From Escherichia phage vB_Eco_F27: a stretch of DNA of 64,000 bases. The notes under the pieces were generated by a model. It worked only from the letters and a program-made list of their open reading frames with translations, made no database searches and was not told the DNA's origin. This document shows positions 1 through 64,000 of this stretch, piece after piece (within the stretch, counting starts at the first letter, position 1; every line of letters starts with the position of its first letter). The position numbers were made by a program, and so were the translations under genes. Location of the stretch: sequence record OP870146.1. The stretch is one strand, 5' to 3'.

Positions 1-2275
1 ATTCTTCACCTTCTTGAAGCATACGACGAATACATTCTTTAAGAGCTTTCTGTACTGCTTTAGGGGTCGAAGATTTCTGAGTTTCTAGACCCATGATTTT
101 GAGTTTAGGCTCGGCGTAACGAGTACCTTCCATATCCCACACGTTTAATGCATAACGTTTCTTACCAGTCCAGAATCCACCAATACCTTTAGAACCGAGC
201 GGAGGACCAGCGATAGCTTCTCGGTCCATGAACATTAAGTGTTGTTTATTGTTCATGTATTCACACATTTCACGGAAACCTCTATCAATAGCAGGTTCCA
301 TACGTTCACGTGCAAACTTATCTAAGAAGTCTACCCAATGGTTAGTATCGCGGAATTTAGATTCACCGACCTTATCGATAATTTTATCGGCGGATACGTA
401 AATAGAGTCTGTATCACCATAAAGAACGAAAGCTTCACCTTCTGTACCACAAACTTCATTCAGATATTCATTAACTTTACGTTCAATCCACTGTAAAGCC
501 ATTTGACCAAATGTTGTGATTGCAGTTGCATTACGCAAATCGTAATAACGGAACCAAACGTTTCCAAGTGCACCATAAAGCGAGTTGATAAGCAATTTAC
601 GGTTAATTTGTGCAGTCATACCTGCAACTTCAGTACGTTGAGCTCTAAACAACATTTCATTAAGAGATTTAGCAGACAACTTTTTAATCTTTTCTTTAAT
701 CTCATCACTGAAGTCGAAACGATAATCAACATCTAATGGTTCGTCAACAGAAAGATTAGGATTATGCAATGCCTCTTTAATTATTTCGCCATTACGTTGA
801 GCTGCAAGCATGTAACCTTTATGTTCTTTACGTTGATTAAAGACCTTAGTGATTTCAGTTGGAACTACACCATCACGGTCTTTATAATACATCATGCCGT
901 TAGGAGAGCAACTGTACACATCTGAAGGACGTTCAGCGATTGCGTTAATATAATCATGCAGTGGAGCTACTTTAAACGTTCCTGCTATTGTTTCAGGGCT
1001 AATATTCACTTGGCGAATAATACTTGGATACAGAGATGTAAGGTCGAAACTCATTACATATTTGTATCGATTTGGAATAGGTTCCTTAACAAAAGCGCCA
1101 GGATAAGGTTGAACCGGGTGAGAACGACCTTGTGGAATCACCTTGTTCTGCTCTTTAAGGCTATTAAAAATAATAGCATCCCATGTTTTAATTGGACTGA
1201 ACACAGATTGAATCTGAATTTTAGCATAATAACCCATGTCCAAACTCAAGTTGATGAACTGACGCTTAGCATCAATTTGCAATACACGATATACGTCGAT
1301 AATGTTATAAGAAATATATCGTTGGTGATTGCTTTCACGAAGTTTAGAAATAGGACCGTCGTATTTCAGTTTACCAACGTTCAATTCAAATTCTGAAATG
1401 TAATCCAGAGAATACGACGGTTGGTTCGTGAAAGAGAACTTTTTGTAAAGGTCAATGTAATCAAGAACAGAGATACCGAACAATGTAATGATTTCACGAG
1501 AACCATACATGTTTTCGATAACTTTAACACGAGTTTTACGATGTGGTGATAAACGTTTAGCGGTAGATTCGCCAAAAATATTCTTGATTCGGTTATACAC
1601 ATATGGAATATCAAATGACTCAACGTTCCATCCAGTCAAAATGACAGGAGTTTTCTGTTGCCAGAAATTGAGATATTCCATCAATAATTCTTTTTCATTA
1701 TCAAACGGCATATAAACAATTTTGTCGATAATTTCGGATGGAACTTCATCACCACCTTGTTCTTGAAGCTTAGCCGCAATTTCGATAGACCATTCTTCTA
1801 CATTACCATATGGAGAATTCAATAGATCAAATACGTAGAACCTGTCGTCAATTGAGTCATAATGGGTGATAGCATCAATCGGATGTTTTGCTTGTGACGG
1901 CTCAGGGAACCCGTCCGGAGATGTTACTTCGATGTCGAAGTTAGCCACACGAATTTTTGTATGGTCGTATTTGATTTCATAGTTATAAGTGTCAGACAAA
2001 TACGCCAATTTGAAATCGTCCATGCCAAGTGCTTCAAGTCCGATATCTTCCATGCGTTTAATCCATTGTGAGGCATCACGCATATTAGCGAACAACTTAC
2101 GAGTACACGGCTTACCATAGATATCGAAATATTTCGTAGCCTGACTTTCTGGACAATGAGCAAACAGTGATGGTTTATATTCTACTTCACGAGTACGTTC
2201 ACGGCCATTAGAATCGATGTAACGTTCAAAAATTGAATCACCGATCTGTTCAACCGTTAAGTAAAATTCTTTCAT
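1..2275 (-). CDS. 43: DNA polymerase gp43, N-terminal ~758 codons (partial, continues past window start)
   Basis: Minus-strand translation starts MKEFYLTVEQIGDSIFER at 2275 and reads ...KIMGLETQKSSTPKAVQKALKECIRRMLQEGEE at the window edge, matching T4 gp43 as I recall it. Not in ORF track because it is truncated. Confidence 0.9.
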   Translation of the reverse strand, partial: MKEFYLTVEQIGDSIFERYIDSNGRERTREVEYKPSLFAHCPESQATKYFDIYGKPCTRKLFANMRDASQWIKRMEDIGLEALGMDDFKLAYLSDTYNYEIKYDHTKIRVANFDIEVTSPDGFPEPSQAKHPIDAITHYDSIDDRFYVFDLLNSPYGNVEEWSIEIAAKLQEQGGDEVPSEIIDKIVYMPFDNEKELLMEYLNFWQQKTPVILTGWNVESFDIPYVYNRIKNIFGESTAKRLSPHRKTRVKVIENMYGSREIITLFGISVLDYIDLYKKFSFTNQPSYSLDYISEFELNVGKLKYDGPISKLRESNHQRYISYNIIDVYRVLQIDAKRQFINLSLDMGYYAKIQIQSVFSPIKTWDAIIFNSLKEQNKVIPQGRSHPVQPYPGAFVKEPIPNRYKYVMSFDLTSLYPSIIRQVNISPETIAGTFKVAPLHDYINAIAERPSDVYSCSPNGMMYYKDRDGVVPTEITKVFNQRKEHKGYMLAAQRNGEIIKEALHNPNLSVDEPLDVDYRFDFSDEIKEKIKKLSAKSLNEMLFRAQRTEVAGMTAQINRKLLINSLYGALGNVWFRYYDLRNATAITTFGQMALQWIERKVNEYLNEVCGTEGEAFVLYGDTDSIYVSADKIIDKVGESKFRDTNHWVDFLDKFARERMEPAIDRGFREMCEYMNNKQHLMFMDREAIAGPPLGSKGIGGFWTGKKRYALNVWDMEGTRYAEPKLKIMGLETQKSSTPKAVQKALKECIRRMLQEGEE

Positions 2276-2336
2276 TTAATTTCCTTTAGACGAGTTATTG
2301 TCTTTTGTTTGTTGATGAACTTATTATACTCCAAAT

Positions 2337-2350
2337 GGGACCGAAGTCCC
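2337..2350 (-). promoter_or_regulatory. GGGACTTCGGTCCC stem-loop (UUCG tetraloop) between regA stop and gene 43 start
   Basis: Perfect inverted repeat seen in sequence; followed on the minus strand by GGAGTATAAT (-10-like). Role as terminator or gene 43 operator element is inferred. Confidence 0.45.
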
Positions 2351-2356
2351 ATTGCT

Positions 2357-2734
2357 TTAATTACCAATTGTATATTTTGCTTTCAAAGTCCAGTCATCTT
2401 TCTGTTTAAAAGAGATAACTCGGAAGTTATTAGTCAGGCCAAACAGATCTTCACGAGCAGAGTCTTCAATAACAATCAATCCCCAGTCTTCAAGCAACTG
2501 AGCAATCGAATCACGTCGTTGGTAGTCTTCACCATCGATATCAACTTGACGTCCGTCCATACGCAGCATTTCTTTAAAGTGGACGATATAGTATTTACCT
2601 TGCTTTTGGAGGATATGACAAGACTGGTAAAGGACTTTATCCTTGTTATTAGCGATGCCCATACGGGTCAAAGTCTCTTTGACTTTCAGAAAATCTTCAG
2701 GGTTCTTCAATTTAATTTCAATCATTTTTACCAT
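2357..2734 (-). CDS. regA: RegA translational repressor
   Basis: 125 aa, [56 protein letters not shown]...; position between 43 and 62. Confidence 0.9.
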
Positions 2735-3291
2735 TCCAATGCTAATTTTTTAAATTGTTTTTGTTCTTTCACATTTTTTGTAACTTCTTTGAGAAACTCA
2801 TCAGTGACCATGGCCTTCAGTTCTTTAAGGACTATTGGCAACTTGTTATTTTTTTCAAGGAGCCGCTTATACACAGTAGCATCATTCATGTTGATTGTGT
2901 AATGTTTCATCAACAGTTTGATAACTAGTAACTCTGAAGTGTCTTCGACTAGTTTAGCCCATTTAGAGAATCGTCGGCCACGTGGAATTGCCGCCATCAT
3001 ATAGTTGAAGTGCGCTTCATCACTTAATTCAGAACCGACCAAGTTCATCATGTAAACTGCGGGCATACATTCTGGAAACTGGGACAATGAGTTTTCAACC
3101 ATAAATTTTGAGTAGTCAACCTGAGCAATTGACATCGATTTCTTTTCATTAATTGCGTTAATGATTTTAAAGAATTCGTTCTCAGGTTTTTCTTTAAACA
3201 TGTCAGCACATTTTTGAATCGCATCAGCGTCGTTAGACTTCCATGCGATTTGGTGCTCGTTAAGTTGGACGTCATCATCAAATAAGTTCAT
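2728..3291 (-). CDS. 62: clamp loader small subunit gp62
   Basis: 187 aa, [32 protein letters not shown]...; overlaps regA start as in T4. Confidence 0.88.
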
Positions 3292-3292
3292 A

Positions 3293-4255
3293 TTATTTCC
3301 AAGTCAATTCACAAGTCAATTGAAGAAGCATATACATAACATGTAATTCAATATTACTAGCTAGTCCATGAAACTTATTATTTTCACCTGCAATTTCATA
3401 AAGCGAAATAATACTTTTACCTGGTGCGACTTTGTCATAACACTCAGAAACTAATTTATCGATGAACCATGAATAATCAGCGGCATATTTTGGAGCTAAT
3501 GCACGAAGCTGTTTGATATCTTTATTTTTCATTGCTTCTATGACATCATCTACCGTGCCACGATCATTGGTTACAATCGACAAAATACCTGCATCAAGAA
3601 CACCTTTAGACGAGTACTGGTCTAATTGACCAATTGTACGACGAAAGTCCGGGAAGTTCTTTTTAACCAGAGCTGCAACAACTTTCATGTCAGCGATTTC
3701 GATATTTTCGTTCTTACAGATTTCAACCATACGATGAATCATTTTCTTCATCATCGAGATTTTATCTTCTTCGGTTGGACGACCGAATTCGATAACTCGA
3801 CAACGACTACGTAACGGTTCGATAATTCCATCGATGTTGTTGGCAGTAATAATAATAGAACAGTTACTAGAGAATTCTTCCATGAATGTACGAAGGTGTC
3901 GTTGTGATTCAGCAAGGCCACTACGGTCAAATTCATCGATAACGATAACTTTAGGCTTGCCTTCCATTGAGACTGAACGAGCAAATGCAGTTAACGGACC
4001 GCGTACAAAATCAATTTTACAATCAGAACCGTTGACGAACATCATTTCAGCGTTGATATCGTTACATAATGCTTTTGCCACGGTTGTTTTACCGGTACCA
4101 GGAGAAGGAGAGTGTAAAATAATATGAGGAAGTTTTCCTTTAGATACTAAAGACTTGAATGTTTCATGGTCATACGCAGGCAGAATACATTCGTCAATGG
4201 AAGAAGGACGATATTTCTGTTCTAGAATGTGTTCTTTGGAATTGATAGTAATCAT
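3293..4255 (-). CDS. 44: clamp loader ATPase subunit gp44
   Basis: 320 aa; Walker [20 protein letters not shown]-like [11 protein letters not shown] motif; strong match to T4 gp44. Confidence 0.92.
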
Positions 4256-4330
4256 GTAATTTTCCTCATTATCATTAAACTGGAGGATTTCTCCTCCATA
4301 ATCGTACTACATTAAACGTAAAGCTTTGAC

Positions 4331-5017
4331 TTAGAAGTCGTGAGTAGAATCGGCTTCCATCGCAATAACATAACTTACTTGAGAGCTTTCAAACTTGGCT
4401 GCAACTTTATCACCAGCTCCCCACAACATTACTTTATAGTTACCTGGCTGGATTTTCATATTAGCCATATTGATTACGAAGTTAAAGTTGTTAGAACCAT
4501 CATAATCGGTAAGAGTCAAAGAATACTTAGGACGAGTTAGTCCGGAATCTTCAACTTTATTATAGCCATTGATAACAATTTTACCATCTTTATTTGTAAT
4601 AGCAATTGTATCAATCTGAAGTCCACGTGAAACTCGAAGCAATTGTTGAAGGTCTTCAGCTTTAATTTCAGTAATCACAGAAGCCACTGGGAATTGAATT
4701 GGCTTATTAGGAAAAACAATGGTGCTCTTGTCGGCAGCAGGCCAATAAACTGTGGAACGTGTATCTGCAATTTTAATATTGCCATCAGTATGCATTGAAA
4801 TTTCGGCATCATCAGACACTAGACTCAAAATGCTTAAGAAGCTATTCAAATCATAAAGTGCTACGTCAAAATCAATTTCATCAGAGATATTTGCTTCCGC
4901 ATAAGTGGTGCCATTAACTGCGCGAGTCATAATAAATTTACCTTGACTCAGCAGAATGCCAGAGTTAATAGAGGCAAAGTTTTTCAGAATAGCGATAGTA
5001 TCTTTAGACAGTTTCAT
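4331..5017 (-). CDS. 45: sliding clamp gp45
   Basis: Start moved to the ATG at 5017 (MKLSKDTIAILKNFASINSG...) preceded by AAAGGAAAT; 228 aa as in T4. Confidence 0.92.
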   Translation of the reverse strand: MKLSKDTIAILKNFASINSGILLSQGKFIMTRAVNGTTYAEANISDEIDFDVALYDLNSFLSILSLVSDDAEISMHTDGNIKIADTRSTVYWPAADKSTIVFPNKPIQFPVASVITEIKAEDLQQLLRVSRGLQIDTIAITNKDGKIVINGYNKVEDSGLTRPKYSLTLTDYDGSNNFNFVINMANMKIQPGNYKVMLWGAGDKVAAKFESSQVSYVIAMEADSTHDF

Positions 5018-5059
5018 TTTATTTCCTTTCAAGACAATTCAAAGTTTATAACAAATTTA

Positions 5060-5476
5060 TTACGCAGCAACCATCTGCTTTTTAATAGCTTCAGGCAGTG
5101 ATTCAATATATTCTGGAATTTTAGAAGCAACAATTTCGCCAGCTGCAATTAGTTGTTCGTCGGCATCAACACAGTAAAAATCTTCAAGGCGTTCAGAACC
5201 GTCTTTATCAAGAACGATTTTAGCACCTGCTTCGATAGAATCTTTATAGTGCTTACGCATCAAATGAATCCACATATCAGACACATCGTTATCAATAAAA
5301 CCATAAATCATAAAACGAGTTTCTTGTGGCAAAGATTGGAGTTTTTTAGCACTTGCGTCATCACAATGCAGGACCCATGCTTTACGAACACGATTATGGT
5401 TATGTGGGTTAGCGTCAGTACGGATAGAAGTAACTTTCAGATCAGCAGCAGTGAAACCTTTAGCAGTAGTAAACAT
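5060..5476 (-). CDS. rpbA: RNA polymerase binding protein RpbA (positional and size match)
   Basis: 138 aa ORF between gene 45 and gene 46 region. Confidence 0.7.
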   Translation of the reverse strand: MFTTAKGFTAADLKVTSIRTDANPHNHNRVRKAWVLHCDDASAKKLQSLPQETRFMIYGFIDNDVSDMWIHLMRKHYKDSIEAGAKIVLDKDGSERLEDFYCVDADEQLIAAGEIVASKIPEYIESLPEAIKKQMVAA

Positions 5477-5488
5477 ATTATTTCTCTC

Positions 5489-5689
5489 TTATTCGTAGAA
5501 GTCGGTAACTGTCCATGCGGAATTGCGATTAGACATTATTTTATTATACTCATCTTTAAAAGCAGATTTGAGCATTTGTTCAGTAACAATATGTTCTTCA
5601 CCTGAAAACGTATTGGTCAAAACATATTTTTTAATTTCAGGGACAACGAGAAGATGTTGTCCAGTTGAATACTCCATGTTGTTCTCCAT
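5489..5689 (-). CDS. hypothetical protein (45.2 position)
   Basis: 66 aa ORF, co-oriented and tightly packed. Confidence 0.5.
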   Translation of the reverse strand: MENNMEYSTGQHLLVVPEIKKYVLTNTFSGEEHIVTEQMLKSAFKDEYNKIMSNRNSAWTVTDFYE

Positions 5690-5731
5690 TTAATTTGATG
5701 TGGTCATTATAACCACATCGTGTTAAAGCGT

Positions 5732-7420
5732 TTATGAAACAGTCATTACAGTAAATCGTCCAACTTTGCTCATTTGCAAATGTTGTCCATAACGTTGAGG
5801 GTCATGGTCCCTATGAGAAATAATGAACACGTTAGTATTTTGTAAACTTCCAAGAATGGTATCTATAGCCTTAACAGCTTCAGAATCAACTGCCCCATCA
5901 AAAACCTCATCAAGAATCAGAGTGTTGATTTTAACACCAGAGACCTTTTCAGCAATATCTCGCCATGTAAACAACAACGCGATATCAATGCGTGCTTTTT
6001 CACCTTGACTAAATGAAGCATAACTAAAATCTTCACGACCACGTGATTTTATAGATTCATTGAATTCTTCATCAATAGAAAACACGTAATCAGCTTCCAT
6101 AATTTTAAGATAATGGTTAATCTGCTTGTTGAACAGAGGCACATATTTTTTAATGATAGCACCTTTAATACCAGAATCTTTTAACATATCTGTGATAATA
6201 CCACGATGGTATTTTTCAAGAACGGTATCCGATTTTGTTTTAATGATTTTATCAAGTTCTTTTTGAAGCAAAGCTATCTCATCGGCATGGTCGATAAATT
6301 CTGCTGAGGCTTGCTCTATTGCAGCTTTAACTTTCTTAGCTTTATCAATAGTGGCAATCATTGCTTGTTTCTTGGTACGAATATCAGATGCAAGGTCCTG
6401 CTTAGTCTTAACATTAGCTCTATATTCATCAACTAGGACACTCAGATTATCTCTGTGACAGGTAAGTTGCTCGAATGAGTGATTACATTCATGAAGCTTA
6501 TCGGTAATCTTAGAGACAATAGGGTCACCCTGGTGCAATTGTGATGCACAAGTAGGACATGTGCCACCGTCATGATACATCTTAATAACTTTGTTATATG
6601 AGTCAATTTTAGATTTAATCAAGAATGCTTCTTGTCCTATCTTATTGAATGCCTCAGTAGGGTCTTCATCAAGAACGATATTAAGTAGTCGCTCATTAGC
6701 TTCTTCGATTTCTGCTTTTAATGAACGAGCTTCTTTGGCTAGGTCGTCATACATATTCTGTAGACGCGCTACATTATCACCAGATAATTTCTTTTGACGT
6801 TCGATATTCTCATTATAAATCTTAATTTGTTGGATAACACCATCTTTCTTGGCATCGAGAACTTGCCCCTGGGAATTAAGTTCGCGAACTTGAGACTTAT
6901 TGATTTTATCCATTTCAGCGAGTGTGCCGACTTCTAAAAGGTCTTCGACAAGTTTTCTACGAGCAGGGGTGCTAAGAGCCATGAAAGGGGTATACCCTGC
7001 CGTCCCAAGCACAACGATCTGTTTAAAAGACGCGTATGACATTCCGATGCTACGTTCAAATTCTTCTTGGAAGTCACGACTGCTGGCAGATTCATCGAGA
7101 CGAACACCGTCAACGGAGATTTCGAAAATATTGGGCTTTTGGCCGCGTCTAATGAAGTATTTTTTATCATCGAATTCCATCCAAAGCTCAACTAAGAGCT
7201 CTTTCTTGTTCGTGCTATTAATGATTTGTCCTTTCTTAACATCACGAAATGGTTTACCGAAAAGTCCGAAAGTAATGGCTTCTAACATCGTAGATTTACC
7301 ACCGCCATTTTTACCAGTGATTAATGTCTTTTGGACTTTATCTAATTGGATATCAATAGGATTCCCACCTACCGACATGATGTTTTGATAACGAACACGA
7401 TTTAATTTAAATGATTTCAT
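5732..7420 (-). CDS. 46: recombination endonuclease subunit gp46 (SbcC/Rad50-like ATPase)
   Basis: 562 aa; N-terminal Walker A GKNGGGKST, long coiled-coil middle, C-terminal Walker B LILDEVFDG. Confidence 0.92.
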   Translation of the reverse strand: MKSFKLNRVRYQNIMSVGGNPIDIQLDKVQKTLITGKNGGGKSTMLEAITFGLFGKPFRDVKKGQIINSTNKKELLVELWMEFDDKKYFIRRGQKPNIFEISVDGVRLDESASSRDFQEEFERSIGMSYASFKQIVVLGTAGYTPFMALSTPARRKLVEDLLEVGTLAEMDKINKSQVRELNSQGQVLDAKKDGVIQQIKIYNENIERQKKLSGDNVARLQNMYDDLAKEARSLKAEIEEANERLLNIVLDEDPTEAFNKIGQEAFLIKSKIDSYNKVIKMYHDGGTCPTCASQLHQGDPIVSKITDKLHECNHSFEQLTCHRDNLSVLVDEYRANVKTKQDLASDIRTKKQAMIATIDKAKKVKAAIEQASAEFIDHADEIALLQKELDKIIKTKSDTVLEKYHRGIITDMLKDSGIKGAIIKKYVPLFNKQINHYLKIMEADYVFSIDEEFNESIKSRGREDFSYASFSQGEKARIDIALLFTWRDIAEKVSGVKINTLILDEVFDGAVDSEAVKAIDTILGSLQNTNVFIISHRDHDPQRYGQHLQMSKVGRFTVMTVS

Positions 7421-7671
7421 ATGTATTCTCTTCGAATGAAGTCCTCTACATATTTTAACATGTCATCTCTATCAGCAAAATATTCATCTAGTTCTGCATA
7501 CATAACAACACCTGGTGCGTACTCACAGGTAACATACATTGTTCCAAAGAAACGAGGAGTTGATTCCTCGTAATTCTCAGTCCATTCAACGATACCAATA
7601 TAGCCGTCACCAATACTAAATTCATGACGATGGATTTCATAATCAGTCTTCGTCATTATACGCATCCTCAA
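7417..7671 (-). CDS. hypothetical protein (46.1 position)
   Basis: 84 aa ORF overlapping gene 46 start by 4 nt. Confidence 0.5.
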   Translation of the reverse strand: MRMRIMTKTDYEIHRHEFSIGDGYIGIVEWTENYEESTPRFFGTMYVTCEYAPGVVMYAELDEYFADRDDMLKYVEDFIRREYI

Positions 7672-7900
7672 TACACGCTTCAGCCATTTTAATAATAGAG
7701 CCGGGAGTATCGTTGTCCATTATATTAAAGCTAAATTCAATAGCCCAGTCGGTGCAGACATGAACTGCTTTAACTTCATTGCCTTCAACGCGTAATGGCT
7801 CAATCCAATACTTGATGGTGTTCTCGAATCCATCATCATCTTTAACGTCTATTTCAACTTCAAGCCCGAGCCCAGCATTGTTAAATTCATCTAAAGTCAT
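7643..7900 (-). CDS. hypothetical acidic protein (46.2 position)
   Basis: 85 aa ORF. Confidence 0.5.
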   Translation of the reverse strand: MTLDEFNNAGLGLEVEIDVKDDDGFENTIKYWIEPLRVEGNEVKAVHVCTDWAIEFSFNIMDNDTPGSIIKMAEACIEDAYNDED

Positions 7901-8916
7901 TGTGTTGCCTCAATATAAAGTTCGTTGGAATATTTGACCAGCGCTTCTCTGTCTTCGTCTGAGATATCTGGAATCGCGTCAATATATTCTTTAATGATAT
8001 CTTGAAGTGATTTAATCTCGATTTCCTGGTCGTCATCAGATTCAACACTGTTATCAACTTTAGAAACCATACGAAGAGAGTGAACTACTTTTTCAAGTTC
8101 AGATTCAAACTTAGTCAACTCTGAATCAATTTCTGATACTATAACACGTACGGCTAGATTAGTATAATCAGAATAATTAATTTTGCCTTTAAACGGATAA
8201 GTGATTCGTCGATGCCATGTTGTTTCATTAGGAATAAATTCCATACGTTCAACATCAGTGTCAAATACCCAGAATCCGCGTGGGTCGTTCTCATCGCCTG
8301 CAGTAAGGGTCCATGGTGTCCCAATATATTTGACGTTAGCAGCTTCAGAGATTGTGTGGAAGTGGCCGGACCAGACTTGTTTATAGGTCTTTAAGAAATC
8401 AGGTTCAAGCCCATGAGACTTCATTCCTTTATAGAAATAAAAGCCATTCAGTTCCCAGTGACCAACACAATACGCAGCAGAAGAAGTCTTGATGTGCTCT
8501 AATATTTCACCTGTATTTTCTTCACACATCCATGGAACGATATCAATCAGACATCCGTCAAAATCTACAGTAGTCGGATGCTCGTAAATAGTAAAGTTTT
8601 CAAATTGAGTTAACAATTCAGAAACAGTGTTAGGTGTTATTGTATTCTTAAACGCCATGTCATGGTTTCCTATCGTGACATGAACGTGAATGCCTGCTTT
8701 AGAAATCATATCAACGATTTCACGATTGAATTCCATTGTACGATGTGTTATTGCTTTACGGACGTCAAACCAATCACCGTACTGAATCCAAGTTTTAATC
8801 CCGTGTTTCTTAGAGTATTCAATTGCTTGATGAATACCATCACGTTGAATATCTTGAACCCATGGGTCGTCTTGTTTGACTCCGATATGGAAGTCGCCTA
8901 AGTGCAAAATTTTCAT
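7897..8916 (-). CDS. 47: recombination endonuclease subunit gp47 (Mre11/SbcD-like phosphoesterase)
   Basis: 339 aa; MKILHLGDFHIG, GDWFD, GNHD phosphoesterase motifs. Confidence 0.92.
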   Translation of the reverse strand: MKILHLGDFHIGVKQDDPWVQDIQRDGIHQAIEYSKKHGIKTWIQYGDWFDVRKAITHRTMEFNREIVDMISKAGIHVHVTIGNHDMAFKNTITPNTVSELLTQFENFTIYEHPTTVDFDGCLIDIVPWMCEENTGEILEHIKTSSAAYCVGHWELNGFYFYKGMKSHGLEPDFLKTYKQVWSGHFHTISEAANVKYIGTPWTLTAGDENDPRGFWVFDTDVERMEFIPNETTWHRRITYPFKGKINYSDYTNLAVRVIVSEIDSELTKFESELEKVVHSLRMVSKVDNSVESDDDQEIEIKSLQDIIKEYIDAIPDISDEDREALVKYSNELYIEATQ

Positions 8917-8961
8917 ATTATTTCCTCATTAGTTAATTCATTCTATCATCCGTTTATAAAG

Positions 8962-8987
8962 CAAAAAAAGGAACTCCGAAGAGTTCC
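8962..8987 (-). terminator. intrinsic terminator, GGAACTC-TTCG-GAGTTCC followed by U7
   Basis: Perfect 7-bp stem with UUCG loop and T-run on the minus strand, seen directly. Confidence 0.7.
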
Positions 8988-9199
8988 TATCCACATAGTA
9001 CACCATACAGAGGCTCATTTGAACTTTTAAATCGAATGGGCTTGTACGTAATAGTTCCTTCGGCTTTAGCTTTATCATAAGACTCTTTAAAACGTCTCAT
9101 TCTTTCTGCTTTGCCTTTACGGATTTTATCGAAATTTTCAGAAGTCGGGATGTTCGTCATGCATAAGCACCTCTCAGAAAATACCTAAACCGATTTCTC

Positions 9200-9421
9200 T
9201 CATTGTTTCCACCATTTCTTAACTTGAAATGAATCAACCCACACGAGTTGTTTTGGGTCTGCCTTTACAATAGGCGGACAAATTTCTGTAATAGAACCGT
9301 CATGATATTCCTTTTCAGAAATTTTAACACAAAGAGGACCTCCCAATTTAAGGGTGAACCCTGCGTTCAGCTTCAGACGTTTAAACTTTGTTTGAACTAG
9401 CGCCATTAATGATGTCCTCAA
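9200..9421 (-). CDS. hypothetical protein
   Basis: 73 aa ORF; start uncertain, overlaps the next ORF. Confidence 0.35.
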   Translation of the reverse strand: MRTSLMALVQTKFKRLKLNAGFTLKLGGPLCVKISEKEYHDGSITEICPPIVKADPKQLVWVDSFQVKKWWKQ

Positions 9422-9704
9422 TAGCCTGACGAGTAGTAACCCACTGGATTTTAATTAACTTGTCATTATATGGTTGTCGTAGAATATCCCGAGATTTCTT
9501 AATAGCATATTCGTAAGCTTCGAAGTTGTTTTGAATTGCTGCTTCTTGAGCATGTGCATAAAGACGGTTTAGTTCAAAACGATTCTTTTTAAGAATCTTT
9601 TCGGATTTTTTACGTGCTTCAGCTTCATTTTTCTTTTGGATTTCTTGTAGCATTTTAGCTACTGCATCTTCTGCTTCTTTATTTTCAATAATCTCGGTAG
9701 TCAT
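9381..9704 (-). CDS. hypothetical protein (Lys/Glu-rich)
   Basis: 107 aa ORF downstream of gene 55. Confidence 0.45.
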   Translation of the reverse strand: MTTEIIENKEAEDAVAKMLQEIQKKNEAEARKKSEKILKKNRFELNRLYAHAQEAAIQNNFEAYEYAIKKSRDILRQPYNDKLIKIQWVTTRQAIEDIINGASSNKV

Positions 9705-9705
9705 A

Positions 9706-9921
9706 TTATCTCATTAAATTAAAATAAAAACGTCCGTCCTCTTCAATACAGAACTCGTACTCAACTGGAGTTCCATTTATCGAAAATGACACGTCATGTG
9801 GGTTCAAAGGGTCGATGTCAAAATTAATTTTAAATTCTCGACCCAACAGTTTTACCAAATAAGGGATTGCTTCGTCAAAAGGTTCTTCTAAGTAGTTAGA
9901 GATGTCAATTGTCATCCTCAT
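9706..9921 (-). CDS. hypothetical protein
   Basis: ORF track 9706..9999 overlaps the gene 55 end; likely starts at an internal Met (MRMTIDIS...). Confidence 0.35.
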
Positions 9922-10480
9922 ATAAAAAATCCAAACTAGGCGAATCGCTAACAACTTCCTTCTTTTCAGCCCCAGGAGCTTTATAAGCGGATTCTTCATA
10001 ATGCGTCATTTTATCGTAGATGTCTTGAATAAACGTTTCATCTACCAACGCTACCATATCATCGTCATGACTGTCGTAGACATTATGAACGAAGTAACTA
10101 TATTTCTTTGCAACTTCCTTACGTTCTTTTTTGATACGTTGGACAAAAGCATTAAAACAAGCTCGAGTTATGTATGCATGTGGGTTATTGTACTTAGTTT
10201 CGTCGAAATTATGAAGTCCCTTAATAGAGGCTTCAATCCCATCTGCAATCATCTCCTGCTTCCAAGACTGGGTATATCCTGAAAAGTTGAAACGTTTGGA
10301 CAGGCCTTCGGCGATAAGCATAATTGCTAAACCGATGGTATCATTCTGACGAATAATTTTGTTTGGGTCTTTATTATTTAAGAGCTCCTTTTTCCATTCG
10401 ATTATAGCGGCGAGAAGCTCTTTATTATTCACATAGTTATTTTTAGGTTTTTGTTCAGTCATAAGTACCTCTTGGCTCAA
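9905..10480 (-). CDS. 55: late transcription sigma factor gp55
   Basis: 191 aa; ...[87 protein letters not shown]... near-identical to T4 gp55 as recalled. Confidence 0.92.
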
Positions 10481-10617
10481 TTCATAGGTCTATTATATCA
10501 TAATATTTAGAGACCTATCTTAAAGCACGAGATACTATCAAAGATACGTAACTTTTATAAAGTTGTCGACTTAAAATTCACCAAACTTTTCTTCGGTTAT
10601 AGTGATTCGAGATAGTT

Positions 10618-10845
10618 TCATTCTATTTCCTTTGCTGCAAATAAGGCAGCATCCAACGAATCAAATTGGTCAACGAAATCAATATTCAACGCATCGTCAA
10701 CCGTAGCATATAACCACCATTGTTTGAATTCGTATTCTAGAATAAATCCAGGACCTTCAATCTGAGGAAGACCTAGGCTATTTGTACCAACTTCGTAACC
10801 AGCTAGACGCAAGTCATTAATCAAAGTTTCTGTTAATACGCTCAT
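10618..10845 (-). CDS. hypothetical protein (55.x region)
   Basis: 75 aa ORF. Confidence 0.45.
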   Translation of the reverse strand: MSVLTETLINDLRLAGYEVGTNSLGLPQIEGPGFILEYEFKQWWLYATVDDALNIDFVDQFDSLDAALFAAKEIE

Positions 10846-11174
10846 TTTACCGCCTTAACAATTTTCAAGTCAGCGAATTTTTTCTTACGTTGATTTTTCA
10901 TACGACGGATAGTCTTTTCAGAGATTTCATGTTTCTGATAAGCTTTAGATTCAACACCAAATGCAGCAACGTCAAATTCAGAAAGAATATATTGTACTAG
11001 AATTTCGCGAATAGAATTACGTCCAATTTTCTGGTCGTGTTTTTGCATGATTTCATAAAGACGGAATTCCCACGCATCAAGAACTTGAGGAGTAACAATA
11101 TTGCCGGATTCCAGAAGAGCAACAACTTTATCGAAAGCGAAAGAATTAACTACGTTTTTGATTTTAGTAGACAT
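10842..11174 (-). CDS. hypothetical protein
   Basis: Start set to the ATG at 11174 (MSTKIKNVV...) preceded by GAGGAAAA. Confidence 0.45.
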   Translation of the reverse strand: MSTKIKNVVNSFAFDKVVALLESGNIVTPQVLDAWEFRLYEIMQKHDQKIGRNSIREILVQYILSEFDVAAFGVESKAYQKHEISEKTIRRMKNQRKKKFADLKIVKAVK

Positions 11175-11243
11175 ATTATTTTCCTCGGTTATTTTATTAT
11201 CCAATGAGAGCATTATACTCTGCTCTCAAGAGTTTGTAAATCG

Positions 11244-11444
11244 TTATCCGAACTTTTTAGCGCCTTTCCAGCCTTCGTACATAACTGCGCAAGTCAATAG
11301 CACAGCGTGTTGGCATTCTTTGTATTTGTAAATCCAGAACCAGCGTAAGAAGTCTTCATCCTCAACGCCGTTGAGTTTCATATTGGCAAAGAATTCAGCT
11401 CGTTCTTCGCGAAGTTTTTGAGATAACATAGATTCAGGATTCAT
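11244..11444 (-). CDS. hypothetical protein
   Basis: 66 aa ORF. Confidence 0.4.
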   Translation of the reverse strand: MNPESMLSQKLREERAEFFANMKLNGVEDEDFLRWFWIYKYKECQHAVLLTCAVMYEGWKGAKKFG

Positions 11445-11668
11445 TTTATATTCCAGGCCCCATTTTCATCGATGAACTTAATCCAGTCATTTACAGACCA
11501 TTTAGTTGTATCACCCTTTGGATTAACATTTAAAGTATATAATCCCTGCTTAAAAAGCATTCGTTTGATATTCATAATTTCCTCAACTGTAACGATAACA
11601 TTCGTTAGCTTTACGTTTGGCTTCAGTATGAGAAGTATTATAATCATACTCTTCTTTACTGTAAACAT
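11441..11668 (-). CDS. hypothetical protein (start uncertain)
   Basis: 75 aa ORF overlapping the stop-proximal end of 11583..11876; true start may be an internal Met. Confidence 0.3.
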   Translation of the reverse strand: MFTVKKSMIIILLILKPNVKLTNVIVTVEEIMNIKRMLFKQGLYTLNVNPKGDTTKWSVNDWIKFIDENGAWNIK

Positions 11669-11876
11669 CTTTTTTCAACTTACGAACTTCTTTGCGGAGT
11701 TGTCGATTCATTTCATTCTTGACTTCAGAATCAACGCCTTTCATACGTTTCCATTTATCTGAGCGGAAAATGTTTTCAACCATGTCTTTGTGGCTAACAC
11801 CGTCAGGAGCTTTACGCTTACCAAAATAGTCGTAATCACGAACTTTCAAATCTTTACGACGATATGTTTTACCCAT
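11583..11876 (-). CDS. hypothetical basic protein
   Basis: ATG at 11876 (MGKTYRRKDLKV...) preceded by GAGGT; track start is a TTG further upstream. Confidence 0.45.
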   Translation of the reverse strand: MGKTYRRKDLKVRDYDYFGKRKAPDGVSHKDMVENIFRSDKWKRMKGVDSEVKNEMNRQLRKEVRKLKKDVYSKEEYDYNTSHTEAKRKANECYRYS

Positions 11877-11883
11877 AAGTACC

Positions 11884-12132
11884 TCAAAGGTTGATTGATA
11901 CAATGCGTTTGATAAAATTCACTTCACTTACTGAAAGGTCTTTAAGACCGATTGATTCTAAACGCTGAGTAAGCGTCAACATCGGGATATAATCCCAATG
12001 AGTTTTATTTGCTTGATAAGTACGAACGCCATTAGCAATTTCAACATACAAATCGGAAATGGTAACGAATACCGGTCGCTCGTCATTAACTTTAAGGGTT
12101 AGAACAACTTTCTTTGAATCTAAACTAATCAT
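11884..12132 (-). CDS. hypothetical protein
   Basis: 82 aa ORF. Confidence 0.4.
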   Translation of the reverse strand: MISLDSKKVVLTLKVNDERPVFVTISDLYVEIANGVRTYQANKTHWDYIPMLTLTQRLESIGLKDLSVSEVNFIKRIVSINL

Positions 12133-12431
12133 GGCTTAATTTCCTTCGCAATTGAACAGAAGATACCACGGTCACAAAGCATTTCACCAATTTCTGGATA
12201 TTTGATTGAACGGTACCAAACATCCAGGCTTGAAACTCTGGTTATCTGTACGGCATTACCATTGACAGAATAGTACTGGTCAACCTTAATTTCTTTATCT
12301 TCAATTGTCATTTTATTTTCCTCTATAGTAGATGGTTTAATCTTAACACATCTATTGAGGATGTAAACTGTTTTATGAAAATATTTTTGATTTGAGAGGG
12401 GCACAAGGAGATAGTGAAGTGAAGATTCCAA
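12129..12431 (-). CDS. hypothetical protein
   Basis: 100 aa ORF. Confidence 0.4.
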   Translation of the reverse strand: MESSLHYLLVPLSNQKYFHKTVYILNRCVKIKPSTIEENKMTIEDKEIKVDQYYSVNGNAVQITRVSSLDVWYRSIKYPEIGEMLCDRGIFCSIAKEIKP

Positions 12432-12476
12432 TGGATTATATTAGAAATGAGATAAAGAAGACCAGGCGGCACCTGG

Positions 12477-12800
12477 TCAATCTTCTATGATATCAGAGTC
12501 ATATCCTAATGAAATCAAGGACTTTTTAAACTCTGCAATATTCTTTTGTTTCTTATCATTTAAAAATATGACAGGATAACGAATGTTAAGAGATGTGAAT
12601 CCTGCACGTTTAGCAAGAGATACGATTAAAGGACGGTCATATTCAATCTTACCATTATTAGTGAGGACTTTATAAAATGTATAAGGAGCATTGAGCTCCT
12701 TTAAAAGTTTTGTAACAGTATAACATCCTGGACAACGTCCTACTTCTTCAGGGATGCCATAGATTTCAATCTTGTTCTTTAAGTTCGAGTTTTGTTCCAC
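12477..12800 (-). CDS. nrdH: glutaredoxin-like protein (NrdH position), CPGC active site
   Basis: ...KIEIYGIPEEVGRCPGCYTV... redoxin CxxC motif; probable GTG start at 12800 after AAGGA; track start 12929 would overlap the upstream gene. Confidence 0.6.
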   Translation of the reverse strand: MEQNSNLKNKIEIYGIPEEVGRCPGCYTVTKLLKELNAPYTFYKVLTNNGKIEYDRPLIVSLAKRAGFTSLNIRYPVIFLNDKKQKNIAEFKKSLISLGYDSDIIED

Positions 12801-13083
12801 AAGAAATAATTCCTTGGTAAGCCCAATAAGGAGGATTAACAGGATCCTCGCCAGAGTTTTCTTCAGGAAAATAAACCTGGATAACGAAGCCGGATTCATC
12901 AAAGGTAAAATAAACCGTAGGCAGTTCACCTAACAAATCGGCACGAGCGTTGATTTCTTCGAGGTCTTGTTCACGTCCAGCCCAGAAGCTTGGGTTCAGA
13001 CTACATTCATAGAAATAATAGTCATTACCGAACATATCAAAACCATTCCAACTCTCTACTACATACCGCTCAAAACTAATCAT
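12766..13083 (-). CDS. hypothetical protein
   Basis: 105 aa ORF. Confidence 0.4.
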   Translation of the reverse strand: MISFERYVVESWNGFDMFGNDYYFYECSLNPSFWAGREQDLEEINARADLLGELPTVYFTFDESGFVIQVYFPEENSGEDPVNPPYWAYQGIISCGTKLELKEQD

Positions 13084-13085
13084 AA

Positions 13086-13301
13086 TTAAGCCTTTTTATC
13101 AAGAACAGAATTCAGTTTATTAGTAATTTTGTCCAAACGTTCATTGAATTCGCTGGAGGATAAACCCTTTTCTGGAGAAATTAAACTAATCACGAAAAAT
13201 ACGCCAGTAAAAGGAATAAGAAAAATAGCTCCAACTGCCATAAACAAAAAGAACGTTACAGTTGTAAGAAAATCAGCTAAACCTTTACGAAATTTGTACA
13301 T
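13086..13301 (-). CDS. hypothetical small membrane protein
   Basis: 71 aa, hydrophobic central segment. Confidence 0.4.
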   Translation of the reverse strand: MYKFRKGLADFLTTVTFFLFMAVGAIFLIPFTGVFFVISLISPEKGLSSSEFNERLDKITNKLNSVLDKKA

Positions 13302-13411
13302 ATTTACCCTTAATTAACTAAGCATTGATAATCATTAAACTATATTGCGAATAAAATTCTGGACCAAAACGAAAAATCATATCATTTATAGTATCCATAA
13401 TGTAATTCAAT

Positions 13412-13882
13412 TTAATCATGTTTCCACACCCCATCGGTATTTGACCAAAGTCGCTGATTATCTGATCCTCGCCACAGCTTTTTAGTCGGAAGATTTTTCT
13501 CATACTTCCCATCAATAATAACATCAACATATTTAAGCATTTCTAGTTGTTTAATATCTTCAAACTTATATCCTGTCCACAACCAAATGCTTTTATTGGG
13601 ATAAAGATTTTTTACTGTTTGAACAATGCAATGAATAACATCTCGGTTATCAGGATAGAGAGGGTCACCTCCGGTTATAGTTAATCCTTCTATATAATCA
13701 TTATTCAAACATTCAATTAATTGTTCTAGTGTTTCACCAGTGAATGGAACACCATTTCTAGCATTCCATGTTGATTTATTATAACACCCTTCGCATTTAT
13801 GCAAACAACCCGTAACGAAAAGAACGACCCTGCATCCAGGGCCATTCACAAAATCGCAAGGATAAAATCTATCATAATTCAT
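13412..13882 (-). CDS. nrdG: anaerobic ribonucleotide reductase activating protein (radical SAM)
   Basis: 156 aa; CxxxCxxC-like cluster GCLHKCEGCYN; immediately downstream of nrdD. Confidence 0.9.
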   Translation of the reverse strand: MNYDRFYPCDFVNGPGCRVVLFVTGCLHKCEGCYNKSTWNARNGVPFTGETLEQLIECLNNDYIEGLTITGGDPLYPDNRDVIHCIVQTVKNLYPNKSIWLWTGYKFEDIKQLEMLKYVDVIIDGKYEKNLPTKKLWRGSDNQRLWSNTDGVWKHD

Positions 13883-15160
13883 TGGTGTTTAACCCTATGC
13901 ATGATTTCTTTATTTTTACCGAGATTAAATCCGCGTTCGTTCGGATTTCCCAAATAACCACATGTTCTTCTTATTGTGTTCATCTTTTTAGGATCAGTTT
14001 CTCCACAAATAGAACAAACAAATCCGTTTTCAGTAGGAGTCATTTCATGGGTACTTCCACATGTAAAACATTTATCTACTGGCATATTAACACCAAAATA
14101 ATCTAAATGTTGTGCAGCATAATCCCATACGGCCTCAAGGCCTTTCAAGTTATTTTTCATATCAGGAAGTTCAACATAAGAAATGTGACCACCTGTCGCA
14201 ATGAAATGATATGGCGCTTCACGAGAAATCTTTTCAAACGGAGTAATATTTTCTTCTACTGAAACATGGAAACTGTTAGTGTACCAACCTTTATCGGTAA
14301 CATCTTTTACGCTTCCATATTTTTCTGTATCAAGTTTACAGAAGCGGTAACAAAGGTTTTCAGCAGGAGTAGAATACAAACTAAAAGCAAATCCAGTTCT
14401 TTCGGACCACTGTTTAAGATGAGCATTCATTTTAGTTAAAATTTCTTGCCCAATATCACGACCGACAAGAATATTCAATTCGTGAATACCAATGTATCCT
14501 AAAGACACTGAACTTCTACCGTTTTTAAATAACTCAATTATGTCGTCATCAGGTTTAAGACGAACCCCGAATGCACCTTCTTGGTAAAGAATAGGAGCAA
14601 CAGTCGCTTTAACACCCTTTAAAGAACTAATTCTACACATCAAGGCTTCAAAACACAGATCCATTCGTTCATTAAACAATTCGATAAATTTCTGTTCATT
14701 GAACTGTGTTCCAATATAAGAATCTAATGCGATACGAGGAAGATTCAGTGTTACAACACCAAGATTATTACGTCCATCAAGAATTTCATTACCGGTTGAA
14801 TCTTTCCACACACTCAAAAAACTGCGGCAACCCATTGGAGAAACAGGAATAGATGAGCCGGTGATAGCTTTATTGTTCTTAGCTGAAATAATATCAGGAT
14901 ACATTCTTTTGCTTGCACATTCTAACGCAAGTTGTTTAATATCATAGTTCGGATCATCTTTATAAAGATTAACACCTTCTTCAACAAACATAACAAGTTT
15001 AGGAAAAATAGGAGTTATTCCATCACGACCAAGGCCTTTAATGCGGTTTTTAAGAATTGCCTTCTGAATCATTCGTTCAGTCCAGTCAGTTCCCGTACCA
15101 AATGTAATTGTTACAAAAGGCGTTTGACCGTTTGAACTGAAAAGTGTATTTACTTCATCA
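13879..15160 (-). CDS. nrdD: anaerobic ribonucleoside-triphosphate reductase NrdD, exon 2 (5' boundary approximate)
   Basis: Class III RNR C-terminal region with Cys-rich C-terminus. 3' splice site placed by length inference about 25 nt below the I-TevII stop; not determined exactly. Confidence 0.75.
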
Positions 15161-16197
15161 TTATATTCAGCATGAGTCGCAAATTCATGCCCGTTTATAT
15201 GAAACAACAAAATTTGGATAGTCCATAGATATGCAACGTTCTTTTATAGTGCTAGGATGAAAATTTAGCGCTTTAGCTGCTTCTATATAAGACGTATACT
15301 TAATACCGTCAACAACCACATATTCAGGAACTTTATGAATAGTAGTCTTAATACTCAAAACAAGAGGATGAGTTTCGACTTCACTTTCAGTGCAATTTAA
15401 ATATTCCGCTGCTTTTTTAAAACTTCTAAAAGTTTTATTTTTAAGCTTTATCGATACTTGTTTTTTACTTTTTCGACTATTGATATTATTTTGCACATGT
15501 TCCTTAGATCTTCCGTTTTTAGCATAATATTCAGCTACAGAAGATTTTATATTGTTTTTATGAGATTCGGATAACACTTTACCCTTATGAGCATCTCTTA
15601 ATTTTTGAATATGTTCTTCAGTATCCGGATGCTTATAAAACTTTTTACCGCCTATGGATTTATTTAAACATTTTTTGCTATAAAAATATTTACGTATGAC
15701 CTCTTCTTCATGTTTTAATGCATCTTTATAACTATCAAATGTTTTTAAAATTATCCATTTAGTAGGTGTATCAGTTTTTAAGCGTTCATTTATATACTTA
15801 GATGACGTTGTGTAAGTTTTCCAGTTTGTGGGCTTGTTTTTAATTGTTCTAAATTTTTTATAACCGATATAAATGTCGCCATTAGAAAACTTAACTAAGT
15901 ATGTAAATGCGTCTTTATCTTTTATTTTAGTACAACGTCTTTTATCCATTTCATTGTTTCACCTCGTATTCATAAGATAATCTTATTTATACAAGATGAC
16001 TGCTGCATGTCGCCATGCAGATTAGACTATATCTTCATCTTTCGATGCCGGTCGTTTCGAATAGCATTAGCTTCTATTCTACACCGCTACATTCATCACG
16101 GTTAGTCGTTAGGCATTTAGTTCAAAAGAACATTTAGCACGGGATTGTCTACTAGAGAGGTTCCCCGTTTAGACCGGTTTTACATGAGCCTGAATTA
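15161..16197 (-). mobile_element. group I self-splicing intron in nrdD (boundaries approximate)
   Basis: Exon 1 frame hits a stop at 16195-16197, followed by AAACGGGGAACCTCTCTAGTAGACAATCCCGTGCTAAAT, a sequence I recall from T4 group I introns, then an embedded endonuclease ORF. Confidence 0.8.
15185..15949 (-). CDS. intron-encoded homing endonuclease I-TevII (GIY-YIG type)
   Basis: 254 aa; ...FTYLVKFSNGDIYIGYKKF... and basic C-terminal DNA-binding region; lies inside the nrdD intron as in T4. Confidence 0.85.
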   Translation of the reverse strand: MDKRRCTKIKDKDAFTYLVKFSNGDIYIGYKKFRTIKNKPTNWKTYTTSSKYINERLKTDTPTKWIILKTFDSYKDALKHEEEVIRKYFYSKKCLNKSIGGKKFYKHPDTEEHIQKLRDAHKGKVLSESHKNNIKSSVAEYYAKNGRSKEHVQNNINSRKSKKQVSIKLKNKTFRSFKKAAEYLNCTESEVETHPLVLSIKTTIHKVPEYVVVDGIKYTSYIEAAKALNFHPSTIKERCISMDYPNFVVSYKRA

Positions 16198-16740
16198 AAT
16201 TAACTCATACGCCTGGAACGCGTCATAGACATCTTTTTCTGTTTTAGATTGAGCATAATTCAACGCATCAGCGATTTGCCATTTTTCTGCATCTTCAACA
16301 TGTTTAGCGTATGTGCGTTTAACATAAGGAGAAAGTACTTTATCGACATTCGCAAATGTAGTTCCGCCATACTGGTGTGAAGCAACTTGTGCAGTAATTT
16401 GTGCCATAATTGCAGTAGCAACGCCAATAGATTTAGGCGTTTCAATTTGAGCATTGCCTAATTTAAATCCATTCTCAAGCATCCCCTTTAAATCGACCAA
16501 ACAGCAATTAGTAAACGGAAGAGCAGGAGAATAATCAATATCATGCATGTGAATGATTCCGCTTTCATGCGCATTCATAATAAAAGACGGGACCATATTT
16601 TTGGCAATGTGCTTAGACACAATACCAGCCATAAGGTCCCGTTGAGTTGGAAAAACACGAGAATCTTTATTAGCATTCTCGTTCAAAAGATCTTTATTAG
16701 TTTTATGAATTAATCCTTCAATTTCTTTTTCAATTTTCAT
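16198..16740 (-). CDS. nrdD: NrdD exon 1
   Basis: 181 codons MKIEKEIEGLIHKTNKDLLNENANKDSRVFPTQRDLMAGIVSKH... ending at the intron. Confidence 0.8.
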
Positions 16741-17210
16741 TTTAAACTCTTTCTAAGCTGCTTTTTGAATGAAGCTATTAATTGTGTTTTAGTATCAGAT
16801 TCATTATATTCAAATCCTCTTTGAAGCATCTCGGCCATCATTTCCTCTTTACCTAGTCTTGAGAACTCTTTAGTTTTGTCTGGAACAAAATTAGGATGGA
16901 TATTATTAGCAGAATAATCTTGTTTCAAATAAGCAAGAAGAGCTTCAAGCCATTCGAGGTAGTCGACATCACGACCTTTAAGACCAGAACGGTTGAACTT
17001 ATGCTTCATTTGTCCTTCTGCTGCGTTGCACAGAGAACAGAGTAATCCACGAACTCTACCGGCTTTTGGCCCGTTTAATTCATGGTCGTGGTCAAGATGG
17101 TTACCTTGAACATCAGGGTCTAATTCACGGTGGCAAATAGGACACTTACCGTTCTGTGCATCATAAAATTTTTGTTTTTCTTCTTTATATTTTGCGCCTG
17201 ATAATAACAT
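16737..17210 (-). CDS. 49: endonuclease VII (Holliday junction resolvase)
   Basis: 157 aa; CPICHRELD...HLDHDHELNGPKAGRVRGLLCSLCN zinc/HNH-like core. Confidence 0.9.
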   Translation of the reverse strand: MLLSGAKYKEEKQKFYDAQNGKCPICHRELDPDVQGNHLDHDHELNGPKAGRVRGLLCSLCNAAEGQMKHKFNRSGLKGRDVDYLEWLEALLAYLKQDYSANNIHPNFVPDKTKEFSRLGKEEMMAEMLQRGFEYNESDTKTQLIASFKKQLRKSLK

Positions 17211-17245
17211 GATAAACCCTTACCTTAAATAGATAAGGGTATTTA

Positions 17246-17671
17246 TTAACTTAAACGTCTTTCTAAATATTCAATGTATTCTGCGGCTGCTTGCATCAGG
17301 TTACCTTCATAGCCGTCGTTATTTTCTTGTCCGGCTAATTTAGCTAATGCATAAGAAATTCGTTCACCTTCGAATTCACCAAGTTTACTACCTAGCACAT
17401 CCGCAATATCAGCCGAATCAATTTCTTCGAGTTCATCTATTGAATGTGATTCCCAGAAGCACCAAAGAGAAGTATCACGGTCATAGATGCAAAGTTTCTC
17501 ACCAGTGTTCAACATCACTTCAATAATGCCATGGTCGCCATAACCATCTTCGGTAGTAGTACCAATTACCTTGATGATTGTATCTTTCTTTAATTCAGGA
17601 AACTTGACTTGTAGTTCTTCATCTTCTTTAACAATCTTGAACCATTTACCGCGAGTTTCAGAAATATTCAT
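17246..17671 (-). CDS. hypothetical acidic protein (T4 pin/49.x interval)
   Basis: 141 aa ORF; identity with pin not verifiable here. Confidence 0.45.
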   Translation of the reverse strand: MNISETRGKWFKIVKEDEELQVKFPELKKDTIIKVIGTTTEDGYGDHGIIEVMLNTGEKLCIYDRDTSLWCFWESHSIDELEEIDSADIADVLGSKLGEFEGERISYALAKLAGQENNDGYEGNLMQAAAEYIEYLERRLS

Positions 17672-17672
17672 A

Positions 17673-17870
17673 TCAATATTCTCTATAAAAGTTATGATGA
17701 GAACGTTTAGCTTTGCGAAGCTGACGTTTAGTAGGACGAACTGTAAATGGTTGTCCGGAGAAAAAATTTGGTTCAGTTTTAATCAACACATACCAATCGT
17801 GTTCGCCACTTTTTAATAAACGGTATAACAATTTAACTTGCATAATAATCTCTTCCCATTTCCAAATCAA
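17673..17870 (-). CDS. hypothetical protein
   Basis: 65 aa ORF. Confidence 0.35.
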   Translation of the reverse strand: MIWKWEEIIMQVKLLYRLLKSGEHDWYVLIKTEPNFFSGQPFTVRPTKRQLRKAKRSHHNFYREY

Positions 17871-17971
17871 TTATATCGTTTACTGTAGGTTCATTATAAC
17901 ACGTTTCTTCGTCGTTGTAAACTGTTTCGACGTCTGGCTCGACAGTTTCCCATCGAGCCGAATACCATGGT

Positions 17972-18328
17972 TTAGCCCCGGAGTTTATTGAGCTCTTCAT
18001 AATCAATCCAGGATTCTAGCCCTGACGGCAGGTCACATTCAATGTTCCACAGAAGCTCTTCAATGGCTTGCAGGCGATTATATTCTTCAACGGTAATGGT
18101 AACCATTGGTGCAACCGGTTCTGCCTTTTTAACCATCATATCGTTCATCAGGACGTAAAGGTCATCACGAACGTCAGTGTCGTTCCAACCCCATGATTTG
18201 GCTTCGTAAGCTAATGATGAAGTGAGCACATTTAAAACTTCAATAATAGTTGGAGCATCAGGACCAAGTTCATTGGCACAAACTTCGTATACATCTTGGA
18301 AATCTTTAAGATTTAATGAATATGTCAT
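17972..18328 (-). CDS. hypothetical protein
   Basis: 118 aa ORF. Confidence 0.45.
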   Translation of the reverse strand: MTYSLNLKDFQDVYEVCANELGPDAPTIIEVLNVLTSSLAYEAKSWGWNDTDVRDDLYVLMNDMMVKKAEPVAPMVTITVEEYNRLQAIEELLWNIECDLPSGLESWIDYEELNKLRG

Positions 18329-18588
18329 TTAAAATATTCTCGTAGTTGGTCAAAGCCACCGATCGAAGTTCCATCAGGAGCAAACACCTGAGGCATCGTC
18401 AATCCAACATGTGTTTCACGTCCAAGCTTAGCCAGAAGCTCAGCAATTTTTTCTTCATCGAATACACCTTTTTCTGGCATAACATTAATGAATTCGAACG
18501 GCTGTTTCTTAACAGTCAGCAATCGTTTCGCATTATCACAATAAATGCATTTATGAATAGTAGAGTCATACCCGTACACTTTAAACAT
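18325..18588 (-). CDS. nrdC: thioredoxin/glutaredoxin NrdC
   Basis: MFKVYGYDSTIHKCIYCDNAKRLLTVKKQPFEFINVMPEKGVF...; start set to the ATG at 18588. Confidence 0.9.
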   Translation of the reverse strand: MFKVYGYDSTIHKCIYCDNAKRLLTVKKQPFEFINVMPEKGVFDEEKIAELLAKLGRETHVGLTMPQVFAPDGTSIGGFDQLREYFK

Positions 18589-18994
18589 TATTTTTCCTTT
18601 CATCGATTAAATATGCAATGCCAAATACAATACATGTAATAAAACCTGTGATACAGATAGAGACCAACAACACTGTACCAAAGAACCAAATCAAGTTATC
18701 TTTAGTAGTTTGTTTGATATCCATCTCACGAATTTCTATAGCTATCGTATCACCTTTATTCAGAAGCGTATAAAATGATGGAGATACACGCCTGTCAAAA
18801 ACTCGTCCTTGCTCATCTTTATAGACTGCAATAAATTCTAATTTAGAATATTTTCCTGTAGATTGGCCTGAGATTAATTCCACTACCTCCACAGGAATTA
18901 CTTTAGTTTCCATGTAAGTATTCTGACTGTTCCAAATGAATGGAATAATGGCAAAAACTAAAGCTGCGATAAAACAACGAAGACTATATCTCAT
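18581..18994 (-). CDS. hypothetical membrane protein (nrdC.1 position)
   Basis: 137 aa with N- and C-terminal hydrophobic segments. Confidence 0.5.
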   Translation of the reverse strand: MRYSLRCFIAALVFAIIPFIWNSQNTYMETKVIPVEVVELISGQSTGKYSKLEFIAVYKDEQGRVFDRRVSPSFYTLLNKGDTIAIEIREMDIKQTTKDNLIWFFGTVLLVSICITGFITCIVFGIAYLIDERKNNV

Positions 18995-19299
18995 TATAAT
19001 GTTCTCTCAAATTTGTGGAAGCATTTACGGCATTTCAATTTCAAGTTATCAGTGGTCCAGTTAACCAGTTGGACTTGGATAGTTCCACATTCTGGGCATG
19101 GATGTTTTGCTGCCGATTTGGCAGCATTTTCACGTCGTTCAACCATTTTCATTATTTCGTTCCATGCCGGAGGAACGAACTCTTCTTCACCGTGGATTTT
19201 ATCTCGCTGAACAAATTCAATCTTTGAACTATCGCCAATAAACTTAACCAAGCGGTGATTAGTGTTCATATCAATATCCTCTAAAAGACGTAGTTTCAT
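18994..19299 (-). CDS. hypothetical protein with CxxC...CxxC zinc-ribbon-like motif
   Basis: 101 aa; CPECG...CRKC. Confidence 0.5.
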   Translation of the reverse strand: MKLRLLEDIDMNTNHRLVKFIGDSSKIEFVQRDKIHGEEEFVPPAWNEIMKMVERRENAAKSAAKHPCPECGTIQVQLVNWTTDNLKLKCRKCFHKFERTL

Positions 19300-20249
19300 T
19301 ATAATACCTCAATGGCATTTCGTAAACCATCCGCTTTTGCATTCAGAGCTTTTAATGATTTAGTTTGTTCTGCAATTTGGGCTTCGACTTCTTTCAGACG
19401 AGATTTGAGATATTCGCGTTCTTCAGCCATGATATCGACCTTTTCTGCTTTAGGTTCTTTAATAAGCTTAGGTTTATACGTATTAGGGTTCTTCAGCTTA
19501 ATTCGGGTACGAGAACTGAATAACATTGAACCGTTATCTTCGGTTTCGTCGAACATTTCAACAACATCCATAGTCTCTAACAATGTAATAAGTTTATAAG
19601 ACAACGAACGAATAGTTTTGTTGTGCTTATTAATTTCTTCGGCTTTCATGGTACCGAGATTACGTGAGTAATAATAAGGAACCTGGATATCAATTGATAA
19701 TGATGCGTTACCATTACCGGTTGGTTTGAATACTGCAGTAACCCAATCTTTAACATGAACTTTATTTGTACGACCATCACCGCCTGTGAATAATTTACGA
19801 GAATGTTTAAAAAGCATATTCACTTGTTTATTGAATTCACAAGCAAATTTATCAGCAAATTTAGTTTCAGGAATGGTAGTTAACCAATCAGCCAAATGAG
19901 TCTTTTTAACATCGTTAATAATAGTGAATTCAACCAAATCGGTTTTAGACGTCACAGATTTAATAAAACTCGGCTTCATAAAGTTTTTAATGTTATCGCG
20001 AGCTACAGTAGAAGATAATAAACGAGAACGTTTGAACCATTGAAGCAACGTCCCTAACGAATGAGAATACGCATTTTGAGTATCTTTACAGATATGATTT
20101 TCTTGGCCTATGTATGTACCAAAATCGCGAAGAATACCACTTACCACATCTCGGTGTGGAACATCAAATCCTAGTGCACCAGAAGCGCGCTGAGCATGAA
20201 CGTTAGCGATAAGACCTGCAAAATAATCAATGTAATGTGAACGTGTCAT
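19299..20249 (-). CDS. hypothetical protein with C-terminal coiled coil
   Basis: 316 aa ORF. Confidence 0.6.
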   Translation of the reverse strand: MTRSHYIDYFAGLIANVHAQRASGALGFDVPHRDVVSGILRDFGTYIGQENHICKDTQNAYSHSLGTLLQWFKRSRLLSSTVARDNIKNFMKPSFIKSVTSKTDLVEFTIINDVKKTHLADWLTTIPETKFADKFACEFNKQVNMLFKHSRKLFTGGDGRTNKVHVKDWVTAVFKPTGNGNASLSIDIQVPYYYSRNLGTMKAEEINKHNKTIRSLSYKLITLLETMDVVEMFDETEDNGSMLFSSRTRIKLKNPNTYKPKLIKEPKAEKVDIMAEEREYLKSRLKEVEAQIAEQTKSLKALNAKADGLRNAIEVL

Positions 20250-20306
20250 AATATTTTCCTCTCGTTAAGATAGAAAGATTATACTCCAACCATCCTTGGT
20301 TGTACA

Positions 20307-21302
20307 TCATTCCTTAAGAAGTTTTACTACTTGAATAAGATTAGCTCGTTCTGTTTTATTTTTACCGTTTAAGCCTGCTAATCGTGAGATTTCATCGTCA
20401 GTCTGTTGAATAGTTACATTAAGTTCGTTAATCAAAGCTTCAAAGTATTTGATTTGCTCAGCATGTTTTGATTCAAATTTCTGAACCGGAATAACGTCTT
20501 GATTCAGTTCATCAATAAGGTCTTTAAGAGCATCTTCTTGGTTGATATCATATTCAACTTCTTTTATTTCTTCAACGAGCTCGTCTTTATATCTAACGTC
20601 TTTTAGTCCTGGAGCTGGTCCTAAAATCTCTTCTTTAAGAGTACAAACATATCCAATACGATATCCAGTGCCGTCTCGCTTGATATCAACTTCGTCGATA
20701 AATCCACAATGTTTAAGACCAGAGCCGATTAGGTTAAAATATCCTTGACGTCGTCCTTCAAACGTTACGCGAACTACTAAGACAGTTTTACCTGCAACCT
20801 TTTGAAGCTCACATTTATAAAAGTCAGTTGAACCTGAATAACGTGGATGAGTTTTAAAGTTCATCTGACGATCTAGGCCCATTTGTAAACGTGCTGATAC
20901 GGCCAGAAAACGTGTTTGGTTCTCGTTAAGATGAGCAACAATCTGTTTCAAAGGCATTTTACCATGTTCACGACCGAACAAATCAGTACGTCCTAAATTA
21001 CGCAGGATATTGTTAGAGTTAATCATCGACAGAACGTTAAGTTTATTCAGCGCGCTGAAGATTCCATCAGCCATTGATTTTCCATAACCTTTACACGCTT
21101 TAATAAGTGCTCGCGGCAGATTAGTATAGATTTCAGACGGCATATGAAAATCAAATTTACTAACCAGTAATTGATGAACTTGGATAGAAATTTGTTCATA
21201 ATTAAGTGCTCTGCGATCATTATGGTCTTTAAACCACACTTTAATCTGTGAAGCACATAAACCATTAATTTCATGTTTTACCGCATCAGATGTAATGCTC
21301 AT
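20307..21302 (-). CDS. hypothetical protein with C-terminal coiled coil
   Basis: 331 aa ORF. Confidence 0.6.
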   Translation of the reverse strand: MSITSDAVKHEINGLCASQIKVWFKDHNDRRALNYEQISIQVHQLLVSKFDFHMPSEIYTNLPRALIKACKGYGKSMADGIFSALNKLNVLSMINSNNILRNLGRTDLFGREHGKMPLKQIVAHLNENQTRFLAVSARLQMGLDRQMNFKTHPRYSGSTDFYKCELQKVAGKTVLVVRVTFEGRRQGYFNLIGSGLKHCGFIDEVDIKRDGTGYRIGYVCTLKEEILGPAPGLKDVRYKDELVEEIKEVEYDINQEDALKDLIDELNQDVIPVQKFESKHAEQIKYFEALINELNVTIQQTDDEISRLAGLNGKNKTERANLIQVVKLLKE

Positions 21303-21364
21303 AACTATTTCCTCAGATTGAATTGGAACTCAAAACCATTATAACCCGTCCTTGGGTAAAGCGT

Positions 21365-21889
21365 TTATGCGTGAACCGTCTTTAAACGTTCTTCAAATTT
21401 CCGAAGAAGTGCTTGGCGTTCTGCTCGTTGTTCCATATAAGTTTTAATACGACCTGAAGTGAGGGCGTATTGTTCGTTTACCGATTCCTTCATAAAATCA
21501 GGAATCTCACGACAAGTTTTGATTTCGTCGAACTTGTCAATAACTGCTTGTTGTTCTGCAATCAGATTATTGTAGTATTCGATATCTGATTTAATGTTTT
21601 GGATATCAGACTCAGTAGGCATGTTACGTGCTTTACGTTTTGCCTGATATTCTGCGTTTGTAGCACGACTCCAGTGAAGAGTACGTTTTTTGTTAGTGTT
21701 TTTGTAGACTTCCACAATTCCAACTGAATCGATGATAACAATCCAATTCCAGCGAGATTTGAAAATCTGACCTCCGTCCACGGTAATCTCGTTACCATAA
21801 GCAACATCATTAAAGAACTTGCTTTGTGCTTCAGATTTAAATTTACCGTCGTTATAATTTACCAGGTTGAAAATATCTTTAGCGTTCAT
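21365..21889 (-). CDS. hypothetical protein
   Basis: 174 aa ORF preceded by GGAGGT and an early-promoter-like element. Confidence 0.55.
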   Translation of the reverse strand: MNAKDIFNLVNYNDGKFKSEAQSKFFNDVAYGNEITVDGGQIFKSRWNWIVIIDSVGIVEVYKNTNKKRTLHWSRATNAEYQAKRKARNMPTESDIQNIKSDIEYYNNLIAEQQAVIDKFDEIKTCREIPDFMKESVNEQYALTSGRIKTYMEQRAERQALLRKFEERLKTVHA

Positions 21890-21947
21890 GTTTTACCTCC
21901 AGTAGTTGATAGGTCTATAATAACATAACCGTAGACCTTGTAAACAA

Positions 21948-22235
21948 CTAAAAGAAACTTTTTTCGGTATTTTTTCCACTGAACCAAACAGACTTCGGTA
22001 TTTTCTGTAATTTTTCAGATTTAAGTTTCTCTTCCCGTTCTTTCTTATATACACCCTTGTCGTACTGGAGCATCTCTATGGCATTCTTTTGCAAACGATC
22101 TAAGGTAATTAAGGCTTTAGTTTTTCCTTTCAAGGAAGAGTCCTGGCGAACCTCCTCGCTATATTGCATTGTAGAACTAACCATATGATGAGCATAGAGT
22201 TCGACTGCGGCTTTAATTTTTTGCATAAAATCCAT
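21948..22235 (-). CDS. hypothetical protein
   Basis: 95 aa ORF with AAGAGGA RBS. Confidence 0.4.
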   Translation of the reverse strand: MDFMQKIKAAVELYAHHMVSSTMQYSEEVRQDSSLKGKTKALITLDRLQKNAIEMLQYDKGVYKKEREEKLKSEKLQKIPKSVWFSGKNTEKSFF

Positions 22236-22373
22236 AACATATCCTCTTTGATTTGTACATCATTATTTTTAAATATTTCTATGCCCTAAGTAGGTTCCTG
22301 GTGTCCTTCTTTGAGGTAAGCCATATGATTATTCATCTTTATGGCTTTTGTTACCTCAGAACTTCCTATAAGC

Positions 22374-23375
22374 TTATTTCAGTAAAGTTACTTCAGAGAT
22401 TTCCTCCCAACCATCTTTATCAGTTGAAATAAAATCTGCTACATAAAGAGCCGTACGTAATGATACATTGCGAAGACGAGATACGTTAGCCTTCATCCAG
22501 GACAATGCTTTATACGTTTCTGCATCCGTCAGACCACGTTTCTGCATCATGTCAGTAGATAATATTACATCTTCAACTCGAACCATAATCTCTTCATTAG
22601 AGTGTACTCCAAGGTCGAGATACACTGAACGAGATACTAAAGCTTGAAGGTGCGGAGCAAGTTTCGAACCGCGTTCTAACTCTTTATCGATATCAACGTT
22701 TGTAATGAAAACGATAGTACCTTCAAACTCAAATTCTTTATCAATACCCTTATCATCGAGATAAGATGACGCAGTGCTCCAACAAACTTTGCGTTTATCT
22801 CCGGTATCTAATGCTGCTTTAAGAAGGTTCAAGATGTCCATATCTGAGAATACATCAACGTCGTCGATTAAGAGAACGCTGTCTGCATCACGGTTGAGCC
22901 AAAGTTGTTCGTAAAGGCCAATACCAGAGATTTTACCATTAATGCTTTTGTATTTGATGAAACCATTATCATTAGCATTATTAAGTGCTTTATCCAGAGA
23001 ATACGTCTTACCAATACCGGCTGCACCTGAAATAATGAGTGAACGAATTTTGCCATCGATAATGCCATTCGTCATCATGTTCATTACTTTAAAGCGTTTG
23101 TTGATACGAGTTTTCATATCTTCAGTGCTTTCAACAACTGCAACTGGTGGTGTCTCAACTCCTTCCATTACGATGTCTGATTTGAAGACCCATACTCCAC
23201 GTTCAGAACCATCAATCATAACGAAAATTTTACCATCACCTAAGTGGGAACATTCAGGATTAAGCTTTGCCGGGAACCATGTCTTTGTGGCAACATAAGA
23301 ACCAGAGATTTCGTTATTACGATAGATACCTTTTTTGATTTGAACGTTGAACATTTTATTCTCCAATTTACTCAT
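22374..23375 (-). CDS. P-loop ATPase (nrdC.10-like position)
   Basis: 333 aa; Walker A GAAGIGKT and Walker B LLIDDVD. Confidence 0.7.
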   Translation of the reverse strand: MSKLENKMFNVQIKKGIYRNNEISGSYVATKTWFPAKLNPECSHLGDGKIFVMIDGSERGVWVFKSDIVMEGVETPPVAVVESTEDMKTRINKRFKVMNMMTNGIIDGKIRSLIISGAAGIGKTYSLDKALNNANDNGFIKYKSINGKISGIGLYEQLWLNRDADSVLLIDDVDVFSDMDILNLLKAALDTGDKRKVCWSTASSYLDDKGIDKEFEFEGTIVFITNVDIDKELERGSKLAPHLQALVSRSVYLDLGVHSNEEIMVRVEDVILSTDMMQKRGLTDAETYKALSWMKANVSRLRNVSLRTALYVADFISTDKDGWEEISEVTLLK

Positions 23376-23384
23376 TTCGTTTCG

Positions 23385-23421
23385 ATAGGTCTATAATAAC
23401 ATGTTTAAAGCAAAAGTAAAC
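23385..23421 (-). promoter_or_regulatory. early/middle promoter-like element (GTTTAC -35, MotA-box-like TTTGCTTTA, TATTAT -10)
   Basis: Minus strand reads GTTTACTTTTGCTTTAAACATGTTATTATAGACCTAT upstream of the 22374..23375 start. Confidence 0.5.
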
Positions 23422-23423
23422 AA

Positions 23424-23642
23424 TTATTTGCGACGAGATTTTTTGGTAAGAGGTTGAAAGAACACTGCTTTACCTGCTGGGGATAAGGTGACTCGTAATG
23501 CATTACCGATTCCTAAGGATGCTTTAACTAAACCTTTAGCTTTCAGTTCACCAAATGCTTGACGTTGGTCTGCATCACGAGTGTTAACCATAAGACCTTT
23601 ATCACCTGCTTCACGAATCATTTCTAACATTTTGGTTTTCAT
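23424..23642 (-). CDS. hypothetical small basic protein
   Basis: Start set to the ATG at 23642 (MKTKMLEMIREAG...) preceded by GAGGAGAA. Confidence 0.5.
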   Translation of the reverse strand: MKTKMLEMIREAGDKGLMVNTRDADQRQAFGELKAKGLVKASLGIGNALRVTLSPAGKAVFFQPLTKKSRRK

Positions 23643-23729
23643 TTTGTTCTCCTCTTGTTTTGATAGGTCTATAATAACATATCCTAAAAGCATGTACACT
23701 ACTTTTTAAAAATATTTTAACCCCCTAAA

Positions 23730-23745
23730 GGGACCCGAAGGTCCC
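23730..23745 (-). terminator. GGGACC-TTCG-GGTCCC stem-loop downstream of 23751..24032
   Basis: Perfect 6-bp stem with UUCG loop, seen directly. Confidence 0.5.
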
Positions 23746-23750
23746 CACAT

Positions 23751-24032
23751 TTACTTATCGCACTTAGCAACATAATTAGGCATATCACAGAATACGGAGC
23801 GAGTAACTACTCGGCCCTTTGACCATGCTTCAGTTGCTTGTCCGGCCGTGCTATTAATATAGCTTGATTTGATATTCTCAATACCCTGAGAATGTGATGC
23901 ATTTACCGAACCATTAGAAGGCCCAGAAGACTGGTTACCACCAGCTCCTGCACTACCGCTAGCTGCACCTGTGGTAGCGCCAACAGAGAATGCCATCATT
24001 ACTGCGAATAAACCAATTACTAATTTTTTCAT
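23751..24032 (-). CDS. putative secreted Gly/Ser-rich protein
   Basis: 93 aa; N-terminal signal-peptide-like MKKLVIGLFAVMMAFSVGA. Confidence 0.5.
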   Translation of the reverse strand: MKKLVIGLFAVMMAFSVGATTGAASGSAGAGGNQSSGPSNGSVNASHSQGIENIKSSYINSTAGQATEAWSKGRVVTRSVFCDMPNYVAKCDK

Positions 24033-24063
24033 ATTTACCTCAAGTTAAGGGTTATTTATCTAC

Positions 24064-25053
24064 TTATTTATAGTAAGAATTATGATTTTCGAGATAGACT
24101 TGTTCAAGGAAGTCATCCCAGAAACTCATATCTACTTTTTGTTGCATACCGTTCTTAGTGGCTTGTTCCGATGCTTGTTCAACTTGGTCAACGATATCTT
24201 CTAGGAATTCTTGTACAGTTTTAAACGTATGTTTACCAAGCTTAACATCGAGAATAAATGGAGCATCCTGAAGTGGGTAAACCAGGTCGCCGGTTTTGTA
24301 AATTTCCAATAGTTGAAGTCCACCACGACATGCATGACTCAATGCTTTCCAGTCAATACCTTCGTTGGCTTCTGCCTTACGAGCACGTTCACCATAGTTC
24401 TCTTCCAGTTTAACCAGGATGGCATTGAACTCTTTATTGGTTAACGTGTCTTGGAATTTACGGTCTAACAGATTATAGAATGTTTGCTTACCTGTTTTCT
24501 CGTTTTCGGTTTCAACCCACGAAGCAAATTCACCTACAGGCAGAACATTCTTCATATGTGATAAACGAATTACTGCACCATTATCAAAGTATTGTCCCCA
24601 TTCATTAGAACGTTTAAGGGCTTGACGAAGAACAGCCAGTCGAGAACCCTTGACACCGTATTTAGAAGCTTGCTTACGGACATACCCTAAATAAGATTTC
24701 ATGTTAGTAGTATAGAAACGAGACCTGTTGTCTTGAATATACTTCCACACGTCAGGCAAATCAGATTTAACTACTAGACTTGGTGGAGTGTGAAGCATAT
24801 CTAATGCGACGGTTTCACCATCCGCAGCTAGTTTAAAGAAATATTTGAGACTATACAACTCATGGTCCACGTCGTCTTTTGTGTTCTTAGAAGATGTGTT
24901 ATTCGTGTTCTTGCTCATGTGTTCTTTAACGTTACCGGTCAAGATATCACGAGCATGAGGGACATAAATTTCTTTAAAATCGACGTCAGATTCAGGAGTA
25001 GACGTTCCATAAAGGTGGCTACCAAAGTAGCCTTTCATAATTGTTTTCATCAT
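24064..25053 (-). CDS. Pol-beta-type nucleotidyltransferase-like protein (nrdC.11-like position)
   Basis: 329 aa; GSHLYGTSTPESDVDF fits the G[GS]x9-13DhD nucleotidyltransferase signature. Confidence 0.55.
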   Translation of the reverse strand: MMKTIMKGYFGSHLYGTSTPESDVDFKEIYVPHARDILTGNVKEHMSKNTNNTSSKNTKDDVDHELYSLKYFFKLAADGETVALDMLHTPPSLVVKSDLPDVWKYIQDNRSRFYTTNMKSYLGYVRKQASKYGVKGSRLAVLRQALKRSNEWGQYFDNGAVIRLSHMKNVLPVGEFASWVETENEKTGKQTFYNLLDRKFQDTLTNKEFNAILVKLEENYGERARKAEANEGIDWKALSHACRGGLQLLEIYKTGDLVYPLQDAPFILDVKLGKHTFKTVQEFLEDIVDQVEQASEQATKNGMQQKVDMSFWDDFLEQVYLENHNSYYK

Positions 25054-25523
25054 TTAGCCTTATATTCAAGAGTAGGACAGACTTTTTCTTTACGAGCTTT
25101 AAGGTATTCGCCTATTAATGATTTCTTACGTTCAATAGGCTCAAGTCCATTTTTAATTCGTTCTTGGTTTTGTGCAATGAGCTCAATTTCTTTATAATAT
25201 TTTCTGTCGTTATATTTGTCTAACAACCAAGACGGACCAATTACCAACCCGGTAGCAATAAAAGCCATGACTGCTACAATTAAAACGCCTACACCAATTG
25301 AGGCTGGAACTAATGTCCATAGACTGCTAAAAACAAAGAATTTAGTTAAAATTTCCTGGCCAATGATTGTGACTGCTGCTAAAATCGCAAATCCAATAAT
25401 TGAAACAGCTAATACCGGGATTAGCGTTTTCCAAAAATAAGCACACAACGTTTTCGGACGATTCCATGTACTATTGAACGCGGCATAAATTTTAAAGTGC
25501 CAAGAGTTTTCATTGATAATCAT
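25050..25523 (-). CDS. hypothetical membrane protein
   Basis: 157 aa, two or three hydrophobic helices. Confidence 0.5.
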   Translation of the reverse strand: MIINENSWHFKIYAAFNSTWNRPKTLCAYFWKTLIPVLAVSIIGFAILAAVTIIGQEILTKFFVFSSLWTLVPASIGVGVLIVAVMAFIATGLVIGPSWLLDKYNDRKYYKEIELIAQNQERIKNGLEPIERKKSLIGEYLKARKEKVCPTLEYKAK

Positions 25524-25532
25524 AATAATTCC

Positions 25533-26075
25533 TTATTTCAAAGTTGGGATAATAGAATCGAGATAAGCTTTAAGAGCAACTGCTTCATCTTTGTCTAATG
25601 TAATGATATGTTGACGAAGGTCATCAATTTGGCGAATAACTACGACATCACCGTCTTCATAAGAAGGATTAACGCCTAGGACTGTTGTATAGTCAGGGCG
25701 GTCCTGATTTGTAATAAAAGCATTACGGCATTTAGCCCATTGAAGTTTGGCCTTTTTGGCTGTTTCAGATTCCATTAATTCTTTCACCTTAGTGACGAAT
25801 GTTTTCCAATTATTGATAGAAAGGCATTCATCTTCTGTTTCGATATTAACCCCACTATAAAGACCGTGATAAAAACGAACTTGAAGGTCTTCATCAATGT
25901 TAATTACAGATGCATGGCCGGGCGGATTGAGTTTCAAAATCTTGTCCAGTTCCATAGGAAGAATAGTAACAGCATCATCTTCTTGTGTCAGAACGTAAGC
26001 ATAACCACGTTTTTCGATACATAAATCACCAAACAACTCAGTCGTTTCAATTACAGTTTTCATATTATTCACCAA
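25533..26075 (-). CDS. hypothetical protein
   Basis: 180 aa ORF. Confidence 0.5.
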   Translation of the reverse strand: MVNNMKTVIETTELFGDLCIEKRGYAYVLTQEDDAVTILPMELDKILKLNPPGHASVINIDEDLQVRFYHGLYSGVNIETEDECLSINNWKTFVTKVKELMESETAKKAKLQWAKCRNAFITNQDRPDYTTVLGVNPSYEDGDVVVIRQIDDLRQHIITLDKDEAVALKAYLDSIIPTLK

Positions 26076-26343
26076 TTAAAGTTTCAACAAAATTCACTAA
26101 AGCATTCTGGCAAGCATCAACCTGATTTCTATAAAAATTAAATAAGATCCATCAATTTATTAGCTTGTTCACGAGTCATTTTACCATGCTCGCTTCAATA
26201 AGATTCATTACACCATTTACCATGTTATAGGTAAACATCGGATAATTGTATTGTACTACAACATAAGCGATAAGCAAAAGTTTCATTTTGTTCTCCATTT
26301 GTTTTGGTAGGACTACTATAACATAGTCCTACCAAGTTGTAAA

Positions 26344-26577
26344 CTACCGATTGTGTTTTAAATGTTGATAAAGCTCTTCAACTTGTTTAGGGTCCAAAAC
26401 AATTAAGTCATTTTCTTGACGAAGATAAATCCATCCCTTATCCCCAGGACCATTTTTACAAAACATCACCACCATATCATCATCTTCAGCGCTTTCAGGT
26501 AAAAGTTCAAGTACACCGTCTTCAGATTTTCCAGTATAATCGTAAAGCATAATATCCTCACATAATCTCGTTAACAT
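26344..26577 (-). CDS. hypothetical protein
   Basis: 77 aa ORF. Confidence 0.4.
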   Translation of the reverse strand: MLTRLCEDIMLYDYTGKSEDGVLELLPESAEDDDMVVMFCKNGPGDKGWIYLRQENDLIVLDPKQVEELYQHLKHNR

Positions 26578-26737
26578 ACATTTGCAATTCGGTGTGGGCG
26601 TCAGCCATCTTTTTCATAGCTCTGTTAATGTCGATGTCTCCATCTTCGCAACCATGAGCATTTTCCCAATCAGATACCGCATTAGCGTACTCTTCAATCA
26701 AAAACATTAACTTAGAAATTTTTTCTTTACGTGACAT
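26558..26737 (-). CDS. hypothetical protein
   Basis: Start set to the ATG at 26737 (MSRKEKISKLMF...) after GAGGAGAA. Confidence 0.4.
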   Translation of the reverse strand: MSRKEKISKLMFLIEEYANAVSDWENAHGCEDGDIDINRAMKKMADAHTELQMYVNEIM

Positions 26738-26792
26738 AACGTTCTCCTCTAGTAAGTAAGGTTTACTATAACACAACCTGAGGAGAAGTAAA

Positions 26793-26822
26793 CTGATAGA
26801 TGCCAAAAAGCCCCAACCTTTC
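26793..26822 (-). terminator. intrinsic terminator AGCCCCTTCC-GAAA-GGTTGGGGCT plus U-run, downstream of rI
   Basis: Hairpin and T-run seen directly; same hairpin sequence recurs at 42082-42111. Confidence 0.65.
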
Positions 26823-26838
26823 GGAAGGGGCTAGTAAA

Positions 26839-27141
26839 TTAGATAGATGTAGGCTCTAATTTTATTTTCATGAACTCGGCAAATTGTCTGGCAGTTTTTA
26901 TGCCTTGTTCATGACATTCAAATGCATCATCACAGGGGCTATTTTTGTAATGCTTTGCCATATACTTATAGAATTTTTCAGAATTCTCGACATTTTGAAT
27001 TTCAAACAAAGTATATACGTTTTTAATCCCTGATTCCATAAAGTTATCAAAATATGGGTCGATATATGCAGTACCAACGATAGGAGTTGTTGCTGCAAAA
27101 AACCCCAGCATCGCCATGACAGCTATCGCTCTTAAGGCCAT
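26839..27141 (-). CDS. rI: lysis inhibition regulator rI
   Basis: 100 aa; MALRAIAVMAMLGFF...DPYFDNFMESGIKNVYTLFE...; resembles T4 rI as recalled. Confidence 0.8.
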   Translation of the reverse strand: MALRAIAVMAMLGFFAATTPIVGTAYIDPYFDNFMESGIKNVYTLFEIQNVENSEKFYKYMAKHYKNSPCDDAFECHEQGIKTARQFAEFMKIKLEPTSI

Positions 27142-27153
27142 ATAGGCCTCCTG

Positions 27154-27366
27154 TTAATTTTGGCCAGTATTTATTTTTCGCCTTTGGACGGCCTTAACAT
27201 CTGTGAGGTATTTTTCCAGCTTGCGCTTGCGTGTATAATCAGCTTTAGAACCAGTTTGACGGATATCCTCGTTTAAATGAGAAATAGAATGTCCTAATTC
27301 TCTTCGGATTTCATCCAATTTGGTTACAGTAAGATTACGAAGTTGTCTTTCGTTTAATTGCTGCAT
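27154..27366 (-). CDS. hypothetical protein (rI.1 position)
   Basis: 70 aa ORF. Confidence 0.45.
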
Positions 27367-27393
27367 ATATACCTCTTGGTTAGATATTAGTAT

Positions 27394-27975
27394 TTATAAC
27401 AACCCTGTCAAATCGTTCCAATGCTTCCGGCATAATGACACATATCTATCGGTATCACCAATTTCAATTTGACTGCCATCTGTAATTGGAAGTCCGTCTT
27501 CCGTGACTCTAGCTACCATTGTGGCCTTTTTACCGCAATGACAGACACCTTTAAGTTCAACAAGCTTATCGGCAATAGCCATTAATGCTTGAGAACCTTC
27601 AAATAGATTACCTTTAAAATCTGTTCGTAGTCCATATGCCATTACCGGCACATTGTATACGTCAACAATACGACTAAGTTGATACACCTTTTCAGTAGTT
27701 AAGAACTGAGCTTCGTCAACAAATACGCAGTGAATATCCTTTTGTGCTGCAGCCCATTTATAGAATTCAAAGATATCCATGTCTTTTGTAATTATATTGG
27801 CGTCCTGGCGAATACCAATACGAGAGACTATTTCACCTTTTGAATCGCGAGTATCAATAGCCGGTTTAAGAACTAATACACCCATGCCACGTTCTTTATA
27901 GTTATGTGCGGCAGTAAGTAATGAAGCAGACTTACCAGCGTTCATAGCGGCATAGGTAAAAATTAAACTAGCCAT
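27394..27975 (-). CDS. tk: thymidine kinase
   Basis: 193 aa; P-loop YAAMNAGKS, VFVDEAQF, C-terminal Cys cluster. Confidence 0.92.
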   Translation of the reverse strand: MASLIFTYAAMNAGKSASLLTAAHNYKERGMGVLVLKPAIDTRDSKGEIVSRIGIRQDANIITKDMDIFEFYKWAAAQKDIHCVFVDEAQFLTTEKVYQLSRIVDVYNVPVMAYGLRTDFKGNLFEGSQALMAIADKLVELKGVCHCGKKATMVARVTEDGLPITDGSQIEIGDTDRYVSLCRKHWNDLTGLL

Positions 27976-27984
27976 AAGAGTCCC

Positions 27985-28167
27985 TTATAGTGAATTCACG
28001 TAGTCAATGAGTTCTTGTTCTTTCCTGTCAAATGATTCCAACAATGCTTGATATTCTTCGTCCGTCAAAGGAGCATATTCATCATACGCATTGGTGGCTG
28101 CTTGCTCATCCAATAGGTCATGGATAAGTTCAAACAGTTTAGTTTTCTCTTCTTTAGTCAATTTCAT
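27985..28167 (-). CDS. hypothetical acidic protein (tk.1 position)
   Basis: 60 aa ORF. Confidence 0.4.
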   Translation of the reverse strand: MKLTKEEKTKLFELIHDLLDEQAATNAYDEYAPLTDEEYQALLESFDRKEQELIDYVNSL

Positions 28168-28391
28168 TTAGGTTCACCTTCTTTAACGAAATCTGGGTAA
28201 GGGTAAAATCCTGAGTAAAACCCTTCACCTTTATGATTGCTACAACCTTTGTTCGAACAGTAACACCAATAATCAAAATCACAAGCCATTTCGTCATTGC
28301 ATAAAGCAAAAACTACAGGCCATTCGCATTTTTCGCATTTAGCACCTGTAAGAATTTTTGTTTGACTCATAGCCATGTCACCTTTAAGCAA
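28164..28391 (-). CDS. hypothetical Cys-rich protein (tk.2 position)
   Basis: 75 aa with nine Cys. Confidence 0.4.
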   Translation of the reverse strand: MLKGDMAMSQTKILTGAKCEKCEWPVVFALCNDEMACDFDYWCYCSNKGCSNHKGEGFYSGFYPYPDFVKEGEPK

Positions 28392-28594
28392 TATTCTTCT
28401 ACATGTTGTTTACGGCCTTTCTTATCAATAAAGGTATATTCAACGAATGTTCCGATGTAGTCTTTATCTACATCATGTGGACTATTAATTGGACATTTAG
28501 TACGACAAATGCGTTCCCATTGACGAATAATTACTGCCTTATTCTTTGGATCATATGGATGTGGATAATGTATATTCATAATAACGGTTCCCAA
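28367..28594 (-). CDS. hypothetical protein (tk.3 position)
   Basis: 75 aa ORF. Confidence 0.4.
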   Translation of the reverse strand: MGTVIMNIHYPHPYDPKNKAVIIRQWERICRTKCPINSPHDVDKDYIGTFVEYTFIDKKGRKQHVEEYCLKVTWL

Positions 28595-29073
28595 TCAACA
28601 ATCACAATTTCTAGTTTAGTGGAATACGTATCTAAAATCTCTTCGATGACATCCCAGTTTCCACCACCAATACCTGCACCAATTCTTGGCATATAAATTA
28701 CAGGCTTTGTTATCTTATTCTTTCCGAATTCATTTAATTCTATTATACAATTCATTAAAGCAGAGTACTCAAAATTAGGTCCCGGCTCAAACTGTGTATA
28801 AAGATTAAAGCAATAAGCTTTATGGGTCTTAAAATATTTTTCATAAACCGAATAAGTCCAGAGTTTAGACTTGTCTCCGAATTCGGTTTGAAGTTTATCG
28901 GCTTCCAGAATTTTTGGATAAGCCTTTGCTAATTGCCCTGCCACACCAGCGCCCATTGTATGAAAACAATTACACCCATGAGCAATATTATTACCTTTAG
29001 AAAACAGGGCGACAATATCGCCCTTGATATAGTTTTTAATCACTTGCTGCAAGTCCTCTATTATAAGAGTCAA
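28576..29073 (-). CDS. macro-domain-like protein (tk.4 position)
   Basis: 165 aa; HGCNCFHTMGAGVAGQL and PRIGAGIGGG resemble macro-domain nucleotide-binding motifs. Confidence 0.5.
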   Translation of the reverse strand: MTLIIEDLQQVIKNYIKGDIVALFSKGNNIAHGCNCFHTMGAGVAGQLAKAYPKILEADKLQTEFGDKSKLWTYSVYEKYFKTHKAYCFNLYTQFEPGPNFEYSALMNCIIELNEFGKNKITKPVIYMPRIGAGIGGGNWDVIEEILDTYSTKLEIVIVDWEPLL

Positions 29074-29383
29074 CTAAACGGTCCACCATAGAATTGCATG
29101 CTGCCTTATCTTTAGGTTCCGCCACCGAGCATTCTAATATTTGCCATTTTTTATAGTATCTTTTAATTAAGGTAGACGCCTTGAACCTACTAGACGCCCC
29201 ATCTTTTTCTCCGTCTTTATAAGCGTATAACAATTTTTGTGAAAAATCTACTTTACACTCTTGACTTTTACCACAATAATCAGACGCCGTTCTGTTTGTA
29301 TACTCCGTTACATCAGTATATGTAGTATTAGCAAGAGCGTTAAATGAAACCAAGCCAACTATTAAAGCCAACATTTTGGTCAT
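29036..29383 (-). CDS. small secreted protein (T4 vs position)
   Basis: 115 aa with N-terminal signal peptide MTKMLALIVGLVSFNALA. Confidence 0.45.
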   Translation of the reverse strand: MTKMLALIVGLVSFNALANTTYTDVTEYTNRTASDYCGKSQECKVDFSQKLLYAYKDGEKDGASSRFKASTLIKRYYKKWQILECSVAEPKDKAACNSMVDRLVDSYNRGLAASD

Positions 29384-29922
29384 TCTTTTATTTCCAGTAG
29401 TTTATTTGATTTAAGGTAATTAGCCTTTTCTAGGACTTCAGAAGCATATTTACTTCCAGCACTTGTCTTCCATCCCGCATTATATGAGGATATAGCTTTT
29501 CTTATATCCCCGTTATGTATATTTAACCAATAAGAAAATTCGATATAAGCCCATCTGGTTGAATTAGACCGCTTAGATAGCATTTTCTTAATTTGGGCAT
29601 CAGTCATATTATAACCAAGCTGGTTAATTCTTGCCCTCATTGTTGGTAGATAATTTTGGAACATTCCATACGCATGGTGACCTTTCTTATCTTTAAGATT
29701 AATACCGGCAGATGATTCCTGCCATAGTATTGCGGCCATTATGTATCCAAGTCCTTTCTTATGCATATTTTCATGCGTTTTAAATTTTCCATCCTTAGAA
29801 AACTGTTCCCCAAACTGATAAGCATAATTCAAGTTATCGAGTTGGACATTACTAAAAGTATGCTCGGAGCTATGTGCTGATAACGAAAGAGCAAATAGAC
29901 CAGCGAGTAGTGCTTTTCTCAT
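29380..29922 (-). CDS. secreted lytic transglycosylase-like protein (vs.1 position)
   Basis: 180 aa; signal peptide, then QESS...GMFQ...SYNAG, matching the SLT E-S / GLMQ / AYNxG signature. Confidence 0.6.
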   Translation of the reverse strand: MRKALLAGLFALSLSAHSSEHTFSNVQLDNLNYAYQFGEQFSKDGKFKTHENMHKKGLGYIMAAILWQESSAGINLKDKKGHHAYGMFQNYLPTMRARINQLGYNMTDAQIKKMLSKRSNSTRWAYIEFSYWLNIHNGDIRKAISSYNAGWKTSAGSKYASEVLEKANYLKSNKLLEIKE

Positions 29923-29930
29923 GTTTACCT

Positions 29931-30389
29931 CTAGATTTTAATCACTGCTTTAGAAGCTTTTCCTGGTAGTCGTTTACTGTTAATAATAGCCATTCTGCAT
30001 TGAAGAGTCTTCATTTTGAATGCTGGATTTTCGCGACAAACTGTAAGTCCTAACCAAAGATTTCCGTCAGTTATTTCTAAACGGCCTGGACGATACTCGA
30101 CACCTTCGACAAAATCTTCATCAACATCTGGACGGGCCGGCATTGATAAAAATTCTGCAACTTCTTTAACATGATTTTTTACTTTATGAAATAATTCAAA
30201 AACGTAATTCTCATCTATTTCTCTCTGGATGGCACGATCTAAGAGATGTTGAGAATACTTGATATGAAAGCCTGGTAGTCCAAGAGACTTTGCAGCATCT
30301 TTTATACTGGCATTTATTTTGCGGAACTCCGTTTCAAAGATTCGACGGAGTTTATTACGGCGGATAAAAACGTCTGAATTGATAGTCAT
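29931..30389 (-). CDS. regB: RegB site-specific endoribonuclease
   Basis: 152 aa; MTINSDVFIRRNKLRR...FHIKYSQHLLDRAIQREIDENYVFELFHK... matches T4 RegB as recalled. Confidence 0.9.
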   Translation of the reverse strand: MTINSDVFIRRNKLRRIFETEFRKINASIKDAAKSLGLPGFHIKYSQHLLDRAIQREIDENYVFELFHKVKNHVKEVAEFLSMPARPDVDEDFVEGVEYRPGRLEITDGNLWLGLTVCRENPAFKMKTLQCRMAIINSKRLPGKASKAVIKI

Positions 30390-30410
30390 TTTGATTTCTC
30401 CTCTAGTTGA

Positions 30411-30446
30411 CAGGTCTATAGTAACACAACTAGAGGAGAAGTAAAC
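30411..30446 (-). promoter_or_regulatory. early promoter-like element upstream of regB
   Basis: Minus strand GTTTACTTCTCCTCTAGTTGTGTTACTATAGACCTG followed by GAGGAGAA and the ATG. Confidence 0.55.
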
Positions 30447-30449
30447 TGC

Positions 30450-30701
30450 TTATTCTTGGAATGGTGTGAGTTTTCCAGCTATCGAACAAATTTCTACCAT
30501 TGCAGGATAAAACTCTTTCACTTGTTCAAGGCGCTGGACAGCGTACCGCATTTCGCCTTCTTCAAGACAAGCCACCTGGTCATCGAGCAAATATTTGTGG
30601 TAACCAGTACAGGCTTCACTAATGATACGTTGGAATTCTTGCAAACTTTCAATTTTCACTAGTATTTTTCCTCGGGTCGAAATACTGCACGACATGCCCA
30701 C
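30450..30701 (-). CDS. hypothetical protein (vs.3 position)
   Basis: 83 aa ORF. Confidence 0.45.
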   Translation of the reverse strand: MGMSCSISTRGKILVKIESLQEFQRIISEACTGYHKYLLDDQVACLEEGEMRYAVQRLEQVKEFYPAMVEICSIAGKLTPFQE

Positions 30702-30925
30702 ATGCTGGCTTCTTTTAGATGTTGCTTAGCATACTTAAGAGCCTGTACTGCATCCATATCTTCTTTGGTTTGTTGCTCTGTTTCATTTTCTTTCAAGATA
30801 TATGCTTCTTCAATCAGAGCATCAAACAACAATCCAAGACGGACTTCTGCATCTTTAATAGCGTTCACTTTACCGATTTTATCGTCGGTATGTGGCTTGT
30901 AGCCTTTAATATCTTCAATCGACAT
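30659..30925 (-). CDS. candidate anti-CBASS Acb2 (vs.4 position)
   Basis: 88 aa from the ATG at 30925 (MSIEDIKGYKPHTDDKIGKVNAIKDAEVRLGLLF...) after GAGGAAA. Assignment is positional and by size; I could not verify the sequence. Confidence 0.45.
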   Translation of the reverse strand: MSIEDIKGYKPHTDDKIGKVNAIKDAEVRLGLLFDALIEEAYILKENETEQQTKEDMDAVQALKYAKQHLKEASMWACRAVFRPEEKY

Positions 30926-31139
30926 AAGGAATTTCCTCATCGGTGGCAAGGTCATATTCGACCAATTGGATAGGCTCATTAATACCATATCCACGTACAG
31001 TGATATCAGTTGCCGGATAGTTTCCAGTAATATCACCCATTCTAAATGCTTCAGTGAATGATTGCTCGCCTGAGCAACTAAACCAGGCGGCAAAACATTT
31101 TAAAACATCTTCAGACCCTTCTATAATCAATTTAGCCAT
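30915..31139 (-). CDS. hypothetical protein (vs.5 position)
   Basis: 74 aa ORF. Confidence 0.45.
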   Translation of the reverse strand: MAKLIIEGSEDVLKCFAAWFSCSGEQSFTEAFRMGDITGNYPATDITVRGYGINEPIQLVEYDLATDEEIPYVD

Positions 31140-31501
31140 TATAGACTCTCAGTAAAGGTACGAGCGATAACGTCGCGCTGCTGTTCCGGAGTCAGAGAGT
31201 TAAAGCGAACTGCATAACCGGATACACGGATGGTCAGCTGCGGATATTTTTCCGGATGCTTAACTGCATCTTCCAGAGTTTCGCGACGCAGAACGTTAAC
31301 GTTCAGGTGTTGACCACCTTCAATTTTAACTTTAGGTTGATGTTCAATTTCAATTTCACGGGCATGCAAACCGTAGAAAATTTCCGGGTCTACAATAGAG
31401 TCTTCTTTAAAAGTCTTAGAGACGATAATCCGGGCTTGAGTACCGTCTTCAAAATAAATAGTGCCTTTATGTGTACCTTCAAGAATTTGATATGCTTTCA
31501 T
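31139..31501 (-). CDS. autonomous glycyl radical cofactor (GrcA/YfiD-like; vs.6 position)
   Basis: 120 aa ending ...[29 protein letters not shown], the glycyl radical signature. Confidence 0.75.
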
Positions 31502-31507
31502 ATAACC

Positions 31508-31816
31508 TCAATTAGAAAATAAATTTATCCAAGATTTTTCTTTAATCAAAAATGGGTCGGAATTAAACGCCATTAAACTTTGAGTGATTAATCCCTTAAA
31601 TGGCCCATCAATAAATTCCATTTTGAAATGTGGAATACTAGTCATCAACCGTGCATTAGGAGCAGTACAAAGAACATGCTGCCCTGCGAACGGACCTTTA
31701 GTTAAACGATATCGTTTAGGTTTAAAATGGTAAATCTCGTAATTTTCTACAAGAGCCCTTTTATTGCATACTGGGCTGTTATAACAATACTCAAAAACTT
31801 CAATAGTGGTCATCAT
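31508..31816 (-). CDS. hypothetical protein (vs.7 position)
   Basis: 102 aa ORF. Confidence 0.45.
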   Translation of the reverse strand: MMTTIEVFEYCYNSPVCNKRALVENYEIYHFKPKRYRLTKGPFAGQHVLCTAPNARLMTSIPHFKMEFIDGPFKGLITQSLMAFNSDPFLIKEKSWINLFSN

Positions 31817-32352
31817 TGCATTCCAATCACAAAAAATTGAGGACGAGCATTACCGCCGATGCAATATTTGCTTTTGCAGCAGTGCTGTACTGTTTTAATG
31901 TGGACATTGTAAATCTTATCCATATCAGGAGCTTTAATAGGCTCGTCAATTATATACAGAATACGAGAAAGCGTTAATCCACGGAATTTAGAACCTTCAT
32001 TGCCAATAAAACTACGAACAGAATCAGTAAATAAACGGAATCGAATATCATCGCTAGAATAACGAGAAAATTCTTTTTTAATGTTGCCAGCAGAAATTTT
32101 AGCATAAGCTGAAGTATTAGAAAGAACAATAACTGTTCCACCATCATATAGCCAATTAACAGCAAAATTAGTTACTGCGGACGATTTACCTGATTGTCTG
32201 CCGCCGTCTAAACGAAGTGTACAGTACTGCTTGAGTACGTCTTCAAATGGTGGGGCATAACCGTTCTTACAAATTTCTTCTACTCTAGCATCAGAATGGT
32301 GTGTAAAAGCATTCATCAGGGATAGATAAGGTCCAGTTAAAAATGTTCTCAT
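31813..32352 (-). CDS. hypothetical protein (vs.8 position)
   Basis: 179 aa ORF. Confidence 0.5.
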   Translation of the reverse strand: MRTFLTGPYLSLMNAFTHHSDARVEEICKNGYAPPFEDVLKQYCTLRLDGGRQSGKSSAVTNFAVNWLYDGGTVIVLSNTSAYAKISAGNIKKEFSRYSSDDIRFRLFTDSVRSFIGNEGSKFRGLTLSRILYIIDEPIKAPDMDKIYNVHIKTVQHCCKSKYCIGGNARPQFFVIGMQ

Positions 32353-32462
32353 TTAGTTTCTCTTTTAGGTTGGGCCATTCCGTGGCGCATGAATTGTCCA
32401 TTTCTGTATTTACCCCTCCAAGTAATTATGAATATACTATCACAATTCTAGGAGATGTAAAC

Positions 32463-32861
32463 TTATTTGTAGGTTTTCATCCAATTCTTGAACAAAGCCG
32501 CGACGTCTTTCTCTTTAACGTTCAGTTTAATGTCCAACATTTTACCGCCCGCTGCTCTCGTTTGACGAATCTTAGCAGTACCGGTTTCACCATTCCACTC
32601 AACATAATATTGCCCAGTGTTCATAGCGATACCGTTGCCAAAGTCTTCGTTATTAGAAGTAGTGAATGCCAACTTCATGGTCTTAGAGACACGGGCCGGC
32701 ATGCCTGTCTGAAGGGCATTACGAACGCGAATAACCTGAGGAGTGGCCTGGGTCAGGTTCTCATTCAGTTCTTCGGTGAACTCTTCAGATTCAAACATCG
32801 CCAAAAGTTCTTTAGATGCAGGAATTACATTCTCTGCGATAAATTCTTTATATGTTTTCAT
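32463..32861 (-). CDS. internal protein-like, with capsid targeting sequence
   Basis: 132 aa starting MKTYKEFIAE, the T4 internal-protein capsid targeting sequence; preceded by a GTTTAC...TGGTATAAT promoter. Confidence 0.6.
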   Translation of the reverse strand: MKTYKEFIAENVIPASKELLAMFESEEFTEELNENLTQATPQVIRVRNALQTGMPARVSKTMKLAFTTSNNEDFGNGIAMNTGQYYVEWNGETGTAKIRQTRAAGGKMLDIKLNVKEKDVAALFKNWMKTYK

Positions 32862-32925
32862 TTTTTGTTTCCTTGTTTGTTTTGATAGAGTAATTATACC
32901 ATATTAATACTTAAGCGTAAACCGT

Positions 32926-33186
32926 TTAAGCTTTACCGCCAGAAATAATTCCGAAGTTGTTAAAATCGTATCCAATATCGTCAACATCTACTTTAGGACT
33001 TACTACAACATAAGCAATTTCACTACGTTTTGCATAGGTGTTTATTTCTTTACCATCACCACCTAAGAAAGAATACCCATTACGTTTTAATGAGCCAAAG
33101 TCTTCCGCATCACCAATGAAAGCTTTAACTTTAAATTTAGGACCTTTGGCATCTGCTTCAACGATAAATTCTTGATACATTTTCAT
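32926..33186 (-). CDS. internal protein-like, with capsid targeting sequence
   Basis: 86 aa starting MKMYQEFIVE. Confidence 0.55.
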   Translation of the reverse strand: MKMYQEFIVEADAKGPKFKVKAFIGDAEDFGSLKRNGYSFLGGDGKEINTYAKRSEIAYVVVSPKVDVDDIGYDFNNFGIISGGKA

Positions 33187-33192
33187 TTTTCC

Positions 33193-33306
33193 TTAGTAAA
33201 TTGATTTACCATAGTATTTGTACCAAGTCGGACGTTGAGCAATTTTTTCATCTAAGCGTGCTTGATTTATCGCAATGGACGCTTCGGACGGGTCATAATT
33301 TCCTCC
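33193..33306 (-). pseudogene. denV: denV (endonuclease V) remnant: start codon plus out-of-frame C-terminal fragment
   Basis: Promoter, RBS GGAGGAAA and ATG ACC CGT (MTR) at 33306 are followed by a stop after 9 codons. The adjacent frame encodes ...[31 protein letters not shown], matching the T4 DenV C-terminus as recalled. Confidence 0.65.
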
Positions 33307-33355
33307 AAGTAGTTGATGAATGTATAGTATCAAAACCCTTGGAGGAAGTAAACAA

Positions 33356-33637
33356 CTATTTTTCTGAAGCGCCTGAAATATATTTTTCAAGACGTTGTTT
33401 CATTAAAGAGCCGTTCTTAGCGATTTCTTCCGGTTTATCGCACATACGCAACAAGGCTTCGAGCTTAACGATATCGCTGGTACGTTCAAATTTGCGAGTA
33501 TCTATCTTACTAGCAAGTTCAGAAATACGTGCTAATAGACTTTCGGCTTCAACCAAAGCTGCACCTAGCTTAGTTGCAAATGTGTCAGTAGCTTCGTTAA
33601 GAATAGATTCTGATAAAAATTCACTATATGTTTTCAT
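33356..33637 (-). CDS. internal protein-like, with capsid targeting sequence (ipIII/ipII position)
   Basis: 93 aa from [10 protein letters not shown]; lies directly downstream of e. Confidence 0.6.
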
Positions 33638-34122
33638 ATATACGCTTTCCAAGTTCCTGTTTTAAATGTTGAGATTACGCGTTTCGCGCGATTAGGTGTC
33701 TGACGATACCATTTAGATTGGGCTAGATTTACTGCCGCTTCGTCCCAACGTTTCTGTTGAAGCATACGAAGAGAATTAGTAAAACCGGCAACGCCTGCTA
33801 CGCCCATTTGGAAGACCATATTGACCAATGCACATCGACGAACAGCATCTAAAGAATCATATACCGGTTTAAGTTTAGCATTACCCAAGATTCCGCGAAC
33901 GGCTTTATCAACGTCTTCATTAAATAGCTTTTCAGCCTCATCAAGGGTAATTGTACCGTTGCATTTACGACCGATCATTCTGTCAAGTTCAGCTTTAGCT
34001 ACGGCTAAAGAAGGGTTCTTTGTTACTAAATGGCCTATGCCAATCGTCCAAAAGCCTTCAGTGTCTTTGTATAAAGTCAGTCTAAGACCTTCGTCATTAC
34101 GAAGCATTTCAAATATATTCAT
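33634..34122 (-). CDS. e: lysozyme (endolysin)
   Basis: [32 protein letters not shown]... 162 aa, near-identical to T4 lysozyme; start set to the ATG at 34122. Confidence 0.93.
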
Positions 34123-34156
34123 AATACCTCCCACGTTTATAGGAGGTATTTATTAC

Positions 34157-34615
34157 TTATAGGAGGGTAGTGAGCACCTTATATAATGATTTGCCCATTA
34201 CATATTCCCATTGAGAAGGTTTAATTAAAGCGAATGCATCAAATTCAGGAATCTGACGTCCGTCTGGGAATGTATGATAGGAATTACAAACACTGTTTCT
34301 GAATTGCTCGTGCTCTACAGGGATGGTATATAGGAACAGATGAATATTCTTATTGTCTGAGTAATGATGTTCACCTAGGTCTTTCAGGAAGGCAGGGTCA
34401 TATTGTGTAAACCCAGTTTCTTCTTCGCATTCACGAATAGCGGCTTCAATAGGAGATTCGCCAGGTTCGACACGGCCTTTAGGAATATCCCACCGATGAG
34501 CTAATGCACCTTTAGGACGAGAACCAGTTACACGGCCCATGAATAATTCTTTATCTTTTGTCATGAAGATAATACCAGCGGACAACTCTTTCACTTTATT
34601 TTTCTTACTCATCAT
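34157..34615 (-). CDS. nudE: Nudix hydrolase
   Basis: 152 aa; Nudix box GRVEPGESPIEAAIRECEEETG. Confidence 0.8.
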   Translation of the reverse strand: MMSKKNKVKELSAGIIFMTKDKELFMGRVTGSRPKGALAHRWDIPKGRVEPGESPIEAAIRECEEETGFTQYDPAFLKDLGEHHYSDNKNIHLFLYTIPVEHEQFRNSVCNSYHTFPDGRQIPEFDAFALIKPSQWEYVMGKSLYKVLTTLL

Positions 34616-34856
34616 CTCGGTCCCATGATTTGGCCATTAATTCGGACATAAATTCTTCAATGCGCGTTTCTTTAGATGGACTTTCACTATTAGAGACCGC
34701 AAGTTTGTAATCTGCAATAGGACAGAACATATCAAGGTCCATATTAAGGTCGTCTTTGATTTTTTCTTCTGACACATCTTTATCGTATGTGTACAGATAA
34801 CTATCACATGATTCTGATTTAATGTAAATTGCTATACTCATCTCAAATTCCTGCAT
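34605..34856 (-). CDS. hypothetical acidic protein
   Basis: 83 aa ORF. Confidence 0.45.
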   Translation of the reverse strand: MQEFEMSIAIYIKSESCDSYLYTYDKDVSEEKIKDDLNMDLDMFCPIADYKLAVSNSESPSKETRIEEFMSELMAKSWDRDDE

Positions 34857-35335
34857 TCGGTAATAAAACGTTCAACTTCATTATTCTTGGCCTTTATCTT
34901 GTCTTTACGTTCCTGTAAACTACTTTTAACAAGATTAATAATGATGCCTACAGTACCTCCACCAATAATACCACCAATAATACTTACAATAGTAGATGCT
35001 AATAAGATAGCGATAATATCTAGTACAGCAAAGGCACTTACTTTAGTACTAAAAAACCATACCGACGGTACAAATATAATCCATCCTGTTATCCATTGGC
35101 ACTTATTGAAAAACTTTTCAAGCTCAGCTTGAGTTGTTCGTATTACTTCATCGATAGGTTGATATCCATTAATGTATCTGTTCACAATAATACCTGCTGG
35201 CTGGTCGATTTTAAATTCTTGGCAAATATGTTTCACTAAGTAGGATGGACATCCTGTCCAATCTACCGAATAATACGAAATACCTTCGTTGCCATCGTCT
35301 ATATTAGACCAATATGTTTTGTTAATCATTACCAA
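34838..35335 (-). CDS. hypothetical membrane protein
   Basis: 165 aa with two hydrophobic helices. Confidence 0.5.
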   Translation of the reverse strand: MVMINKTYWSNIDDGNEGISYYSVDWTGCPSYLVKHICQEFKIDQPAGIIVNRYINGYQPIDEVIRTTQAELEKFFNKCQWITGWIIFVPSVWFFSTKVSAFAVLDIIAILLASTIVSIIGGIIGGGTVGIIINLVKSSLQERKDKIKAKNNEVERFITECRNLR

Positions 35336-36015
35336 CCTTCCATAGGGAATTCCAGATAAACTTGGGCATTGACACGAATTTCATTGGTAATCTTTTTAAC
35401 TCGGTCTGTATTACGAGATACACGTCCGAACCAACGCCATCCATTACTAATTGCACGAGAACCAGTGTGCCATGTTTGCCAATCAAACTGAAGAAGAGTA
35501 CGATCTGGAGCTTCCCATTTCTCTAGTTCACCTTTTTCAATTTTTTCGAGGACTTCTTTGTGCCACTGGCGATAGATAAGTTCGCCATCAGGAATCTGAC
35601 TGAACTCTGCAGTTCCTGTTGCAAAATGAGTAGGACACACATCAGCGTTAACAAGACCAAGAATATGTTCAGACAAATAGCGAGGATTGTCATAATCAGG
35701 TTGTCCTGCAGTAATAAAATGTTGTCCTGTTGGAATATCTGGGCGTGGTACGTCATCATGGTGATATCCAGGAATAGCAGGGTACCAACCAGGCATCAAC
35801 ATGTGGACTCGTGAATCAAATACTACATCCGAGTCTTTCCAATCGTCAGGGAGATTTTGAATAAAGCTACGAGTAATTGGGCCGCCATTATCAAAAGCAA
35901 AATTCAAATCGCAGTTAAAGAACATAGGCTCGTTTTTAATCTGGTCGTTTTTAATCGCATGAGCAAAACCACCTACTGCACGAGCTTGACTATTAAACAC
36001 TTTAGAACTATTCAT
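35329..36015 (-). CDS. hypothetical protein
   Basis: 228 aa ORF. Confidence 0.55.
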   Translation of the reverse strand: MNSSKVFNSQARAVGGFAHAIKNDQIKNEPMFFNCDLNFAFDNGGPITRSFIQNLPDDWKDSDVVFDSRVHMLMPGWYPAIPGYHHDDVPRPDIPTGQHFITAGQPDYDNPRYLSEHILGLVNADVCPTHFATGTAEFSQIPDGELIYRQWHKEVLEKIEKGELEKWEAPDRTLLQFDWQTWHTGSRAISNGWRWFGRVSRNTDRVKKITNEIRVNAQVYLEFPMEGW

Positions 36016-36016
36016 A

Positions 36017-36322
36017 TTATTTTCCTCGACATTCTTTAATGAAATTTTCTAGATTGGTAGATTCAATAGCTTTTTTACGAGCTTCAACATGTTCTTCTTC
36101 AGACAATTTACATTTATAATTGACCCAGACATTATGGTCGAAACTAGTCGTGGCATATAATAACAAAGCTCCGACGAATAATAAAAACGGTGATAAGAAT
36201 ATACAACCAGGCACACCATCCATACTGTAAGCCTTTTGTAATACTGCAACAGAAAGAGTTGCGTAAAAAAGTGATGCAAATATTGTTAAAAGACCAATTC
36301 GGTTGGTTTCGCCTAATTTCAT
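36017..36322 (-). CDS. hypothetical membrane protein
   Basis: 101 aa ORF. Confidence 0.5.
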   Translation of the reverse strand: MKLGETNRIGLLTIFASLFYATLSVAVLQKAYSMDGVPGCIFLSPFLLFVGALLLYATTSFDHNVWVNYKCKLSEEEHVEARKKAIESTNLENFIKECRGK

Positions 36323-36392
36323 AATATTCTCCTCATGTTTTAATAGGACTACTATAACATAGTCCTATAATTGTGTAAACAGTTTTGCGAAA

Positions 36393-37349
36393 TTATTTGA
36401 AAGGTTTTACCATATGGAAATTTTGTTTGAAACGTTTGACGTAATCGTCATGTCCTAAGCTTTGGTACATACTTACTACTTTGCTGTAGTTTTCCCAGGC
36501 GTATTCACGGAACCAACCGGAGGTGATGCTTGTGCAGACTTTTTCTAATGCCATCATGAAACTGGCTTCAGGGTTAATTTTAAAGTCATTAGGAATCTGA
36601 GAACGTTCTAATGCTAGTACACATGATTCTTCATATACACCGGCCAATTTGACCATTTCTGGTAACGATTCGAACTTCTCGCGTGAGGTCATGACTTCAG
36701 AACCGTCTTTCATATAAAATGTATAAGCCGGACGGTCTGTTAGTGCAATGGCTTCATGAATAGTATCATGGTCATATGTATAGATGTCATCTTTAAAGAA
36801 CGCACTTTTAGAAGTGTCAAGAACCGGGTGAGCATAGTTCAAGGTTTCTTTCTGGCGTTTCAGCATAATTTCAGTAAGTTCATCGTTCAGTGTAACACCT
36901 TTACCACGAAGATACTGAATATGGTTCATAGTCTTTAAAAAGAATGGATTATTTTTCTTGAAACGATGAGACATCTTAATTGCAAGACATATCTCAGGAG
37001 TTGCCCAGTAAAACCCGTTCAAACGGTCTTTAGTCAAATTTTTCTTGGCGTATTTTAAAAGGTCATAAGAAGACGTGAAATCTTCAGGAGTGAGTTCACC
37101 GACTAATTCACGGACATTAGTGATTGCCGGAACAATATATGCTTCAAAATGAGTTTCGCGTCCATTATGGAAGCATTTGAAAACTTGGACATCAGGGTTA
37201 TCTTGGTGAACATATACACCCATCATTTGATTTTTGAATGCATTCCAAGAACCTTGGTCCGCAATAAAGTCCCAATCGCTATTTTTGATAGCGCTAGAAT
37301 CAATAAGACCATGATAGTGAAGTGCACGAGAACCAATAACTAACATCAT
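36393..37349 (-). CDS. Pol-beta-type nucleotidyltransferase-like protein
   Basis: 318 aa; IGSRALHYHGLIDSSAIKNSDWDF fits the GSx9-13DxD pattern. Confidence 0.5.
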   Translation of the reverse strand: MMLVIGSRALHYHGLIDSSAIKNSDWDFIADQGSWNAFKNQMMGVYVHQDNPDVQVFKCFHNGRETHFEAYIVPAITNVRELVGELTPEDFTSSYDLLKYAKKNLTKDRLNGFYWATPEICLAIKMSHRFKKNNPFFLKTMNHIQYLRGKGVTLNDELTEIMLKRQKETLNYAHPVLDTSKSAFFKDDIYTYDHDTIHEAIALTDRPAYTFYMKDGSEVMTSREKFESLPEMVKLAGVYEESCVLALERSQIPNDFKINPEASFMMALEKVCTSITSGWFREYAWENYSKVVSMYQSLGHDDYVKRFKQNFHMVKPFK

Positions 37350-37377
37350 AATATTTTCCTCGGATTAATTCATTAAC

Positions 37378-37629
37378 TTAAATTTCACGACATGCGATAT
37401 TATATTCGTCCCAGAGGTCATCGTGTGAAGCCTCTACCAATGGAACGATTGTACCGTTTATGTCTTCATTATAAGGGCAAATTGTACAGTGCGCATCTTC
37501 GAATCGGATGCCTTTGTGTTCAGATTTTTTATAACGCATATCGAATATCTTTGCAAACTTTTCACGAGTAATGGTTTTAGCAACCACTTTGGTTCCGATA
37601 CTTTCGTAATAAATCATTGTGGACTCCAT
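37378..37629 (-). CDS. hypothetical Cys-containing protein
   Basis: 83 aa ORF. Confidence 0.45.
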   Translation of the reverse strand: MESTMIYYESIGTKVVAKTITREKFAKIFDMRYKKSEHKGIRFEDAHCTICPYNEDINGTIVPLVEASHDDLWDEYNIACREI

Positions 37630-37679
37630 TTAATTTGATAGGACTACTATAACATAGCCCTATCTTGTTGTAAACTGTT

Positions 37680-37877
37680 TTAGCAAGAATAACTAGATGA
37701 TACCCAGCCTTGAACAGTGATACTATTATGGGATAATGAGATCGCGTCCTGGAGATTCAGACCTGCGTTATCTTCAATCCATAATGTAACTTCTTCGCGT
37801 TCTTCTGTTGCAATTTGGAACAGGTTTTCCAGAGCAGCTACTGCCGTACGTACAGCACAATCTAATTCACGAGACAT
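37680..37877 (-). CDS. small protein, WVSSSxxC-terminus family (paralog 1)
   Basis: 65 aa ending ...QGWVSSSYSC. Confidence 0.45.
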   Translation of the reverse strand: MSRELDCAVRTAVAALENLFQIATEEREEVTLWIEDNAGLNLQDAISLSHNSITVQGWVSSSYSC

Positions 37878-37886
37878 ATTGTTTCC

Positions 37887-38159
37887 TTAGCAAGTGTGAG
37901 AAGATGCGACCCAACCACCAGTTTCGAGGCTCAGGTTGTAGTCGTATTGGTAAACGTCAGCCCATTCAGCATAGCCGTTTTTTGTACAACGTTCAAGATC
38001 GGCTTTAAGATGTCCGGGTGAATGATAGGTTCCACCCATACCATAAGCTGGATACAAGTCGAATGTTGTGTTTTGTTTATCAGCAATTTCTTTGGCAGCC
38101 TCAATAGCTGCATAGATTTTTGCTACAGCTTCAGCCAGTTCGGTTTGTTCTTTAGACAT
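37887..38159 (-). CDS. small protein, WVSSSxxC-terminus family (paralog 2)
   Basis: 90 aa ending ...GGWVASSHTC. Confidence 0.45.
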   Translation of the reverse strand: MSKEQTELAEAVAKIYAAIEAAKEIADKQNTTFDLYPAYGMGGTYHSPGHLKADLERCTKNGYAEWADVYQYDYNLSLETGGWVASSHTC

Positions 38160-38168
38160 AATGATTCC

Positions 38169-38474
38169 TTAGCACAACGCAGAAGACGAAACCCAAGCAC
38201 CTTCAGTAATAACGTAACCATTACCTTCACGCTTAACATCGCCACCATTATTTTCAATTTCATCTTTCATCCACTGGGATACGATTTCACCCTTAGGATA
38301 ATAAGTACGACCACTACCATAATCACCTACAGAAAATGATACGGCATATTGGTCTGCGATCTTTGTTGCTTCTTCTTCGATACGTTCAGCTTGATTCAGA
38401 AGTTTATAAATTGCATCTGAAGCGGATTTGGCATCATTAAACTCTGGTACTTTAATTTCAATAATCTTACTCAT
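38169..38474 (-). CDS. small protein, WVSSSxxC-terminus family (paralog 3)
   Basis: 101 aa ending ...GAWVSSSALC. Confidence 0.45.
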   Translation of the reverse strand: MSKIIEIKVPEFNDAKSASDAIYKLLNQAERIEEEATKIADQYAVSFSVGDYGSGRTYYPKGEIVSQWMKDEIENNGGDVKREGNGYVITEGAWVSSSALC

Positions 38475-38830
38475 TTTCTACATTCCTTAATAAAGTTTTC
38501 GATTGTTTCATTTTCACGTCTAGCTAGGAGTTCATTATAACTAATCGTTTGAGAAGCGTAAACCTTTTTATTTTTCTTGTTGTGGTTTATAAAATCGTAG
38601 TAAAAATAGACTACAGTACAAAATGATGCGATGGATGCAAAGGCTTGGGTATACCGTAAGTCCTGCCATTGGTCTGTGAATCCACCAGTGTTCCCTATAA
38701 ATCCTAACACAACGCCGTCAATAAGAAATCCAACTAATCCAAAGGCAAATCCCATGCCAATACTCATAATAAAAATTAGAATGTTCTCACCAAGAGAAGG
38801 CCATACGGTTAAGAGTTGAGGCTTTTGCAT
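38471..38830 (-). CDS. hypothetical membrane protein
   Basis: 119 aa ORF. Confidence 0.45.
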   Translation of the reverse strand: MQKPQLLTVWPSLGENILIFIMSIGMGFAFGLVGFLIDGVVLGFIGNTGGFTDQWQDLRYTQAFASIASFCTVVYFYYDFINHNKKNKKVYASQTISYNELLARRENETIENFIKECRK

Positions 38831-39234
38831 CTTATTTCCTTAACGAATTCCATAGCTTCTTCATATTCATACTTTTTAACAGCTTCATCATACTGAGCTT
38901 GGGCTTTTGCGCACTGAACTTTCCATTCGCGTACTCGAGCTCTATAATGACGGCCTTGGTGCCAATATCCTGCCCAATTAATAGGCATTAATAAAAATGG
39001 CACAATAAACGGCCCGGCTATAATAAGTAAAAACACTGCATCAGACGATATAACTTCACTAGAATCTAAAACAGCTCCTATAATCATAAAGATTAAAAAT
39101 GCTAAAGCTAAAATAGGGCCAAATAGTACTTCATTTGGGATTAATTTACGTTTGTATTCGTATGCCCAGGGCTTAATTGGCATGTACAGGGTTGGCTTTG
39201 ACATATTCTCTACATTCCATAATAAATTGCTCAA
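38809..39234 (-). CDS. hypothetical membrane protein (start uncertain)
   Basis: 141 aa ORF. Confidence 0.4.
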   Translation of the reverse strand: MSNLLWNVENMSKPTLYMPIKPWAYEYKRKLIPNEVLFGPILALAFLIFMIIGAVLDSSEVISSDAVFLLIIAGPFIVPFLLMPINWAGYWHQGRHYRARVREWKVQCAKAQAQYDEAVKKYEYEEAMEFVKEIRCKSLNS

Positions 39235-39775
39235 GGATTAAATTGTTAGTGAAATTAGGACTAACAACCATAGTTTCATAAAGCGCATCAATAGCACTTA
39301 AAGCATCAACTCTTTTAAGCAAAGGCTTGCCTTCATACATAGTTTCAGAATCGATGATTAACGTAAAGTAATATTTTTTATTATCGACTAGAACTTCCGT
39401 ATCGATATAAAACATATTAGACCTCAGAAGCTTATCTCTAAAACCATAATAATCTTCAGAGCGTTCGCTGATATATTCCCATTCAGTGTTTAAACAACAA
39501 ACAGACCATGTAGGAGCAACGAAATCGGTGAATCTAATATCATGGTCTGCAACTAGTTTAGCAATAGCTCCGATATCATGAATCATAATACCTGGGGCTA
39601 ATAAAGATTTTCTGCTATGGCTAGCCGTTTTCTCAGTAGTCTCATAAGAAGACGACCAGTACCATTTACGTCCAGTTGCAACATATCGTAATGAATCAAC
39701 TAAAGATGTAGGTGGATTTACCTTATCTCGGAACTCTTCGAACATTGAGTCAATATCATTATTTTGGTTTCGCAT
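39173..39775 (-). CDS. hypothetical protein
   Basis: ATG at 39775 (MRNQNNDIDS...) preceded by AAGGAG. Confidence 0.5.
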   Translation of the reverse strand: MRNQNNDIDSMFEEFRDKVNPPTSLVDSLRYVATGRKWYWSSSYETTEKTASHSRKSLLAPGIMIHDIGAIAKLVADHDIRFTDFVAPTWSVCCLNTEWEYISERSEDYYGFRDKLLRSNMFYIDTEVLVDNKKYYFTLIIDSETMYEGKPLLKRVDALSAIDALYETMVVSPNFTNNLILEQFIMECREYVKANPVHAN

Positions 39776-39824
39776 GTTAACTCCTTTATTATCCAAAAGG
39801 AGGACCGGAGTCCTCCGTATTATT

Positions 39825-40418
39825 TTATTTCAAAGAGTTAATATATTCTTGTACATCAGCAGAAGTGGTTTCGACGCCGGCTGGAGTGCCATTGAACGTT
39901 TCAACACGAGTCAGAGTGTCTTCGATATCAACCTTAGTCAGTGCAGCGATTTCAATTACATCATCGGCCGTAGAGATACCAAGGGCATTGGCTGCTCGAG
40001 TTTCACGAATGTATTCGAGTTTGATTGCCAGGTTCTGACGAGCATCGTCAAGTTCAACCACCTTACGAGCAATTTCAATTCGCATAGCGGCATACCCGTC
40101 AGCTTTTGTATTAAGTTGTTCGGCAGTTCGACGATACAGAAGACCAAGCTTAGCATGCATGGTAACATCTTGTCCTTCAGCCAGGAGCTTACGAATTTCA
40201 CGTTCCTTAGAAGCGGCTTGCTTGTTCTTTTCATTAACAAGTTCGCGAATACGTTTTTCTTCATTAATAGATTTAACAGAAGCCGTTTTTAGTTCTTTGA
40301 TTTGGGTAATCAACTTATCTGCAGCTGCGTTATACTGTTCTTCGACAGTCAGATTTTTAGCCATAGCAGTACCAAGTTTAGTGCGGATGAATTCAACAAG
40401 TTTCTTCAGTGTGTTCAT
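39825..40418 (-). CDS. hypothetical coiled-coil protein
   Basis: 197 aa from the ATG at 40418 ([10 protein letters not shown]...). Confidence 0.5.
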
Positions 40419-40488
40419 ATTATTACCTTTCAATTGGTGGTTTATTATCCAACGAGAGCATTATACTCTGCTCTCAAGAGATTGTAAA

Positions 40489-40716
40489 TTATTTTTTAAT
40501 CAAATTGACATAAAACTCGGCGTCTTCCGGGTGCATGCCTTCGCAGTATTCTTCAACCATGAACTTCTTAACAGCTTCATAAGGACCGCTCAGATTAAGC
40601 TCAGTTGTCCAGAACTTGGAATCTTGGACCGAATCGATACGAACTTCAGGGTGACGGTTGCGAATAACTTCTTCAGTGTATTCATAATCAACGACATCAA
40701 TACTAACTGTAGCCAT
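40489..40716 (-). CDS. hypothetical acidic protein
   Basis: 75 aa ORF. Confidence 0.45.
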   Translation of the reverse strand: MATVSIDVVDYEYTEEVIRNRHPEVRIDSVQDSKFWTTELNLSGPYEAVKKFMVEEYCEGMHPEDAEFYVNLIKK

Positions 40717-40763
40717 TTTGTTTCTCCTCTTGATTTGATGTGATTACTATAACATAAACGTAC

Positions 40764-40928
40764 TTAGATGTAAATTATTTCAACGTCACCTTTAGCGGCT
40801 TTATAACCTTCAGCCCAAGATACAACAGAGTTTTTATCCGAGGATTCAAATTCAGGCATTGGACTTTCACCAATATTCACACAGTATGTTTCTTCATTTT
40901 CATCGAACCAAATAATTAAAGTAGTCAT
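40764..40928 (-). CDS. hypothetical small protein (below ORF-track size cut-off)
   Basis: 54 aa MTTLIIWFDENEETYCVNIGESPMPEF... read by hand; GAGGAG RBS and promoter-like element upstream. Confidence 0.35.
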   Translation of the reverse strand: MTTLIIWFDENEETYCVNIGESPMPEFESSDKNSVVSWAEGYKAAKGDVEIIYI

Positions 40929-40996
40929 TTTGTTTACTCCTCTGTAGTTGATAAGTCTATAGTATCACCATCCTTGGTGCTTGTACATCATTATTT

Positions 40997-41302
40997 TTAA
41001 TTTTTCCAACTTAACAACTTGTAGTGTCCTTCATTCATACGTGGTTTATCCCAAGAAATACTAATATATGATTCGCTGTCAATAGAAGTCGCCGGGTTTT
41101 TCTCTACCGTAAGACCTTCACTTTCCAGCCATTCAATAGTATTTGCGCATAAATCAGAAGAACACCTAATCGGAAACCGGCAAGATTTTTCACCTTTAGC
41201 TGCAGTGTTATACATCTTTTCTAAAATACGCTTTTGCACGTTTTTAAAAATAGTTTCAGCAGATTCTTCAGATTTTTTATTCAGTTCAGTGTAAAGACTC
41301 AT
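40997..41302 (-). CDS. hypothetical protein
   Basis: 101 aa ORF. Confidence 0.45.
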   Translation of the reverse strand: MSLYTELNKKSEESAETIFKNVQKRILEKMYNTAAKGEKSCRFPIRCSSDLCANTIEWLESEGLTVEKNPATSIDSESYISISWDKPRMNEGHYKLLSWKN

Positions 41303-41390
41303 AATATTCTCCTCATGTTTTGATAGGTCTATAGTAACACATCTAGGGAAGAAGTAAACAACTTTTTCAGTAAGTTATAAACCCCCTAAT

Positions 41391-41406
41391 GGGGACCGAA
41401 GTCCCC
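41391..41406 (-). terminator. GGGGAC-TTCG-GTCCCC stem-loop downstream of 41412..42038
   Basis: Perfect 6-bp stem with UUCG loop, seen directly. Confidence 0.5.
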
Positions 41407-41411
41407 ATTCT

Positions 41412-42038
41412 TTACTTACGAGTTTTTGCATATTGAGCAGCGTCAGCAGCCAAACGACCTGCCTGACGAAGTTTTTCTTTAATCGCATCGTGAAGTGGTT
41501 GAGTGTACTTCAAACCTTCGATAGTCAAATAAAGACGATAAAGGTCCGGGGTATCAAGGTTGTTGATATGTTGGCCATTACGAAGAATATTGAATTCACG
41601 AACGAGTGAAGATGTATCGGATTCAATATCACGAACAAGCGAAGATAGTTGTTTATATTTTTTTTCCAGACTAGAAGTATCAAACTTAAGAGCAGGAGCT
41701 TTAGGAGTTGCTTTTACTTCAGGCTTAGGCTCAGGTTTTGCTATTGCTTTAGGGGTCGCAGGTTTAGGAATGGAAGGAGTAGGTTTTACTTTAGGCGAAC
41801 CCGATTTAGCAGAAACACCACCACTAACAATATCTTTGAATGCTTTAGAAGCTCTGTAATATTCTTTTTGGCTGGAAGTGTCGATACCGTACATGGCTTG
41901 AACGTTTTTGAAAAACTCTGTACTAGTTTTTGTACCAGAAATAGCATCGTAAGCAGCTTGCCATTTCTCTTTTGTCATACGTACACCGGCTTCGGTGATT
42001 ACTTCCGTTTCGGCTAAAAATTCATTAAAAGTATACAT
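41412..42038 (-). CDS. internal protein-like, capsid targeting sequence variant and Pro/Lys-rich linker
   Basis: 208 aa starting MYTFNEFLAE; TATAAATA late-promoter consensus on the minus strand at 42074-42081. Confidence 0.5.
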   Translation of the reverse strand: MYTFNEFLAETEVITEAGVRMTKEKWQAAYDAISGTKTSTEFFKNVQAMYGIDTSSQKEYYRASKAFKDIVSGGVSAKSGSPKVKPTPSIPKPATPKAIAKPEPKPEVKATPKAPALKFDTSSLEKKYKQLSSLVRDIESDTSSLVREFNILRNGQHINNLDTPDLYRLYLTIEGLKYTQPLHDAIKEKLRQAGRLAADAAQYAKTRK

Positions 42039-42073
42039 CGATGGTCCTTAGAAAGTAGGTTTATTGTTTACTA

Positions 42074-42081
42074 TATTTATA
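42074..42081 (-). promoter_or_regulatory. late promoter consensus TATAAATA
   Basis: Exact match on the minus strand about 36 nt upstream of the ATG at 42038. Confidence 0.5.
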
Positions 42082-42111
42082 CAAAAAAGCCCCAACCTTT
42101 CGGAAGGGGCT
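42082..42111 (-). terminator. intrinsic terminator AGCCCCTTCC-GAAA-GGTTGGGGCT plus U-run
   Basis: Same hairpin sequence as at 26793-26822. Confidence 0.65.
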
Positions 42112-42119
42112 ATATACCT

Positions 42120-42414
42120 TGTCGGGGTTTCCACCTACTAAGGCAAGTGTTTGTACGAAACGCCGGGATTCGAACCCGGTTATTGAGTAGTTGACGCTAC
42201 TCAATATTTTTAAAAGGCCATATCTCGACCATATCCGAACGTTCCGTCAAAAACGCTACTCGGCTTACGGCAAAGATATTTCCTCGAATCGATAATTCGG
42301 TGCGCCGTTTCTGCTGTGATGTAAGGGGATATTAACAAATCGTAAAGATTTATTAAGACCAGTCCTTACTCAGGGAACATCAGTCCGACGACTTACCGGT
42401 AGCGACCCGGCTTC
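42120..42414 (-). ncRNA. candidate structured stable RNA region (tRNA-like T-arm, no full cloverleaf found)
   Basis: No plausible ORF; contains ACCGGGTTCGAATCCCGG (T-arm-like) and a 9-bp hairpin ATTGAGTAG/CTACTCAAT. By position could correspond to T4 stable RNA species. Confidence 0.3.
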
Positions 42415-42759
42415 TTATTTTGGCATATCATCAATTTGCTCTCGACGCCGACGCCATAGATTAATCGCTTCATAAACACATTCTGCGTTTGGTATATGAC
42501 GGCAATAATATAATGATTCGCGTTTCTGGAATCGATGTTGCAATGGGATTTCGTTTAAAAGGTCTTTACGGTCAAAGTATTCAAAACTAGTTAACCCGGA
42601 ACGGTTTTTAATGAACTTCCAATGACCAAATTCATTTTGAACATAGATGTAATCTGCATGTTGGTATAACAAATTAATCAATCGGTCTGAAATAACTGTA
42701 TCATGTTCGTTAAAATAAAACGTTAAATCATGAACTACTAAGTAAACATTACCTTTCAT
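42415..42759 (-). CDS. hypothetical protein inside the tRNA region
   Basis: 114 aa from the ATG at 42759 (MKGNVYLVVHDL...) after GAGGAAAA. Confidence 0.5.
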   Translation of the reverse strand: MKGNVYLVVHDLTFYFNEHDTVISDRLINLLYQHADYIYVQNEFGHWKFIKNRSGLTSFEYFDRKDLLNEIPLQHRFQKRESLYYCRHIPNAECVYEAINLWRRRREQIDDMPK

Positions 42760-42777
42760 ATTTTCCTCACTTAAAAT

Positions 42778-42854
<77 letters not shown>

Positions 42855-42954
42855 ATGATGCGGCTTTGGGTGTTTCAGTGTTACTCGTTTGTAGGTTCTA
42901 CTTTTAACCCTTATTCGAACAACTTACCTACCTAAGAGCGTACTCACCGCGAAT

Positions 42955-43029
42955 TGGTGGCCCTGGCTGGTTTCGATCCAGCTACCTATCAGTTATGAGC
43001 TGACAGCTCTCCCATTGAGCTACAGGGCC
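42955..43029 (-). tRNA. tRNA with CAU anticodon (Ile2-type or Met)
   Basis: Hand-folded: acceptor GGCCCTG/CAGGGCC, D-arm GCTC-AATGGGA-GAGC, anticodon stem GTCAG/CTGAT with loop CTCATAA, T-arm GCTGG-ATCGAAA-CCAGC, encoded CCA. Confidence 0.75.
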
Positions 43030-43125
43030 TAAATAAATTTCTATTATGAAAGGCCCTTGAGGGAGCACCTTTGGTAATAGAGGGTAGATTAATAATAACA
43101 CATAATTCTTAAAGCAAATTACGTT

Positions 43126-43416
43126 TTACCGTACCATATTAATGTAGTTATATTCAATGCAACGTAATTTCAAAGGGTTCTTGAAAATATCATATTCAAG
43201 AGGGCCTTTTTCTGTTTCAATAAAGAAATCAAAGTTAACTGTGTTAAATTTAACGTCTTCACAGAGTAATTTAACTTGTGAAGATGAACGGTCGATATAA
43301 ACCTTTTCAACCTCAAAGATAGTCAGAATACCGTAGTCATTAACCAGTGCTTTAGCTGCACGTTGGTCGCTTTCATATCCGTTCTCAATGGACGATACTT
43401 TAGCATAAAGAATCAT
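43126..43416 (-). CDS. hypothetical protein
   Basis: 96 aa ORF. Confidence 0.45.
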   Translation of the reverse strand: MILYAKVSSIENGYESDQRAAKALVNDYGILTIFEVEKVYIDRSSSQVKLLCEDVKFNTVNFDFFIETEKGPLEYDIFKNPLKLRCIEYNYINMVR

Positions 43417-43775
43417 GAATGTTCCACCATTTCAAAGGTATGAGCATCAACAATATGATACCAGTCAAAATTTTCTTCCGCGTTTTTATAAATTTCGCGA
43501 AGAGCTTCAACAGTTTTTCCTGTAGCAACAAGATCGTCAATACCACCAAGAGGATAACAGTAATAACCAGCAAACAGAAGGAAATTAATAGTTTCTGTAG
43601 GTTCTGGATGCAGAACACCGTTATCGTCTACCACTTCAAAGAAAGTGTAAGAAGGAGTACAAGTTTTAATCCAAGCCCATGCTTGAGCTGCTGAATCAAA
43701 TGGTCTGCGTATCAAACGACAATCAGGGTCTTTAGAAGGATTTGCTTCAAAATCCGCATATACGTGATATTTCAT
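43413..43775 (-). CDS. hypothetical protein
   Basis: ATG at 43775 (MKYHVYADFEANP...) preceded by AAGGTGAG. Confidence 0.5.
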   Translation of the reverse strand: MKYHVYADFEANPSKDPDCRLIRRPFDSAAQAWAWIKTCTPSYTFFEVVDDNGVLHPEPTETINFLLFAGYYCYPLGGIDDLVATGKTVEALREIYKNAEENFDWYHIVDAHTFEMVEHS

Positions 43776-43776
43776 T

Positions 43777-43962
43777 TTACTCACCTTTTGCAATTTTATC
43801 CATAACGATAGCGATTAAGCCGATTAGAAATGCTACTACCAATGAGATAGAGTTTTCAGTTGTTGTCAGTAGTCCACAAATGAATCCTACAAACATCGAA
43901 AAACTAAAAGCCATTGAAGCAATTACTACAGCAACATTACGAATCAGTTCAGCGCGTTTCAT
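43777..43962 (-). CDS. hypothetical small membrane protein
   Basis: ATG at 43962 (MKRAELIRNVAVVIASMAF...) after GGAGAAA. Confidence 0.45.
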   Translation of the reverse strand: MKRAELIRNVAVVIASMAFSFSMFVGFICGLLTTTENSISLVVAFLIGLIAIVMDKIAKGE

Positions 43963-44031
43963 TTTATTTCTCCATTTACTCATTTGTTTTGATAGGACTA
44001 CTATAACATATCCCTATAGGCTTGTATACCT

Positions 44032-44295
44032 TTATTTCAAATATATTGCGTATTTTTTATAGCCACCAGGCTCGTGTCGAAGACCTTTATCATTCGCAAA
44101 ACGTTGAATGTTATTGAACTGATTTTCATCAAGTTCGGATGTGTCAAATATGAAAAAGTTTCGTTTGTTGCCAAGCGTGATATGCGGAGTTAAGTCAATG
44201 TTATACAAATTAAGAATATCAGCAATAACCTGATTGACCGCTTTGTTAATTTTCACACCAGACGATTCTGAGATGAATTCGTTGAAAGTTTTCAT
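44032..44295 (-). CDS. internal protein-like, with capsid targeting sequence (ipI locus)
   Basis: 87 aa from MKTFNEFISE. Confidence 0.55.
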   Translation of the reverse strand: MKTFNEFISESSGVKINKAVNQVIADILNLYNIDLTPHITLGNKRNFFIFDTSELDENQFNNIQRFANDKGLRHEPGGYKKYAIYLK

Positions 44296-44356
44296 TTTAG
44301 GTTCCATTTGGTTGTTTTGATAGGACTACTATAACATAATCCTATCGTGTTGTAAA

Positions 44357-44668
44357 TTATTTTATGCCTTTAGAAGAAATGGTGTTTTGGCGTTTGGTCC
44401 CTGTTTGTGAAAAATCGTGGTTATCGATTTGGTCGACTCGCATAACACCAAATGCAGATTTAATTTTAGCCTTTGAACCTTTTTTGATACTAATTATCAT
44501 ATAAGTATCATTTTTCTTATATTCGAAATTTGTTACTTCAACGCCTTGATTAGAAATTGACTTAATAATAGCATTAGCGTATTCATCATCTAACGGACCG
44601 GTGGTGTTAATAATAAAATTTTTATCGGCTTTAGTAGCTTCAGCGATAAACTCTTGATAAGTTTTCAT
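44357..44668 (-). CDS. internal protein-like, with canonical capsid targeting sequence (ipI locus)
   Basis: 103 aa from MKTYQEFIAE, identical to the T4 internal-protein capsid targeting sequence; the rest of the protein does not match T4 IPI as I recall it. Confidence 0.6.
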   Translation of the reverse strand: MKTYQEFIAEATKADKNFIINTTGPLDDEYANAIIKSISNQGVEVTNFEYKKNDTYMIISIKKGSKAKIKSAFGVMRVDQIDNHDFSQTGTKRQNTISSKGIK

Positions 44669-44747
44669 TTGTTTTTTCCGTTTGGTTTGAGATTTGATAG
44701 GATGATAGTAACACACCATCATCCTTATGTAAACTGTTTTGTGAAAA

Positions 44748-45433
<686 letters not shown>

Positions 45434-45437
45434 TTTA

Positions 45438-46172
45438 TTACCTTAAGATTGTTTCAATTTTAGAATAAAGCTCTTCTAAAGAGCCGTCGTTTGTAATAAC
45501 TAAATCGCCTTCTTCAATAGGCAACCCAGCTTCTGTAATATGTTTATCAGTGGATTCCGTACCAGAGCGAACCACATGAATAACTGTAGCACCCATCGCT
45601 CTAGCGGTTTCCATTTCATGGACTTGGCGTGTATCGGTTACAACATAGTAATCGAAATCACTTCCAATATAATCCATATAGTTTAATGCAAAAAGCTTAA
45701 CCCAATACATACGGTCAAATAAATTAACGACAACATCCGTACCGAGGGCTTGCATAAGACGGCGGATTGACCATGTGTCGTTGATATTATTTATAGCTTC
45801 ACGCAGGGCTTCATATGGTTTAATATCTAGATATGAATACCCACCTTCTAATGATGATAATACTTTAACATTATTAATTGGTAAATATTGACTTTGTAAA
45901 TAAATTAGCGCTTCTTCCAATAATTCAATAACATCCAACTTATTGATATTTAATGGTGTTTCACGGTCATATCCGACACCTTCAAAGTATTCGTATTTCA
46001 ACTCTGTGAATACATCAGGATCTTCAGCATGTTTACGTCCCCAGGCTATTGCTAGAGCGTCTTTAATCGGATATGCCAATTGGTATTTTACGGATTTAAA
46101 GTTTGAATTGATGTAATCAGCAGTAGTGTCTTTACCACTACGTTTGATGCCGCTTAAAAAGATTAGCTCCAT
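45438..46172 (-). CDS. 1: deoxynucleoside monophosphate kinase gp1
   Basis: 244 aa; IFLSGIKRSGKDTTADYI P-loop, ...DRMYWVKLFALNY..., ...HITEAGLPIEEGDLVITNDGSLEEL. Confidence 0.9.
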   Translation of the reverse strand: MELIFLSGIKRSGKDTTADYINSNFKSVKYQLAYPIKDALAIAWGRKHAEDPDVFTELKYEYFEGVGYDRETPLNINKLDVIELLEEALIYLQSQYLPINNVKVLSSLEGGYSYLDIKPYEALREAINNINDTWSIRRLMQALGTDVVVNLFDRMYWVKLFALNYMDYIGSDFDYYVVTDTRQVHEMETARAMGATVIHVVRSGTESTDKHITEAGLPIEEGDLVITNDGSLEELYSKIETILR

Positions 46173-46225
46173 AGGTTTTCCTCATATAATTTATGAGTGA
46201 TTATAACATACGGAGCTAGAAGCGA

Positions 46226-46810
46226 TTAACGCAAAGAAGGGTGTCTAGAAATGGATTTAGATTCGGCTGCCTGACGTGGTTGTTGAGATACAATGACTTC
46301 ACCATCTTTTTCTATCGTCATATACGCATAGTGAATAGTTGCTACGCACGTAACAGCAGGGTCAGAGTCTTCAGTGTAACTAAATTCAATTTCACTCAAA
46401 TCAGAAATCCATGGTTTATAGAAATTTGCCGTCAAAACGACTTCAGTCTTATTGTTGTTTAAAATGTGCAAAGTAACAAACTCAGGACCATCGGAGTGGG
46501 CTGTATTATGTCCGGTTATATAGTTATTAGTGCTGAGCATCCATTTATACATGTTCATCCAGGACGTCATGTCTTCATCAACTATAAATCGTACAACAAA
46601 AGGGTCATATTCAAATGTGGTGCCTGCACGCATTGCACGCCCTAACCCCATTGTGCCTGTCACAGTTTCAACAACAGGAATTCTCACACCTGGCAATGGT
46701 GCCGTTTGGGCATTGAGCACAAAACCTGAAGTTCGTGTACTATCCGGGATATCCACAACAAAGTTTGTTATATTTGTTTGGTTAAAAATCTGTCTCGTTG
46801 GACGAGTCAT
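46226..46810 (-). CDS. 3: tail completion/sheath stabiliser protein gp3 (positional)
   Basis: ATG at 46810 after GAGGTG; sits between genes 1 and 2. Confidence 0.65.
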   Translation of the reverse strand: MTRPTRQIFNQTNITNFVVDIPDSTRTSGFVLNAQTAPLPGVRIPVVETVTGTMGLGRAMRAGTTFEYDPFVVRFIVDEDMTSWMNMYKWMLSTNNYITGHNTAHSDGPEFVTLHILNNNKTEVVLTANFYKPWISDLSEIEFSYTEDSDPAVTCVATIHYAYMTIEKDGEVIVSQQPRQAAESKSISRHPSLR

Positions 46811-46912
46811 AAGCACCTCAAAAACGCTTTAATAAAAATGCAGTATAATGGTTTTAGGTCTCTTCCATTAATCTGGTTCAACAGAATATCAGAAGAACGG
46901 AAGAGAATAGAA

Positions 46913-47734
46913 TTAAGATTTCCAAACAGTATTCGCAGAGAAACGTTTTCCTTTTGACATAAACTGCTGAGTAGGTAACATGATTATGTTAGCCCAGTCT
47001 TTAGGAGCTATTTCTGTTATTGTTCCTCTAATGTGGCCTGGCAGGTATGCTTTAATCATTTTGTCAGCACCTTGAAATCCTTTCACCTTGCTCCAGTCTA
47101 TCTTCAACTTTGTGTTATTAGTAATAGTAGTTGTGCTAGCGTATTGCTTCAGCAATTCTTCAAGAAACTGTTGACGTGCTTTAGGTGGGATATAGTGCAA
47201 GTTTAACCCGTACATCAAATTATGTTTACCTAATCCCAAATAAATAATTAAAGGATATCGGTCCCAGTATGGCAGAGTATCTTTATGTTTAGCATCATAC
47301 ATGTAAGTATAAATTTTGCCTGGCGTAGGCTTGACTACTTTATGACCCTTTACACTTTTCTTAATTGTTTCAGCAAACCACTTAGATGATTTGTTGTTTA
47401 CTGCTGCGCCTTCATTTCTAATCTTTTCTCGTATTGAACTGCGAAACGAGTTTATCATCAGAAGTTGACGTTCTTGCTTATTGAGTTTATTTTTAGGTTT
47501 AGATTCAAGCGTTTCAATTTTCTGTGCAGTCTTAATAGATGATGCATATCTAGACATTGCGGATGTAAACGACGAGTATTTTATTCCTTTTGATTCTGCA
47601 AATGCTTTTGCAGTGATTCCTTTCTCTTTAGCTTTCTTGTATTCTAATCCTATCTCAATCCATTTTCTTTCATTCATAGACTGAGCAATCTTAGGGGCTT
47701 GTACGCCTTCAGATATAATTTGGAATATGCTCAT
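46913..47734 (-). CDS. 2: DNA end protector protein gp2
   Basis: 273 aa; position and length match T4 gp2. Confidence 0.75.
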
Positions 47735-47736
47735 AA

Positions 47737-48186
47737 TTACCCCTTGTATCCGAGTTTTCTAAGACCATCTTCGGTTAGAACTCGAAATTTTATATTTCTC
47801 TTTTCAGCAACAGCTGAGGCAGCTTTCCATTTGTCACAGTTCACAGACCACGTGTAGATTTCATTCATATAACGTTTCTTTGCTGCAGTCGTAAGATTTG
47901 CAGGCTTAATAGGTGGTTGAGTTTCTTTCTTTGGTTTTATTTCTACAAAGAACTCTTGACCTGATGCATCTTTCATCCATATGTCCATATAGTATCGACG
48001 TTTCTTACCTTCAGCATTACAAAAATATGGAATTACTGCTGTTTCACTACCCCATGCAATAATTTCTGGATTTTTATCTAACCATTCGAAAAAGAATTTT
48101 TCCCAGTTTGAACGATACGTTATTTTGGTATGGTCTCCACGGTATTTTTTTAAATTTTTTGGGACCCATTTACCAGAGTAGGCCAT
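47737..48186 (-). CDS. 4: head completion protein gp4
   Basis: 150 aa from the ATG at 48186 ([21 protein letters not shown]...) preceded by AAGGAGGA. Confidence 0.8.
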
Positions 48187-48197
48187 GTTGTCCTCCT

Positions 48198-48205
48198 TAT
48201 AAATA
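48198..48205 (+). promoter_or_regulatory. late promoter TATAAATA for gene 53
   Basis: Exact consensus about 43 nt upstream of the gene 53 start. Confidence 0.6.
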
Positions 48206-48212
48206 GTATTAT

Positions 48213-48220
48213 TATTTATA
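48213..48220 (-). promoter_or_regulatory. late promoter TATAAATA (minus strand) for gene 4
   Basis: Plus-strand TATTTATA is the reverse complement of the consensus; about 27 nt upstream of the gene 4 ATG. Confidence 0.55.
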
Positions 48221-48247
48221 CCAATTTCATATTGGAAGGAGACTATC

Positions 48248-48823
48248 TTGTTATTTACATTCTTCGACCCAATAGGATATAGTGCTAAAACAGTTAATAA
48301 GAATGCACCTACTATTCCTATGACAGACATATTTCGTAATTATAAAGAGTACTTTAAGCGTGTGGCTGCCAATTATAGATTACGTTCTTATTATATTAAA
48401 GGCTCTCCACGTCCTGAAGAACTAGCGAATATCATTTATGGCAACCCGCAATTATACTGGGTTCTTTTGATGTGTAATGATAACTATGATCCGTATTATG
48501 GTTGGATTACATCTCAGGAAGCAGCGTATCAAGCTTCTATTCAGAAATATGCTAATGCCGGCGGCGACCAAATTCTTTATCATATTAACGAGAACCGTGA
48601 GAAATTTTACAATTTAGTTTCATATCCTGACGAGCCTTTAGTGTGGTACGATAAAGGTGATGAAGCTCGTAAGTATCCGCAATATAAAGGACCTTTAGCT
48701 GCAGTAGATATTTATGAAGCGGCTGTATTAGATAACGAAAAACTTCGTAAAATAAAAATTGTTGCAAAAGAAGATATAAACTCGTTTATTACTGATTTGA
48801 TTCGTGAGATGGAGATTGCATAA
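48248..48823 (+). CDS. 53: baseplate wedge protein gp53
   Basis: 191 aa (M)LFTFFDPIGYSAKTVNKNAPTIPMTDIFRNYKEYFKR...; first codon is TTG after AAGGAG. Confidence 0.85.
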   Translation: MLFTFFDPIGYSAKTVNKNAPTIPMTDIFRNYKEYFKRVAANYRLRSYYIKGSPRPEELANIIYGNPQLYWVLLMCNDNYDPYYGWITSQEAAYQASIQKYANAGGDQILYHINENREKFYNLVSYPDEPLVWYDKGDEARKYPQYKGPLAAVDIYEAAVLDNEKLRKIKIVAKEDINSFITDLIREMEIA

Positions 48824-50556
48824 TGGAAATGATTAGCAGTAGCCTTAATTGGTTCGTGGGTGTTGTCGAGGACAGAATGGACCCATTAAAACAAGGGCGA
48901 GTTCGAGTTCGAGTCGTTGGTCTTCATCCAGCACAGAGAGCACAAGGTGATGTACAAGGTATTCCTACAGAAAAACTTCCATGGATGACTGTTATTCAAC
49001 CTATTACGTCTGCATCAATGTCAGGTATTGGTGGTTCTGTTACAGGTCCTGTTGAAGGAACTCGAGTATATGGTCATTTCTTAGACAAATGGAAAACAAA
49101 CGGGATTGTACTTGGTACATACGGCGGAATCGTACGTGAAAAGCCTAATAGACTTGAAGGTTTTTCAGACCCGACAGGCCAATATCCGCGACGTTTAGGT
49201 AATGATACGAACGTATTAAACCAAGGTGGTGAAGCTGGTTATTATTCGAACTCTAACGTAATTCAAGATAACAACTTGGATTATGGTATAAACCCAGACG
49301 ATACAGATTTAGCAAATATTCCAGAAGATGATGACCCTAATTTTACAATAACAGAAATGTTACGTCGTGACGAAGGTCTTCGTGATAAAGTGTATTGGGA
49401 CCATCTCGGATATCCTACCGTAGGTATTGGACACCTTATCGTAATGGAAAAGACCAGAGATATGTCTCGAATTAATAAATTGTTATCCGATCAAGTAGGG
49501 CGTGAAGTAACAGGAAATCCGGGAACTATTACATTAGAAGAAGCAACAGCGTTATTTGAGAAAGACCTTGCTAAGATGCAGAAAGACATTCGTTCTAATT
49601 CTAAAGTAGGTCCTGTTTATGCTAAAATGAACAGGTCTCGTCAAATGGCATTAGAAAACATGTGTTTCCAAATGGGCGTTGGTGGTGTAGCAAAATTCAA
49701 TACTATGCTTAAAGCAATGGCCACAGGCGATTGGAAAACTGCATACAAATCTGGACGCGATTCATTATGGTTCCAACAGACTAAAGGACGCGCTTCACGT
49801 GTAACAACAATTATTTTAACCGGTAACATGGAATCATACGGTGTTCCTGTTAAAACTCCGCCTTCACCAGGAGTTGGTGCCGATTTAGTTACTAGAAATA
49901 CCGATCCAGAAGACCCGGCCGGTCCTCCTGTTCCATTAGATTCACGTATCCTTTTTAAAGAACCAGAATCAAGTTATCGTGGTGAGTATCCATACGTTCA
50001 TGCTATGGAAACAGAAAGTGGTCATATCCAAGAATTTGACGATACTCCAGGTAATGAACGTTATCGCTTAGTTCATCCAACAGGGTCATATGAGGAAGTT
50101 TCTCCATCCGGCCGTCGTACTCGTAAAACTGTAGAAGACCTTTTTGACATCACTAATGGCGATGGGAACTTTTTGATTTCTGGCGATAAGCTTGTTAACG
50201 TTGGTGCTAATGAAATATATTATAACATGGCAGACCGCCTCCATCAAATAGACGGCAATGACACAATCTTTATTCGTGGTAACCAATCTAAAACTGTTGA
50301 AGGCGATGGAACTCTTTACGTTAAGGGTAATATCAAAATAGTTGTTGACGGAAATGCAGATATTCTTGTTAAAGGTGATGCTAAAACTCAGGTCGAAGGG
50401 AATCATGATTACACCGTCAACGGAAACGTTAAATGGACTGTTAATGGTAATGTTGATATGACTGTTGCCGGGGATTGGGCAGAAACAATGTCTACAATGA
50501 GCTCAGTAGCTTCAGGACAATACACCGTTGACGGATCTCGTATTGATATTGGGTAA
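48823..50556 (+). CDS. 5: baseplate hub and tail lysozyme gp5
   Basis: 577 aa; OB-fold N-terminus, lysozyme domain (...DEGLRDKVYWDHLGYPTVGIGHL...), C-terminal beta-helix VxGxxxxx repeats. Confidence 0.95.
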   Translation: MEMISSSLNWFVGVVEDRMDPLKQGRVRVRVVGLHPAQRAQGDVQGIPTEKLPWMTVIQPITSASMSGIGGSVTGPVEGTRVYGHFLDKWKTNGIVLGTYGGIVREKPNRLEGFSDPTGQYPRRLGNDTNVLNQGGEAGYYSNSNVIQDNNLDYGINPDDTDLANIPEDDDPNFTITEMLRRDEGLRDKVYWDHLGYPTVGIGHLIVMEKTRDMSRINKLLSDQVGREVTGNPGTITLEEATALFEKDLAKMQKDIRSNSKVGPVYAKMNRSRQMALENMCFQMGVGGVAKFNTMLKAMATGDWKTAYKSGRDSLWFQQTKGRASRVTTIILTGNMESYGVPVKTPPSPGVGADLVTRNTDPEDPAGPPVPLDSRILFKEPESSYRGEYPYVHAMETESGHIQEFDDTPGNERYRLVHPTGSYEEVSPSGRRTRKTVEDLFDITNGDGNFLISGDKLVNVGANEIYYNMADRLHQIDGNDTIFIRGNQSKTVEGDGTLYVKGNIKIVVDGNADILVKGDAKTQVEGNHDYTVNGNVKWTVNGNVDMTVAGDWAETMSTMSSVASGQYTVDGSRIDIG

Positions 50557-50559
50557 TAT

Positions 50560-51075
50560 ATGGCACAAATACTTCCTTTAAATACCGACTTAGGAGAAGA
50601 CATGGAAGGGGCGTCTATTGACGTCCTTTTTACTCCACAGTTAGAAACAACCGAAACTTTAGTGTCAATAAATATAACAGATTATGAACCGACACAAGGC
50701 ATTACGGTAGATGGTAATCGTTTATATGGAACATATGAAAGTGTGTTTAGCTTTTCTTCGGACGCATTGAAATACCGATTAAATGATGATTTTGAAACTG
50801 CATCTTCATGGGATGATTTACCAAAAGATGAGTCTACACAGTTATATTTGTGGAGAGCTCCTCAGAATCTTCGTAAAGTGTTTAGTTATACGGTTGAAAT
50901 GATTTATAACTACCAAGAAGAAAGTTCATCAGGCGGTTCTAGAAGTGACTCTGGTACAGAACCTCCACCGGCTCCAGTACAAAAAACTCTTACTAAGGTT
51001 TATACAAAAACTATAGTAGGAAATTGGAGCAAATGGGCTCATCAATTACGAAACTATGTTTATGTGAGGCCGTGA
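50560..51075 (+). CDS. gp5.1-like protein
   Basis: 171 aa ORF between genes 5 and 5.4. Confidence 0.65.
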
Positions 51076-51077
51076 AA

Positions 51078-51371
51078 ATGTCTGGCTTAAGTTACGACAA
51101 GTGCGTTACAACAGGTCATAAAGCATGGCCTCCTACTGTAATAAATGCTTCCCAATCTAAAGTGTTCACCGGCGGTATTCCTGTTCTTGTGGCAGGAGAC
51201 CAAATAACACCTCATACAGAAATTAAAAAACCATACGAGACTCATGGAGGTGTTACTGAACCTCGTACATCTAAAGTATACGTCACCGGTAAAAAGGCCG
51301 TTCAAATGGCTGACCCAATTTCATGCGGGGATACTGTTTCTCAGGCCTCGTCAAAAGTCTTTATAAAATAG
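51078..51371 (+). CDS. 5.4: baseplate spike tip protein gp5.4 (PAAR-like)
   Basis: 97 aa [41 protein letters not shown]... Confidence 0.85.
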
Positions 51372-51379
51372 GAATTAAA

Positions 51380-53353
51380 ATGGCAAACACTCCTGTAAAT
51401 TATCAATTAACACGAACAGCGAATGCTATTCCCGAGATTTTTATCGGGGGCACATTTGCCGAAATCAAACAGAACATTATCGAATGGCTCAATGGACAGA
51501 ATGAATTTCTTGATTATGATTTTGAAGGTTCACGCTTAAACGTATTGTGCGACCTTTTAGCATATAACACTCTTTACATCCAACAGTTCAGTAATAGTGC
51601 AGTGTATGAAAGTTTTATGCGTACTGCAAACTTGCGTAGTTCTGTTGTACAAGCGGCTCAAGATAACGGATATCTGCCTTCATCTAAATCAGCAGCACAA
51701 ACAGAAATTATGCTCACATGTACAGATGCATTAAATAGAAACTATATCACCATTCCACGTGGCACTCGTTTCTTAGCATACGCTAAAGATACTTCTGTTA
51801 ACCCGTATAACTTTGTTTCTACTGAAGATGTCATTGTAGTTAAAGACAAAAATAACCAATATTTTCCACGTCTTCGATTAGCTCAAGGACGTATTGTTCG
51901 CACTGAATTAACATTTGATAGATTAAAACCTATCATTATTCGTGATAAGAATATTGACCGTAATTTGGTTAAGTTGTATGTTGACGGAGCAGAATGGATT
52001 AACTGGACTCGTAAGTCGATGGTTCACGCTGGTTCTACGTCAACAATCTATTATATGCGTGAAACAGTTGATGGGAACACCGAATTTTATTTTGGTGAAG
52101 GCGAAATCTCTATTAACACATCAGAAGGTGCGTTAACATCTAACTATATTGGTGGCCTTAAACCTGTTCAGGGTTCTAAAATCGTAATTGAGTATATTTC
52201 TACTAATGGCGCAGATGCTAACGGTGCTGTAGGATTTTCTTATGCTGATACATTAGCTAATATCACGGTAATCGATATTAACGAGAACCCTAGCAATAAC
52301 CCAGACTTTGTCGGGGCCATCGGCGGCGGTGACCCTGAAGATATTGAACGTATCCGCGAATTAGGCACAATTAAACGCGAAACTCAACAACGTTGTGTAA
52401 CCGCTTCCGACTATGACACATTCGTCTCTGAGCGGTTTGGTTCTATTATTCAAGCGGTTCAAACATTCACAGATTCATCTAAACCAGGGTACGCATATAT
52501 TGCTGCTAAGCCTAAATCTGGATTGTATTTGACTTCTGTCCAACGCGATGATATCAAAAACTATTTGAATGATTATAACTTAGGGACTATTACACCTGTT
52601 GTTATTTCGCCTGATTATTTGTTTATCAAAATGAATATCAAAGTTACATACGCGTTGAATAAACTCCAAGAATCAGAACAATATCTTGAAGGGCAGATTA
52701 TTAATAAAATAGACCGTTATTATATTGAAGATGTAGAAATTTTTAACTCATCGTTTGCAAAATCTAAAATGCTAACTTATGTCGATGATGCAGATATTTC
52801 TATTATTGGTTCTTCAGCTACTATTCAAATGGTTCGCGAAGTACAAAACTTCTATAAAACGCCTGAGGCCGGTATTAAATACAATAATCAGATTAAAGAT
52901 AGATCGATGGAATCTAATATATTCTCGTTTGATTCGCACAGACCTAATCCAGAAAATGTAAATGAAACTATTAAATACGGTGTTCGCATAGTATCTTCTG
53001 ACCGTAATGATCGTGGCATAGGTCAAGTTATTATTGGTCCATTTGCAGACGGTGATGTTGTTGAAAACGAAAATATACAACCTTATACAGGTAATGATTT
53101 TAATAAACTTACTGTTACTGACGGACGAAACAAATACTATTCAATTGGTGAAGTGAATTATCCTGCCGATTCGATTTATTGGAACATTGCTAAAATTGAC
53201 CTCACTTCAGACCGTTTTGAAGTTCAAACAATTGAACTTTATTCCGACCCTGCAGATGATATTATTTTTACAAAGGATGGTTCTTTAATCGTATTCGAAA
53301 ATGACTTACGTCCTCAGTACTTAACTATAGATTTGGAGCCTATTTCACAATGA
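51380..53353 (+). CDS. 6: baseplate wedge protein gp6
   Basis: Start at ATG 51380 (MANTPVNYQLTRTANAIPEIFIGGTFAEIKQNIIEWLNGQ...). Confidence 0.92.
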   Translation: MANTPVNYQLTRTANAIPEIFIGGTFAEIKQNIIEWLNGQNEFLDYDFEGSRLNVLCDLLAYNTLYIQQFSNSAVYESFMRTANLRSSVVQAAQDNGYLPSSKSAAQTEIMLTCTDALNRNYITIPRGTRFLAYAKDTSVNPYNFVSTEDVIVVKDKNNQYFPRLRLAQGRIVRTELTFDRLKPIIIRDKNIDRNLVKLYVDGAEWINWTRKSMVHAGSTSTIYYMRETVDGNTEFYFGEGEISINTSEGALTSNYIGGLKPVQGSKIVIEYISTNGADANGAVGFSYADTLANITVIDINENPSNNPDFVGAIGGGDPEDIERIRELGTIKRETQQRCVTASDYDTFVSERFGSIIQAVQTFTDSSKPGYAYIAAKPKSGLYLTSVQRDDIKNYLNDYNLGTITPVVISPDYLFIKMNIKVTYALNKLQESEQYLEGQIINKIDRYYIEDVEIFNSSFAKSKMLTYVDDADISIIGSSATIQMVREVQNFYKTPEAGIKYNNQIKDRSMESNIFSFDSHRPNPENVNETIKYGVRIVSSDRNDRGIGQVIIGPFADGDVVENENIQPYTGNDFNKLTVTDGRNKYYSIGEVNYPADSIYWNIAKIDLTSDRFEVQTIELYSDPADDIIFTKDGSLIVFENDLRPQYLTIDLEPISQ

Positions 53354-56300
53354 CAGTAAAAGCGCCAGCAGTCACAAGTCTCAGAATATCCAAGTTGTCC
53401 GCTAACCAAGTTCAAATACGCTGGGATGACGTTGGTGCTAATTTCTACTATTTTGTAGAAATCGCTGAGACTAAAACGGCAGACGGGGAAATAATTCCCA
53501 CTGCCAGCTACAGATGGATAAATTTAGGATATACTCCTAATAGCAACTGGTTCGAAAGTAGCTTAGACCCATTAACTTCTTATATTATTCGTGTATCAAC
53601 TGCCGCCGAAGGCTTCGAGAGATCTGATTGGGTATATACCGAAATATTTGAATCATTTCAGACTAACGCGTATACATTTCAACATATGATTGAAATGCAA
53701 TTGGCTAACACTTTTATTAGAGAAAAATTTACAAATAACAACATGGCTTATGTCGATTTTAATACCGACACTATAATGGCAGCTCTAATGAATGAATCGT
53801 TCCAATTTAGCCCTGCTTATGCGGATATTTCATCTATTAAAAATTTCATTATTGGCGAAAATGAGTATCATGAAATTCAAGGTTCGATTCAACAGGTGTG
53901 TCATGATATAAACCGTGTTTATTTGATGGAATCCGAAGGAATTCTTTATTTGTTTGAACGGTATCAGCCTGTGGTTAAAGTCTCTAATGATAAGGGACAA
54001 ACCTGGAAATCGGTTAAATTGTTTAATGACCGTGTAGGGTACCCTGTATCAAGAACAGTGTATTACCAGACAGATTATACCACGTATGTTCTTGGGTACG
54101 ATAAATTATTTTACGGTCGTAAATCAACTGACGTTCGTTGGTCTGCTGATGATGTGAGATTTAGTTCTCAAGATATAACATTTGCTAAAATTGGTGACCA
54201 GTTAAATTTAGGATTTGATGTAGAAATATTTGGTAACTATGCATCATTACCTGCTAACGTATCACGTATTGCAGAAGCTATCGTTTGCAATGACGATTAT
54301 GTATACGTTGCTGCTCGAGATAAAGTTCGTTTTATTAAAACTAGTAATGCCCCTATTGATTCAGACCCGTTATCTCCGACATATTCCGAACGTTTGTTTG
54401 AACAAGAAACATTTAACATCACAGGTAACCCTAAGGCAGTTTGCTATAAAATGGATTCTGTCGGTGGTAAGATATTTGCACTGATTATCGGTGAAGTTGT
54501 TAATCTTAACGATGACCCGAGGACTACTCCTATTGTTGATTCTTCTGATAAGGGTATTTACGTTCTAGACCATGACGCTGGCACATTTAAACGTGTGTTT
54601 GGTAATACTGAAGAAGAACGTCGCCGTATTGAACCAGGGTACACCAGTATGTCTACTGATGGTGTTGAGTTATCTATTTCATCTAGTAATTTTAAATTTC
54701 TAGAATCAGATATTGTTGATGACCCAAAAACACAAGTCAAGTACGGTTTAATCGGTGCTGTTAAATATGAGTATCCTCGTGAATGGCTGGCTGATAAACA
54801 TTACCATATGATGGCATTTATTTCAACTGAAGACTCTCAATGGGAATCGTTCACTCCCCAACCGATGGAATACTATGCCGAGCCGTTCTTTAGTTATTCT
54901 AGAAAGTCTGGTACTCGTTGTTGGATTAATAACTCAGACAAGGCCGTTGTAATTTATTCTGATTTACTTTACACTAAGGTTATTGAGAATCATCCACTTA
55001 GTTCTTCAGACCGTGAAGTTCATGAATATTGGAAGGACGGTGACTGTACAATAGTGATGCCTAACGTAGATTTCACCGGATTTAAAAAATATGCATCCGG
55101 CATGATTTTCTATAAATCATCAGGTGAGATTATTTCTTATTATGATTTTAGTTATCGTGTTAGAGATAATGTTTCTATAATTTGGAAGCCTACTAATATA
55201 TTCTTAACAGCATCATTACAAAACCAAGAAAAAGATACCACATGGACTCCTGTGGAAGAGAATGGTATTGCGGACCCAGATTTACGACCATTGCTCACTA
55301 CAATGATGCCGGAGTCTTATCTTTTAGATAATACAAACTTCGAAGCATTCTGCGAGGCTTATATTCAGTATCTTTCTGACGGTTATGGGACCCATTATAA
55401 CAACCTTTTGAATCTTATTAAAAATCAATATCCGCGCGAAGAACATGCGTGGGAATACTTATGGTCTGAGATTTATAAACGAAACATTTACTTAAACGCC
55501 GAAAAACGCGATTTAGTGTCTCGTTTCTTTGAATCAAGAAGTTATGACTTCTATTCAACTAAAGGAACTGAAGCATCGTATAAATTCTTGTTTAAAGTGC
55601 TTTATAACGAAGATGTTGAAATTGAAATTGAATCTAGTTCCGGGACCGAATATGATATCATCATTGAATCTGATTCGCTGACAGAAGATTTGGTCGGACA
55701 AACCATATACACCGCGACAGGACGTTGTAATGTGACGTATATCGAGAGAAGTTACTCTAAAGGTAAATTACAATGGACTGTAACAATTCACAACCTCTTA
55801 GGTCGTTTAATCCAAGGACAGGAAGTTAAAGCTGAAAGACTCCCTGGTTTTGAAGGTGAAATTGTTCGTGGTATTAAAGGTAAAGAGCTTTCTCAGAACA
55901 ACATCGATTACATAAATCGTGGTAGAGCATACTACGTAATGAAGATTAAATCTAAACTTCCATCATCTCGTTGGAAATCAGACGTATTACGTTTTGTTCA
56001 TCCGGTTGGATTTGGATTTATCGCAATTACACTTCTCACAATGTTTATTAACACCGGTTTAACACTTAAACATGTTGAAACCATTATTAATAAATACAAA
56101 AACTATAAGTGGGATTCTGGATTACCGACTAAATATGCAGACCGAGTGGCTAAATTAGACCCACAAGGAAATGTTGAGTTTGACCCTATTACAGGTAAAG
56201 CGATATATGAAATAGGCCCTATGGCTGGTCAAGATTATCCATTACCTGAAGATTATAACGCTGAAAACAATAACTCCATATTTCAAGGTCAACTTCCATC

Positions 56301-56448
56301 GGAACGACGTAAACTGATGAGCCCATTATTTGATGCGTCCGGAACAACATTCTCTAGATTTAGAGATTTGGTTGAACAACGGTTAATCGATAATGTAGGA
56401 AATCCAAGAGACCCCGTGAATCCACCACAGGTTAAATTAGATGAATGA
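53350..56448 (+). CDS. 7: baseplate wedge initiator gp7
   Basis: 1032 aa, same length as T4 gp7. Confidence 0.92.
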   Translation: MTVKAPAVTSLRISKLSANQVQIRWDDVGANFYYFVEIAETKTADGEIIPTASYRWINLGYTPNSNWFESSLDPLTSYIIRVSTAAEGFERSDWVYTEIFESFQTNAYTFQHMIEMQLANTFIREKFTNNNMAYVDFNTDTIMAALMNESFQFSPAYADISSIKNFIIGENEYHEIQGSIQQVCHDINRVYLMESEGILYLFERYQPVVKVSNDKGQTWKSVKLFNDRVGYPVSRTVYYQTDYTTYVLGYDKLFYGRKSTDVRWSADDVRFSSQDITFAKIGDQLNLGFDVEIFGNYASLPANVSRIAEAIVCNDDYVYVAARDKVRFIKTSNAPIDSDPLSPTYSERLFEQETFNITGNPKAVCYKMDSVGGKIFALIIGEVVNLNDDPRTTPIVDSSDKGIYVLDHDAGTFKRVFGNTEEERRRIEPGYTSMSTDGVELSISSSNFKFLESDIVDDPKTQVKYGLIGAVKYEYPREWLADKHYHMMAFISTEDSQWESFTPQPMEYYAEPFFSYSRKSGTRCWINNSDKAVVIYSDLLYTKVIENHPLSSSDREVHEYWKDGDCTIVMPNVDFTGFKKYASGMIFYKSSGEIISYYDFSYRVRDNVSIIWKPTNIFLTASLQNQEKDTTWTPVEENGIADPDLRPLLTTMMPESYLLDNTNFEAFCEAYIQYLSDGYGTHYNNLLNLIKNQYPREEHAWEYLWSEIYKRNIYLNAEKRDLVSRFFESRSYDFYSTKGTEASYKFLFKVLYNEDVEIEIESSSGTEYDIIIESDSLTEDLVGQTIYTATGRCNVTYIERSYSKGKLQWTVTIHNLLGRLIQGQEVKAERLPGFEGEIVRGIKGKELSQNNIDYINRGRAYYVMKIKSKLPSSRWKSDVLRFVHPVGFGFIAITLLTMFINTGLTLKHVETIINKYKNYKWDSGLPTKYADRVAKLDPQGNVEFDPITGKAIYEIGPMAGQDYPLPEDYNAENNNSIFQGQLPSERRKLMSPLFDASGTTFSRFRDLVEQRLIDNVGNPRDPVNPPQVKLDE

Positions 56449-57445
56449 TTCAAGTGTTATCTATCGTGCAATAGTTACATCAAAATTTAGAACAGAAAAA
56501 ATGCTGAATTTTTATAATTCAGTTGGGGATGGAGATGATAAGAACTCCATTTATATTACGTTTGGACGTTCAGAGCCTTGGGCGTCAAATGAAAATGAGG
56601 TGGGCTTCGCCCCACCTTATCCTACAGATTCTGTTCTTGGTGTTACTGATATGTGGACCCATATGATGGGTACCGTTAAAGTTTTACCTTCAATGTTAGA
56701 TTCTGTTATTCCTAGACGTGATTGGGGAGATGTGCGATATCCAGACCCTTACACGTTTAGAATTAATGATATAGTCGCATGTAATACTGCTCCGTACAAC
56801 GCGACAGAAGTTGGAGCCGGTTGGTTAATTTACCGTTGTTTAGATGTCCCTGACGTAGGGCTCTGTTCAATAGAATCTTTAGATAATAAAGATGAATGTC
56901 TTAAATTGGGTGGTAAATGGACTCCGTCTGTTCGTTCTATGTCTCCTCCTGAAGGCAGAGGCGATGCTAATGGGGTTATCGAAACCGGTGATGGATATAT
57001 TTGGGAATATCTTTACGAGATTCCTGCCGATGTGTCAATTAACCGTTGCACTAATGAATATCTTGTAGTTCCGTGGCCGGAAGAAATTAAAGAAGACCCC
57101 ACCCGTTGGGGATATGAAAATAACTTAACTTGGCAACAAGACGACTACGGCTTGATTTACCGTGTTAAAGCTAATACGATGCGGTTTAAAGCATATTTTG
57201 ATTCTGTTTATTTCCCTGAGGCAGCTTTGCCTGGTAACAAGGGTTTTAGACAGATATCAATTATCGCAAACCCGTTAGAAGCTAAGAAAAATCCAAATGA
57301 CCCTAATGTTAAAGCAGAAAAGGATTATTATGACCCTAGAGACCTGCAACGTCATTCTGGTGAAATGATTTATATGGAAAACCGACCACCTGTTATTATG
57401 GCAATGGACCAAACAGAAGAAATTAACATTTTGTTTATGTTTTAA
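56441..57445 (+). CDS. 8: baseplate wedge protein gp8
   Basis: 334 aa, same length and order as T4 gp8. Confidence 0.92.
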   Translation: MNDSSVIYRAIVTSKFRTEKMLNFYNSVGDGDDKNSIYITFGRSEPWASNENEVGFAPPYPTDSVLGVTDMWTHMMGTVKVLPSMLDSVIPRRDWGDVRYPDPYTFRINDIVACNTAPYNATEVGAGWLIYRCLDVPDVGLCSIESLDNKDECLKLGGKWTPSVRSMSPPEGRGDANGVIETGDGYIWEYLYEIPADVSINRCTNEYLVVPWPEEIKEDPTRWGYENNLTWQQDDYGLIYRVKANTMRFKAYFDSVYFPEAALPGNKGFRQISIIANPLEAKKNPNDPNVKAEKDYYDPRDLQRHSGEMIYMENRPPVIMAMDQTEEINILFMF

Positions 57446-57448
57446 TTA

Positions 57449-57474
57449 GGGAGCCTTCGGGCTCCCATTTTTGT
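57449..57474 (+). terminator. intrinsic terminator GGGAGCC-TTCG-GGCTCCC plus U-run after gene 8
   Basis: Perfect 7-bp stem with UUCG loop and ATTTTTGT, seen directly. Confidence 0.7.
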
Positions 57475-57477
57475 ATC

Positions 57478-57485
57478 TATAAATA
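57478..57485 (+). promoter_or_regulatory. late promoter TATAAATA for gene 9
   Basis: Exact consensus 33 nt upstream of the gene 9 ATG. Confidence 0.65.
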
Positions 57486-57517
57486 GAATATAATATCGGA
57501 CAACAAAAGGCAGAATT

Positions 57518-58390
57518 ATGGCATTTTTTAAGCAAACTCCTAAACAATTAATCGATACCGGCGAAATTGGTAATGCCTCAACAGGTGATATCTTATTCGA
57601 CGGTGGTAATAAAATAAATGACGATATCAACGCTATTTACAATGCATTTGGCGATCAACGTAAAATGGCCGTGGCAGATGGAACCGGACCTACAGGTCAA
57701 ACTATTCATGCCACAGGTTATTATCAAAAAGGAAAGGCGGTCGATTATCAAACTCCTATTAAACCAGGCACTATGCATGATATTGATGCTTCTGATGGTG
57801 GTGTGATTGTTATTATTGACCGTCCTGAATTAGGTGACTCTGTAGAATTCATAAACTCTAATGGGTCTATTTCTGTTAACAATCCTTTAAGTATCCAAGT
57901 AACCGATGGTTCGATTAAAGGTGTTCTTAATAATCTTGTTATTTCCACCCCTTATACCCATGTTGTTCTTCGTTGTGTTGAAATTAATGGGCCAACTTCA
58001 GTATGGAATTATTCTACTGATAGCATGTTTGGGCAGAAAGAATCTCCTGTTGATGGGACTTGGAGTCTTACAGGAAACTCAGTTTCTATTCCTCTGTTTT
58101 ATCGCACAGATTATAACATGGCTAAATTGCTTGTTACATGCCAATCCGCCGACGGTAGAAAAATAAAAACATGTGAAATAAATATTCTAATAGATACAAT
58201 TAACTCAGAAGTTCTTTCTACCGAATTTGCAGTAATGCGAGTTGGTAATGTAGATGAAACCGACGAGATTGCTAATATTAGCTTTAGTATTATTAACAAC
58301 TTTGCTACTATGACGATTACATCCGATATTATTGGATTACGTTCAGCAGTTAAAATTATCTCAACTCAGAAAATTGGGGTCGCTCAATAA
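57518..58390 (+). CDS. 9: baseplate wedge / long tail fibre socket protein gp9
   Basis: 290 aa MAFFKQTPKQLIDTGEIGNASTGDILFDGGNKINDDINAIYNAFGDQ... Confidence 0.9.
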   Translation: MAFFKQTPKQLIDTGEIGNASTGDILFDGGNKINDDINAIYNAFGDQRKMAVADGTGPTGQTIHATGYYQKGKAVDYQTPIKPGTMHDIDASDGGVIVIIDRPELGDSVEFINSNGSISVNNPLSIQVTDGSIKGVLNNLVISTPYTHVVLRCVEINGPTSVWNYSTDSMFGQKESPVDGTWSLTGNSVSIPLFYRTDYNMAKLLVTCQSADGRKIKTCEINILIDTINSEVLSTEFAVMRVGNVDETDEIANISFSIINNFATMTITSDIIGLRSAVKIISTQKIGVAQ

Positions 58391-60195
58391 TGAAACAAAA
58401 TATTAAAATTGGTAACGTCGTTGATGACGGACAAGGCGATTACCTTCGTCGAGGTGGTGAAAAAATAAATGAGAACTTTGACGAAATCTATTATGAATTA
58501 GGTGATGGTGAAGTTCCTTATGCCGCTGGTGCATGGAAGACTTATGATGCGGCTGATGGTCTTAATCTTAAGGCTGCTTGGGGTAAATCTTATGCAATTA
58601 ATACTACTTCTGGGCGAGTTTCGGTAAATCTTCCTAAAGGGACAATTGCAGACTATAATAAAGTTATTCGTGCTCGTGACGTATTTGCAACTTGGAACAT
58701 TAACCCTGTTACTTTAATTCCGGCAAACGGAGACACGATTAAAGGTTCTTCATCTCCGGTAGAAATTAACGTTCAGTTCTCTGATTTAGAATTAGTTTAT
58801 TGTGCTCCTGGACGTTGGGAATACATCAAGAACAAACAAATTGACAAAATAGTTAGCTCTGACATTAGTAACGTTGCTCGTAGAGAATATCTGGTTGAAA
58901 CCCAAGGTCAGACCGATTTCATGGATGTTTTTAACGGGACCTCTTATAACGTTAACAACATTCGCGTAAAACATCGTGGCAACGAATTGTACTATGGTGA
59001 TGTATTCAGTGATAACAGTGATTTTGGTTCTCCAGGCGCTAATCCTGGTGAACTGGTTGCACTTGATGGATTTAATATTAGATTACGCCAACCATGTAAT
59101 GTTGGAGACACTGTACAAATTGAGACATTCCTAGATGGTGTTTCTCAGTGGCGTAGTTCATATACTCGTCGCCAAGTTCGCATTTTAGATAGTAAATTGA
59201 CTGCTAAAAAGTCTATTGACGGAAGTATTTACGTCACCGATTTGAGTACTTTCCGGTCTATTCCATTTACAGCATTTGGTATTAATCCTACGGAACCACC
59301 TAACCCAAATTCATTAGAAGTTCGCTTCAATGGTATTCTCCAAGAATTAGCTGGTACTGTTGGAACTCCTATTTTCCGTTGTGAAGGTGTGGATGCTGAT
59401 TCTGAAGAGTCATGCGCTAATCTCGGTGGGACATGGACCCAATCATATACAGATTATGCGATTGAATATACTGATAATATCCCTAGCGCAATTCTGTTTG
59501 ACCGTCAATTTGAAGACCAAGACATTATTACCATCACATGGTTTAATAACGATTTAGGAACTCTTCTTGAAATGGAAGAAATCCTTGATGTCGCTGATGA
59601 GAAATATGTTTCTCAAGGGTCTAACATTGAAATTACTGGTGACGTTGCATTAACCGATTTCGATAAAATTGGATGGCCTAATGTAGAACCTGTTCCTAAG
59701 TATGAACGTGAATTCTCGACTATCTCAGCAATATTTGACACAATTTATCCTGTCGGGACTATTTACGAAAATGCGGTTAACCCTAATAATCCGGCCACTT
59801 ATTTAGGTTTTGGTTCGTGGAAAATTTGGGGACAAGGCAAAGTATTAGCAGGTTGGAATGACGACGCGGCGGATCCTAATTTTGCATTAAATAATAATGA
59901 CCTTGACGTCAATGGTAACCCTACTCATACCGCAGGTGGTACTGTTGGTGTAACAACTATCACATTAGAAAATGCTGATTTACCAGCTACACAAACCGAT
60001 GAAAAGGTTCTTATTTCTGATGATAATGGTACGGTAATTATAGGCGGTTGCCAATATGACCCGGATGCAGAAGGTCCTATTTACACTAAATATCGTGAAG
60101 ACCATGCAAAGACTAATGGATCTCATGTTCCAGCGCGTTCTATAACTAATATTCAGCCATCTATAACTGTATACCGTTGGGTAAGGATTGCATAA
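58390..60195 (+). CDS. 10: baseplate wedge and tail pin protein gp10
   Basis: 601 aa. Confidence 0.9.
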
Positions 60196-60854
60196 TGACT
60201 GTACTTAATACAAAGGCTGGAGTTATTTCCCGTCATGCTGATTTTTTGAATTACAGAAAAAATCCAGCTCAAATTGATGTTTTAAACAACCAAGCTGTAG
60301 GTTCCGTGACTATTTCTCAGTTAGCTCGCGGTTTTTATGATGCTAACGTAGAATCTGCAATAAATGATGTCCATAATATGGCACGAGCTGATATTGGTAC
60401 TGTTGTCACAAACACTTCAGGCATATCGCCTGAAGGTACAGCACAAGTTGATTATTGGACTTTTTCTGGTGATGTTCTCGACGATACTTTGGCCCCTGGA
60501 ACGCCGGTCGTTATTAACGTATTTGGACTTGCTGTTAAAGCAACAATCGGTATGACTGATAACGAATTAACGGCACAAGTTCGTATAGCTTTACAAGAAG
60601 CCATTGCTAATCAAATCGCTATTTCTTCTTATAAAGACCATCCGTCTGAAGGTAATAAACTTCAGGTGACATATTTAGATAACCAACGTCATGTGTTGCC
60701 AACATATGCTTCGTTTGGTGTAACAATTTCGCAAGAAATTTTGTCTGAAGCAAAATCCGGATACGGAACATGGAATTTATTGGGTGCCCAAACGGTTACT
60801 CTTGATAACCATGATACTCCTACCGTTTTCTACCACTTTGTGAGAGCCTCATGA
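60195..60854 (+). CDS. 11: baseplate wedge and tail pin protein gp11
   Basis: Start at ATG 60195 overlapping the gp10 stop (TAATG); [17 protein letters not shown]... Confidence 0.9.
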
Positions 60855-62434
60855 GTAATAACAATACATACCAACACGTTTCAAACGAATCCATTTACGT
60901 TGAATTCGACCCTACGGGGTCGAATTTTCCAGATACAGTCACTAATGTCCAAGCCGCATTAGCTGCTATTTCTCCTTCAGGTGTTAATGGCGTACCAGAA
61001 GCAACAACTACCACACCTGGAATTATTCAAATAGCTACTCCACAAGAAGTTATTGATGGATTAGATAATAGTAAAGCTGTTACTCCGGCAACACTGAATG
61101 CTCGTCTACAATATCCTAATGCAACCGAAACTCAATATGGCTTAACTCGTTATGCTACTGAAGATGAAGCAGTAACAGGAACTATTGACGATGCATCAAT
61201 TACTCCGCTTAAATTGAATCAAAAAATAGACGATGTATTTCAGACAAAAGTGTCAACAGAAGCAACAAATGGTGTAATTAAAATTTCAACTTCTGCTGCG
61301 GCATTAGCTGGTTCTGATGATACAACGGCAATGACCCCGTTAAAAACACAACAATTAGCAATTAAACTTATTTCACAAATTGCTCCAAATAATAGTGACG
61401 CCACCGAATCTATTACCGGTGTTGTTCGTTTAGCTACAGTTGCACAAGCACAACAAGGCACCCTGCGTGAAGGCTATGCAATTTCACCTTATACCTTTAT
61501 GAATTCAGTAGCATCAGAAACTAATAAAGGTGTCGTTAAACTAGGGACCCAGACTGAAGTAAATAGTAACAACTCTTCAGTTGTAGTGACCGGCGCAACA
61601 TTAAACGGGCGTGGGGCTACAACTTCTTTACGTGGAGTTGTTCGTTTAACTACACAAGCGGGTAACCAATCAGGTGGTGATGGTTCTTCTGCCCTTGCTT
61701 GGAATGCTGATGTTATCCACCAACGAGGCGGACAAACTATTAATGGCACGCTTCGCGTTAATAATACGTTGACGGTTGGTTCTGGCGGTGCTAATATAAC
61801 GGGTAATGTCAATATGACTGGTGGTTATATTCAAGGCAATCGTATTGTGACTCAAAACGAATTAGACCGAATTCTTCCAGTTGGCGCTATTACAATGTGG
61901 GCTGCAGATAGTTTACCAAGTTCTGATTGGCGCTTCTGCCACGGTGGGACCGTTTCTGCTTCAGAATGTCCGGTATATGCTTCCAGAATTGGGACACGAT
62001 ATGGTGGTAGTTCTTCTAACCCAGGCTTGCCTGATATGCGTGGATTATTTGTTCGCGGCTCAGGTCGTGGTAACCATTTAACTAACCCTAATGTTAATGG
62101 TAATGACCAATTCGGTAAGCCTCGACTGGCAGTAGGTTGTACTGGTGGATATGTCGGTGAAGTGCAAAAACAACAGATGTCGTATCATAAGCATGCTGGT
62201 GGTTTTGGCGAACATGACGATTCCGGTGCATTTGGTAATACTCGTCGTTCAAACTTTGTTGGTACTCGTAAAGGACTTGACTGGGATAACCGTTCATATT
62301 TTACTAACGAAGGATATGAAATTGATCCAGCGTCTCAGCGTAACTCTAAATATACCATGAATCGTCCAGAATTAATTGGAAATGAAACTCGTCCATGGAA
62401 TATTTCTTTAAACTATATCATTAAGGTAAAATAA
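60851..62434 (+). CDS. 12: short tail fibre protein gp12
   Basis: 527 aa [30 protein letters not shown]... Confidence 0.92.
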
Positions 62435-63882
62435 TGGCTGATATAACTCTGGTAGATTTACCATATGTTGACGGCCCGCCAGACGCGGGTCAGAGTCGTA
62501 TTGAATGGATTAAAAACGATGAAGAAATAACAGGTGCTGACACAAAATACGGTTCTGAAGGTGTAATGAACCGTCCTATTGTTGAAGTTCAACGTAACGT
62601 AGAAGCGTTAGATGTTAATATTAAAACTATAGCATCTTCTTTGAATACGGCCAATGAAGATATCAAAGTTATTCAAGGTATTTTAGATGTTTCTGGGGAT
62701 GTTGATGCTCTTGCACAGATAGGCCAGAACACCCAAGATATCGATGTCATTAAAGTCACAGTTCAAACCCATGCCAGTGAATTGAATGATTTGAATGAAC
62801 ATATTGATGCGAATACTGATGATATTGGTGTTTATAATCAGGAAACAGATTCAGTTTATAGAACGGTTCGTAACGACCTGCTTTGGATTAAAAATGAATT
62901 AGGACAATATACTGGTCAAGATATTAATGGGGTTCCTACTCCAGGAAATGATAGCACTGGTATGAAACGCCGTATTATGTCTAATAGCTCCGTAATTGTT
63001 GACCATGGTGTTCGATTAACTGATTTAGAAACTAAATTTGCTGATTCTGATGTTGGCTCTTTAACTACTGAAGTCGAACACTTGCGTGAAGAAATGGGAC
63101 CTCGCACTTCTTTCACTACTCCAGTGTTTAGTCGTCTTTCTAGTATTGATTTAACTTTGTCGCGTCAAAATGCTGACTTGGATGGCATTAAACAGTCTAT
63201 TGGGTATCCTAATATGACTTCTATTATTACTACCACTAATGCAAATAGTTCAGCAATAAATGACATTAATCTTGAGCTCAATCAATCCGGTGGTATTAAA
63301 CCTCGTTTGACTACAGTAGAAACTGCCATTGGCGCCGATGATTTGCCTACTACAATCCAAGGACGTATTAAACTAAATACTGATGCTATCGGAGCATTGA
63401 ACACTGTTGTCGGCTCTGATTCTTCTTCAGGATTGCGTTTTAATGTGTCATGGTTAAATAACGTAGTTGGTGTTGACGCTTCAGGTGGGAAACCGGAACC
63501 AGACGGCTCTTTGCTTTATCGTACTCGAGAGCTTGAAGGAACTATCAGTGGGATGAGTAATGACATCCAGAACATTCAAACTGATGTTGGGACTAATTCC
63601 ACAGGAATTAAGGGTTCTGTAAACACATTAAATACTCTTATAAACGGCACCCACCCAAATGGTTCGACTGTTGAAGAACGCGGTATATTGCCTACAGTTA
63701 AAAGTCATGATACGACAATTAATGGTTTAACTTCTAGAATTGCTACTCTTGAAACTGATTTGGCCGCTGCAGAAGCTGAAATCCAAACTCTTAAGGACGC
63801 TGGATATATTGAAGATGCTCCTTCAGACGGTAAATTCTATGTTCGCAAAGATGGTGCATGGGTTGAACTTCCTACAGCTTAA
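62434..63882 (+). CDS. wac: fibritin (whisker) Wac
   Basis: 482 aa coiled-coil protein with C-terminal foldon-like GYIEDAPSDGKFYVRKDGAWVELPTA. Confidence 0.92.
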   Translation: MADITLVDLPYVDGPPDAGQSRIEWIKNDEEITGADTKYGSEGVMNRPIVEVQRNVEALDVNIKTIASSLNTANEDIKVIQGILDVSGDVDALAQIGQNTQDIDVIKVTVQTHASELNDLNEHIDANTDDIGVYNQETDSVYRTVRNDLLWIKNELGQYTGQDINGVPTPGNDSTGMKRRIMSNSSVIVDHGVRLTDLETKFADSDVGSLTTEVEHLREEMGPRTSFTTPVFSRLSSIDLTLSRQNADLDGIKQSIGYPNMTSIITTTNANSSAINDINLELNQSGGIKPRLTTVETAIGADDLPTTIQGRIKLNTDAIGALNTVVGSDSSSGLRFNVSWLNNVVGVDASGGKPEPDGSLLYRTRELEGTISGMSNDIQNIQTDVGTNSTGIKGSVNTLNTLINGTHPNGSTVEERGILPTVKSHDTTINGLTSRIATLETDLAAAEAEIQTLKDAGYIEDAPSDGKFYVRKDGAWVELPTA

Positions 63883-63888
63883 TGAAAA

Positions 63889-63902
63889 GGGCCTTCGGGC
63901 CC
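63889..63902 (+). promoter_or_regulatory. GGGCC-TTCG-GGCCC stem-loop between wac and gene 13
   Basis: Perfect inverted repeat with UUCG loop; no U-run follows. Confidence 0.5.
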
Positions 63903-63905
63903 TAA

Positions 63906-64000
<95 letters not shown>

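Follow-up and report, generated by a model that had tools for sequence, protein, structure and literature searches.

The stretch of DNA that we analysed, 64,000 nucleotides from Escherichia phage vB_Eco_F27 (OP870146.1), is referred to here as the window. In it, genes 47 and 55 are separated by a short interval that, according to the ORF list, extends from the start of gene 47 (8916) to the stop of gene 55 (9905), that is, over 8917-9904 (988 bp). All the coding capacity of the interval lies on the minus strand, where four small genes are followed by a hairpin terminator and a MotA-type middle promoter. With the two bordering genes, the features are the following:

7897-8916, minus strand: gene 47, SbcD-like recombination nuclease subunit, 339 aa; it bounds the interval on the left.
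8940-8963, minus strand: predicted MotA-type middle promoter, with the MotA box TGCTTTA at 8963-8957, an 11-nt spacer and the -10 element TAGAAT at 8945-8940.
8962-8988, minus strand: predicted intrinsic terminator from a terminator scan, with an 8-bp stem, a UUCG loop and a U7 tail.
8987-9160, minus strand: a-gt.2 ortholog, 57 aa, DUF5486 (Pfam PF17588, E 4.5e-28).
9200-9406, minus strand: a-gt.3 ortholog, 68 aa from the ATG at 9406, PHROG 1648.
9381-9704, minus strand: a-gt.4 ortholog, 107 aa, DUF2654 (Pfam PF10849, E 1e-27).
9706-9921, minus strand: a-gt.5 ortholog, 71 aa, DUF5491 (Pfam PF17595, E 5.8e-13).
9905-10462, minus strand: gene 55, late sigma factor, 185 aa from an ATG; right border of the interval.

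The gene 47 ORF gives a Pfam Metallophos match and has 76% amino acid identity to T4 gp47, the gene 55 ORF has 89% amino acid identity to T4 gp55, and the records of relatives show ORFs annotated as 47 and 55. A sequence-only reading of this DNA had claimed that no gene of the size of an alpha-glucosyltransferase lies between these two genes, and that the interval is shorter than 1 kb and holds small ORFs plus a strong terminator. Both claims hold: on neither strand of 8917-9904 is there an ORF longer than 107 aa, and the 988 bp contain four ORFs and a terminator with a predicted folding energy of -13.2 kcal/mol. Regarding the ORF sizes it gave (58, 73, 107 and 97 aa), 107 was correct, 58 becomes 57 aa, and the other two depend on the start codon. 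The maximal ORF of a-gt.3 (9200-9421) has 73 aa from a TTG and annotated orthologs use the ATG at 9406 (68 aa), while that of a-gt.5 (9706-9999) has 97 aa, running into gene 55, and its orthologs begin at the ATG at 9921 or 9915 (71 or 69 aa).

By tblastn, the a-gt.2 ortholog is 95% identical to a-gt.2 of RB69 and 76% identical to that of T4. The corresponding values for RB69 and T4 are 98.5% and 71% for a-gt.3, 100% and 58% for a-gt.4, and 100% (over 69 aa) and 47% for a-gt.5. In comparisons with T4, RB14 and VR26, the dN/dS values of the small genes were between 0.13 and 0.38 (0.17-0.25 for a-gt.2, which reached 0.49 against the more distant PKO111; 0.13-0.21 for a-gt.3; 0.19-0.38 for a-gt.4), and those of genes 47 and 55 were 0.05-0.10. 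Judged by these substitution patterns, the four small ORFs are real genes under purifying selection, because dN/dS stays at 0.13-0.38. PHROGs assigns all four to families without a known function, and our literature search on a-gt.2 to a-gt.5 and DUF2654 found no function, only comparative genomics. Genes 55, a-gt.5, a-gt.4 and a-gt.3 overlap or nearly abut, with 17 nt shared by the start of a-gt.5 and the 3' end of gene 55, and 26 nt shared by the 3' end of a-gt.4 and the start of a-gt.3; a 39-nt gap then precedes a-gt.2.

Downstream of a-gt.2, the minus strand carries the hairpin AGGAACTC-TTCG-GAGTTCCT at 8988-8969, followed by seven T; as RNA, it reads AGGAACTC-UUCG-GAGUUCCU plus seven U. 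The stem overlaps the stop codon of a-gt.2. The fold has a z-score of -3.2, and 0 of 200 shuffled sequences folded as well. Hence, the element has the features of a rho-independent terminator: a G+C-rich hairpin, a direct U-run, and a position on the coding strand after a stop codon. Hairpins are found at the same position in five other phages, where the stems differ, yet the complementarity is perfect.

The terminator is directly followed by TTTTGCTTTA + 11 nt + TAGAAT at 8966-8940 of the minus strand, with the gene 47 ATG 23 nt further downstream. The consensus of middle promoters is (a/t)3TGCTTtA at 12+/-1 bp from the -10 element (PMC2988021), and the box, the spacing, the -10 element, the intergenic location and the position upstream of a middle gene all agree, at the level of sequence, with a MotA-dependent promoter. 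The pattern TGCTTTA-N11-13-TANNNT has eight matches in the window, with 0.89 expected. The promoter module is also kept in RB69, VR26, RB14, T4 and PKO111. In T4, PmobB/Pa-gt.1 (38682) and P47 (36576) are experimentally mapped middle promoters (PMC2988021), and the two T4 copies of the module coincide with them. In all six phages compared, we found the same composite motif, made of a G+C-rich hairpin, TGCTTTA, about 11-12 nt and a TAnAAT -10 element; the stems across phages are GGAACTC/GAGTTCC, GGAAGC/GCTTCC, GGAGC/GCTCC, AGGGC/GCCCT and GGGCC/GGCCC. From the sequence and from these T4 orthologs, we infer promoter and terminator activity in the phage. Genes 55, a-gt.5, a-gt.4, a-gt.3 and a-gt.2 would form, in this order, one tightly packed transcription unit ending at the intrinsic terminator at 8962-8988, and the MotA-type promoter directly after it would restart transcription into 47, 46.2, 46.1 and 46. 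This succession of unit, terminator and MotA-dependent promoter into 47 and 46 is the most likely way for the interval to work, as predicted from its layout.

To place the locus among known phages, we compared the window with public records. By megablast, the region and both ends of the window belong to the genus Mosigvirus (RB69-like Tevenvirinae), with 97-99% identity; no record matched identically. The window starts inside gene 43 and continues through 62, 44, 45, 46, 47, 55 and nrdG/nrdD, followed by the nrdC-tk-vs-e region, two tRNAs, gene 1, and baseplate and fibritin genes. Over 8700-10100 of the window, the nucleotide identity to RB69 is 98.2% and the gene layout is alike. RB69p066-RB69p071 of RB69 (NC_004928) correspond to 47, a-gt.2 to a-gt.5 and 55, with order, spacing, hairpin and promoter module identical, and the four small proteins are 95-100% identical. 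The locus differs from that of RB69 by points only, such as a run of seven T after the hairpin in the window and of six in RB69, or three residues in a-gt.2. Elsewhere, in contrast to RB69, the window has an nrdD intron and is without nrdC.5 and most of ORF072c. A scan of the whole window with Rfam at the gathering threshold listed the two tRNAs and missed a group I intron, which was found by a local scan.

Around 150 phage records hold this short locus at 95-99% identity, and every relative whose locus we examined has the same layout without a-gt. The order of the genes is that of the genus, and the nucleotide identity to genus members is 98-99%, where at least 95% was set for a Mosigvirus 47-55 locus. 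According to these alignments, the window represents part of the genome of an RB69-like T-even phage from the genus Mosigvirus. The locus without a-gt is the standard Mosigvirus form and is already known: the lack of alpha- and beta-glucosyltransferases in RB69-like phages has been in the literature since 2018 (PMC6024577), and a-gt is missing from this locus in the RB69 record as well.

The comparison with T4 defines what is absent. The T4 record has the order 47, 47.1, a-gt (1203 nt, 400 aa), mobB, a-gt.2, a-gt.3, a-gt.4, a-gt.5, 55, with a 47-55 interval of 3152 bp, in agreement with the sequence-only reading, which had placed a gene of about 400 codons there; RB14 has the same order without mobB. 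Both share with the window the flanking genes 47 and 55, the a-gt.2 to a-gt.5 block in the same order and orientation (47-76% amino acid identity), and the hairpin and MotA-box promoter module after a-gt.2, although the T4 hairpin at that place is without a U-run. They differ from it by 1.4-2.2 kb of additional DNA, comprising a-gt, a second hairpin/promoter module (P47), 47.1 and, only in T4, the homing endonuclease gene mobB. In pairwise blastn, the homology of RB14 gene 47 ends at window position 8918 (RB14 segment up to 1429), and that of the RB14 a-gt start and its upstream region begins at 8911 (RB14 segment from 2801). This gives one more feature:

8911-8918, no strand: empty site, occupied in T4-type genomes by about 1.37 kb of additional DNA.

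The breakpoints coincide with the start codon of gene 47, and therefore the T4-type insert of about 1.37 kb sits exactly at this codon. Its content is the a-gt ORF, the second hairpin/promoter module and 47.1, so that, as far as the alignments tell, exactly the a-gt/47.1 segment is missing in the window relative to T4 and RB14.

Other genera show both states of the site. Gaprivervirus VR26 has 47, a-gt.2 to a-gt.5 and 55 and no a-gt, and Tegunavirus TG1 has no a-gt at this locus either, with its gene 47 split by a GIY-YIG endonuclease. Jiaodavirus PKO111 carries an a-gt, 66% identical to that of T4, at the same site. The absence of a-gt at this site is thus common in the subfamily and no peculiarity of this phage, because VR26 and TG1 are also without a-gt here. 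A tblastn search with T4 a-gt gave 657 matching records, 10 of them with less than 60% identity, and among the matches listed all were from Tequatrovirus-type or Klebsiella (Jiaodavirus-type) phages.

In RB14 and PKO111, two copies of the hairpin and promoter flank a-gt, and the empty site has one. A second copy occurs after a-gt in those phages only that have this gene; its MotA box is degenerate in PKO111. The extra segment between the promoter and gene 47 in T4-type (Tequatrovirus) phages and Jiaodavirus consists of alpha-gt followed by a second module, with 47.1 as part of it in T4 and RB14, and the window, RB69, VR26 and TG1 have the unoccupied site. We tentatively propose, as a possibility that we do not favor, that the T4-type alpha-gt is a movable cassette between two hairpin + MotA-box modules. 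PeSL cassettes (Arbiol et al. 2010, PMC2839356; Comeau et al. 2014, PMC4122927) likewise have a repeated hairpin-promoter motif bracketing a variable gene. However, PeSLs were defined with early promoters, and the promoters here are of the MotA-dependent middle type, the likeness being one of sequence layout. If true, the proposal would extend PeSL-type modular shuffling, so far a matter of early promoters, to middle promoters, and it would explain why a modification gene is found at the same site in Tequatrovirus and Jiaodavirus and not in Mosigvirus, Gaprivervirus and Tegunavirus. The PeSL papers make no mention of the 47-55 locus (PMC2839356, PMC4122927). The one mildly new angle is an a-gt bracketed by two modules, with a single copy at the empty site.

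The DNA chemistry of Mosigvirus has been described in the literature. Thomas et al. (2018) reported arabinose in RB69 DNA and proposed ORF003c as the transferase (PMC6024577), and the link between gp3 and alpha-gt was made by custom HMMs and fold prediction only (Thomas et al. 2018, PMC6024577). Lee et al. (2026) found RB69 DNA with mono- and di-arabinosylated 5-hydroxycytosine (PMC13326640). In RB69, 5-hydroxy-dCMP is made by the ThyA homolog gp48, and gp46:47 and gp3 were assigned as first and second arabinosyltransferases by fold and synteny; the 5-hydroxy-dCMP synthase is the only experimentally confirmed member of the pathway (PMC13326640). The Durham Collection paper describes Mosigvirus NP with the same two nucleosides and the same two transferase loci (PMC13390438). 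The virion-DNA chemistry (5-ara-dC and 5-ara-ara-dC) comes from RB69 and NP only (PMC13326640, PMC13390438).

We then looked at where these genes lie in relatives. RB69 and JK45 encode two transferases, the first in the region from gene 43 to uvsX and the second between rIIA and 39. The region from 43 to uvsX encodes an arabinose-5-phosphate isomerase, an NTP-transferase/kinase fusion, a small phosphatase-like protein, a U32 protein, a thymidylate-synthase homolog, the 299-aa transferase and a thymidylate kinase. In the RB69 record, a sequencing error splits the gene of the 299-aa transferase. The second transferase, gp3, has 366 aa and lies between rIIA.1 and gene 39. In JK45 and in all eight contigs with a gp44 identical to that of the window (these contigs are 97-98% identical to it), the cluster adjoins gene 43 and contains the SIS isomerase, the 561-aa NTP-transferase fusion, the U32 protein, the ThyA homolog and the 299-aa transferase. 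It begins 41 bp after the gene 43 stop codon in the eight contigs, beyond the left end of the window, and occupies the position of gene 42 and b-gt in T4. With at least 95% identity, the 299-aa transferase is present in 153 records and gp3 in 155, and the record counts of both match that of the focal locus (150, at 95-99%).

Inside the window, one component of the pathway is found:

45438-46172, minus strand: gene 1, dNMP kinase, 95% amino acid identity to RB69p159.

Table 1 of the published account (PMC13326640) gives RB69p159 as the pathway's dNMP kinase. With this degree of identity, gene 1 is of the RB69 type, and of the components listed for the RB69 modified-cytosine pathway it alone lies in the window. 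The window belongs to the genus in which the RB69-type pathway was described, shares gene 1 with it and has close relatives that carry the cluster beyond its left edge; apart from gene 1, no pathway gene lies inside it.

Taking these data together, we consider it very probable that the window is a Mosigvirus segment with the genus-typical 47-55 locus without a-gt, from a lineage with arabinosyl-5-hydroxycytosine whose modification enzymes are encoded elsewhere. The absence of a-gt is explained because the phage is a Mosigvirus. The lineage does not glucosylate hydroxymethylcytosine (hmC); according to the published chemistry, its cytosine is replaced by mono- and di-arabinosylated 5-hydroxycytosine, in contrast to the glucosyl-hmC of T4. 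Downstream of gene 43, shortly past the left end of the window, one would find the 5-hydroxy-dCMP synthase together with the proposed arabinose-nucleotide genes and the first arabinosyltransferase; the second transferase would lie between rIIA and gene 39. For this genome, the arabinosylation genes are predicted from relatives with 97-99% identity and from the literature. The sequence-only reading had expected either a different hmC modification repertoire or a transferase elsewhere, and had suggested searching the complete genome for such enzymes. As relatives and the literature indicate, it was right in direction on both counts, with two transferase loci in relatives outside the window. It erred on the base, as in Mosigvirus this is 5-hydroxycytosine, made via a thymidylate-synthase homolog, and therefore no 'different hmC repertoire' is involved; besides, the transferases are not recognisable alpha-gt homologs.

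One could argue that an a-gt, b-gt or ba-gt ortholog has been relocated outside the 64-kb window and that the phage glucosylates hmC like T4. Around 100 kb of the genome lie outside the window; moreover, T-even genomes are mosaic, and the best matches vary along the window. However, BlastP found no homolog of T4 a-gt, T4 b-gt or T2 ba-gt in RB69 (PMC6024577), the alpha-gt tblastn matches are, among those listed, all from Tequatrovirus-type or Klebsiella phages, and nine of nine relatives examined carry the 5-hydroxy-dCMP synthase and the arabinose cluster at the 42/b-gt position of T4. Relocation is therefore very unlikely in our view.

The window itself was searched by tblastn with T4 a-gt, T4 b-gt, RB14 a-gt, RB14 ba-gt and RB69 gp3, gp45-48, gp50-53 and gp55 as queries. 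Over its whole length, no homolog of these glucosyltransferases and RB69 modification proteins was found, with a best E of 0.016. This value belongs to a match of T4 a-gt at 39509-39688 (27.5% over 69 aa), which lies inside the e.5 ortholog and which we attribute to chance. Neither an alpha-gt domain (PF11440, AGT) nor an ORF of about 400 aa was found between 47 and a-gt.2; as a positive control, T4 a-gt scored 862 bits against PF11440. For b-gt (PF09198) and the T2-type ba-gt (TAGT, PF20691), no tblastn match in the window had an E below 1; the canonical b-gt locus, between 42 and uvsX, is outside the window and is the place of the arabinose cluster in relatives.

It is also conceivable that the cytosine modification of this isolate differs from that of RB69, given that the modification loci lie outside the window. 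We give this little credence, less than to a movable alpha-gt cassette, and continue to prefer the arabinosyl-5-hydroxycytosine of the genus.

A cryptic glycosyltransferase in the window could have taken the place of alpha-gt, either as one of the four a-gt.x genes or as one of three ORFs of 316, 331 and 318 aa. The three are of transferase size and gave no functional annotation with Pfam, PHROGs or PDB sequences, and the Mosigvirus transferases are known to escape Pfam. We detected no glycosyltransferase signal in ten large ORFs without annotation searched against Pfam, in seven ORFs without annotation and the four small genes searched against PHROGs, or in the three transferase-sized ORFs searched against PDB sequences. 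RB69 gp3 and the 299-aa transferase have no Pfam match either, and BLASTP gave no similarity between RB69 gp3 and T4 alpha-gt. These negatives are thus weak alone, because real Mosigvirus transferases also go without a Pfam match. Other observations speak against such an enzyme. Proteins of 57-107 aa, as encoded by a-gt.2 to a-gt.5, are far too small for a GT-B fold, and T4 has these genes alongside alpha-gt. The ORFs of 316 and 331 aa are the nrdC.3 and nrdC.6 orthologs, marked as shared with T4 in the RB69 annotation. Homologs of the 318-aa ORF, the RB69ORF134c ortholog, are spread over many phages that are not related to each other; one of these is Citrobacter phage Moon, in which glucosyltransferase homologs are also present. 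Such a wide distribution speaks against a function tied to this modification. The model of this protein made with AlphaFold2 from the single sequence had a mean pLDDT of 36 and was unusable. Finally, the published search for RB69 arabinosyltransferases named only gp3 and gp46:47 (PMC13326640). A cryptic transferase in the window is thus highly improbable.

Equally hard to credit is that this isolate alone recently lost the gene by deletion, or that its assembly is at fault, for although the site lies between repeated regulatory modules that could in principle promote deletion, a point with nothing specific to it, the same junction occurs in RB69 (98% identical across it) and in VR26, of another genus, about 150 public records have the short locus at 95-99%, all examined relatives are without a-gt, and 47.1 is absent too, with no pseudogene remnants.

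With a genus-typical locus and enzymes encoded elsewhere as the preferred explanation, the finding has little significance beyond correct annotation, given that the arabinosyl-5-hydroxycytosine chemistry and its gene clusters were published between 2018 and 2026. In practice, a phage with this locus may be expected to resist or succumb to restriction and other defences like RB69 and not like T4. Besides, since Mosigvirus transferases escape Pfam-type scans, a result of 'no glycosyltransferase found' is no evidence of unmodified DNA. Some database records label the gp3 homolog 'DNA alpha-glucosyltransferase', a misleading name.

In the window, nrdD carries an inserted element of about 1038 bp that separates residue 178 from residue 179 and combines a group I intron core with an ORF for a GIY-YIG endonuclease. 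The features are, by window position:

13882-16740, minus strand: nrdD, split between codons for the two residues named
15166-16203, minus strand: inserted element, with intron core and endonuclease ORF
16003-16234: group I intron core, matching Rfam RF00028 at 73 bits (E 2.7e-18)
15185-15949: GIY-YIG endonuclease ORF of 254 aa, with 56% identity to I-TevII

Colinearity with the T4 nrdD intron extends over the entire region, at 84% nucleotide identity across 2958 nt. In RB69, by contrast, nrdD is uninterrupted, and hence the presence of the intron is variable inside the genus Mosigvirus.

When the entire 64-kb window was scanned with Rfam at the gathering threshold, only two tRNAs were obtained and the group I intron was not listed, whereas a search restricted to 1.4 kb gave it 73 bits, against a gathering score of 50. 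Default speed filters can thus drop a genuine match from a 64-kb query. The tRNA genes are:

42781-42854, minus strand: tRNA gene, Rfam, 71 bits
42958-43029, minus strand: tRNA gene, Rfam, 62 bits

RB69 also has two tRNA genes, annotated as tRNA-Arg(UCU) and tRNA-Met(CAU), while T4 has eight.

At 17210-21302, the window has no ortholog of RB69 nrdC.5 (none occurs elsewhere in the window either), and the nrdC.3 ortholog (a 316-aa ORF at 19299-20249) shows an identity of only 91%, compared with 98-99% for its neighbours. Such a pattern points to a mosaic or recombinant stretch. Another difference lies in the interval that separates gene 55 from the 55.1 ortholog, where RB69, RB14 and most relatives carry an 89-aa ORF (RB69ORF072c, DUF7200). 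The 10463-10621 gap of the window holds a remnant of this gene:

10541-10621: RB69ORF072c remnant, about 27 codons, 70% identity

The 89-aa ORF is likewise uncalled at this site in two related contigs (L012 and L019).

Regarding the surroundings of gene 47 in other phages, the start codon of 47.1 (46 aa) falls inside the -10 element (TATAATG) of the mapped middle promoter P47 in RB14 (L003 1560-1600) and in its T4 equivalent. Transcripts initiated at P47 are therefore unable to encode 47.1, which could be translated only from transcripts reading through out of a-gt. In the Tegunavirus TG1, a Yersinia phage (KP202158; L009 38-1841), a free-standing GIY-YIG homing endonuclease gene divides gene 47 into two ORFs. 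The 46/47 to 55 neighbourhood is a target of mobile endonucleases, TG1 providing another example besides mobB of T4.

Finally, some database labels call for care. Homologs of the RB69 protein gp3, the putative second arabinosyltransferase, are labelled 'DNA alpha-glucosyltransferase' in HX01 (NC_018855) and in the Acinetobacter phages Berthold and Abraxas; no sequence similarity to T4 alpha-gt can be detected in the homologs so labelled, and the label could falsely imply glucosylation. Shigella phage JK45 (MK962757), named Tequatrovirus jaykay in the NCBI taxonomy, ranks among the best matches to the Mosigvirus window. Its genus assignment looks inconsistent with its RB69-like gene content: a ThyA homolog occupies the gene 42 position, and the arabinose cluster and a homolog of gp3 are present as well.

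Follow-up and report, generated by a model that had tools for sequence, protein, structure and literature searches.

A probable T4-type group I intron in nrdD of Escherichia phage vB_Eco_F27, carrying a sister gene of I-TevII with a displaced start codon

Organization of the nrdD locus

The window, i.e. the whole stretch of DNA analyzed here (64,000 nt of Escherichia phage vB_Eco_F27, record OP870146.1), comes from a T4-like phage (Tequatrovirus) in which nrdD is divided into two exons by an insert that carries a long ORF. All of the nrdD, intron, and ORF features lie on the minus strand (Table 1). The 3 kb from 13800 to 16800 show 95.3-97.0% identity to the Tequatrovirus records listed, Shigella phage JK45 being the best match at 97.0%. 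The start codon of nrdD (ATG 16740) overlaps the end of gene 49, which encodes endonuclease VII, and nrdG follows directly after nrdD with an overlap of 4 nt (13879-13882). The free-standing HNH gene mobC, located between nrdD and nrdG in T4 (L001, 2907-3539), is absent from the window.

Table 1 Features of the nrdD locus in the window, ordered along the minus strand where possible.
Feature	Position	Strand	Description and basis
nrdD exon 1	16203..16740	-	538 nt = 179 codons + 1 nt; Pfam NRDD 138.9 bits, profile positions 1-141
Group I intron	15159..16202	-	1044 nt; starts UAAUUU, terminal G at 15159; alignment to T4 and JK45
Catalytic core including P1	16003..16234	-	Rfam RF00028; match begins inside exon 1
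P1	16209-16202/16190-16183	-	U.G pair at splice site: U16203 with G16189
Exon-1-frame TAA stop	16195..16197	-	in P1 loop, ahead of core; sequence
P3	16177-16172/16053-16048	-	
td-identical stretch	16132..16173	-	intron nt 30-71, P3 5′ strand end through P4, P5, P6 start; blastn 42/42 to T4 td
P4	16168-16163/16144-16139	-	
P5	16158-16156/16150-16148	-	
P6	16138-16137/16114-16113	-	
P6a	16131-16128/16123-16120	-	
P7 (GACUA/UAGUC)	16107-16103/16029-16025	-	by hand from sequence and Rfam alignment
P7.1	16102-16098/16087-16083	-	
P7.2	16079-16075/16063-16059	-	
Window-private substitution A	16052	-	G in JK45, 215Ecol030PP, BYEP01, and contigs L007-L010
P8 (CAUC-GAAA-GAUG)	16047-16044/16039-16036	-	by hand from sequence and Rfam alignment
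P9	16018-16014/16009-16005	-	
Hairpin sequestering the Shine-Dalgarno	15959..15999	-	-17.3 kcal/mol, z -5.5, 0/200 shuffles as stable
T4 late-promoter motif TATAAATA	15984..15991	-	in 5′ arm of the Shine-Dalgarno hairpin; motif search
Shine-Dalgarno GAGG	15962..15965	-	7 nt before ancestral ATG, 12 nt before open-frame ATG
Ancestral ATG (15954-15952) and dead-end frame	15922..15954	-	10 codons, MKWIKDVVLK-stop; translation
I-TevII-like GIY-YIG/NUMOD1 homing-endonuclease ORF	15185..15949	-	254 codons, uninterrupted, from overlapping ATG; ORF list
A4 run	15940..15943	-	A5 in 43/43 full-length relatives; one-base deletion, frame shifted
3′-terminal intron hairpin	15169..15191	-	7 bp, 15191-15185/15175-15169; folds of window and T4
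nrdD exon 2	13879..15158	-	1280 nt; Pfam NRDD 411.3 bits, profile positions 145-562; Gly_radical 90.8 bits

The splice sites were placed by alignment to T4, in which nrdD is annotated as a two-piece CDS with a 1033-nt intron. The 5′ splice site falls after U16203 (GAGU/UAAUUU) and the 3′ splice site after G15159 (AUAAUG/AUGAAG), and since the bases differ on both sides of each boundary, the junction has no room to slide and is unambiguous. In-silico splicing (16740-16203 joined to 15158-13879) yields an 1818-nt CDS encoding a 605-residue NrdD with an intact glycyl-radical domain, which matches T4 NrdD at 598 of 606 positions, the stop counted. A 300-nt query spanning the spliced junction aligned to intronless nrdD without gaps from 1 to 300, with at least 80% coverage in 615 phage records. 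The splice sites, the restored frame, and the match to the intronless allele together define the intron as the 1044 nt from 16202 to 15159. The intronless junction sequence, which would be the homing target, reads AGGCGTATGAGT/ATGAAGTAAATACACTTTTCAG.

These results bear out the central claim of a preliminary description of this DNA, namely that a group I intron interrupts nrdD: the insert has a significant Rfam match (see below), its excision restores the frame, and it occupies the T4 nrdD (sunY) site. The limits given there (15161-16197) were close, being off by 2 nt and 5 nt from those established here. It was also correct in stating that the exon 1 frame runs into a stop, as a TAA (16197-16195) sits 6-8 nt into the intron, and a stop occupies the corresponding codon in the T4 nrdD (sunY) intron.

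In many GenBank records, this place holds two CDSs named "ribonucleotide reductase large subunit", as if nrdD were a disrupted pseudogene, or two separate genes, without any intron. We consider this extremely unlikely: the group I core is complete, with a terminal G and, at the 5′ splice site, a U.G pair; exact excision yields a 605-residue protein with intact glycyl-radical domain; and in the T4 record the homologue is given as one CDS joined from two pieces. In annotations, a single CDS joined at 16203/15158 should replace the two "NrdD" CDSs. An intein was also considered and rejected, as the insert contains an RNA core and interrupts the host frame with stop codons.

Structure of the group I RNA core

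A focused Rfam scan of 15000-16400 returned a complete match to RF00028 (Intron_gpI, model positions 1-253) that scored 73.1 bits, where the gathering score is 50, with an E value of 2.7e-18. A scan of the whole window at the gathering threshold returned two tRNAs only and missed the intron core. The only two tRNA genes found in the whole window are Arg-TCT and Met-CAT (42778-43029, minus strand); the tRNA cluster of T4 comprises eight genes.

The preliminary description had proposed folding the 5′ core, and the core spans the first ~200 nt of the intron. RNAalifold, applied to the window and T4 nrdD introns, gives 54 pairs, 14 of which are kept with both sides changed, although two lineages only make for thin statistics. 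The helices P1, P3, P4, P5, P6, P6a, P7.1, P7.2, and P9 are all recovered in this way. P7, a pseudoknot, is beyond the reach of RNAalifold, and P8 was misaligned between the lineages by MAFFT; both helices were read by hand. P2 is absent, and two hairpins, P7.1 and P7.2, separate the 5′ strand of P7 from the 3′ strand of P3, which presumably assigns the intron to subgroup IA2 (T4-phage type).

Compensatory differences between the window and T4 nrdD introns occur in P3, P4, P6a, P7.1, P7.2, and the 3′ hairpin. They affect 5 of the 10 pairs of P7.1 and P7.2 and, as we read the two sequences, four pairs out of seven in the 3′-terminal hairpin, which have changed on both sides yet still pair. The 5′ arm of this last hairpin also holds the TGA stop of the ORF. 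The G-to-A substitution at 16052 converts a U.G pair of P3 to U-A.

The last full codon of exon 1 is GAA in the intronless allele of Escherichia phage AlbertHofmann (L004) and GAG (16203-16205) in the intron-bearing alleles. In P1, the G of the GAG codon is paired to the internal guide sequence, and the difference is consistent with co-conversion or with selection for P1 pairing.

The endonuclease ORF and its relatives

As the preliminary description stated, the intron contains an uninterrupted 254-codon ORF (15949-15185) of the GIY-YIG type. Its product matches Pfam SegE_GIY-YIG (PF19835, residues 8-99) with 26.7 bits, a small margin over the cut-off of 25, Pfam NUMOD1 with 25.3 bits, barely over the cut-off of 22.8, and PHROG 314, "homing endonuclease", with 97.3 bits. 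A PDB sequence search with the protein found no match, even at an E value of 10, and the single-sequence AlphaFold model (mean pLDDT 46, pTM 0.24) was too poor for use.

The identification of this ORF as I-TevII itself did not stand. The protein is 56% identical to T4 I-TevII over 252 residues (E 2e-99), and the intron is 66% identical to that of T4 over 1025 nt. Residues 3-254 match the ORF of many JK45-type phages with 100% identity. At the protein level, the phage collection holds 44 records of the JK45 type with at least 95% identity and about 25 records of the T4 type at 56%, the other relatives being remote (33-36% identity only). At the DNA level, there are 43 full-length introns of the JK45 type (99.2-99.8% identity), along with two derivatives that have lost most of the ORF; the T4 type is represented by 25 copies that are at least 99% identical among themselves. 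No T4 record is found among the 43 full-length intron matches, and the window intron is not a near-identical copy of the T4 nrdD intron. Given the 56% protein and 66% intron identity to T4 and the 43 close relatives, the window element represents a lineage sister to the classic T4 one.

The JK45-type lineage is already in GenBank, in dozens of genomes, and is loosely annotated: "homing endonuclease / I-TevII" is the annotation for Shigella phage JK45 (MK962757), SHSML-52-1, HY03, and vB_EcoM_F2. Short survey-type records of the Sandegren and Sjoberg 2004 era are missing from the full-length DNA matches listed. The sole survey-type record among the protein matches listed is nrdD of phage U5 (AY262145.2; 57% identity, residues 39-254), a protein about as distant from the window's ORF as T4 I-TevII is.

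The closest well-studied system is T4 nrdD (sunY) with I-TevII, which shares with the window the gene and the exact insertion site (GAGU/AUGAAG), the order of the core first and then the ORF between P9 and the 3′-terminal hairpin, the exon-frame stop in the P1 loop, and the combination of TATAAATA and a Shine-Dalgarno-sequestering hairpin upstream of the ORF. A conserved stretch, TATGAATACGAGGTGAAAC, upstream of the ORF is also common to both. The alignment to this intron suggested in the preliminary description gives the same site, but not near-identity. The window intron is slightly longer (1044 vs 1033 nt), its P4-P5 module is td-like and not sunY-like, and its start codon is displaced. The T4 td intron, with I-TevI, belongs to the same intron subgroup, matches the window at 42/42 nt across P4-P5, and encodes an endonuclease of the GIY-YIG family. 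However, td is another host gene with another site, and its ORF lies inside the core region, a short way past P4-P5, whereas that of the window follows P9. I-TevI shows 24% identity to the window's ORF protein in alignment.

A one-base deletion at the start of the ORF

The window and JK45 introns show two differences only, A for G at 16052 and A4 for A5 at 15940-15943, and the latter changes the start of the ORF. All of the full-length relatives (43/43) read ATGAAATGGATAAAAAGACG, whereas the window reads ATGAAATGGATAAAAGACG; the base is missing four codons after the ancestral ATG. The JK45 and T4 proteins both begin with MKW at the ATG equivalent to 15954, and in the window the reading frame from the family's own MKW start codon is not maintained. 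The open frame starts at an overlapping ATG (15949), 5 nt downstream, which extends the Shine-Dalgarno spacing from 7 nt to 12 and gives an N-terminus of MDK (254 residues) in place of MKWIK (256 residues) in the relatives. The next in-frame Met is residue 242. The ORF, which had been described as apparently intact, is thus indeed open for 254 codons, but it has lost its ancestral start to the A5 to A4 deletion.

The exact 254-residue product was found on four other contigs (L007-L010) from different samples, namely two Logan SRA runs, one ENA assembly, and one NCBI GCA assembly, all sharing the A4 run. Their flanks are 95.6-99.6% identical to the window, and their introns are identical save for 16052. 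GenBank has the product as well, under WBF80344.1 (Escherichia phage vB_Eco_F27). In IMG/VR, a scan for the exact A4 sequence pattern gave no match.

A one-base change in a homopolymer that reads A5 in 43/43 full-length copies of the curated phage collection could come from a sequencing or assembly error, the real gene being a normal one of 256 codons. We judge this very unlikely, because the same product occurs on four independent contigs from different samples with distinct flanks, it is deposited in GenBank, and a run of 4-5 bases is short for a systematic homopolymer error. The presence of A4 on four other contigs with different exon flanks indicates instead a real circulating allele.

Two further candidates were rejected. 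The apparent sharing of the A4 run by phage BYEP01 (100% over query 1-47) is an artefact, as a large deletion joins repeats there and makes this copy uninformative on A4. A programmed frameshift was also dismissed, the A4 run being too short for slippage.

Expression signals of the ORF

The Shine-Dalgarno sequence of the ORF lies in a stable hairpin, and the T4 nrdD intron has an equivalent Shine-Dalgarno hairpin of -15.6 kcal/mol. The late-promoter motif alone is not above chance, with 8 found vs 8.4 expected in the window; its position is conserved with T4, and the value of the motif rests on that position. In T4, the intron ORFs are controlled by a late promoter together with a hairpin that hides the Shine-Dalgarno (PMC2988022), and the td intron has the same style of control as the window (PMC2988022).

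Control of the ORF in the window seems to follow the T4 scheme. In read-through transcripts, both early and middle, the hairpin would form and keep the Shine-Dalgarno hidden. The late promoter lies within the 5′ arm of the hairpin, so late transcripts would lack this arm and would have the Shine-Dalgarno exposed. In this copy, protein would be made only from ATG 15949, with a poor 12-nt spacer and competition from the ancestral ATG, and our reading is that the endonuclease is at best weakly expressed.

Of the 20 nt immediately upstream of the ancestral ATG (15955-15974, minus strand; TATGAATACGAGGTGAAACA), 13 agree with the homing site (TATGAGTATGAAGTAAATAC). In T4, the target site resembles the intron sequences on either side of the I-TevII ORF (PMC3984707, PMC2988022).

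Probable spread, and decay, of the JK45-type intron

The intron is 99.2-99.8% identical in the 43 records, whereas the surrounding 3 kb are just 95.3-97.0% identical. In an alignment of six copies, the intron (1044 nt) has only two variable positions, compared to about 40 in the flanking 200 nt on each side. This contrast, visible at the sequence level, is as expected for recent horizontal spread.

Several relatives carry damaged ORFs. That of vB_EcoM_F1 is split into fragments of 57 and 189 residues and that of 236Ecol005PP into fragments of 123 and 130 residues (tblastn in two pieces in both cases), and a 130-residue fragment occurs on 14 contigs (same 90% cluster). Together with the ORF-deleted introns, these split ORFs indicate that the lineage shows the usual decay series of homing endonucleases. 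The ORF-deleted introns are those of Escherichia phages 215Ecol030PP (L005, 1450-2060) and BYEP01 (L006, 1450-1930), which keep the core and the 3′ end. The deletion in BYEP01 fuses two short direct repeats, ATAAAAAGACGTTG at the ORF start (ATAAAA(A)GACGTTG) and ATAAAAGAACGTTG near the ORF end.

The decay of these sister copies, split in vB_EcoM_F1 and 236Ecol005PP and deleted in 215Ecol030PP and BYEP01, raises the question of whether the endonuclease gene of the window is already dead as well. The intron would then be a splicing-competent but immobile passenger, and only the recency of the mutation would account for the long ORF still being there. In favour of this, the ancestral ATG has been put out of frame, and the ATG that replaces it, with its 12-nt spacer, overlaps the better-placed ancestral one. 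On the other hand, five assemblies that differ in their flanks share the A4 allele, the 762 nt of ORF are free of any second lesion, and the change at the N-terminus is confined to residues before the first predicted strand. A dead gene is, in our view, quite plausible, even if we lean slightly against it.

The occurrence of the A4 allele in five exon backgrounds argues that it persists or spreads. Nevertheless, this distribution could reflect ordinary recombination or recurrent slippage, rather than homing.

A td-like module in P4-P5

The 42 consecutive matches to T4 td extend over a region in which the T4 nrdD intron shows only 77% identity to td, and the rest of the window intron, outside 16132-16173, is not td-like. 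Such a run has a probability of roughly 1e-4 at a background identity of ~80%, and we tentatively read it as the trace of an earlier gene conversion event involving the td and nrdD introns. The P4-P5 module suggests, from sequence comparison, that gene conversion between different introns may take place in wild phages. To our knowledge, domain shuffling between T4 introns has otherwise been seen only in laboratory selections, such as those reportedly described by Bryk and Belfort in 1990.

A split nrdD is also found in Vibrio phage 1.084.O (L011) and in the Vequintavirus phages YP-6 (L012) and 241Ecol014PP (L013), which are unrelated phages. Segments of their intron cores show 80-84% identity to the window intron over ~120-130 nt, and these introns contain different ORFs (HNH or winged-helix), located upstream of the matched core.

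Discussion

Very probably, in our view, the nrdD insert is a T4-phage-type, self-splicing group I intron, located at the T4 nrdD (sunY) site and carrying a sister gene of I-TevII. By analogy with the family, exogenous guanosine would attack after U16203 in the U.G pair of P1, and the freed exon 1 would then attack after the terminal G (15159). We read splicing as intact in this copy.

The homing step would follow the usual course, in which the enzyme would cut an intronless nrdD in a co-infecting phage, which would acquire a copy of the intron during repair. T4 I-TevII cuts ~13-15 nt into exon 2. The intron was called likely mobile-competent in the preliminary description; with its displaced start codon, the chance that the window copy may still home by itself is, in our estimate, about even. 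Tentatively, and with the balance of probability somewhat against it, we propose that A4 may be a natural restart variant that still drives homing at low expression, and/or that the P4-P5 module may have arisen by natural gene conversion between td and nrdD. A restart variant that still homes would, if real, explain the identical frameshifted intron in at least five exon backgrounds.

Textbooks have covered mobile group I introns in nrdD of T-even phages since the late 1980s, and the window intron is an ordinary element of a well-understood type. It carries little weight for biology at large, and its uses lie in annotation, evolution, and enzymology. Concerning annotation, any I-TevII label on the intron ORF should be a qualified one. 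Concerning evolution, intact ORFs, a displaced start, frameshift-split ORFs, and ORF-deleted introns co-exist in one intron lineage, which provides a snapshot of the homing-endonuclease life cycle. Concerning enzymology, a second I-TevII lineage, with 56% identity and the same target site, offers a natural comparison for site recognition by GIY-YIG enzymes.

Follow-up and report, generated by a model that had tools for sequence, protein, structure and literature searches.

The window analysed here, 64,000 nucleotides of Escherichia phage vB_Eco_F27 (OP870146.1), carries about 24 minus-strand cassettes between 11 and 45 kb which are probably early promoters prone to recombination; about half of them contain inverted repeats that would form hairpins only in RNA read through from upstream. 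Sequence comparison places the window in a Mosigvirus, i.e. an RB69-like T-even phage (95–98% identity to Mosigvirus genomes). The cassette itself is already known as the early promoter, leader and ribosome-binding site (RBS) of such a phage, predicted in 2006, since the RB69 early promoters (Pe) of Nolan et al. (2006, Virol J 3:30) map onto the cassettes listed in Table 1.

Predicted early promoter cassettes and their RB69 counterparts

From an A-rich upstream region, the cassette runs through the −35 box GTTTAC, a 17–18 nt spacer, TGn-TAnnnT and CCTATCAAAAC at the start site (regional consensus AG(A/T)CCT-A(+1)TCAAAAC) into a leader of about 28 nt, predicted to be unstructured, followed by a GGAG RBS and the ATG. 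Every copy points the same way as the early genes and has an ATG 22–59 nt, mostly 27–32 nt, downstream. A preliminary description had reported a common element of about 40 bp ahead of more than fifteen minus-strand genes. A minus-strand cassette was indeed present at each coordinate named there and the count rose to about 24, but the conserved stretch proved to span about 70 bp, from −35 to ATG. The motif TATWRTAGWCCTATC, allowing up to two mismatches, had 13 matches in the window, of which 12 are minus-strand; the shuffle expectation was 0.93, and none of 100 shuffles reached 13. A profile that began 15 nt before the −35 and ended just beyond the ATG retrieved 22 copies (E<1e-4), 19 of them seeds; every one is minus-strand and lies within 11.2–44.7 kb. 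Independently of the profile, a rule-based scan (GTTTAC with up to one mismatch, N16-18, TAnnnT, SD and ATG within 50 nt) found 20 cassettes.

Among the 58 early promoters predicted in total for RB69, 22 lie within RB69 48–78 kb (Additional File 3 of Nolan et al. 2006). Twenty of these matched the window at 88–100% identity (17 at 96% or more), and 19 of the 20 correspond to cassettes of the present list. This, and the common architecture of T4 positional counterparts such as PregB, bore out the proposal that the elements are T4-type early promoters; the suggested comparison with the T4 consensus found TGnTAnnnT...ATCAA in both phages. Nothing essential differs from the T4 and RB69 promoters, which have the same −35, spacer length, TGn, TAnnnT and A-rich upstream region, the same orientation and position ahead of early genes and the same conserved start region, in which −3 and −2 are both C. 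The start-site motif is, however, stronger in the window than in T4, which reads tATCAA; the strong CCTATC agrees with the remark of Nolan et al. on C at −3 to −1. We infer that the cassettes are early promoters for the host sigma-70 RNA polymerase, with activity and +1 assigned by homology to T4 and RB69. Each would provide an immediate-early expression burst of one small accessory gene.

Two further signals were considered. The TGCTTTA-like box, described before as resembling a MotA box in some copies, lies 7–8 nt from the −10 in cassettes 23421 and 23699 and not 11–13 nt, a spacing that does not support this reading. The RBS context is often A-rich and resembles the RegB/S1 sites of T4 early RBSs (Durand et al. 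2006), many cassettes carrying GGAG followed by an AAYAAAA-like sequence (GGAGAAYAAAA; GGAGAATAAAATG at 23421, GGAGAACAAAATG at 26344 and 23699). The full 11-nt site is matched by no more than roughly a third to a half of the cassettes, regardless of hairpin class, and site strength showed no clear difference between the classes. The window itself encodes regB.

Table 1. Predicted promoter cassettes and neighbouring hairpins in the window, with matched sites and fold statistics
Feature	Position	Strand	Matched site	Hairpin	Remarks
Early promoter cassette	44666..44734	(-)	RB69 Pe:77187	class A, arms 44718-44725 / 44699-44706 (AGGATGAT/ATCATCCT); dG -15.7, z -3.3	internal head protein gene 44357-44668 downstream
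Early promoter cassette	44293..44357	(-)	RB69 Pe:76812	class A, 10 pairs incl. one G·U, arms 44337-44346 / 44319-44328; z -3.35	internal head protein gene 44032-44295 downstream
Early promoter cassette	43960..44029	(-)	RB69 Pe:76459	weak stem	-35 GTATAC; synteny breakpoint vs HX01 at the -35
UUCG-loop terminator-like hairpin	41388-41409				just upstream of cassette 41300..41359
Early promoter cassette	41300..41359	(-)		none significant, z +0.3	
Early promoter cassette	40926..40988	(-)	RB69 Pe:72567		-35 ATGTAC, -10 TACTAT then AGACTTATC
Early promoter cassette	40714..40775	(-)	RB69 Pe:72354	none	
Second-family early promoter	40416..40489	(-)	RB69 Pe:72069	class A, GAGAGCA/TGCTCTC around TATAAT; z -2.66	
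Weaker early promoter candidate	38472..38563	(-)	RB69 Pe:70143	none	long leader
Early promoter cassette	37615..37675	(-)	RB69 Pe:69254, 100% identical	class A, 10 pairs incl. one G·U; dG -16.1, z -3.15	
Early promoter cassette	36320..36380	(-)	RB69 Pe:67959	class A, perfect 9-bp ATAGGACTA/TAGTCCTAT; z -3.32	
denV promoter cassette	33294..33353	(-)	RB69 Pe:64934	class B, anti-SD arm TTCCTCCAAG with RBS-containing CTTGGAGGAA; dG -19.1, z -4.19	downstream denV truncated
Early promoter cassette	32859..32922	(-)	RB69 Pe:64193	none, z -0.3	internal-protein-like gene 32463-32861, start MKTYKEFIAE
Early promoter cassette	32399..32462	(-)		nested stems AATTGTGA/TCATAATT and CTCC/GGAG; dG ~-20	breakpoint vs HX01 and vs AV109 at the -35
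regB promoter	30387..30446	(-)	RB69 Pe:61376, 100% identical	class B, perfect 14-bp TTCTCCTCTAGTTG/CAACTAGAGGAGAA, GGAG RBS buried; dG -21.6, z -4.93	
Early promoter cassette	26735..26793	(-)	RB69 Pe:58138	class B, 8-bp TTCTCCTC/GAGGAGAA; fold alone not significant, z -1.5	
Early promoter cassette	26284..26344	(-)	RB69 Pe:57689	class A, perfect 12-bp TTGGTAGGACTA/TAGTCCTACCAA; dG -20.6, z -4.69	
UUCG-loop terminator-like hairpin	near 23735-23760				precedes cassette 23640..23699
Early promoter cassette	23640..23699	(-)	RB69 Pe:55296, 100% identical	none, z -0.15	
Early promoter cassette	23352..23421	(-)	RB69 Pe:55018	none	mis-spaced TGCTTTA in spacer
Early promoter cassette	21887..21945	(-)	RB69 Pe:53683	class A, 7-bp AGGTCTA/TAGACCT; fold alone not significant, z -0.37	
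Early promoter cassette	20247..20307	(-)	RB69 Pe:52042 and Pe:51019		-35 ATGTAC, -10 TATAAT; site of 970-bp insertion in HX01
Early promoter candidate	19267..19327	(-)		none	GTTTAC N18 TATAAT
Early promoter candidate	17841..17922	(-)	RB69 Pe:48639; T4 counterpart at 47452	none	
Early promoter cassette	12309..12368	(-)		class B-like, TCCTC...GAGGA and TAGATG/CATCTA; dG -12, z -2.7	
Second-family early promoter	11172..11241	(-)		TGAGAGCA/TGCTCTCA around TATAAT; z -2.2	296-bp HX01 insertion at the -35
MotA-type middle-promoter-like site	5673..5731	(-)		perfect stem ATGTGGT/ACCACAT flanks -10; z -3.54	CGCTTTA, N12, TATAAT

Inverted repeats in two geometries

The palindromes are real and exceed chance. 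In 13 of the 24 cassettes the spacer pairs with the sequence downstream of it in the same copy; the other 11 have no convincing hairpin, so the core promoter does not include one. Perfect inverted repeats of spacer and −10 had been noticed in several copies, and nine cassettes carry perfect stems of 7–14 bp (44734, 40489, 36380, 33353, 30446, 26793, 26344, 21945 and 11241). Three more cassettes have 10-pair stems in which a single interior pair is non-Watson-Crick, G·U at 44357 and 37675 and A·A at 12368. The second family already described, GAGAGCA-GAGTATAAT-GCTCTC, was recovered at 11241 and 40489, which share an exact match of 27 nt.

Spacers were also paired by permutation with the downstream sequences of other cassettes. 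In the window the longest stem averaged 6.4 bp within one cassette and 4.7 bp across cassettes; own pairing exceeded cross-pairing with p<=0.001 in each of the window, T4 and HX01. Stems of at least 8 bp were found in 6 of 20 cassettes versus 5.8% of cross-pairs (p<=0.001), and 11 of the 16 cassettes folded gave z-scores of −2.2 to −4.9. T4 early promoters have the same pairing property, a feature not discussed by Nolan et al. (2006). In a set of 148 unique promoters chosen regardless of pairing, the fixed register (−16−k with −7+k) was Watson-Crick in 43% of cases, compared with 35% for shuffled partners (0 of 1000 reached the observed value) and 21–32% for slid registers.

Two classes were distinguished. 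Stems of class A lie on either side of the −10 (−24..−16 with −7..+2) and leave the RBS free, whereas those of class B form between the RBS and an anti-Shine-Dalgarno (anti-SD) arm that immediately follows the −35. This second geometry, with the 5′ arm after the −35 and the RBS itself as 3′ arm, had been missed in the preliminary description. The stem geometry is not confined to early promoters, since the MotA-type site at 5673..5731 has it as well. Among T4 promoters, the one ahead of motB resembles cassette 40416..40489, with GGGACCA/TGGTCCC where the latter has its stem, and those ahead of ipII and ipIII resemble cassette 32399..32462.

Sequence comparison further indicates that pairing at the regB promoter is kept through compensatory changes: all of GGAG is base-paired in each of 8 sequences, which represent 5 lineages with different inner stems. 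A compensatory C-G to T-A change separates T4 20612 from 57990, and the 3′ arm CCTACC of cassette 26284..26344 stands against CCTATC in RB69, by which a G·U pair becomes G-C.

Proposed hairpins in read-through RNA and competing explanations

It had been proposed that the hairpin potential could add RNA-level or protein-binding control. The first part remains plausible, with the restriction that the hairpin is out of reach of the promoter's own transcript, which starts downstream of the 5′ arm, and can form only in transcripts that read through from further upstream. Folding gave 0 to −5.5 kcal/mol for the promoters' own transcripts, with one exception, and values down to −22 kcal/mol for read-through RNA. 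Interior non-Watson-Crick pairs were G·T in 17 and A·C in 3 cases (p=0.003), an excess that falls to about 12–13 versus 3 once orthologous duplicates are removed and that a strand-biased mutation spectrum could inflate. Of 26 promoters that have a terminator-like hairpin in the 90 nt ahead of them, 5 carry an embedded hairpin, versus 74 of 135 promoters lacking such a terminator (p=0.001), an anticorrelation that an attenuator role fits equally well. The compensatory changes at regB, the tolerance of G·U but not of A·C and the rarity behind terminators point to hairpins in read-through RNA and not to a DNA operator.

In about half of the cassettes, the part of the spacer that is not contacted would then have evolved to complement the sequence downstream of the −10. 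With the 5′ arm ahead of +1, the promoter's own transcript would stay unstructured, and read-through RNA would adopt a hairpin with a predicted energy of −14 to −22 kcal/mol. In class B this hairpin would bury the RBS, leaving the gene untranslated or translated only via coupling to the upstream open reading frame, and might also shield GGAG from RegB in read-through RNA; RNA structure is known from the literature to block RegB. Masking of the RBS in class B is the only hairpin effect that we would name with any confidence. For class A our guess is a hairpin at the cistron boundary that would protect adjacent cistrons of a polycistronic RNA or insulate them, with attenuation as the main alternative.

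Attenuation or termination of RNA polymerase arriving from upstream, which would limit the build-up of read-through along tandem promoters and leave translation and RNA stability alone, was the function first proposed for the stem-loops of promoter-early stem-loop (PeSL) cassettes. Arbiol et al. (2010) report that one RB49 stem-loop lowered lacZ expression behind it to a similar extent as the rrnB T1 terminator, and in our data embedded hairpins and separate upstream terminators almost exclude one another, which would be expected of elements with a common task. However, no U tract follows any of the cassette hairpins (class A continues with CAAAAC), none appeared in the terminator scans, and the RB49 stems tested were G/C-rich while those of the window are AT-rich. 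Class B, moreover, pairs specifically with GGAG, conserved across lineages, which a terminator would not need. We therefore regard attenuation as an unlikely general explanation. The inverted repeats might also be functionless by-products of cassette copying, recombination or templated quasi-palindrome correction, carried along with a selected promoter. The cassettes are paralogous and exchange sequence, several class A copies of the window are copies of one another, and templated quasi-palindrome mutations, which are documented in T4, speak for such an origin. This reading is nonetheless very unlikely: orthologous promoters across genera (regB, internal-protein genes) keep the pairing with different arms, pairing exceeded cross-paired and slid controls in the unbiased 148-promoter set, and depletion behind terminators is not expected of a neutral leftover.

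Least of all do we expect that the palindromes act in DNA, as operator of a dimeric phage protein or as a cruciform at the −10, either of which could shut off early promoters a few minutes after infection. The class A symmetry axis does fall on the extended −10, like that of a classical operator, six window copies have identical arms ATAGGACTA/TAGTCCTAT, and shut-off of T4 early promoters needs neither AsiA nor ModA, its mechanism being unexplained according to reviews. Yet the arms differ freely among copies and phages while complementarity is kept, indicating structure over sequence recognition, and mismatches of G·T rather than A·C break the two-strand symmetry that a cruciform or operator needs. 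Class B loops of 17–30 nt are unfavourable to cruciform extrusion, half of the early promoters have no palindrome, and a DNA device should be indifferent to an upstream terminator. The protein-binding part of the earlier proposal is accordingly disfavoured, and hairpins in read-through RNA remain the preferred reading.

Relation to PeSL cassettes and to promoter-in-hairpin control in T4

The combination of promoter and stem-loop has already been described for T4-type phages as PeSL, in RB49/phi1, PST/T4 and nt-1/KVP40 (Arbiol et al. 2010; Comeau et al. 2014), and Arbiol et al. credit analogous elements at T-even internal-protein loci to Repoila et al. (1994). PeSLs are the same composite of AT-rich region, early promoter, stem-loop, RBS and ATG, with the stem-loop mostly between −35 and −10 or overlapping the −10 (PMC2839356), as in the window; they likewise cluster in hyperplastic regions, flank single accessory genes including internal-protein genes, and have crossovers inside the cassette. 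Judged from the sequences, the cassettes of the window are recombination junctions too. The single HX01 cassette that matches P23699 and P23421 is a chimera of the two (5′ and 3′ partner, respectively) with the crossover within the shared ATGTTATTATAGACCTATC. Of the synteny breakpoints, 13 of 43 in one comparison and 4 of 16 in another lay inside cassettes versus 6% expected, an enrichment confounded by the location of cassettes in intergenic DNA, which is indel-tolerant anyway. Since exact repeats of up to 27 nt are common to cassettes, these probably serve as crossover points by which single genes are added or removed, as has been described for PeSLs. The window stems differ from the RB49 PeSLs in being AT-rich, without poly-G/poly-C, and in having no U tract, which makes a terminator role doubtful for them. 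The anti-SD subclass and the G·U asymmetry do not figure in the accessible PeSL descriptions.

For class B a further related system is the promoter-in-hairpin paradigm of T4 gene e, reviewed by Uzan and Miller (2010, PMC3014915) and also found in the window at about 34125-34165. In T4 e, soc, 49 and I-TevI, as predicted for class B, the 5′ strand of the RBS-sequestering helix lies upstream of the proximal promoter start, so that long transcripts are masked and proximal transcripts open. We infer that class B follows the same logic with an early promoter inside the hairpin. In the T4 genes the internal promoter is late and the masked RNA early or middle, whereas in the window cassettes the internal promoter is early; the predicted outcome is therefore reversed in time, with translation in the first minutes only.

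The early-promoter cassette and its setting

Over long stretches, the window shares 95-98% identity with RB69-like T-even phages (genus Mosigvirus), among them G2469, mogra, phi25-307 and HX01. Its minus strand carries regA, 62, 44, 45, 46 and 47 at the left, followed by the tk-regB-e-tRNA-internal-protein region and then by genes 57B, 1, 3, 2 and 4. This run ends with gene 4 at about 48.3 kb, and plus-strand baseplate genes lie thereafter. This gene order puts the cassettes in the classical early and hyperplastic region of T4-type genomes. Rfam matches in the window were two tRNAs only.

At every position listed in the preliminary description, the element was present on the minus strand. The recurrent element proposed there is real, but its length of about 40 bp was too short, since conservation spans about 70 bp from the -35 to the ATG, in the order GTTTAC, spacer, TGT-TATAGT/TATTAT/TACTAT, AG(A/T)CCTATCAAAAC, GGAG, an A-rich stretch and ATG. 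The 15-mer TATWRTAGWCCTATC was matched 13 times with up to 2 mismatches, against 0.93 times expected from shuffles. A profile made from 19 aligned cassette copies retrieved 22 sites at E<1e-4. They lie between 11.2 and 44.7 kb, every one on the minus strand and co-oriented with the genes of the early region (gene 47 to gene 57B), and each has an ATG 22-59 nt downstream. A rule-based scan that left out the downstream motif gave 20 sites; it asked for GTTTAC with no more than one mismatch, then N16-18 and TAnnnT, with both a ribosome-binding site and an ATG following inside 50 nt. A generic sigma-70 scan did not discriminate (70 and 79 sites versus 73 and 62 expected); only the T4-specific profile does. 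Altogether, 24 cassettes, each named here by its upper coordinate, fit a GTTTAC-like -35 hexamer, a spacer of 17-18 nt and a -10 of TAnnnT, usually with TGn upstream. Their consensus from -24 to +16 is.Ta.gg.TaTGTTATaaTagtCCTATCaAAtcaaaagga, that of T4 being tgTGgTAttATa....tAtcaa. The second family noted earlier (11241 and 40489) is genuine as well, with an exact match of 27 nt.

For RB69, 58 early promoters were predicted by Nolan et al. (2006), who noted that C is preferred at -3 to -1. Promoter features are absent from the GenBank records of T4 (NC_000866, AF158101) and RB69 (NC_004928), and the comparison was therefore based on the supplementary table of that work (Additional File 3), from which the 22 sites in RB69 48-78 kb were taken. 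Twenty of them map into the window at 88-100% identity (17 at ≥96%), and 19 are listed cassettes; they cover 13 of the 14 positions named initially for the first family and the second-family copy at 40445. Counterparts with the same architecture, and a weaker start-site motif, lie upstream of regB, denV, ipI, ipII and ipIII in T4. The regB promoter of the window corresponds in position to T4 PregB, which a review describes as a typical early promoter; T4 early promoters are described in reviews as UP/-35/TGn/-10 with "additional regions of consensus". The proposed identity as T4-type early promoters was thus borne out by the nearly identical RB69 sites and the shared T4 architecture: the cassette is the early promoter known from this group of phages, and for the nearly identical RB69 sequences this identity is already in the literature. 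We infer promoter activity and start sites by homology; a literature search for a global 5'-end or 3'-end transcript map of T4 or RB69 found none.

The MotA-box-like TGCTTTA reported for some copies did not withstand a closer look at spacing. A MotA box, (a/t)(a/t)TGCTT(t/c)A, sits 11-13 bp ahead of the -10, with its centre near -30. The boxes of cassettes 23421 and 23699 end 7-8 nt before TATTAT, and a middle-promoter reading of these two was rejected. Correctly spaced candidates lie elsewhere (see table).

In many cassettes the ribosome-binding portion fits the 11-nt RegB/S1 site described by Durand et al. (2006), examples being GGAGAATAAAATG and GGAGAACAAAATG. Three cassettes drive genes whose products start MKTYQEFIAE, MKTFNEFISE or MKTYKEFIAE, two of which match internal-head-protein families.

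Pairing within the cassette

The inverted repeats seen at first inspection are real: in 13 of the 24 cassettes the spacer pairs with sequence further downstream in the same cassette, in stems of 7-14 pairs (nine perfect, three 10-pair stems with a single non-Watson-Crick pair inside, one nested). The other 11 had no convincing stem. Stems either flank the -10 (class A) or pair an anti-Shine-Dalgarno arm with the ribosome-binding site (class B); their geometry is collected in the table together with other features of the window.

Cassette classes and other features of the window (arm positions relative to the start site; all other positions in window coordinates)
Feature	Position	Remarks
Class A geometry	5' arm -24 to -16, 3' arm -7 to +2	Stem brackets the -10
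Class A arm examples		ATAGGACTA/TAGTCCTAT, TTGGTAGGACTA/TAGTCCTACCAA, AGGATGAT/ATCATCCT, GAGAGCA/TGCTCTC, AGGTCTA/TAGACCT
Class B geometry	5' arm directly after -35	5' arm is anti-Shine-Dalgarno, 3' arm is the ribosome-binding site
Class B arm examples		TTCTCCTCTAGTTG/CAACTAGAGGAGAA (regB), TTCCTCCAAG/CTTGGAGGAA (denV promoter), TTCTCCTC/GAGGAGAA
Class B cassettes	30446, 33353, 26793, 12368, 32462	
regB	29931-30389	
tRNA-Arg (UCU) and tRNA-Met (CAU)	42778-43029	
Gene e leader	34125-34165 (-)	ATACCTCC paired with GGGAGGTAT across the ribosome-binding site, the classic hairpin; late-promoter-like TATAA boxes in and before the 5' arm, as in T4 gene e
Copies of AATGATGTACAA, an unusual -35 region	about 22262, 20307, 40988 (-)	Copy at about 22262: -10 absent, ribosome-binding site and ATG of ORF 21948-22235 directly after; looks like a degraded or truncated cassette
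Middle-promoter-like site of MotA type	5673-5731 (-)	CGCTTTA, N12, TATAAT; -10 within a perfect 7-bp inverted repeat, ATGTGGT/ACCACAT, z -3.5
Correctly spaced MotA candidates	43116, 8963, 5730, 21363, 16828	43116 (TGCTTTA, N12, TATTAT) precedes the tRNA genes
G+C-rich intergenic hairpins with UUCG or CCGG-type loops	23735-23760, 41388-41409, 39799-39816	First two just upstream of the AGACCTATCAAAAC-type cassettes 23699 and 41359, both of which fold like shuffles
72-aa ORF (phrog_6001)	23424-23642	Present in the window, AV109 and RB69, missing from HX01
298 bp of denV lacking in the window	33193-33300, junction 33288-33300	Present in HX01 and AV109
Segment of about 1 kb missing from HX01	15159-16202	Contains a 254-aa ORF (15185-15949); no promoter cassette at either junction; may be a homing-endonuclease-type insertion (candidate)
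Site of a 676-bp insertion in HX01	47734-47764	Annotated as homing endonuclease between genes 2 and 4 of HX01, missing in the window
2.8-kb block missing from AV109	38205-41041	Covers six ORFs, wholly or in part, between 38169 and 40928; four cassettes (40988, 40775, 40489, 38563); junctions outside cassettes

The mean longest stem between a cassette's own arms exceeded that of cross pairings in the window (6.4 vs 4.7 bp), in T4 (5.8 vs 4.3 bp) and in HX01 (6.9 vs 4.8 bp), with p<=0.001 in each case. Folded from -35 to ATG, 11 of 16 cassettes reached -12 to -22 kcal/mol, with z-scores of -2.2 to -4.9. An IMG/VR pattern scan for class A cassettes in which the 5' arm was left free gave only 5 loci, too few for a study of variation, and 20-kb regions around regB from 16 viral contigs were used in its place. 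Together with the window, T4, HX01 and AV109, these supplied 148 unique promoters chosen regardless of pairing. In the fixed class A register, 43% of their positions were Watson-Crick, versus 35% for shuffled partners (0 of 1000 shuffles reached 43%) and 21-32% for slid registers. The excess pairing is therefore a general property of T-even early promoters and not specific to the window. A stem around the -10 was also found at the middle-promoter-like site, so the geometry is not confined to early promoters.

The strength of the RegB site showed no clear relation to hairpin class, the share of cassettes with a strong site being 40% for class A, 15% for class B and 32% for those free of a hairpin. 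A role of class A hairpins as specific companions of RegB sites was thus unsupported.

Level of action of the hairpins

In the hairpin cassettes the 5' arm lies upstream of +1, and the hairpin consequently folds only in read-through RNA, i.e. RNA arriving from an upstream promoter. Transcripts started at the promoter itself have almost no structure (0 to -5.5 kcal/mol, with one exception). The arms vary, yet their complementarity is kept, also between orthologous promoters. At the regB promoter, GGAG is fully paired (4/4 bases) in 8 of 8 sequences, which come from 5 lineages and differ in their inner stems; the one distant relative that lacks the hairpin carries a terminator just upstream. T4 promoters 20612 and 57990 differ by a compensated pair, and CCTACC of the window versus CCTATC of RB69 converts a G·U into a G-C pair. 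Among the interior non-Watson-Crick pairs of 59 unique stems, G·T accounted for 17, A·C for 3 and others for 4 (p=0.003); after orthologous duplicates were dropped, about 12-13 G·T stood against 3 A·C. Furthermore, a hairpin was present in only 5 of 26 promoters with a terminator-like hairpin within 90 nt upstream, versus 74 of 135 without one (p=0.001).

These observations bear directly on the other explanations. The hairpin potential had been suggested to add RNA-level or protein-binding control. Of this proposal the RNA part is plausible, the evidence pointing to read-through RNA, whereas a sequence-specific operator had to be rejected, the arm sequences being variable. A double-stranded operator or cruciform would account neither for the covariation of the arms nor for the G·T excess or the anticorrelation with terminators, and if the repeats were a neutral by-product, arm covariation and depletion behind terminators would be left unexplained. 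An attenuator or terminator role draws some support from the mutual exclusion of embedded hairpins and upstream terminators. Against it, the stems lack a U tract, those of class A being followed by CAAAAC, and neither of two terminator scans matched any cassette hairpin; an intrinsic terminator, composed of a G+C-rich hairpin and a U tract, was rejected. Varying arms with kept pairing, the G·T excess and the depletion behind terminators favour the sense-strand RNA as the level of action.

What read-through RNA might gain from the pairing differs between the classes. In class B, by analogy with T4 genes e, soc, 49 and I-TevI, the ribosome-binding site would be masked on read-through RNA, and translation as well as RegB access are predicted on the gene's own immediate-early transcript only. 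Most cassettes have an upstream stop codon 9-25 nt ahead of the 5' arm, so translational coupling on read-through RNA would be an alternative outcome. Class A leaves the ribosome-binding site free; here a boundary hairpin shielding the 3' end of the upstream cistron, a barrier to 5'-to-3' decay after a RegB cut, and attenuation are candidate roles. It is possible, if somewhat improbable, that hairpins in early promoters are a general, selected T-even device signalling transcript origin, with a gene open to ribosomes and RegB only on RNA from its own promoter; on read-through RNA the gene would be hidden in class B, or set apart by a boundary hairpin in class A.

Cassette crossovers and relation to known systems

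Exact matches between cassettes reach 27 nt. Synteny breakpoints fell inside cassettes in 13 of 43 cases for HX01 and 4 of 16 for AV109, versus 6% expected, a fivefold excess confounded by the intergenic position of the cassettes. One case is unambiguous. In the window and in AV109, the 72-aa ORF is flanked by cassettes P23699 and P23421; HX01 has a single chimeric cassette instead, with the 5' half of P23699 and the 3' half of P23421, and the crossover that removed the ORF lies inside the shared ATGTTATTATAGACCTATC. The breakpoint in denV, in contrast, was rejected as a cassette crossover: it is an internal 298-bp deletion with an overlap of about 13 nt, i.e. microhomology, at its junction. 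The ORF after cassette P33353 is left with 9 codons (MTRPKRPLR), and denV appears inactivated in the window.

As found, the cassettes amount to routine annotation of RB69-like early promoters. Their map is useful for drawing transcription units and for explaining gain and loss of single accessory genes between close relatives. The palindromic feature, too, belongs to a published concept, the promoter-early stem-loop (PeSL) cassette of Arbiol et al. (2010; PMC2839356), who credited PeSL-like elements at T-even internal-protein loci to Repoila et al. (1994). Both combine an early promoter with a stem-loop in or beside it, both close at the 3' side with a ribosome-binding site and ATG, and both occur in hyperplastic regions, at genes differing between close relatives and with crossovers inside the cassette. 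Published PeSL stem-loops lie mostly between -35 and -10 or overlap the -10. Our computation adds that the pairing is general in T-even phages, kept by covariation, strand-asymmetric and depleted behind terminators. Taken together, these four properties point to a role in read-through RNA, with a sizeable subclass predicted to mask the ribosome-binding site. Of specialist interest is a spacer-downstream pairing that is statistically solid, common to T4, compensatory, G·U-biased and depleted behind terminators; if it discriminates own-promoter from read-through RNA, it would constitute a directly testable post-transcriptional layer of immediate-early control in T4-type phages.

A close known parallel for class B is T4 gene e, which together with soc, 49 and I-TevI has a proximal promoter whose start falls within a helix; on longer transcripts this helix hides the ribosome-binding site (PMC3014915). 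Class B shares with the gene e type a 5' arm ahead of the proximal start, a 3' arm over the ribosome-binding site and covariation of the arms, the last seen at the regB promoter; in class B, however, the proximal promoter is an early one. Should early-promoter hairpins indeed signal transcript origin, accessory genes would be restricted to a strictly immediate-early pulse, with downstream genes on long transcripts spared, and a post-transcriptional component would be added to the still unexplained early shut-off. The principle of e, soc, 49 and I-TevI, so far a matter of a few late promoters, would then apply to a large fraction of early promoters as well.

What the first reader, a model, noticed from the sequence alone, without database searches (positions are those of the whole stretch)
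24064..25053. Two Pol-beta-type nucleotidyltransferase-like proteins (24064-25053 and 36393-37349)
Both ~320-aa proteins contain a G-S-x(9-13)-D-x-D segment (GSHLYGTSTPESDVDF; GSRALHYHGLIDSSAIKNSDWDF) characteristic of the Pol-beta nucleotidyltransferase fold. Their substrates are unknown; in a phage they could modify nucleic acids, nucleotide signals or proteins.
Basis: inference. Interest (0 to 1): 0.5.

Follow-up and report, generated by a model that had tools for sequence, protein, structure and literature searches.

The report
Two phage nucleotidyltransferases; one with partners
Both genes really do encode nucleotide-transferring enzymes: one is the already known T4 NrdC.11/RlaP RNA-end repair enzyme, and the other belongs to an unstudied phage-only family that almost always sits next to small acidic proteins ending in the same Trp-Ser-Ser-Ser-x-x-Cys tail, which suggests a new enzyme-and-partner system.

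Summary
The window is an RB69-like T4-type phage (Mosigvirus).

**ORF 24064-25053(-)** is the orthologue of T4 NrdC.11.
- It matches Pfam RlaP/PF10127 (E=8e-13) and phrog_388 'nucleotidyltransferase'.
- G11-S12, D23-x-D25 and D61/D63 are invariant in homologues.
- Bacterial RlaP adds 1-2 NMPs to RNA 3'-OH ends. This protein is already known.

**ORF 36393-37349(-)** (RB69ORF134c; Pfam DUF7277+DUF7275) is uncharacterised.
- G6-S7, D25-x-D27 and E69 are invariant.

**New observation.**
- The second enzyme is coupled to arrays of 1-6 small acidic proteins, on the same strand and upstream, that end in G-x-W-h-S-S-S-x-x-Cys-COOH.
- They occur in 75/80 viral loci (15/18 lineages) and 5/6 MAG loci, with 0 hits in 172 kb of controls.
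- The reverse test was positive in 6/6 cases.
- Three such genes lie at 37680-38474.

**Best guess (about 0.3):** the enzyme nucleotidylylates these tails. The main rival is a MenT-like RNA 3'-end transferase that these proteins regulate.

The parts
24064..25053 (-). Protein 1, 329 aa: orthologue of T4 NrdC.11, RlaP-family (PF10127) Pol-beta nucleotidyltransferase.
   Evidence: ORF. Pfam RlaP E=8e-13, 49.1 bits against a cut-off of 23, residues 7-137. phrog_388 E=4e-126. tblastn finds it in 1530 phage records, including T2 and T4-type phages. Gene order is the same as T4 nrdC.11/nrdC.10.
24979..25023 (-). Protein 1 catalytic motif, G11-S12 ... D23-x-D25.
   Evidence: Invariant in alignment A3 (12 homologues, 34-81% identity). 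D61, D63 and D85 are also invariant, and E65 is nearly so.
36393..37349 (-). Protein 2, 318 aa (RB69ORF134c homologue): an uncharacterised, essentially phage-only two-domain enzyme, DUF7277 (NTase) + DUF7275.
37035..37349 (-). Protein 2 N-terminal minimal NTase domain (about residues 1-105). It contains G6-S7 (37329-37334), D25-x-D27 (37269-37277) and E69 (37143-37145).
   Evidence: Strand 2-5 / helix 6-12 / strand 26-31 / ... / strand 64-73 in the model. G6, S7, D25, D27 and E69 are invariant in A1 and retained in 75 long-form homologues.
36435..36992 (-). Protein 2 C-terminal all-helical domain DUF7275 (residues 120-305). It is densely conserved: K125, H128, K139, H194-D195-x-x-H198, E240, E241, E248-R249, S274, G278.
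38169..38474 (-). Tail protein 1 (101 aa, pI 4.6), ends ...GAWVSSSALC-COOH. Member of the partner family of protein 2.
37887..38159 (-). Tail protein 2 (90 aa, pI 4.8), ends ...GGWVASSHTC-COOH.
   Evidence: phrog_899. tblastn finds it in 280 phage records of the same genera that carry protein 2.
37680..37877 (-). Tail protein 3 (65 aa, pI 4.2), ends ...QGWVSSSYSC-COOH.
   Evidence: phrog_4882, unknown function.
37378..37629 (-). 83-aa ORF between the tail genes and protein 2. Seen only in T4-type loci, so its membership of the module is uncertain.
   Evidence: phrog_3723, unknown function. The corresponding cluster is present in 12 loci, all T4-like.
38534..38562 (-). T4-early-type promoter-like site (GTTTAC-N17-TATAAT) upstream of the tail-gene array.
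   Evidence: sequence read. A consensus match only.
37646..37674 (-). T4-early-type promoter-like site (GTTTACA-N17-TATAGT, with TG) upstream of the 83-aa ORF and protein 2.
   Evidence: A consensus match only.

Best explanation
Both ORFs encode catalytically competent Pol-beta-superfamily nucleotidyltransferases, of two unrelated lineages.

(1) ORF 24064-25053(-) is the NrdC.11/RlaP enzyme of T4-type phages. By homology to the characterised bacterial RlaP enzymes, it most likely adds one or two untemplated NMPs to RNA 3'-OH ends. That would restore nucleotides that anticodon nucleases of the RloC type excise from tRNA, so that the phage RNA ligase/Pnkp system can reseal a functional tRNA. Family membership is shown. 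The activity is inferred (about 0.6).

(2) ORF 36393-37349(-) is the enzyme of a conserved, essentially phage-only early-gene module. Its N-terminal 100 residues form a minimal NTase with an intact G-S / D-x-D / E metal-binding set and a MenT1/ANT(2'')-like fold. A novel helical domain (DUF7275) supplies a second dense cluster of invariant K/H/D/E/R residues, presumably the acceptor and NTP-binding site.

The only other conserved component is an upstream, co-oriented array of 1-6 paralogous small acidic proteins (three here, 37680-38474). Their folded alpha/beta domain ends in an invariant W-h-S-S-S-x-x-Cys-COOH tail.

My committed mechanism is an inference, at about 0.3-0.35. The enzyme uses an NTP and two metal ions to transfer an NMP onto a serine hydroxyl of this tail. 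This is protein nucleotidylylation, analogous to MntA acting on HepT, or to GlnE/GlnD acting on their partner proteins. The modification would switch the activity of the small proteins early in infection. That the enzyme and the tail proteins function together is well supported (about 0.85). Which one acts on which is not shown.
For: Origin of the window:
- It is RB69-like (97-99% nucleotide identity).

Protein 1:
- Pfam RlaP above cut-off and phrog_388.
- Orthology and synteny with T4 nrdC.11, annotated 'nucleotidyltransferase'.
- Invariant GS/DxD/D.
- T4 NrdC.11 is placed in PF10127 by PMC12776372. That paper shows RNA 3'-OH NMP addition, a Mn2+ preference and an NTase-plus-helical-domain crystal structure for bacterial members.
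- RlaP is described as the commonest RNA-repair NTase of large phages in PMC7824862.

Protein 2:
- Invariant G6 S7 D25 D27 E69.

The module:
- ORFs ending in the tail motif occur in 75/80 viral loci that carry the enzyme. There are 224 such ORFs, all on the enzyme's strand.
- Controls: 0 of 1089 ORFs in 172 kb of control loci, and only the 3 adjacent ORFs in the 64-kb window.
- The tail family is the only neighbour shared by 15 of 18 enzyme lineages; the next best family reaches 4 or fewer.
- 5/6 MAG loci also have it.
- Reverse test: 6/6 divergent tail proteins looked up have a DUF7277/DUF7275 gene 0.02-2.6 kb downstream on the same strand.
- The profile search found 853 cluster representatives, all small. 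Of the 141 newly retrieved among the best 150, 133 end in Cys and the other 8 carry one or two extra residues.
- T4 lacks both the enzyme and the tails: e.2 and e.3 are adjacent there.

A parallel case:
- The short-form enzyme clade (actinophages, Vibrio K412) instead has 1-3 paralogous small proteins downstream. These carry an invariant Ser flanked by aromatic residues.
Against: - No biochemical data exist for either phage protein.
- Protein 1 was not modelled, and no RNA ligase gene lies next to it in the window.
- For protein 2, the closest structural relatives (MenT1/3/4) act on tRNA 3' ends and the next closest on small molecules, not on proteins. The protein-modifying Pol-beta NTases I know of target Tyr rather than Ser (my own knowledge, not tested here).
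- AF2 places the tail inside a folded domain: W94 lies in the last beta-strand, and pLDDT is about 84 falling to 61 at the end. It is not a floppy substrate peptide.
- One lineage (L068/L069/L071/L096) and L049 carry the enzyme without recognisable tail genes. The tail proteins therefore cannot be its only substrate, unless divergent partners were missed.
- The enzyme is not basic (pI about 5.9). That gives no support for RNA binding, but no support for protein modification either.
Confidence: 0.55

Rival explanations
1. Protein 2 is a MenT/AbiEii-like RNA (tRNA) 3'-end nucleotidyltransferase. It would either block host tRNA charging (host shut-off) or rebuild damaged 3' ends. The acidic tail proteins would be its antitoxin-like inhibitors or specificity factors, inserting their Ser/Cys tail into the active site as a mimic of the acceptor 3'-OH end.
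For: The best structural matches are MenT1, MenT3 and MenT4. MenT toxins extend tRNA acceptor ends and are paired with small antitoxin genes encoded upstream (PMC7450476). The tail genes are upstream, small and very acidic (pI about 4.4), as expected of a nucleic-acid mimic. Some enzyme lineages lack tail genes. Sporadic neighbours include tRNA arrays (5/58 loci) and Rnl1/PNKP or RNA ligase genes.
Confidence: 0.3
2. Protein 2 nucleotidylylates a small molecule, as ANT(2'')-Ia and LnuA do with antibiotics, or makes or destroys a nucleotide signal. The tail proteins would be functionally separate genes that merely travel with it.
Against: Adjacency is strict and strand-specific across 15/18 lineages, and 6/6 in the reverse direction. 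That is hard to reconcile with unrelated function. No match to PADLOC models or to cGAS/CD-NTase-type families.
Confidence: 0.1
3. RiPP-like maturation. The enzyme activates a tail serine by NMPylation, elimination gives dehydroalanine, and the terminal cysteine adds to it to form a thioether (lanthionine/AviCys-like) ring at the C-terminus.
For: The commonest tail, S-S-S-x-x-Cys-COOH, has Ser(i)...Cys(i+3) with Cys as the last residue. From my own knowledge, that is the spacing of AviCys rings. A G-G pair often precedes the Trp. Several precursor-like paralogues sit next to one enzyme.
Against: The variant tail W-x-x-S-S-C (41 of 185) leaves no room for such a ring. What is conserved is the would-be core rather than a leader, and the proteins are folded domains. 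No dehydratase, cyclase, decarboxylase, protease or exporter is conserved nearby. No enzyme of this fold is known to do this.
Confidence: 0.06
4. The motifs are chance matches and one or both proteins are not nucleotidyltransferases.
For: The bare GS-x(9,17)-DxD pattern also occurs in four other ORFs of the window, against an expectation of 2.5.
Against: Profile matches, invariant catalytic residues and the predicted fold.
Confidence: 0.02

Closest known systems
RlaP (RNA ligase-associated Pol-beta NTase, Pfam PF10127/COG3541), including T4 NrdC.11
   Same: Protein 1 matches the family model above its cut-off. It carries the conserved G-S, D-x-D and further Asp residues. It is the positional orthologue of T4 NrdC.11.
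   Different: Only the N-terminal half (residues 7-137) aligns to the Pfam model. The phage clade forms its own cluster in the published network (PMC12776372). The gene is not next to an RNA ligase gene. The activity of the phage enzyme has not been tested.
MenT/AbiEii (DUF1814) nucleotidyltransferase toxins
   Different: No sequence-level match to the family. The C-terminal domain (DUF7275) is about 200 residues with its own conserved residues. The family is phage-borne rather than a chromosomal toxin-antitoxin pair. The partners are arrays of folded acidic proteins unrelated to MenA/AbiEi antitoxins.
Small-molecule NTases ANT(2'')-Ia, LnuA, TM1012
   Different: These are roughly half the size and have no DUF7275-like domain. 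They are resistance enzymes with no partner proteins.
MntA-HepT type VII toxin-antitoxin systems and GlnE/GlnD (protein-nucleotidylylating Pol-beta NTases)
   Same: This is a functional analogy only: a minimal NTase encoded next to the small protein it modifies.
   Different: No sequence or specific fold match was found. The only MntA hit is an insignificant one for protein 1 (E=0.077). No HEPN R-x4-6-H motif is present. The known targets are Tyr rather than Ser (my own knowledge).

Membership tests
Pol-beta nucleotidyltransferase superfamily (protein 1) | h-G-[GS] then [DE]-h-[DE]-h, plus a third carboxylate, all conserved in homologues | tested here: met
   G11, S12, D23, D25, D61, D63 and D85 are invariant in 12 homologues at 34-81% identity.
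RlaP / PF10127 (protein 1) | Match to the curated family model above its gathering score | tested here: met
   49.1 bits against a cut-off of 23, E=8e-13, but over residues 7-137 only. T4 NrdC.11 is listed in the family in PMC12776372.
RlaP / PF10127 (protein 1) | N-terminal NTase domain plus C-terminal helical domain forming a cleft (PfRlaP crystal structure) | not tested
No PDB sequence match.
RlaP / PF10127 (protein 1) | Gene neighbourhood with an RNA ligase or RNA-repair operon | tested here: not met
   Of the neighbouring ORFs scanned, the nearest on either side and several further downstream (19299-26075), the only Pfam matches are a weak AAA ATPase (below cut-off), a weak YbgS-like match (below cut-off) and a y05I-like factor; the rest had no match. 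No ligase was found. In T4 the ligase and Pnkp genes lie elsewhere in the genome (my own knowledge).
RlaP / PF10127 (protein 1) | Adds 1-2 NMPs to RNA 3'-OH ends, Mn2+-stimulated | not testable with these tools
   Shown only for the Pseudomonas enzymes.
Pol-beta nucleotidyltransferase superfamily (protein 2) | Conserved G-S, D-x-D and third carboxylate | tested here: met
   G6, S7, D25, D27 and E69 are invariant in A1, at 90% or more in A2, and kept in 75 long-form homologues.
Pol-beta nucleotidyltransferase superfamily (protein 2) | The alpha/beta NTase fold | tested here: met
DUF1814 / AbiEii / MenT (protein 2) | Sequence match to the family model (Pfam AbiEii) | tested here: not met
   No such hit for any of 35 members at E<=10.
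DUF1814 / AbiEii / MenT (protein 2) | Family-specific C-terminal motifs III and IV (the equivalents of MenT3 K189 and D211) | tested here: inconclusive
   Invariant K125/K139 and D195 exist in helices after the core. Equivalence could not be established without a residue-level superposition.
DUF1814 / AbiEii / MenT (protein 2) | Toxin paired with a cognate antitoxin; toxic to the cell | not testable with these tools
   Upstream small partner genes exist, but they are unrelated to the known antitoxins.
Anti-phage defence or known counter-defence families (both proteins) | Match to PADLOC models | tested here: not met
   No hit for either protein at E<=10.

The most novel reading that the evidence does not exclude
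The DUF7277/DUF7275 enzyme and the W-h-S-S-S-x-x-Cys proteins form a previously unrecognised covalent protein-modification system of large virulent phages. In its most novel form, the NTase activates a tail serine as Ser-O-NMP. This then either primes a short nucleotide chain on the protein, or is eliminated so that the terminal cysteine closes a thioether ring. Either would be new post-translational chemistry for this enzyme fold and for phages.
Probability: 0.07. Interest if true: 0.9.

Novelty: new variant of a known kind. Interest (0 to 1): 0.6.

Why it matters
Protein 1 adds nothing new: it is an annotated member of a family whose activity has just been described.

Protein 2 is different.
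- It shows that a 'domain of unknown function' pair, present in at least 733 sequenced phages (T4-type, rV5-type, jumbo phages, Pseudomonas, Acinetobacter and Xanthomonas phages, actinophages), is an intact nucleotidyltransferase.
- It is tied to a second unannotated family, with about 850 clusters at 50% identity. That family has one of the most sharply conserved C-terminal motifs one can find in phage small proteins.
- The pairing gives a direct, cheap experiment: co-express the two proteins, then run mass spectrometry and 32P-NTP labelling.
- That experiment could reveal either a new kind of protein nucleotidylylation or a phage-borne MenT-like tRNA enzyme with its regulators. Both bear on how large virulent phages take over, or defend, the host translation apparatus.

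Tried and rejected
- **Homologue search for protein 1** returned only sequences at 98% identity or more. It was therefore useless for modelling. I used tblastn-derived loci for the conservation analysis instead and did not model protein 1.
- **PDB sequence searches** for both families found nothing significant. A weak RNase L KEN-domain hit (E=0.22) suggested HEPN, but no R-x4-6-H motif is present.
- **The afdb50 fold library** was unavailable.
- **Pfam at E<=10 on 35 members of family 2** gave only noise-level hits: Polbeta 0.098, DUF4269 0.25.
- **PADLOC** gave no hits.
- **Literature searches** for DUF7275, DUF7277, the phrog ids and RB69ORF134c found nothing.
- **Are the two NTases paralogues?** No: hhalign probability 0.4%.
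- **Is the actinophage partner family related to the tail family?** No: hhalign probability 0.2%.
- **tRNA-gene linkage of protein 2:** only 5/58 loci.
- **RNA ligase/PNKP linkage:** confined to one jumbo-phage lineage plus one Streptomyces phage.
- **Co-variation between enzyme cysteines and the tail cysteine:** C272 is kept in all long forms, including tail-less loci, and C243 varies, so the result is uninformative.
I replaced them with six reverse look-ups.

Full report
**Origin of the window.** Both regions are 97-99% identical in DNA to RB69-type phages (Mosigvirus, Tevenvirinae), such as vB_EcoM_G2469, mogra, phi25-307 and RB69 itself.

**The observation.** Both ORFs are present on the minus strand at the stated coordinates, and both quoted peptide segments are there.
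- The spacing between G-S and D-x-D is 10 residues in the first protein.
- The bare pattern is a weak signal. Six ORFs of the window contain GS-x(9,17)-D-x-D, against 2.5 +/- 1.5 in shuffles.
- The finding therefore stands or falls on conservation, profiles and fold.

**Protein 1 (24064-25053, 329 aa).**
- It matches Pfam PF10127 'RlaP' at 49.1 bits (cut-off 23, E=8e-13, residues 7-137) and phrog_388 'nucleotidyltransferase' at E=4e-126.
- tblastn finds it in 1530 phage records, including T2 and T4-type phages.
- In T4 the equivalent gene is nrdC.11, annotated 'nucleotidyltransferase'. It lies just upstream of the AAA-type nrdC.10, and the window has the same order (22374-23375 is the AAA protein).
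- Its COG3541 NTase match was already noted in 2006 (PMC1524935).
- Across 12 homologues down to 34% identity, G11, S12, D23, D25, D61, D63 and D85 are invariant. So is a C-terminal block, YG-RA--AEANEGIDWKA-SHA-R.

**What is known about the RlaP family.**
- A December 2025 preprint (PMC12776372) places T4 NrdC.11 in the RlaP family.
- It shows that two Pseudomonas RlaP enzymes add one or two NMPs to RNA, but not DNA or protein, 3'-OH ends. They prefer nicked-tRNA mimics and Mn2+.
- The crystal structure has an NTase domain plus a helical domain.
- RlaP is also described as the commonest RNA-repair NTase of jumbo phages (PMC7824862).
- T4 nrdC.11 is dispensable in the laboratory (PMC9825161).

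**Verdict on protein 1.** It is an already known family member, and its activity is inferred by homology. I did not model it: the homologue search gave only near-identical sequences, and both modelling jobs went to the unknown proteins.

**Protein 2 (36393-37349, 318 aa; RB69ORF134c).**
- It matches only two Pfam 'domains of unknown function', DUF7277 (residues 2-101) and DUF7275 (120-305), plus phrog_2141, unknown function.
- No paper in the library mentions them.
- In 35 homologues at 47-75% identity, G6, S7, D25, D27 and E69 are invariant. These are exactly the Pol-beta NTase metal and NTP-binding set. Some 50 positions of the C-terminal domain are also invariant, including K125, H128, K139, H194-D195-x-x-H198, E240, E241 and E248-R249.
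- AlphaFold2 with 120 sequences gives pLDDT 92.9 and pTM 0.87. The GS lies between strand 2-5 and helix 6-12, DxD lies at the start of strand 26-31, and E69 lies in strand 64-73.
- Foldseek agrees: 5uvd E=5e-4, MenT1 E=2e-3, probability 1.0.

**Verdict on protein 2.** The two NTases are not close relatives of each other (hhalign probability 0.4%). Protein 2 is not a sequence-level member of DUF1814/AbiEii.

**Distribution of protein 2.**
- tblastn finds it in 733 phage records across T4-type, rV5-type and jumbo phages; Pseudomonas, Acinetobacter and Xanthomonas phages; and actinophages.
- 175 IMG/VR stretches encode a relative.
- A scan of one genome for each of 185,579 species found only six loci, all metagenome bins. 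At this sensitivity the family is essentially phage-only.
- Where tblastn matched only the C-terminal domain, the full ORFs still begin with h-G-S ... D-h-D.
- T4 lacks it. There e.2 and e.3 are adjacent, whereas in RB69-type phages a cassette of about 3.1 kb (35329-38474 in the window) sits between them.

**The main new result comes from the neighbourhood.**
- I clustered all ORFs of 80 viral loci. One family of small proteins accompanies the enzyme in 71 loci.
- All its members end in the same C-terminal motif. A simple pattern (W, 1-3 residues, S-S, up to 3 residues, C as the last residue) hits 224 ORFs in 75 of the 80 loci. Every hit is on the enzyme's strand, and those listed lie almost without exception upstream of it.
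- The same pattern hits 0 of 1089 ORFs in 172 kb of control loci. In the whole 64-kb window it hits only three ORFs: 38169-38474, 37887-38159 and 37680-37877, which lie just upstream of protein 2, separated from it by an 83-aa ORF.
- The consensus of 185 non-redundant tails is G-G-W-[VILM]-S-S-S-x-x-C-COOH (139 cases), with a variant W-x-[PSA]-S-S-C-COOH (41 cases).
- This is the only neighbour shared by 15 of the 18 enzyme lineages defined at 60% identity. No other family reaches more than four.
- Five of the six MAG loci have it too.

**The reverse test.**
- I looked up six divergent tail proteins found by profile search. All six have a DUF7277/DUF7275 gene 0.02-2.6 kb downstream on the same strand.
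- A profile search of 1.84 billion cluster representatives finds 853 members (193 at E<=1e-10). All of the best 150 are 68-175 aa.
- Of the 141 newly retrieved among those 150, 133 end in Cys. The other 8 carry one or two extra residues.

**What the tail proteins are.**
- They form a real family rather than a tag on unrelated proteins. 157 of 185 cluster together even without their last ten residues.
- They share an N-terminal amphipathic helix (..IAD..G..F), a Y-G-x-G-x-T-Y-Y-P hairpin, an acidic variable stretch and the tail.
- They are very acidic: median pI 4.4, net charge -9.
- They have no Pfam family and only unknown-function PHROGs.

**Expression.**
- In the window the genes are tightly packed. 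A T4-early-type promoter-like sequence lies upstream of the array, and another lies upstream of the 83-aa ORF and protein 2.
- These are consensus matches only, but they suggest early expression.

**A parallel in the short-form clade.**
- Short-form enzyme homologues (251-266 aa) occur in Gordonia, Streptomyces and Mycobacterium phages and in Vibrio phage K412. They keep G-S and D-x-D and the core residues of the helical domain.
- They lack the Cys-tail genes. Instead, all four have 1-3 paralogous small ORFs immediately downstream, from an unrelated family. That family has an invariant Ser flanked by aromatic residues (G-[YW]-Y-x-S-[YWF]).
- With only four loci this is a lead, not a result. 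It does repeat the theme of this enzyme travelling with expanded families of small proteins that carry a conserved Ser.

**Mechanism of protein 2.**
- *Shown:* an intact NTase active site, a MenT/ANT-like fold, a novel conserved helical domain, and obligatory-looking genomic coupling to the tail family.
- *Inferred:* what the enzyme transfers and onto what.
- *My preferred reading (about 0.3-0.35):* NMP transfer to a tail serine, by analogy with minimal NTases that modify an adjacently encoded protein (MntA-HepT). This explains the invariance of S-S and of the tail's position, the multiple paralogues per enzyme, and the Ser-centred motif of the second partner family.
- *Main rival (about 0.3):* a MenT-like RNA/tRNA 3'-end transferase that the acidic proteins inhibit or direct. 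This fits the structural neighbours and the existence of tail-less lineages.
- *Less likely:* a small-molecule NTase (about 0.1) or RiPP-like thioether formation (about 0.06).
- *Linkage to tRNA genes or RNA-repair genes* is sporadic and lineage-bound.

**Verdict.** Protein 1 is already known (NrdC.11/RlaP). Protein 2 is a new, uncharacterised variant of the NTase superfamily with a previously unreported partner family. That pairing is the interesting part and is directly testable.

Noticed in passing
window 37680-38474 (-): 38169-38474, 37887-38159, 37680-37877: Three tandem small acidic proteins all end in W-V-[SA]-S-S-x-x-Cys-COOH. They belong to a family of about 850 clusters that is almost always encoded just upstream of protein-2 homologues. 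The family has no Pfam entry, no structural neighbour and no literature.
   Followed up: yes
L115:3600-4360, L116:3630-4322, L117:3109-4204, L118:3491-3856: Short-form homologues of protein 2 in Gordonia, Streptomyces and Mycobacterium phages and in Vibrio phage K412 lack Cys-tail genes. Instead they are followed by 1-3 paralogous small ORFs of a different family (GGEGEG ... G-[YW]-Y-x-S-[YWF] ... EV) with an invariant Ser.
   Followed up: partly
window 22374-23375 (-): A 333-aa P-loop/AAA-like protein with a weak C-terminal HTH_37 match. It is the NrdC.10 equivalent, downstream of protein 1 with two small ORFs between them, as in T4. Whether it works with NrdC.11 is unknown.
   Followed up: partly
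window 25533-26075 (-): A 180-aa protein two genes upstream of protein 1 (a 157-aa ORF lies between) matches the Pfam T4_y05I_N and T4_y05I_C 'putative transcription factor' domains (E=4e-41 and E=1e-19).
   Followed up: no
GenBank records under window 24064-25053: Many phage records label the NrdC.11 homologue 'thioredoxin'. This is an annotation error, apparently propagated from the gene name nrdC.
   Followed up: no
window 42778-42854 and 42955-43029 (-): tRNA-Arg(TCT) and tRNA-Met(CAT) genes lie about 5.4 kb upstream of protein 2. Across 58 sampled loci, tRNA genes lie within about 4 kb of the enzyme in only 5.
   Followed up: yes
window 35329-36322 (-): A 228-aa protein (phrog_1843) and a 101-aa predicted membrane protein (phrog_9798) complete the cassette inserted between the e.2-like and e.3-like genes. 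They accompany protein 2 only in T4-type phages.
   Followed up: partly
L002 (RB69, NC_004928) 5669-5975: RB69's original annotation splits the 101-aa tail protein into ORF138c (33 aa) and ORF139c (71 aa). In the window and in phi25-307 it is one ORF.
   Followed up: no
L126:829-3640 and 9428-10171; also L064, L067, L086: In one jumbo-phage lineage the module lies 3-5 kb downstream of T4-type Rnl1 RNA ligase and Pnkp genes. A metallophosphatase gene follows it in 15 loci. This looks like lineage-specific synteny.
   Followed up: partly
L068, L069, L071, L096 and L049: These loci carry a full-length enzyme with all catalytic residues, but no ORF with the Cys-tail motif within 4 kb upstream. L049 has an ORF ending ...CYSSSTF.
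   Followed up: partly
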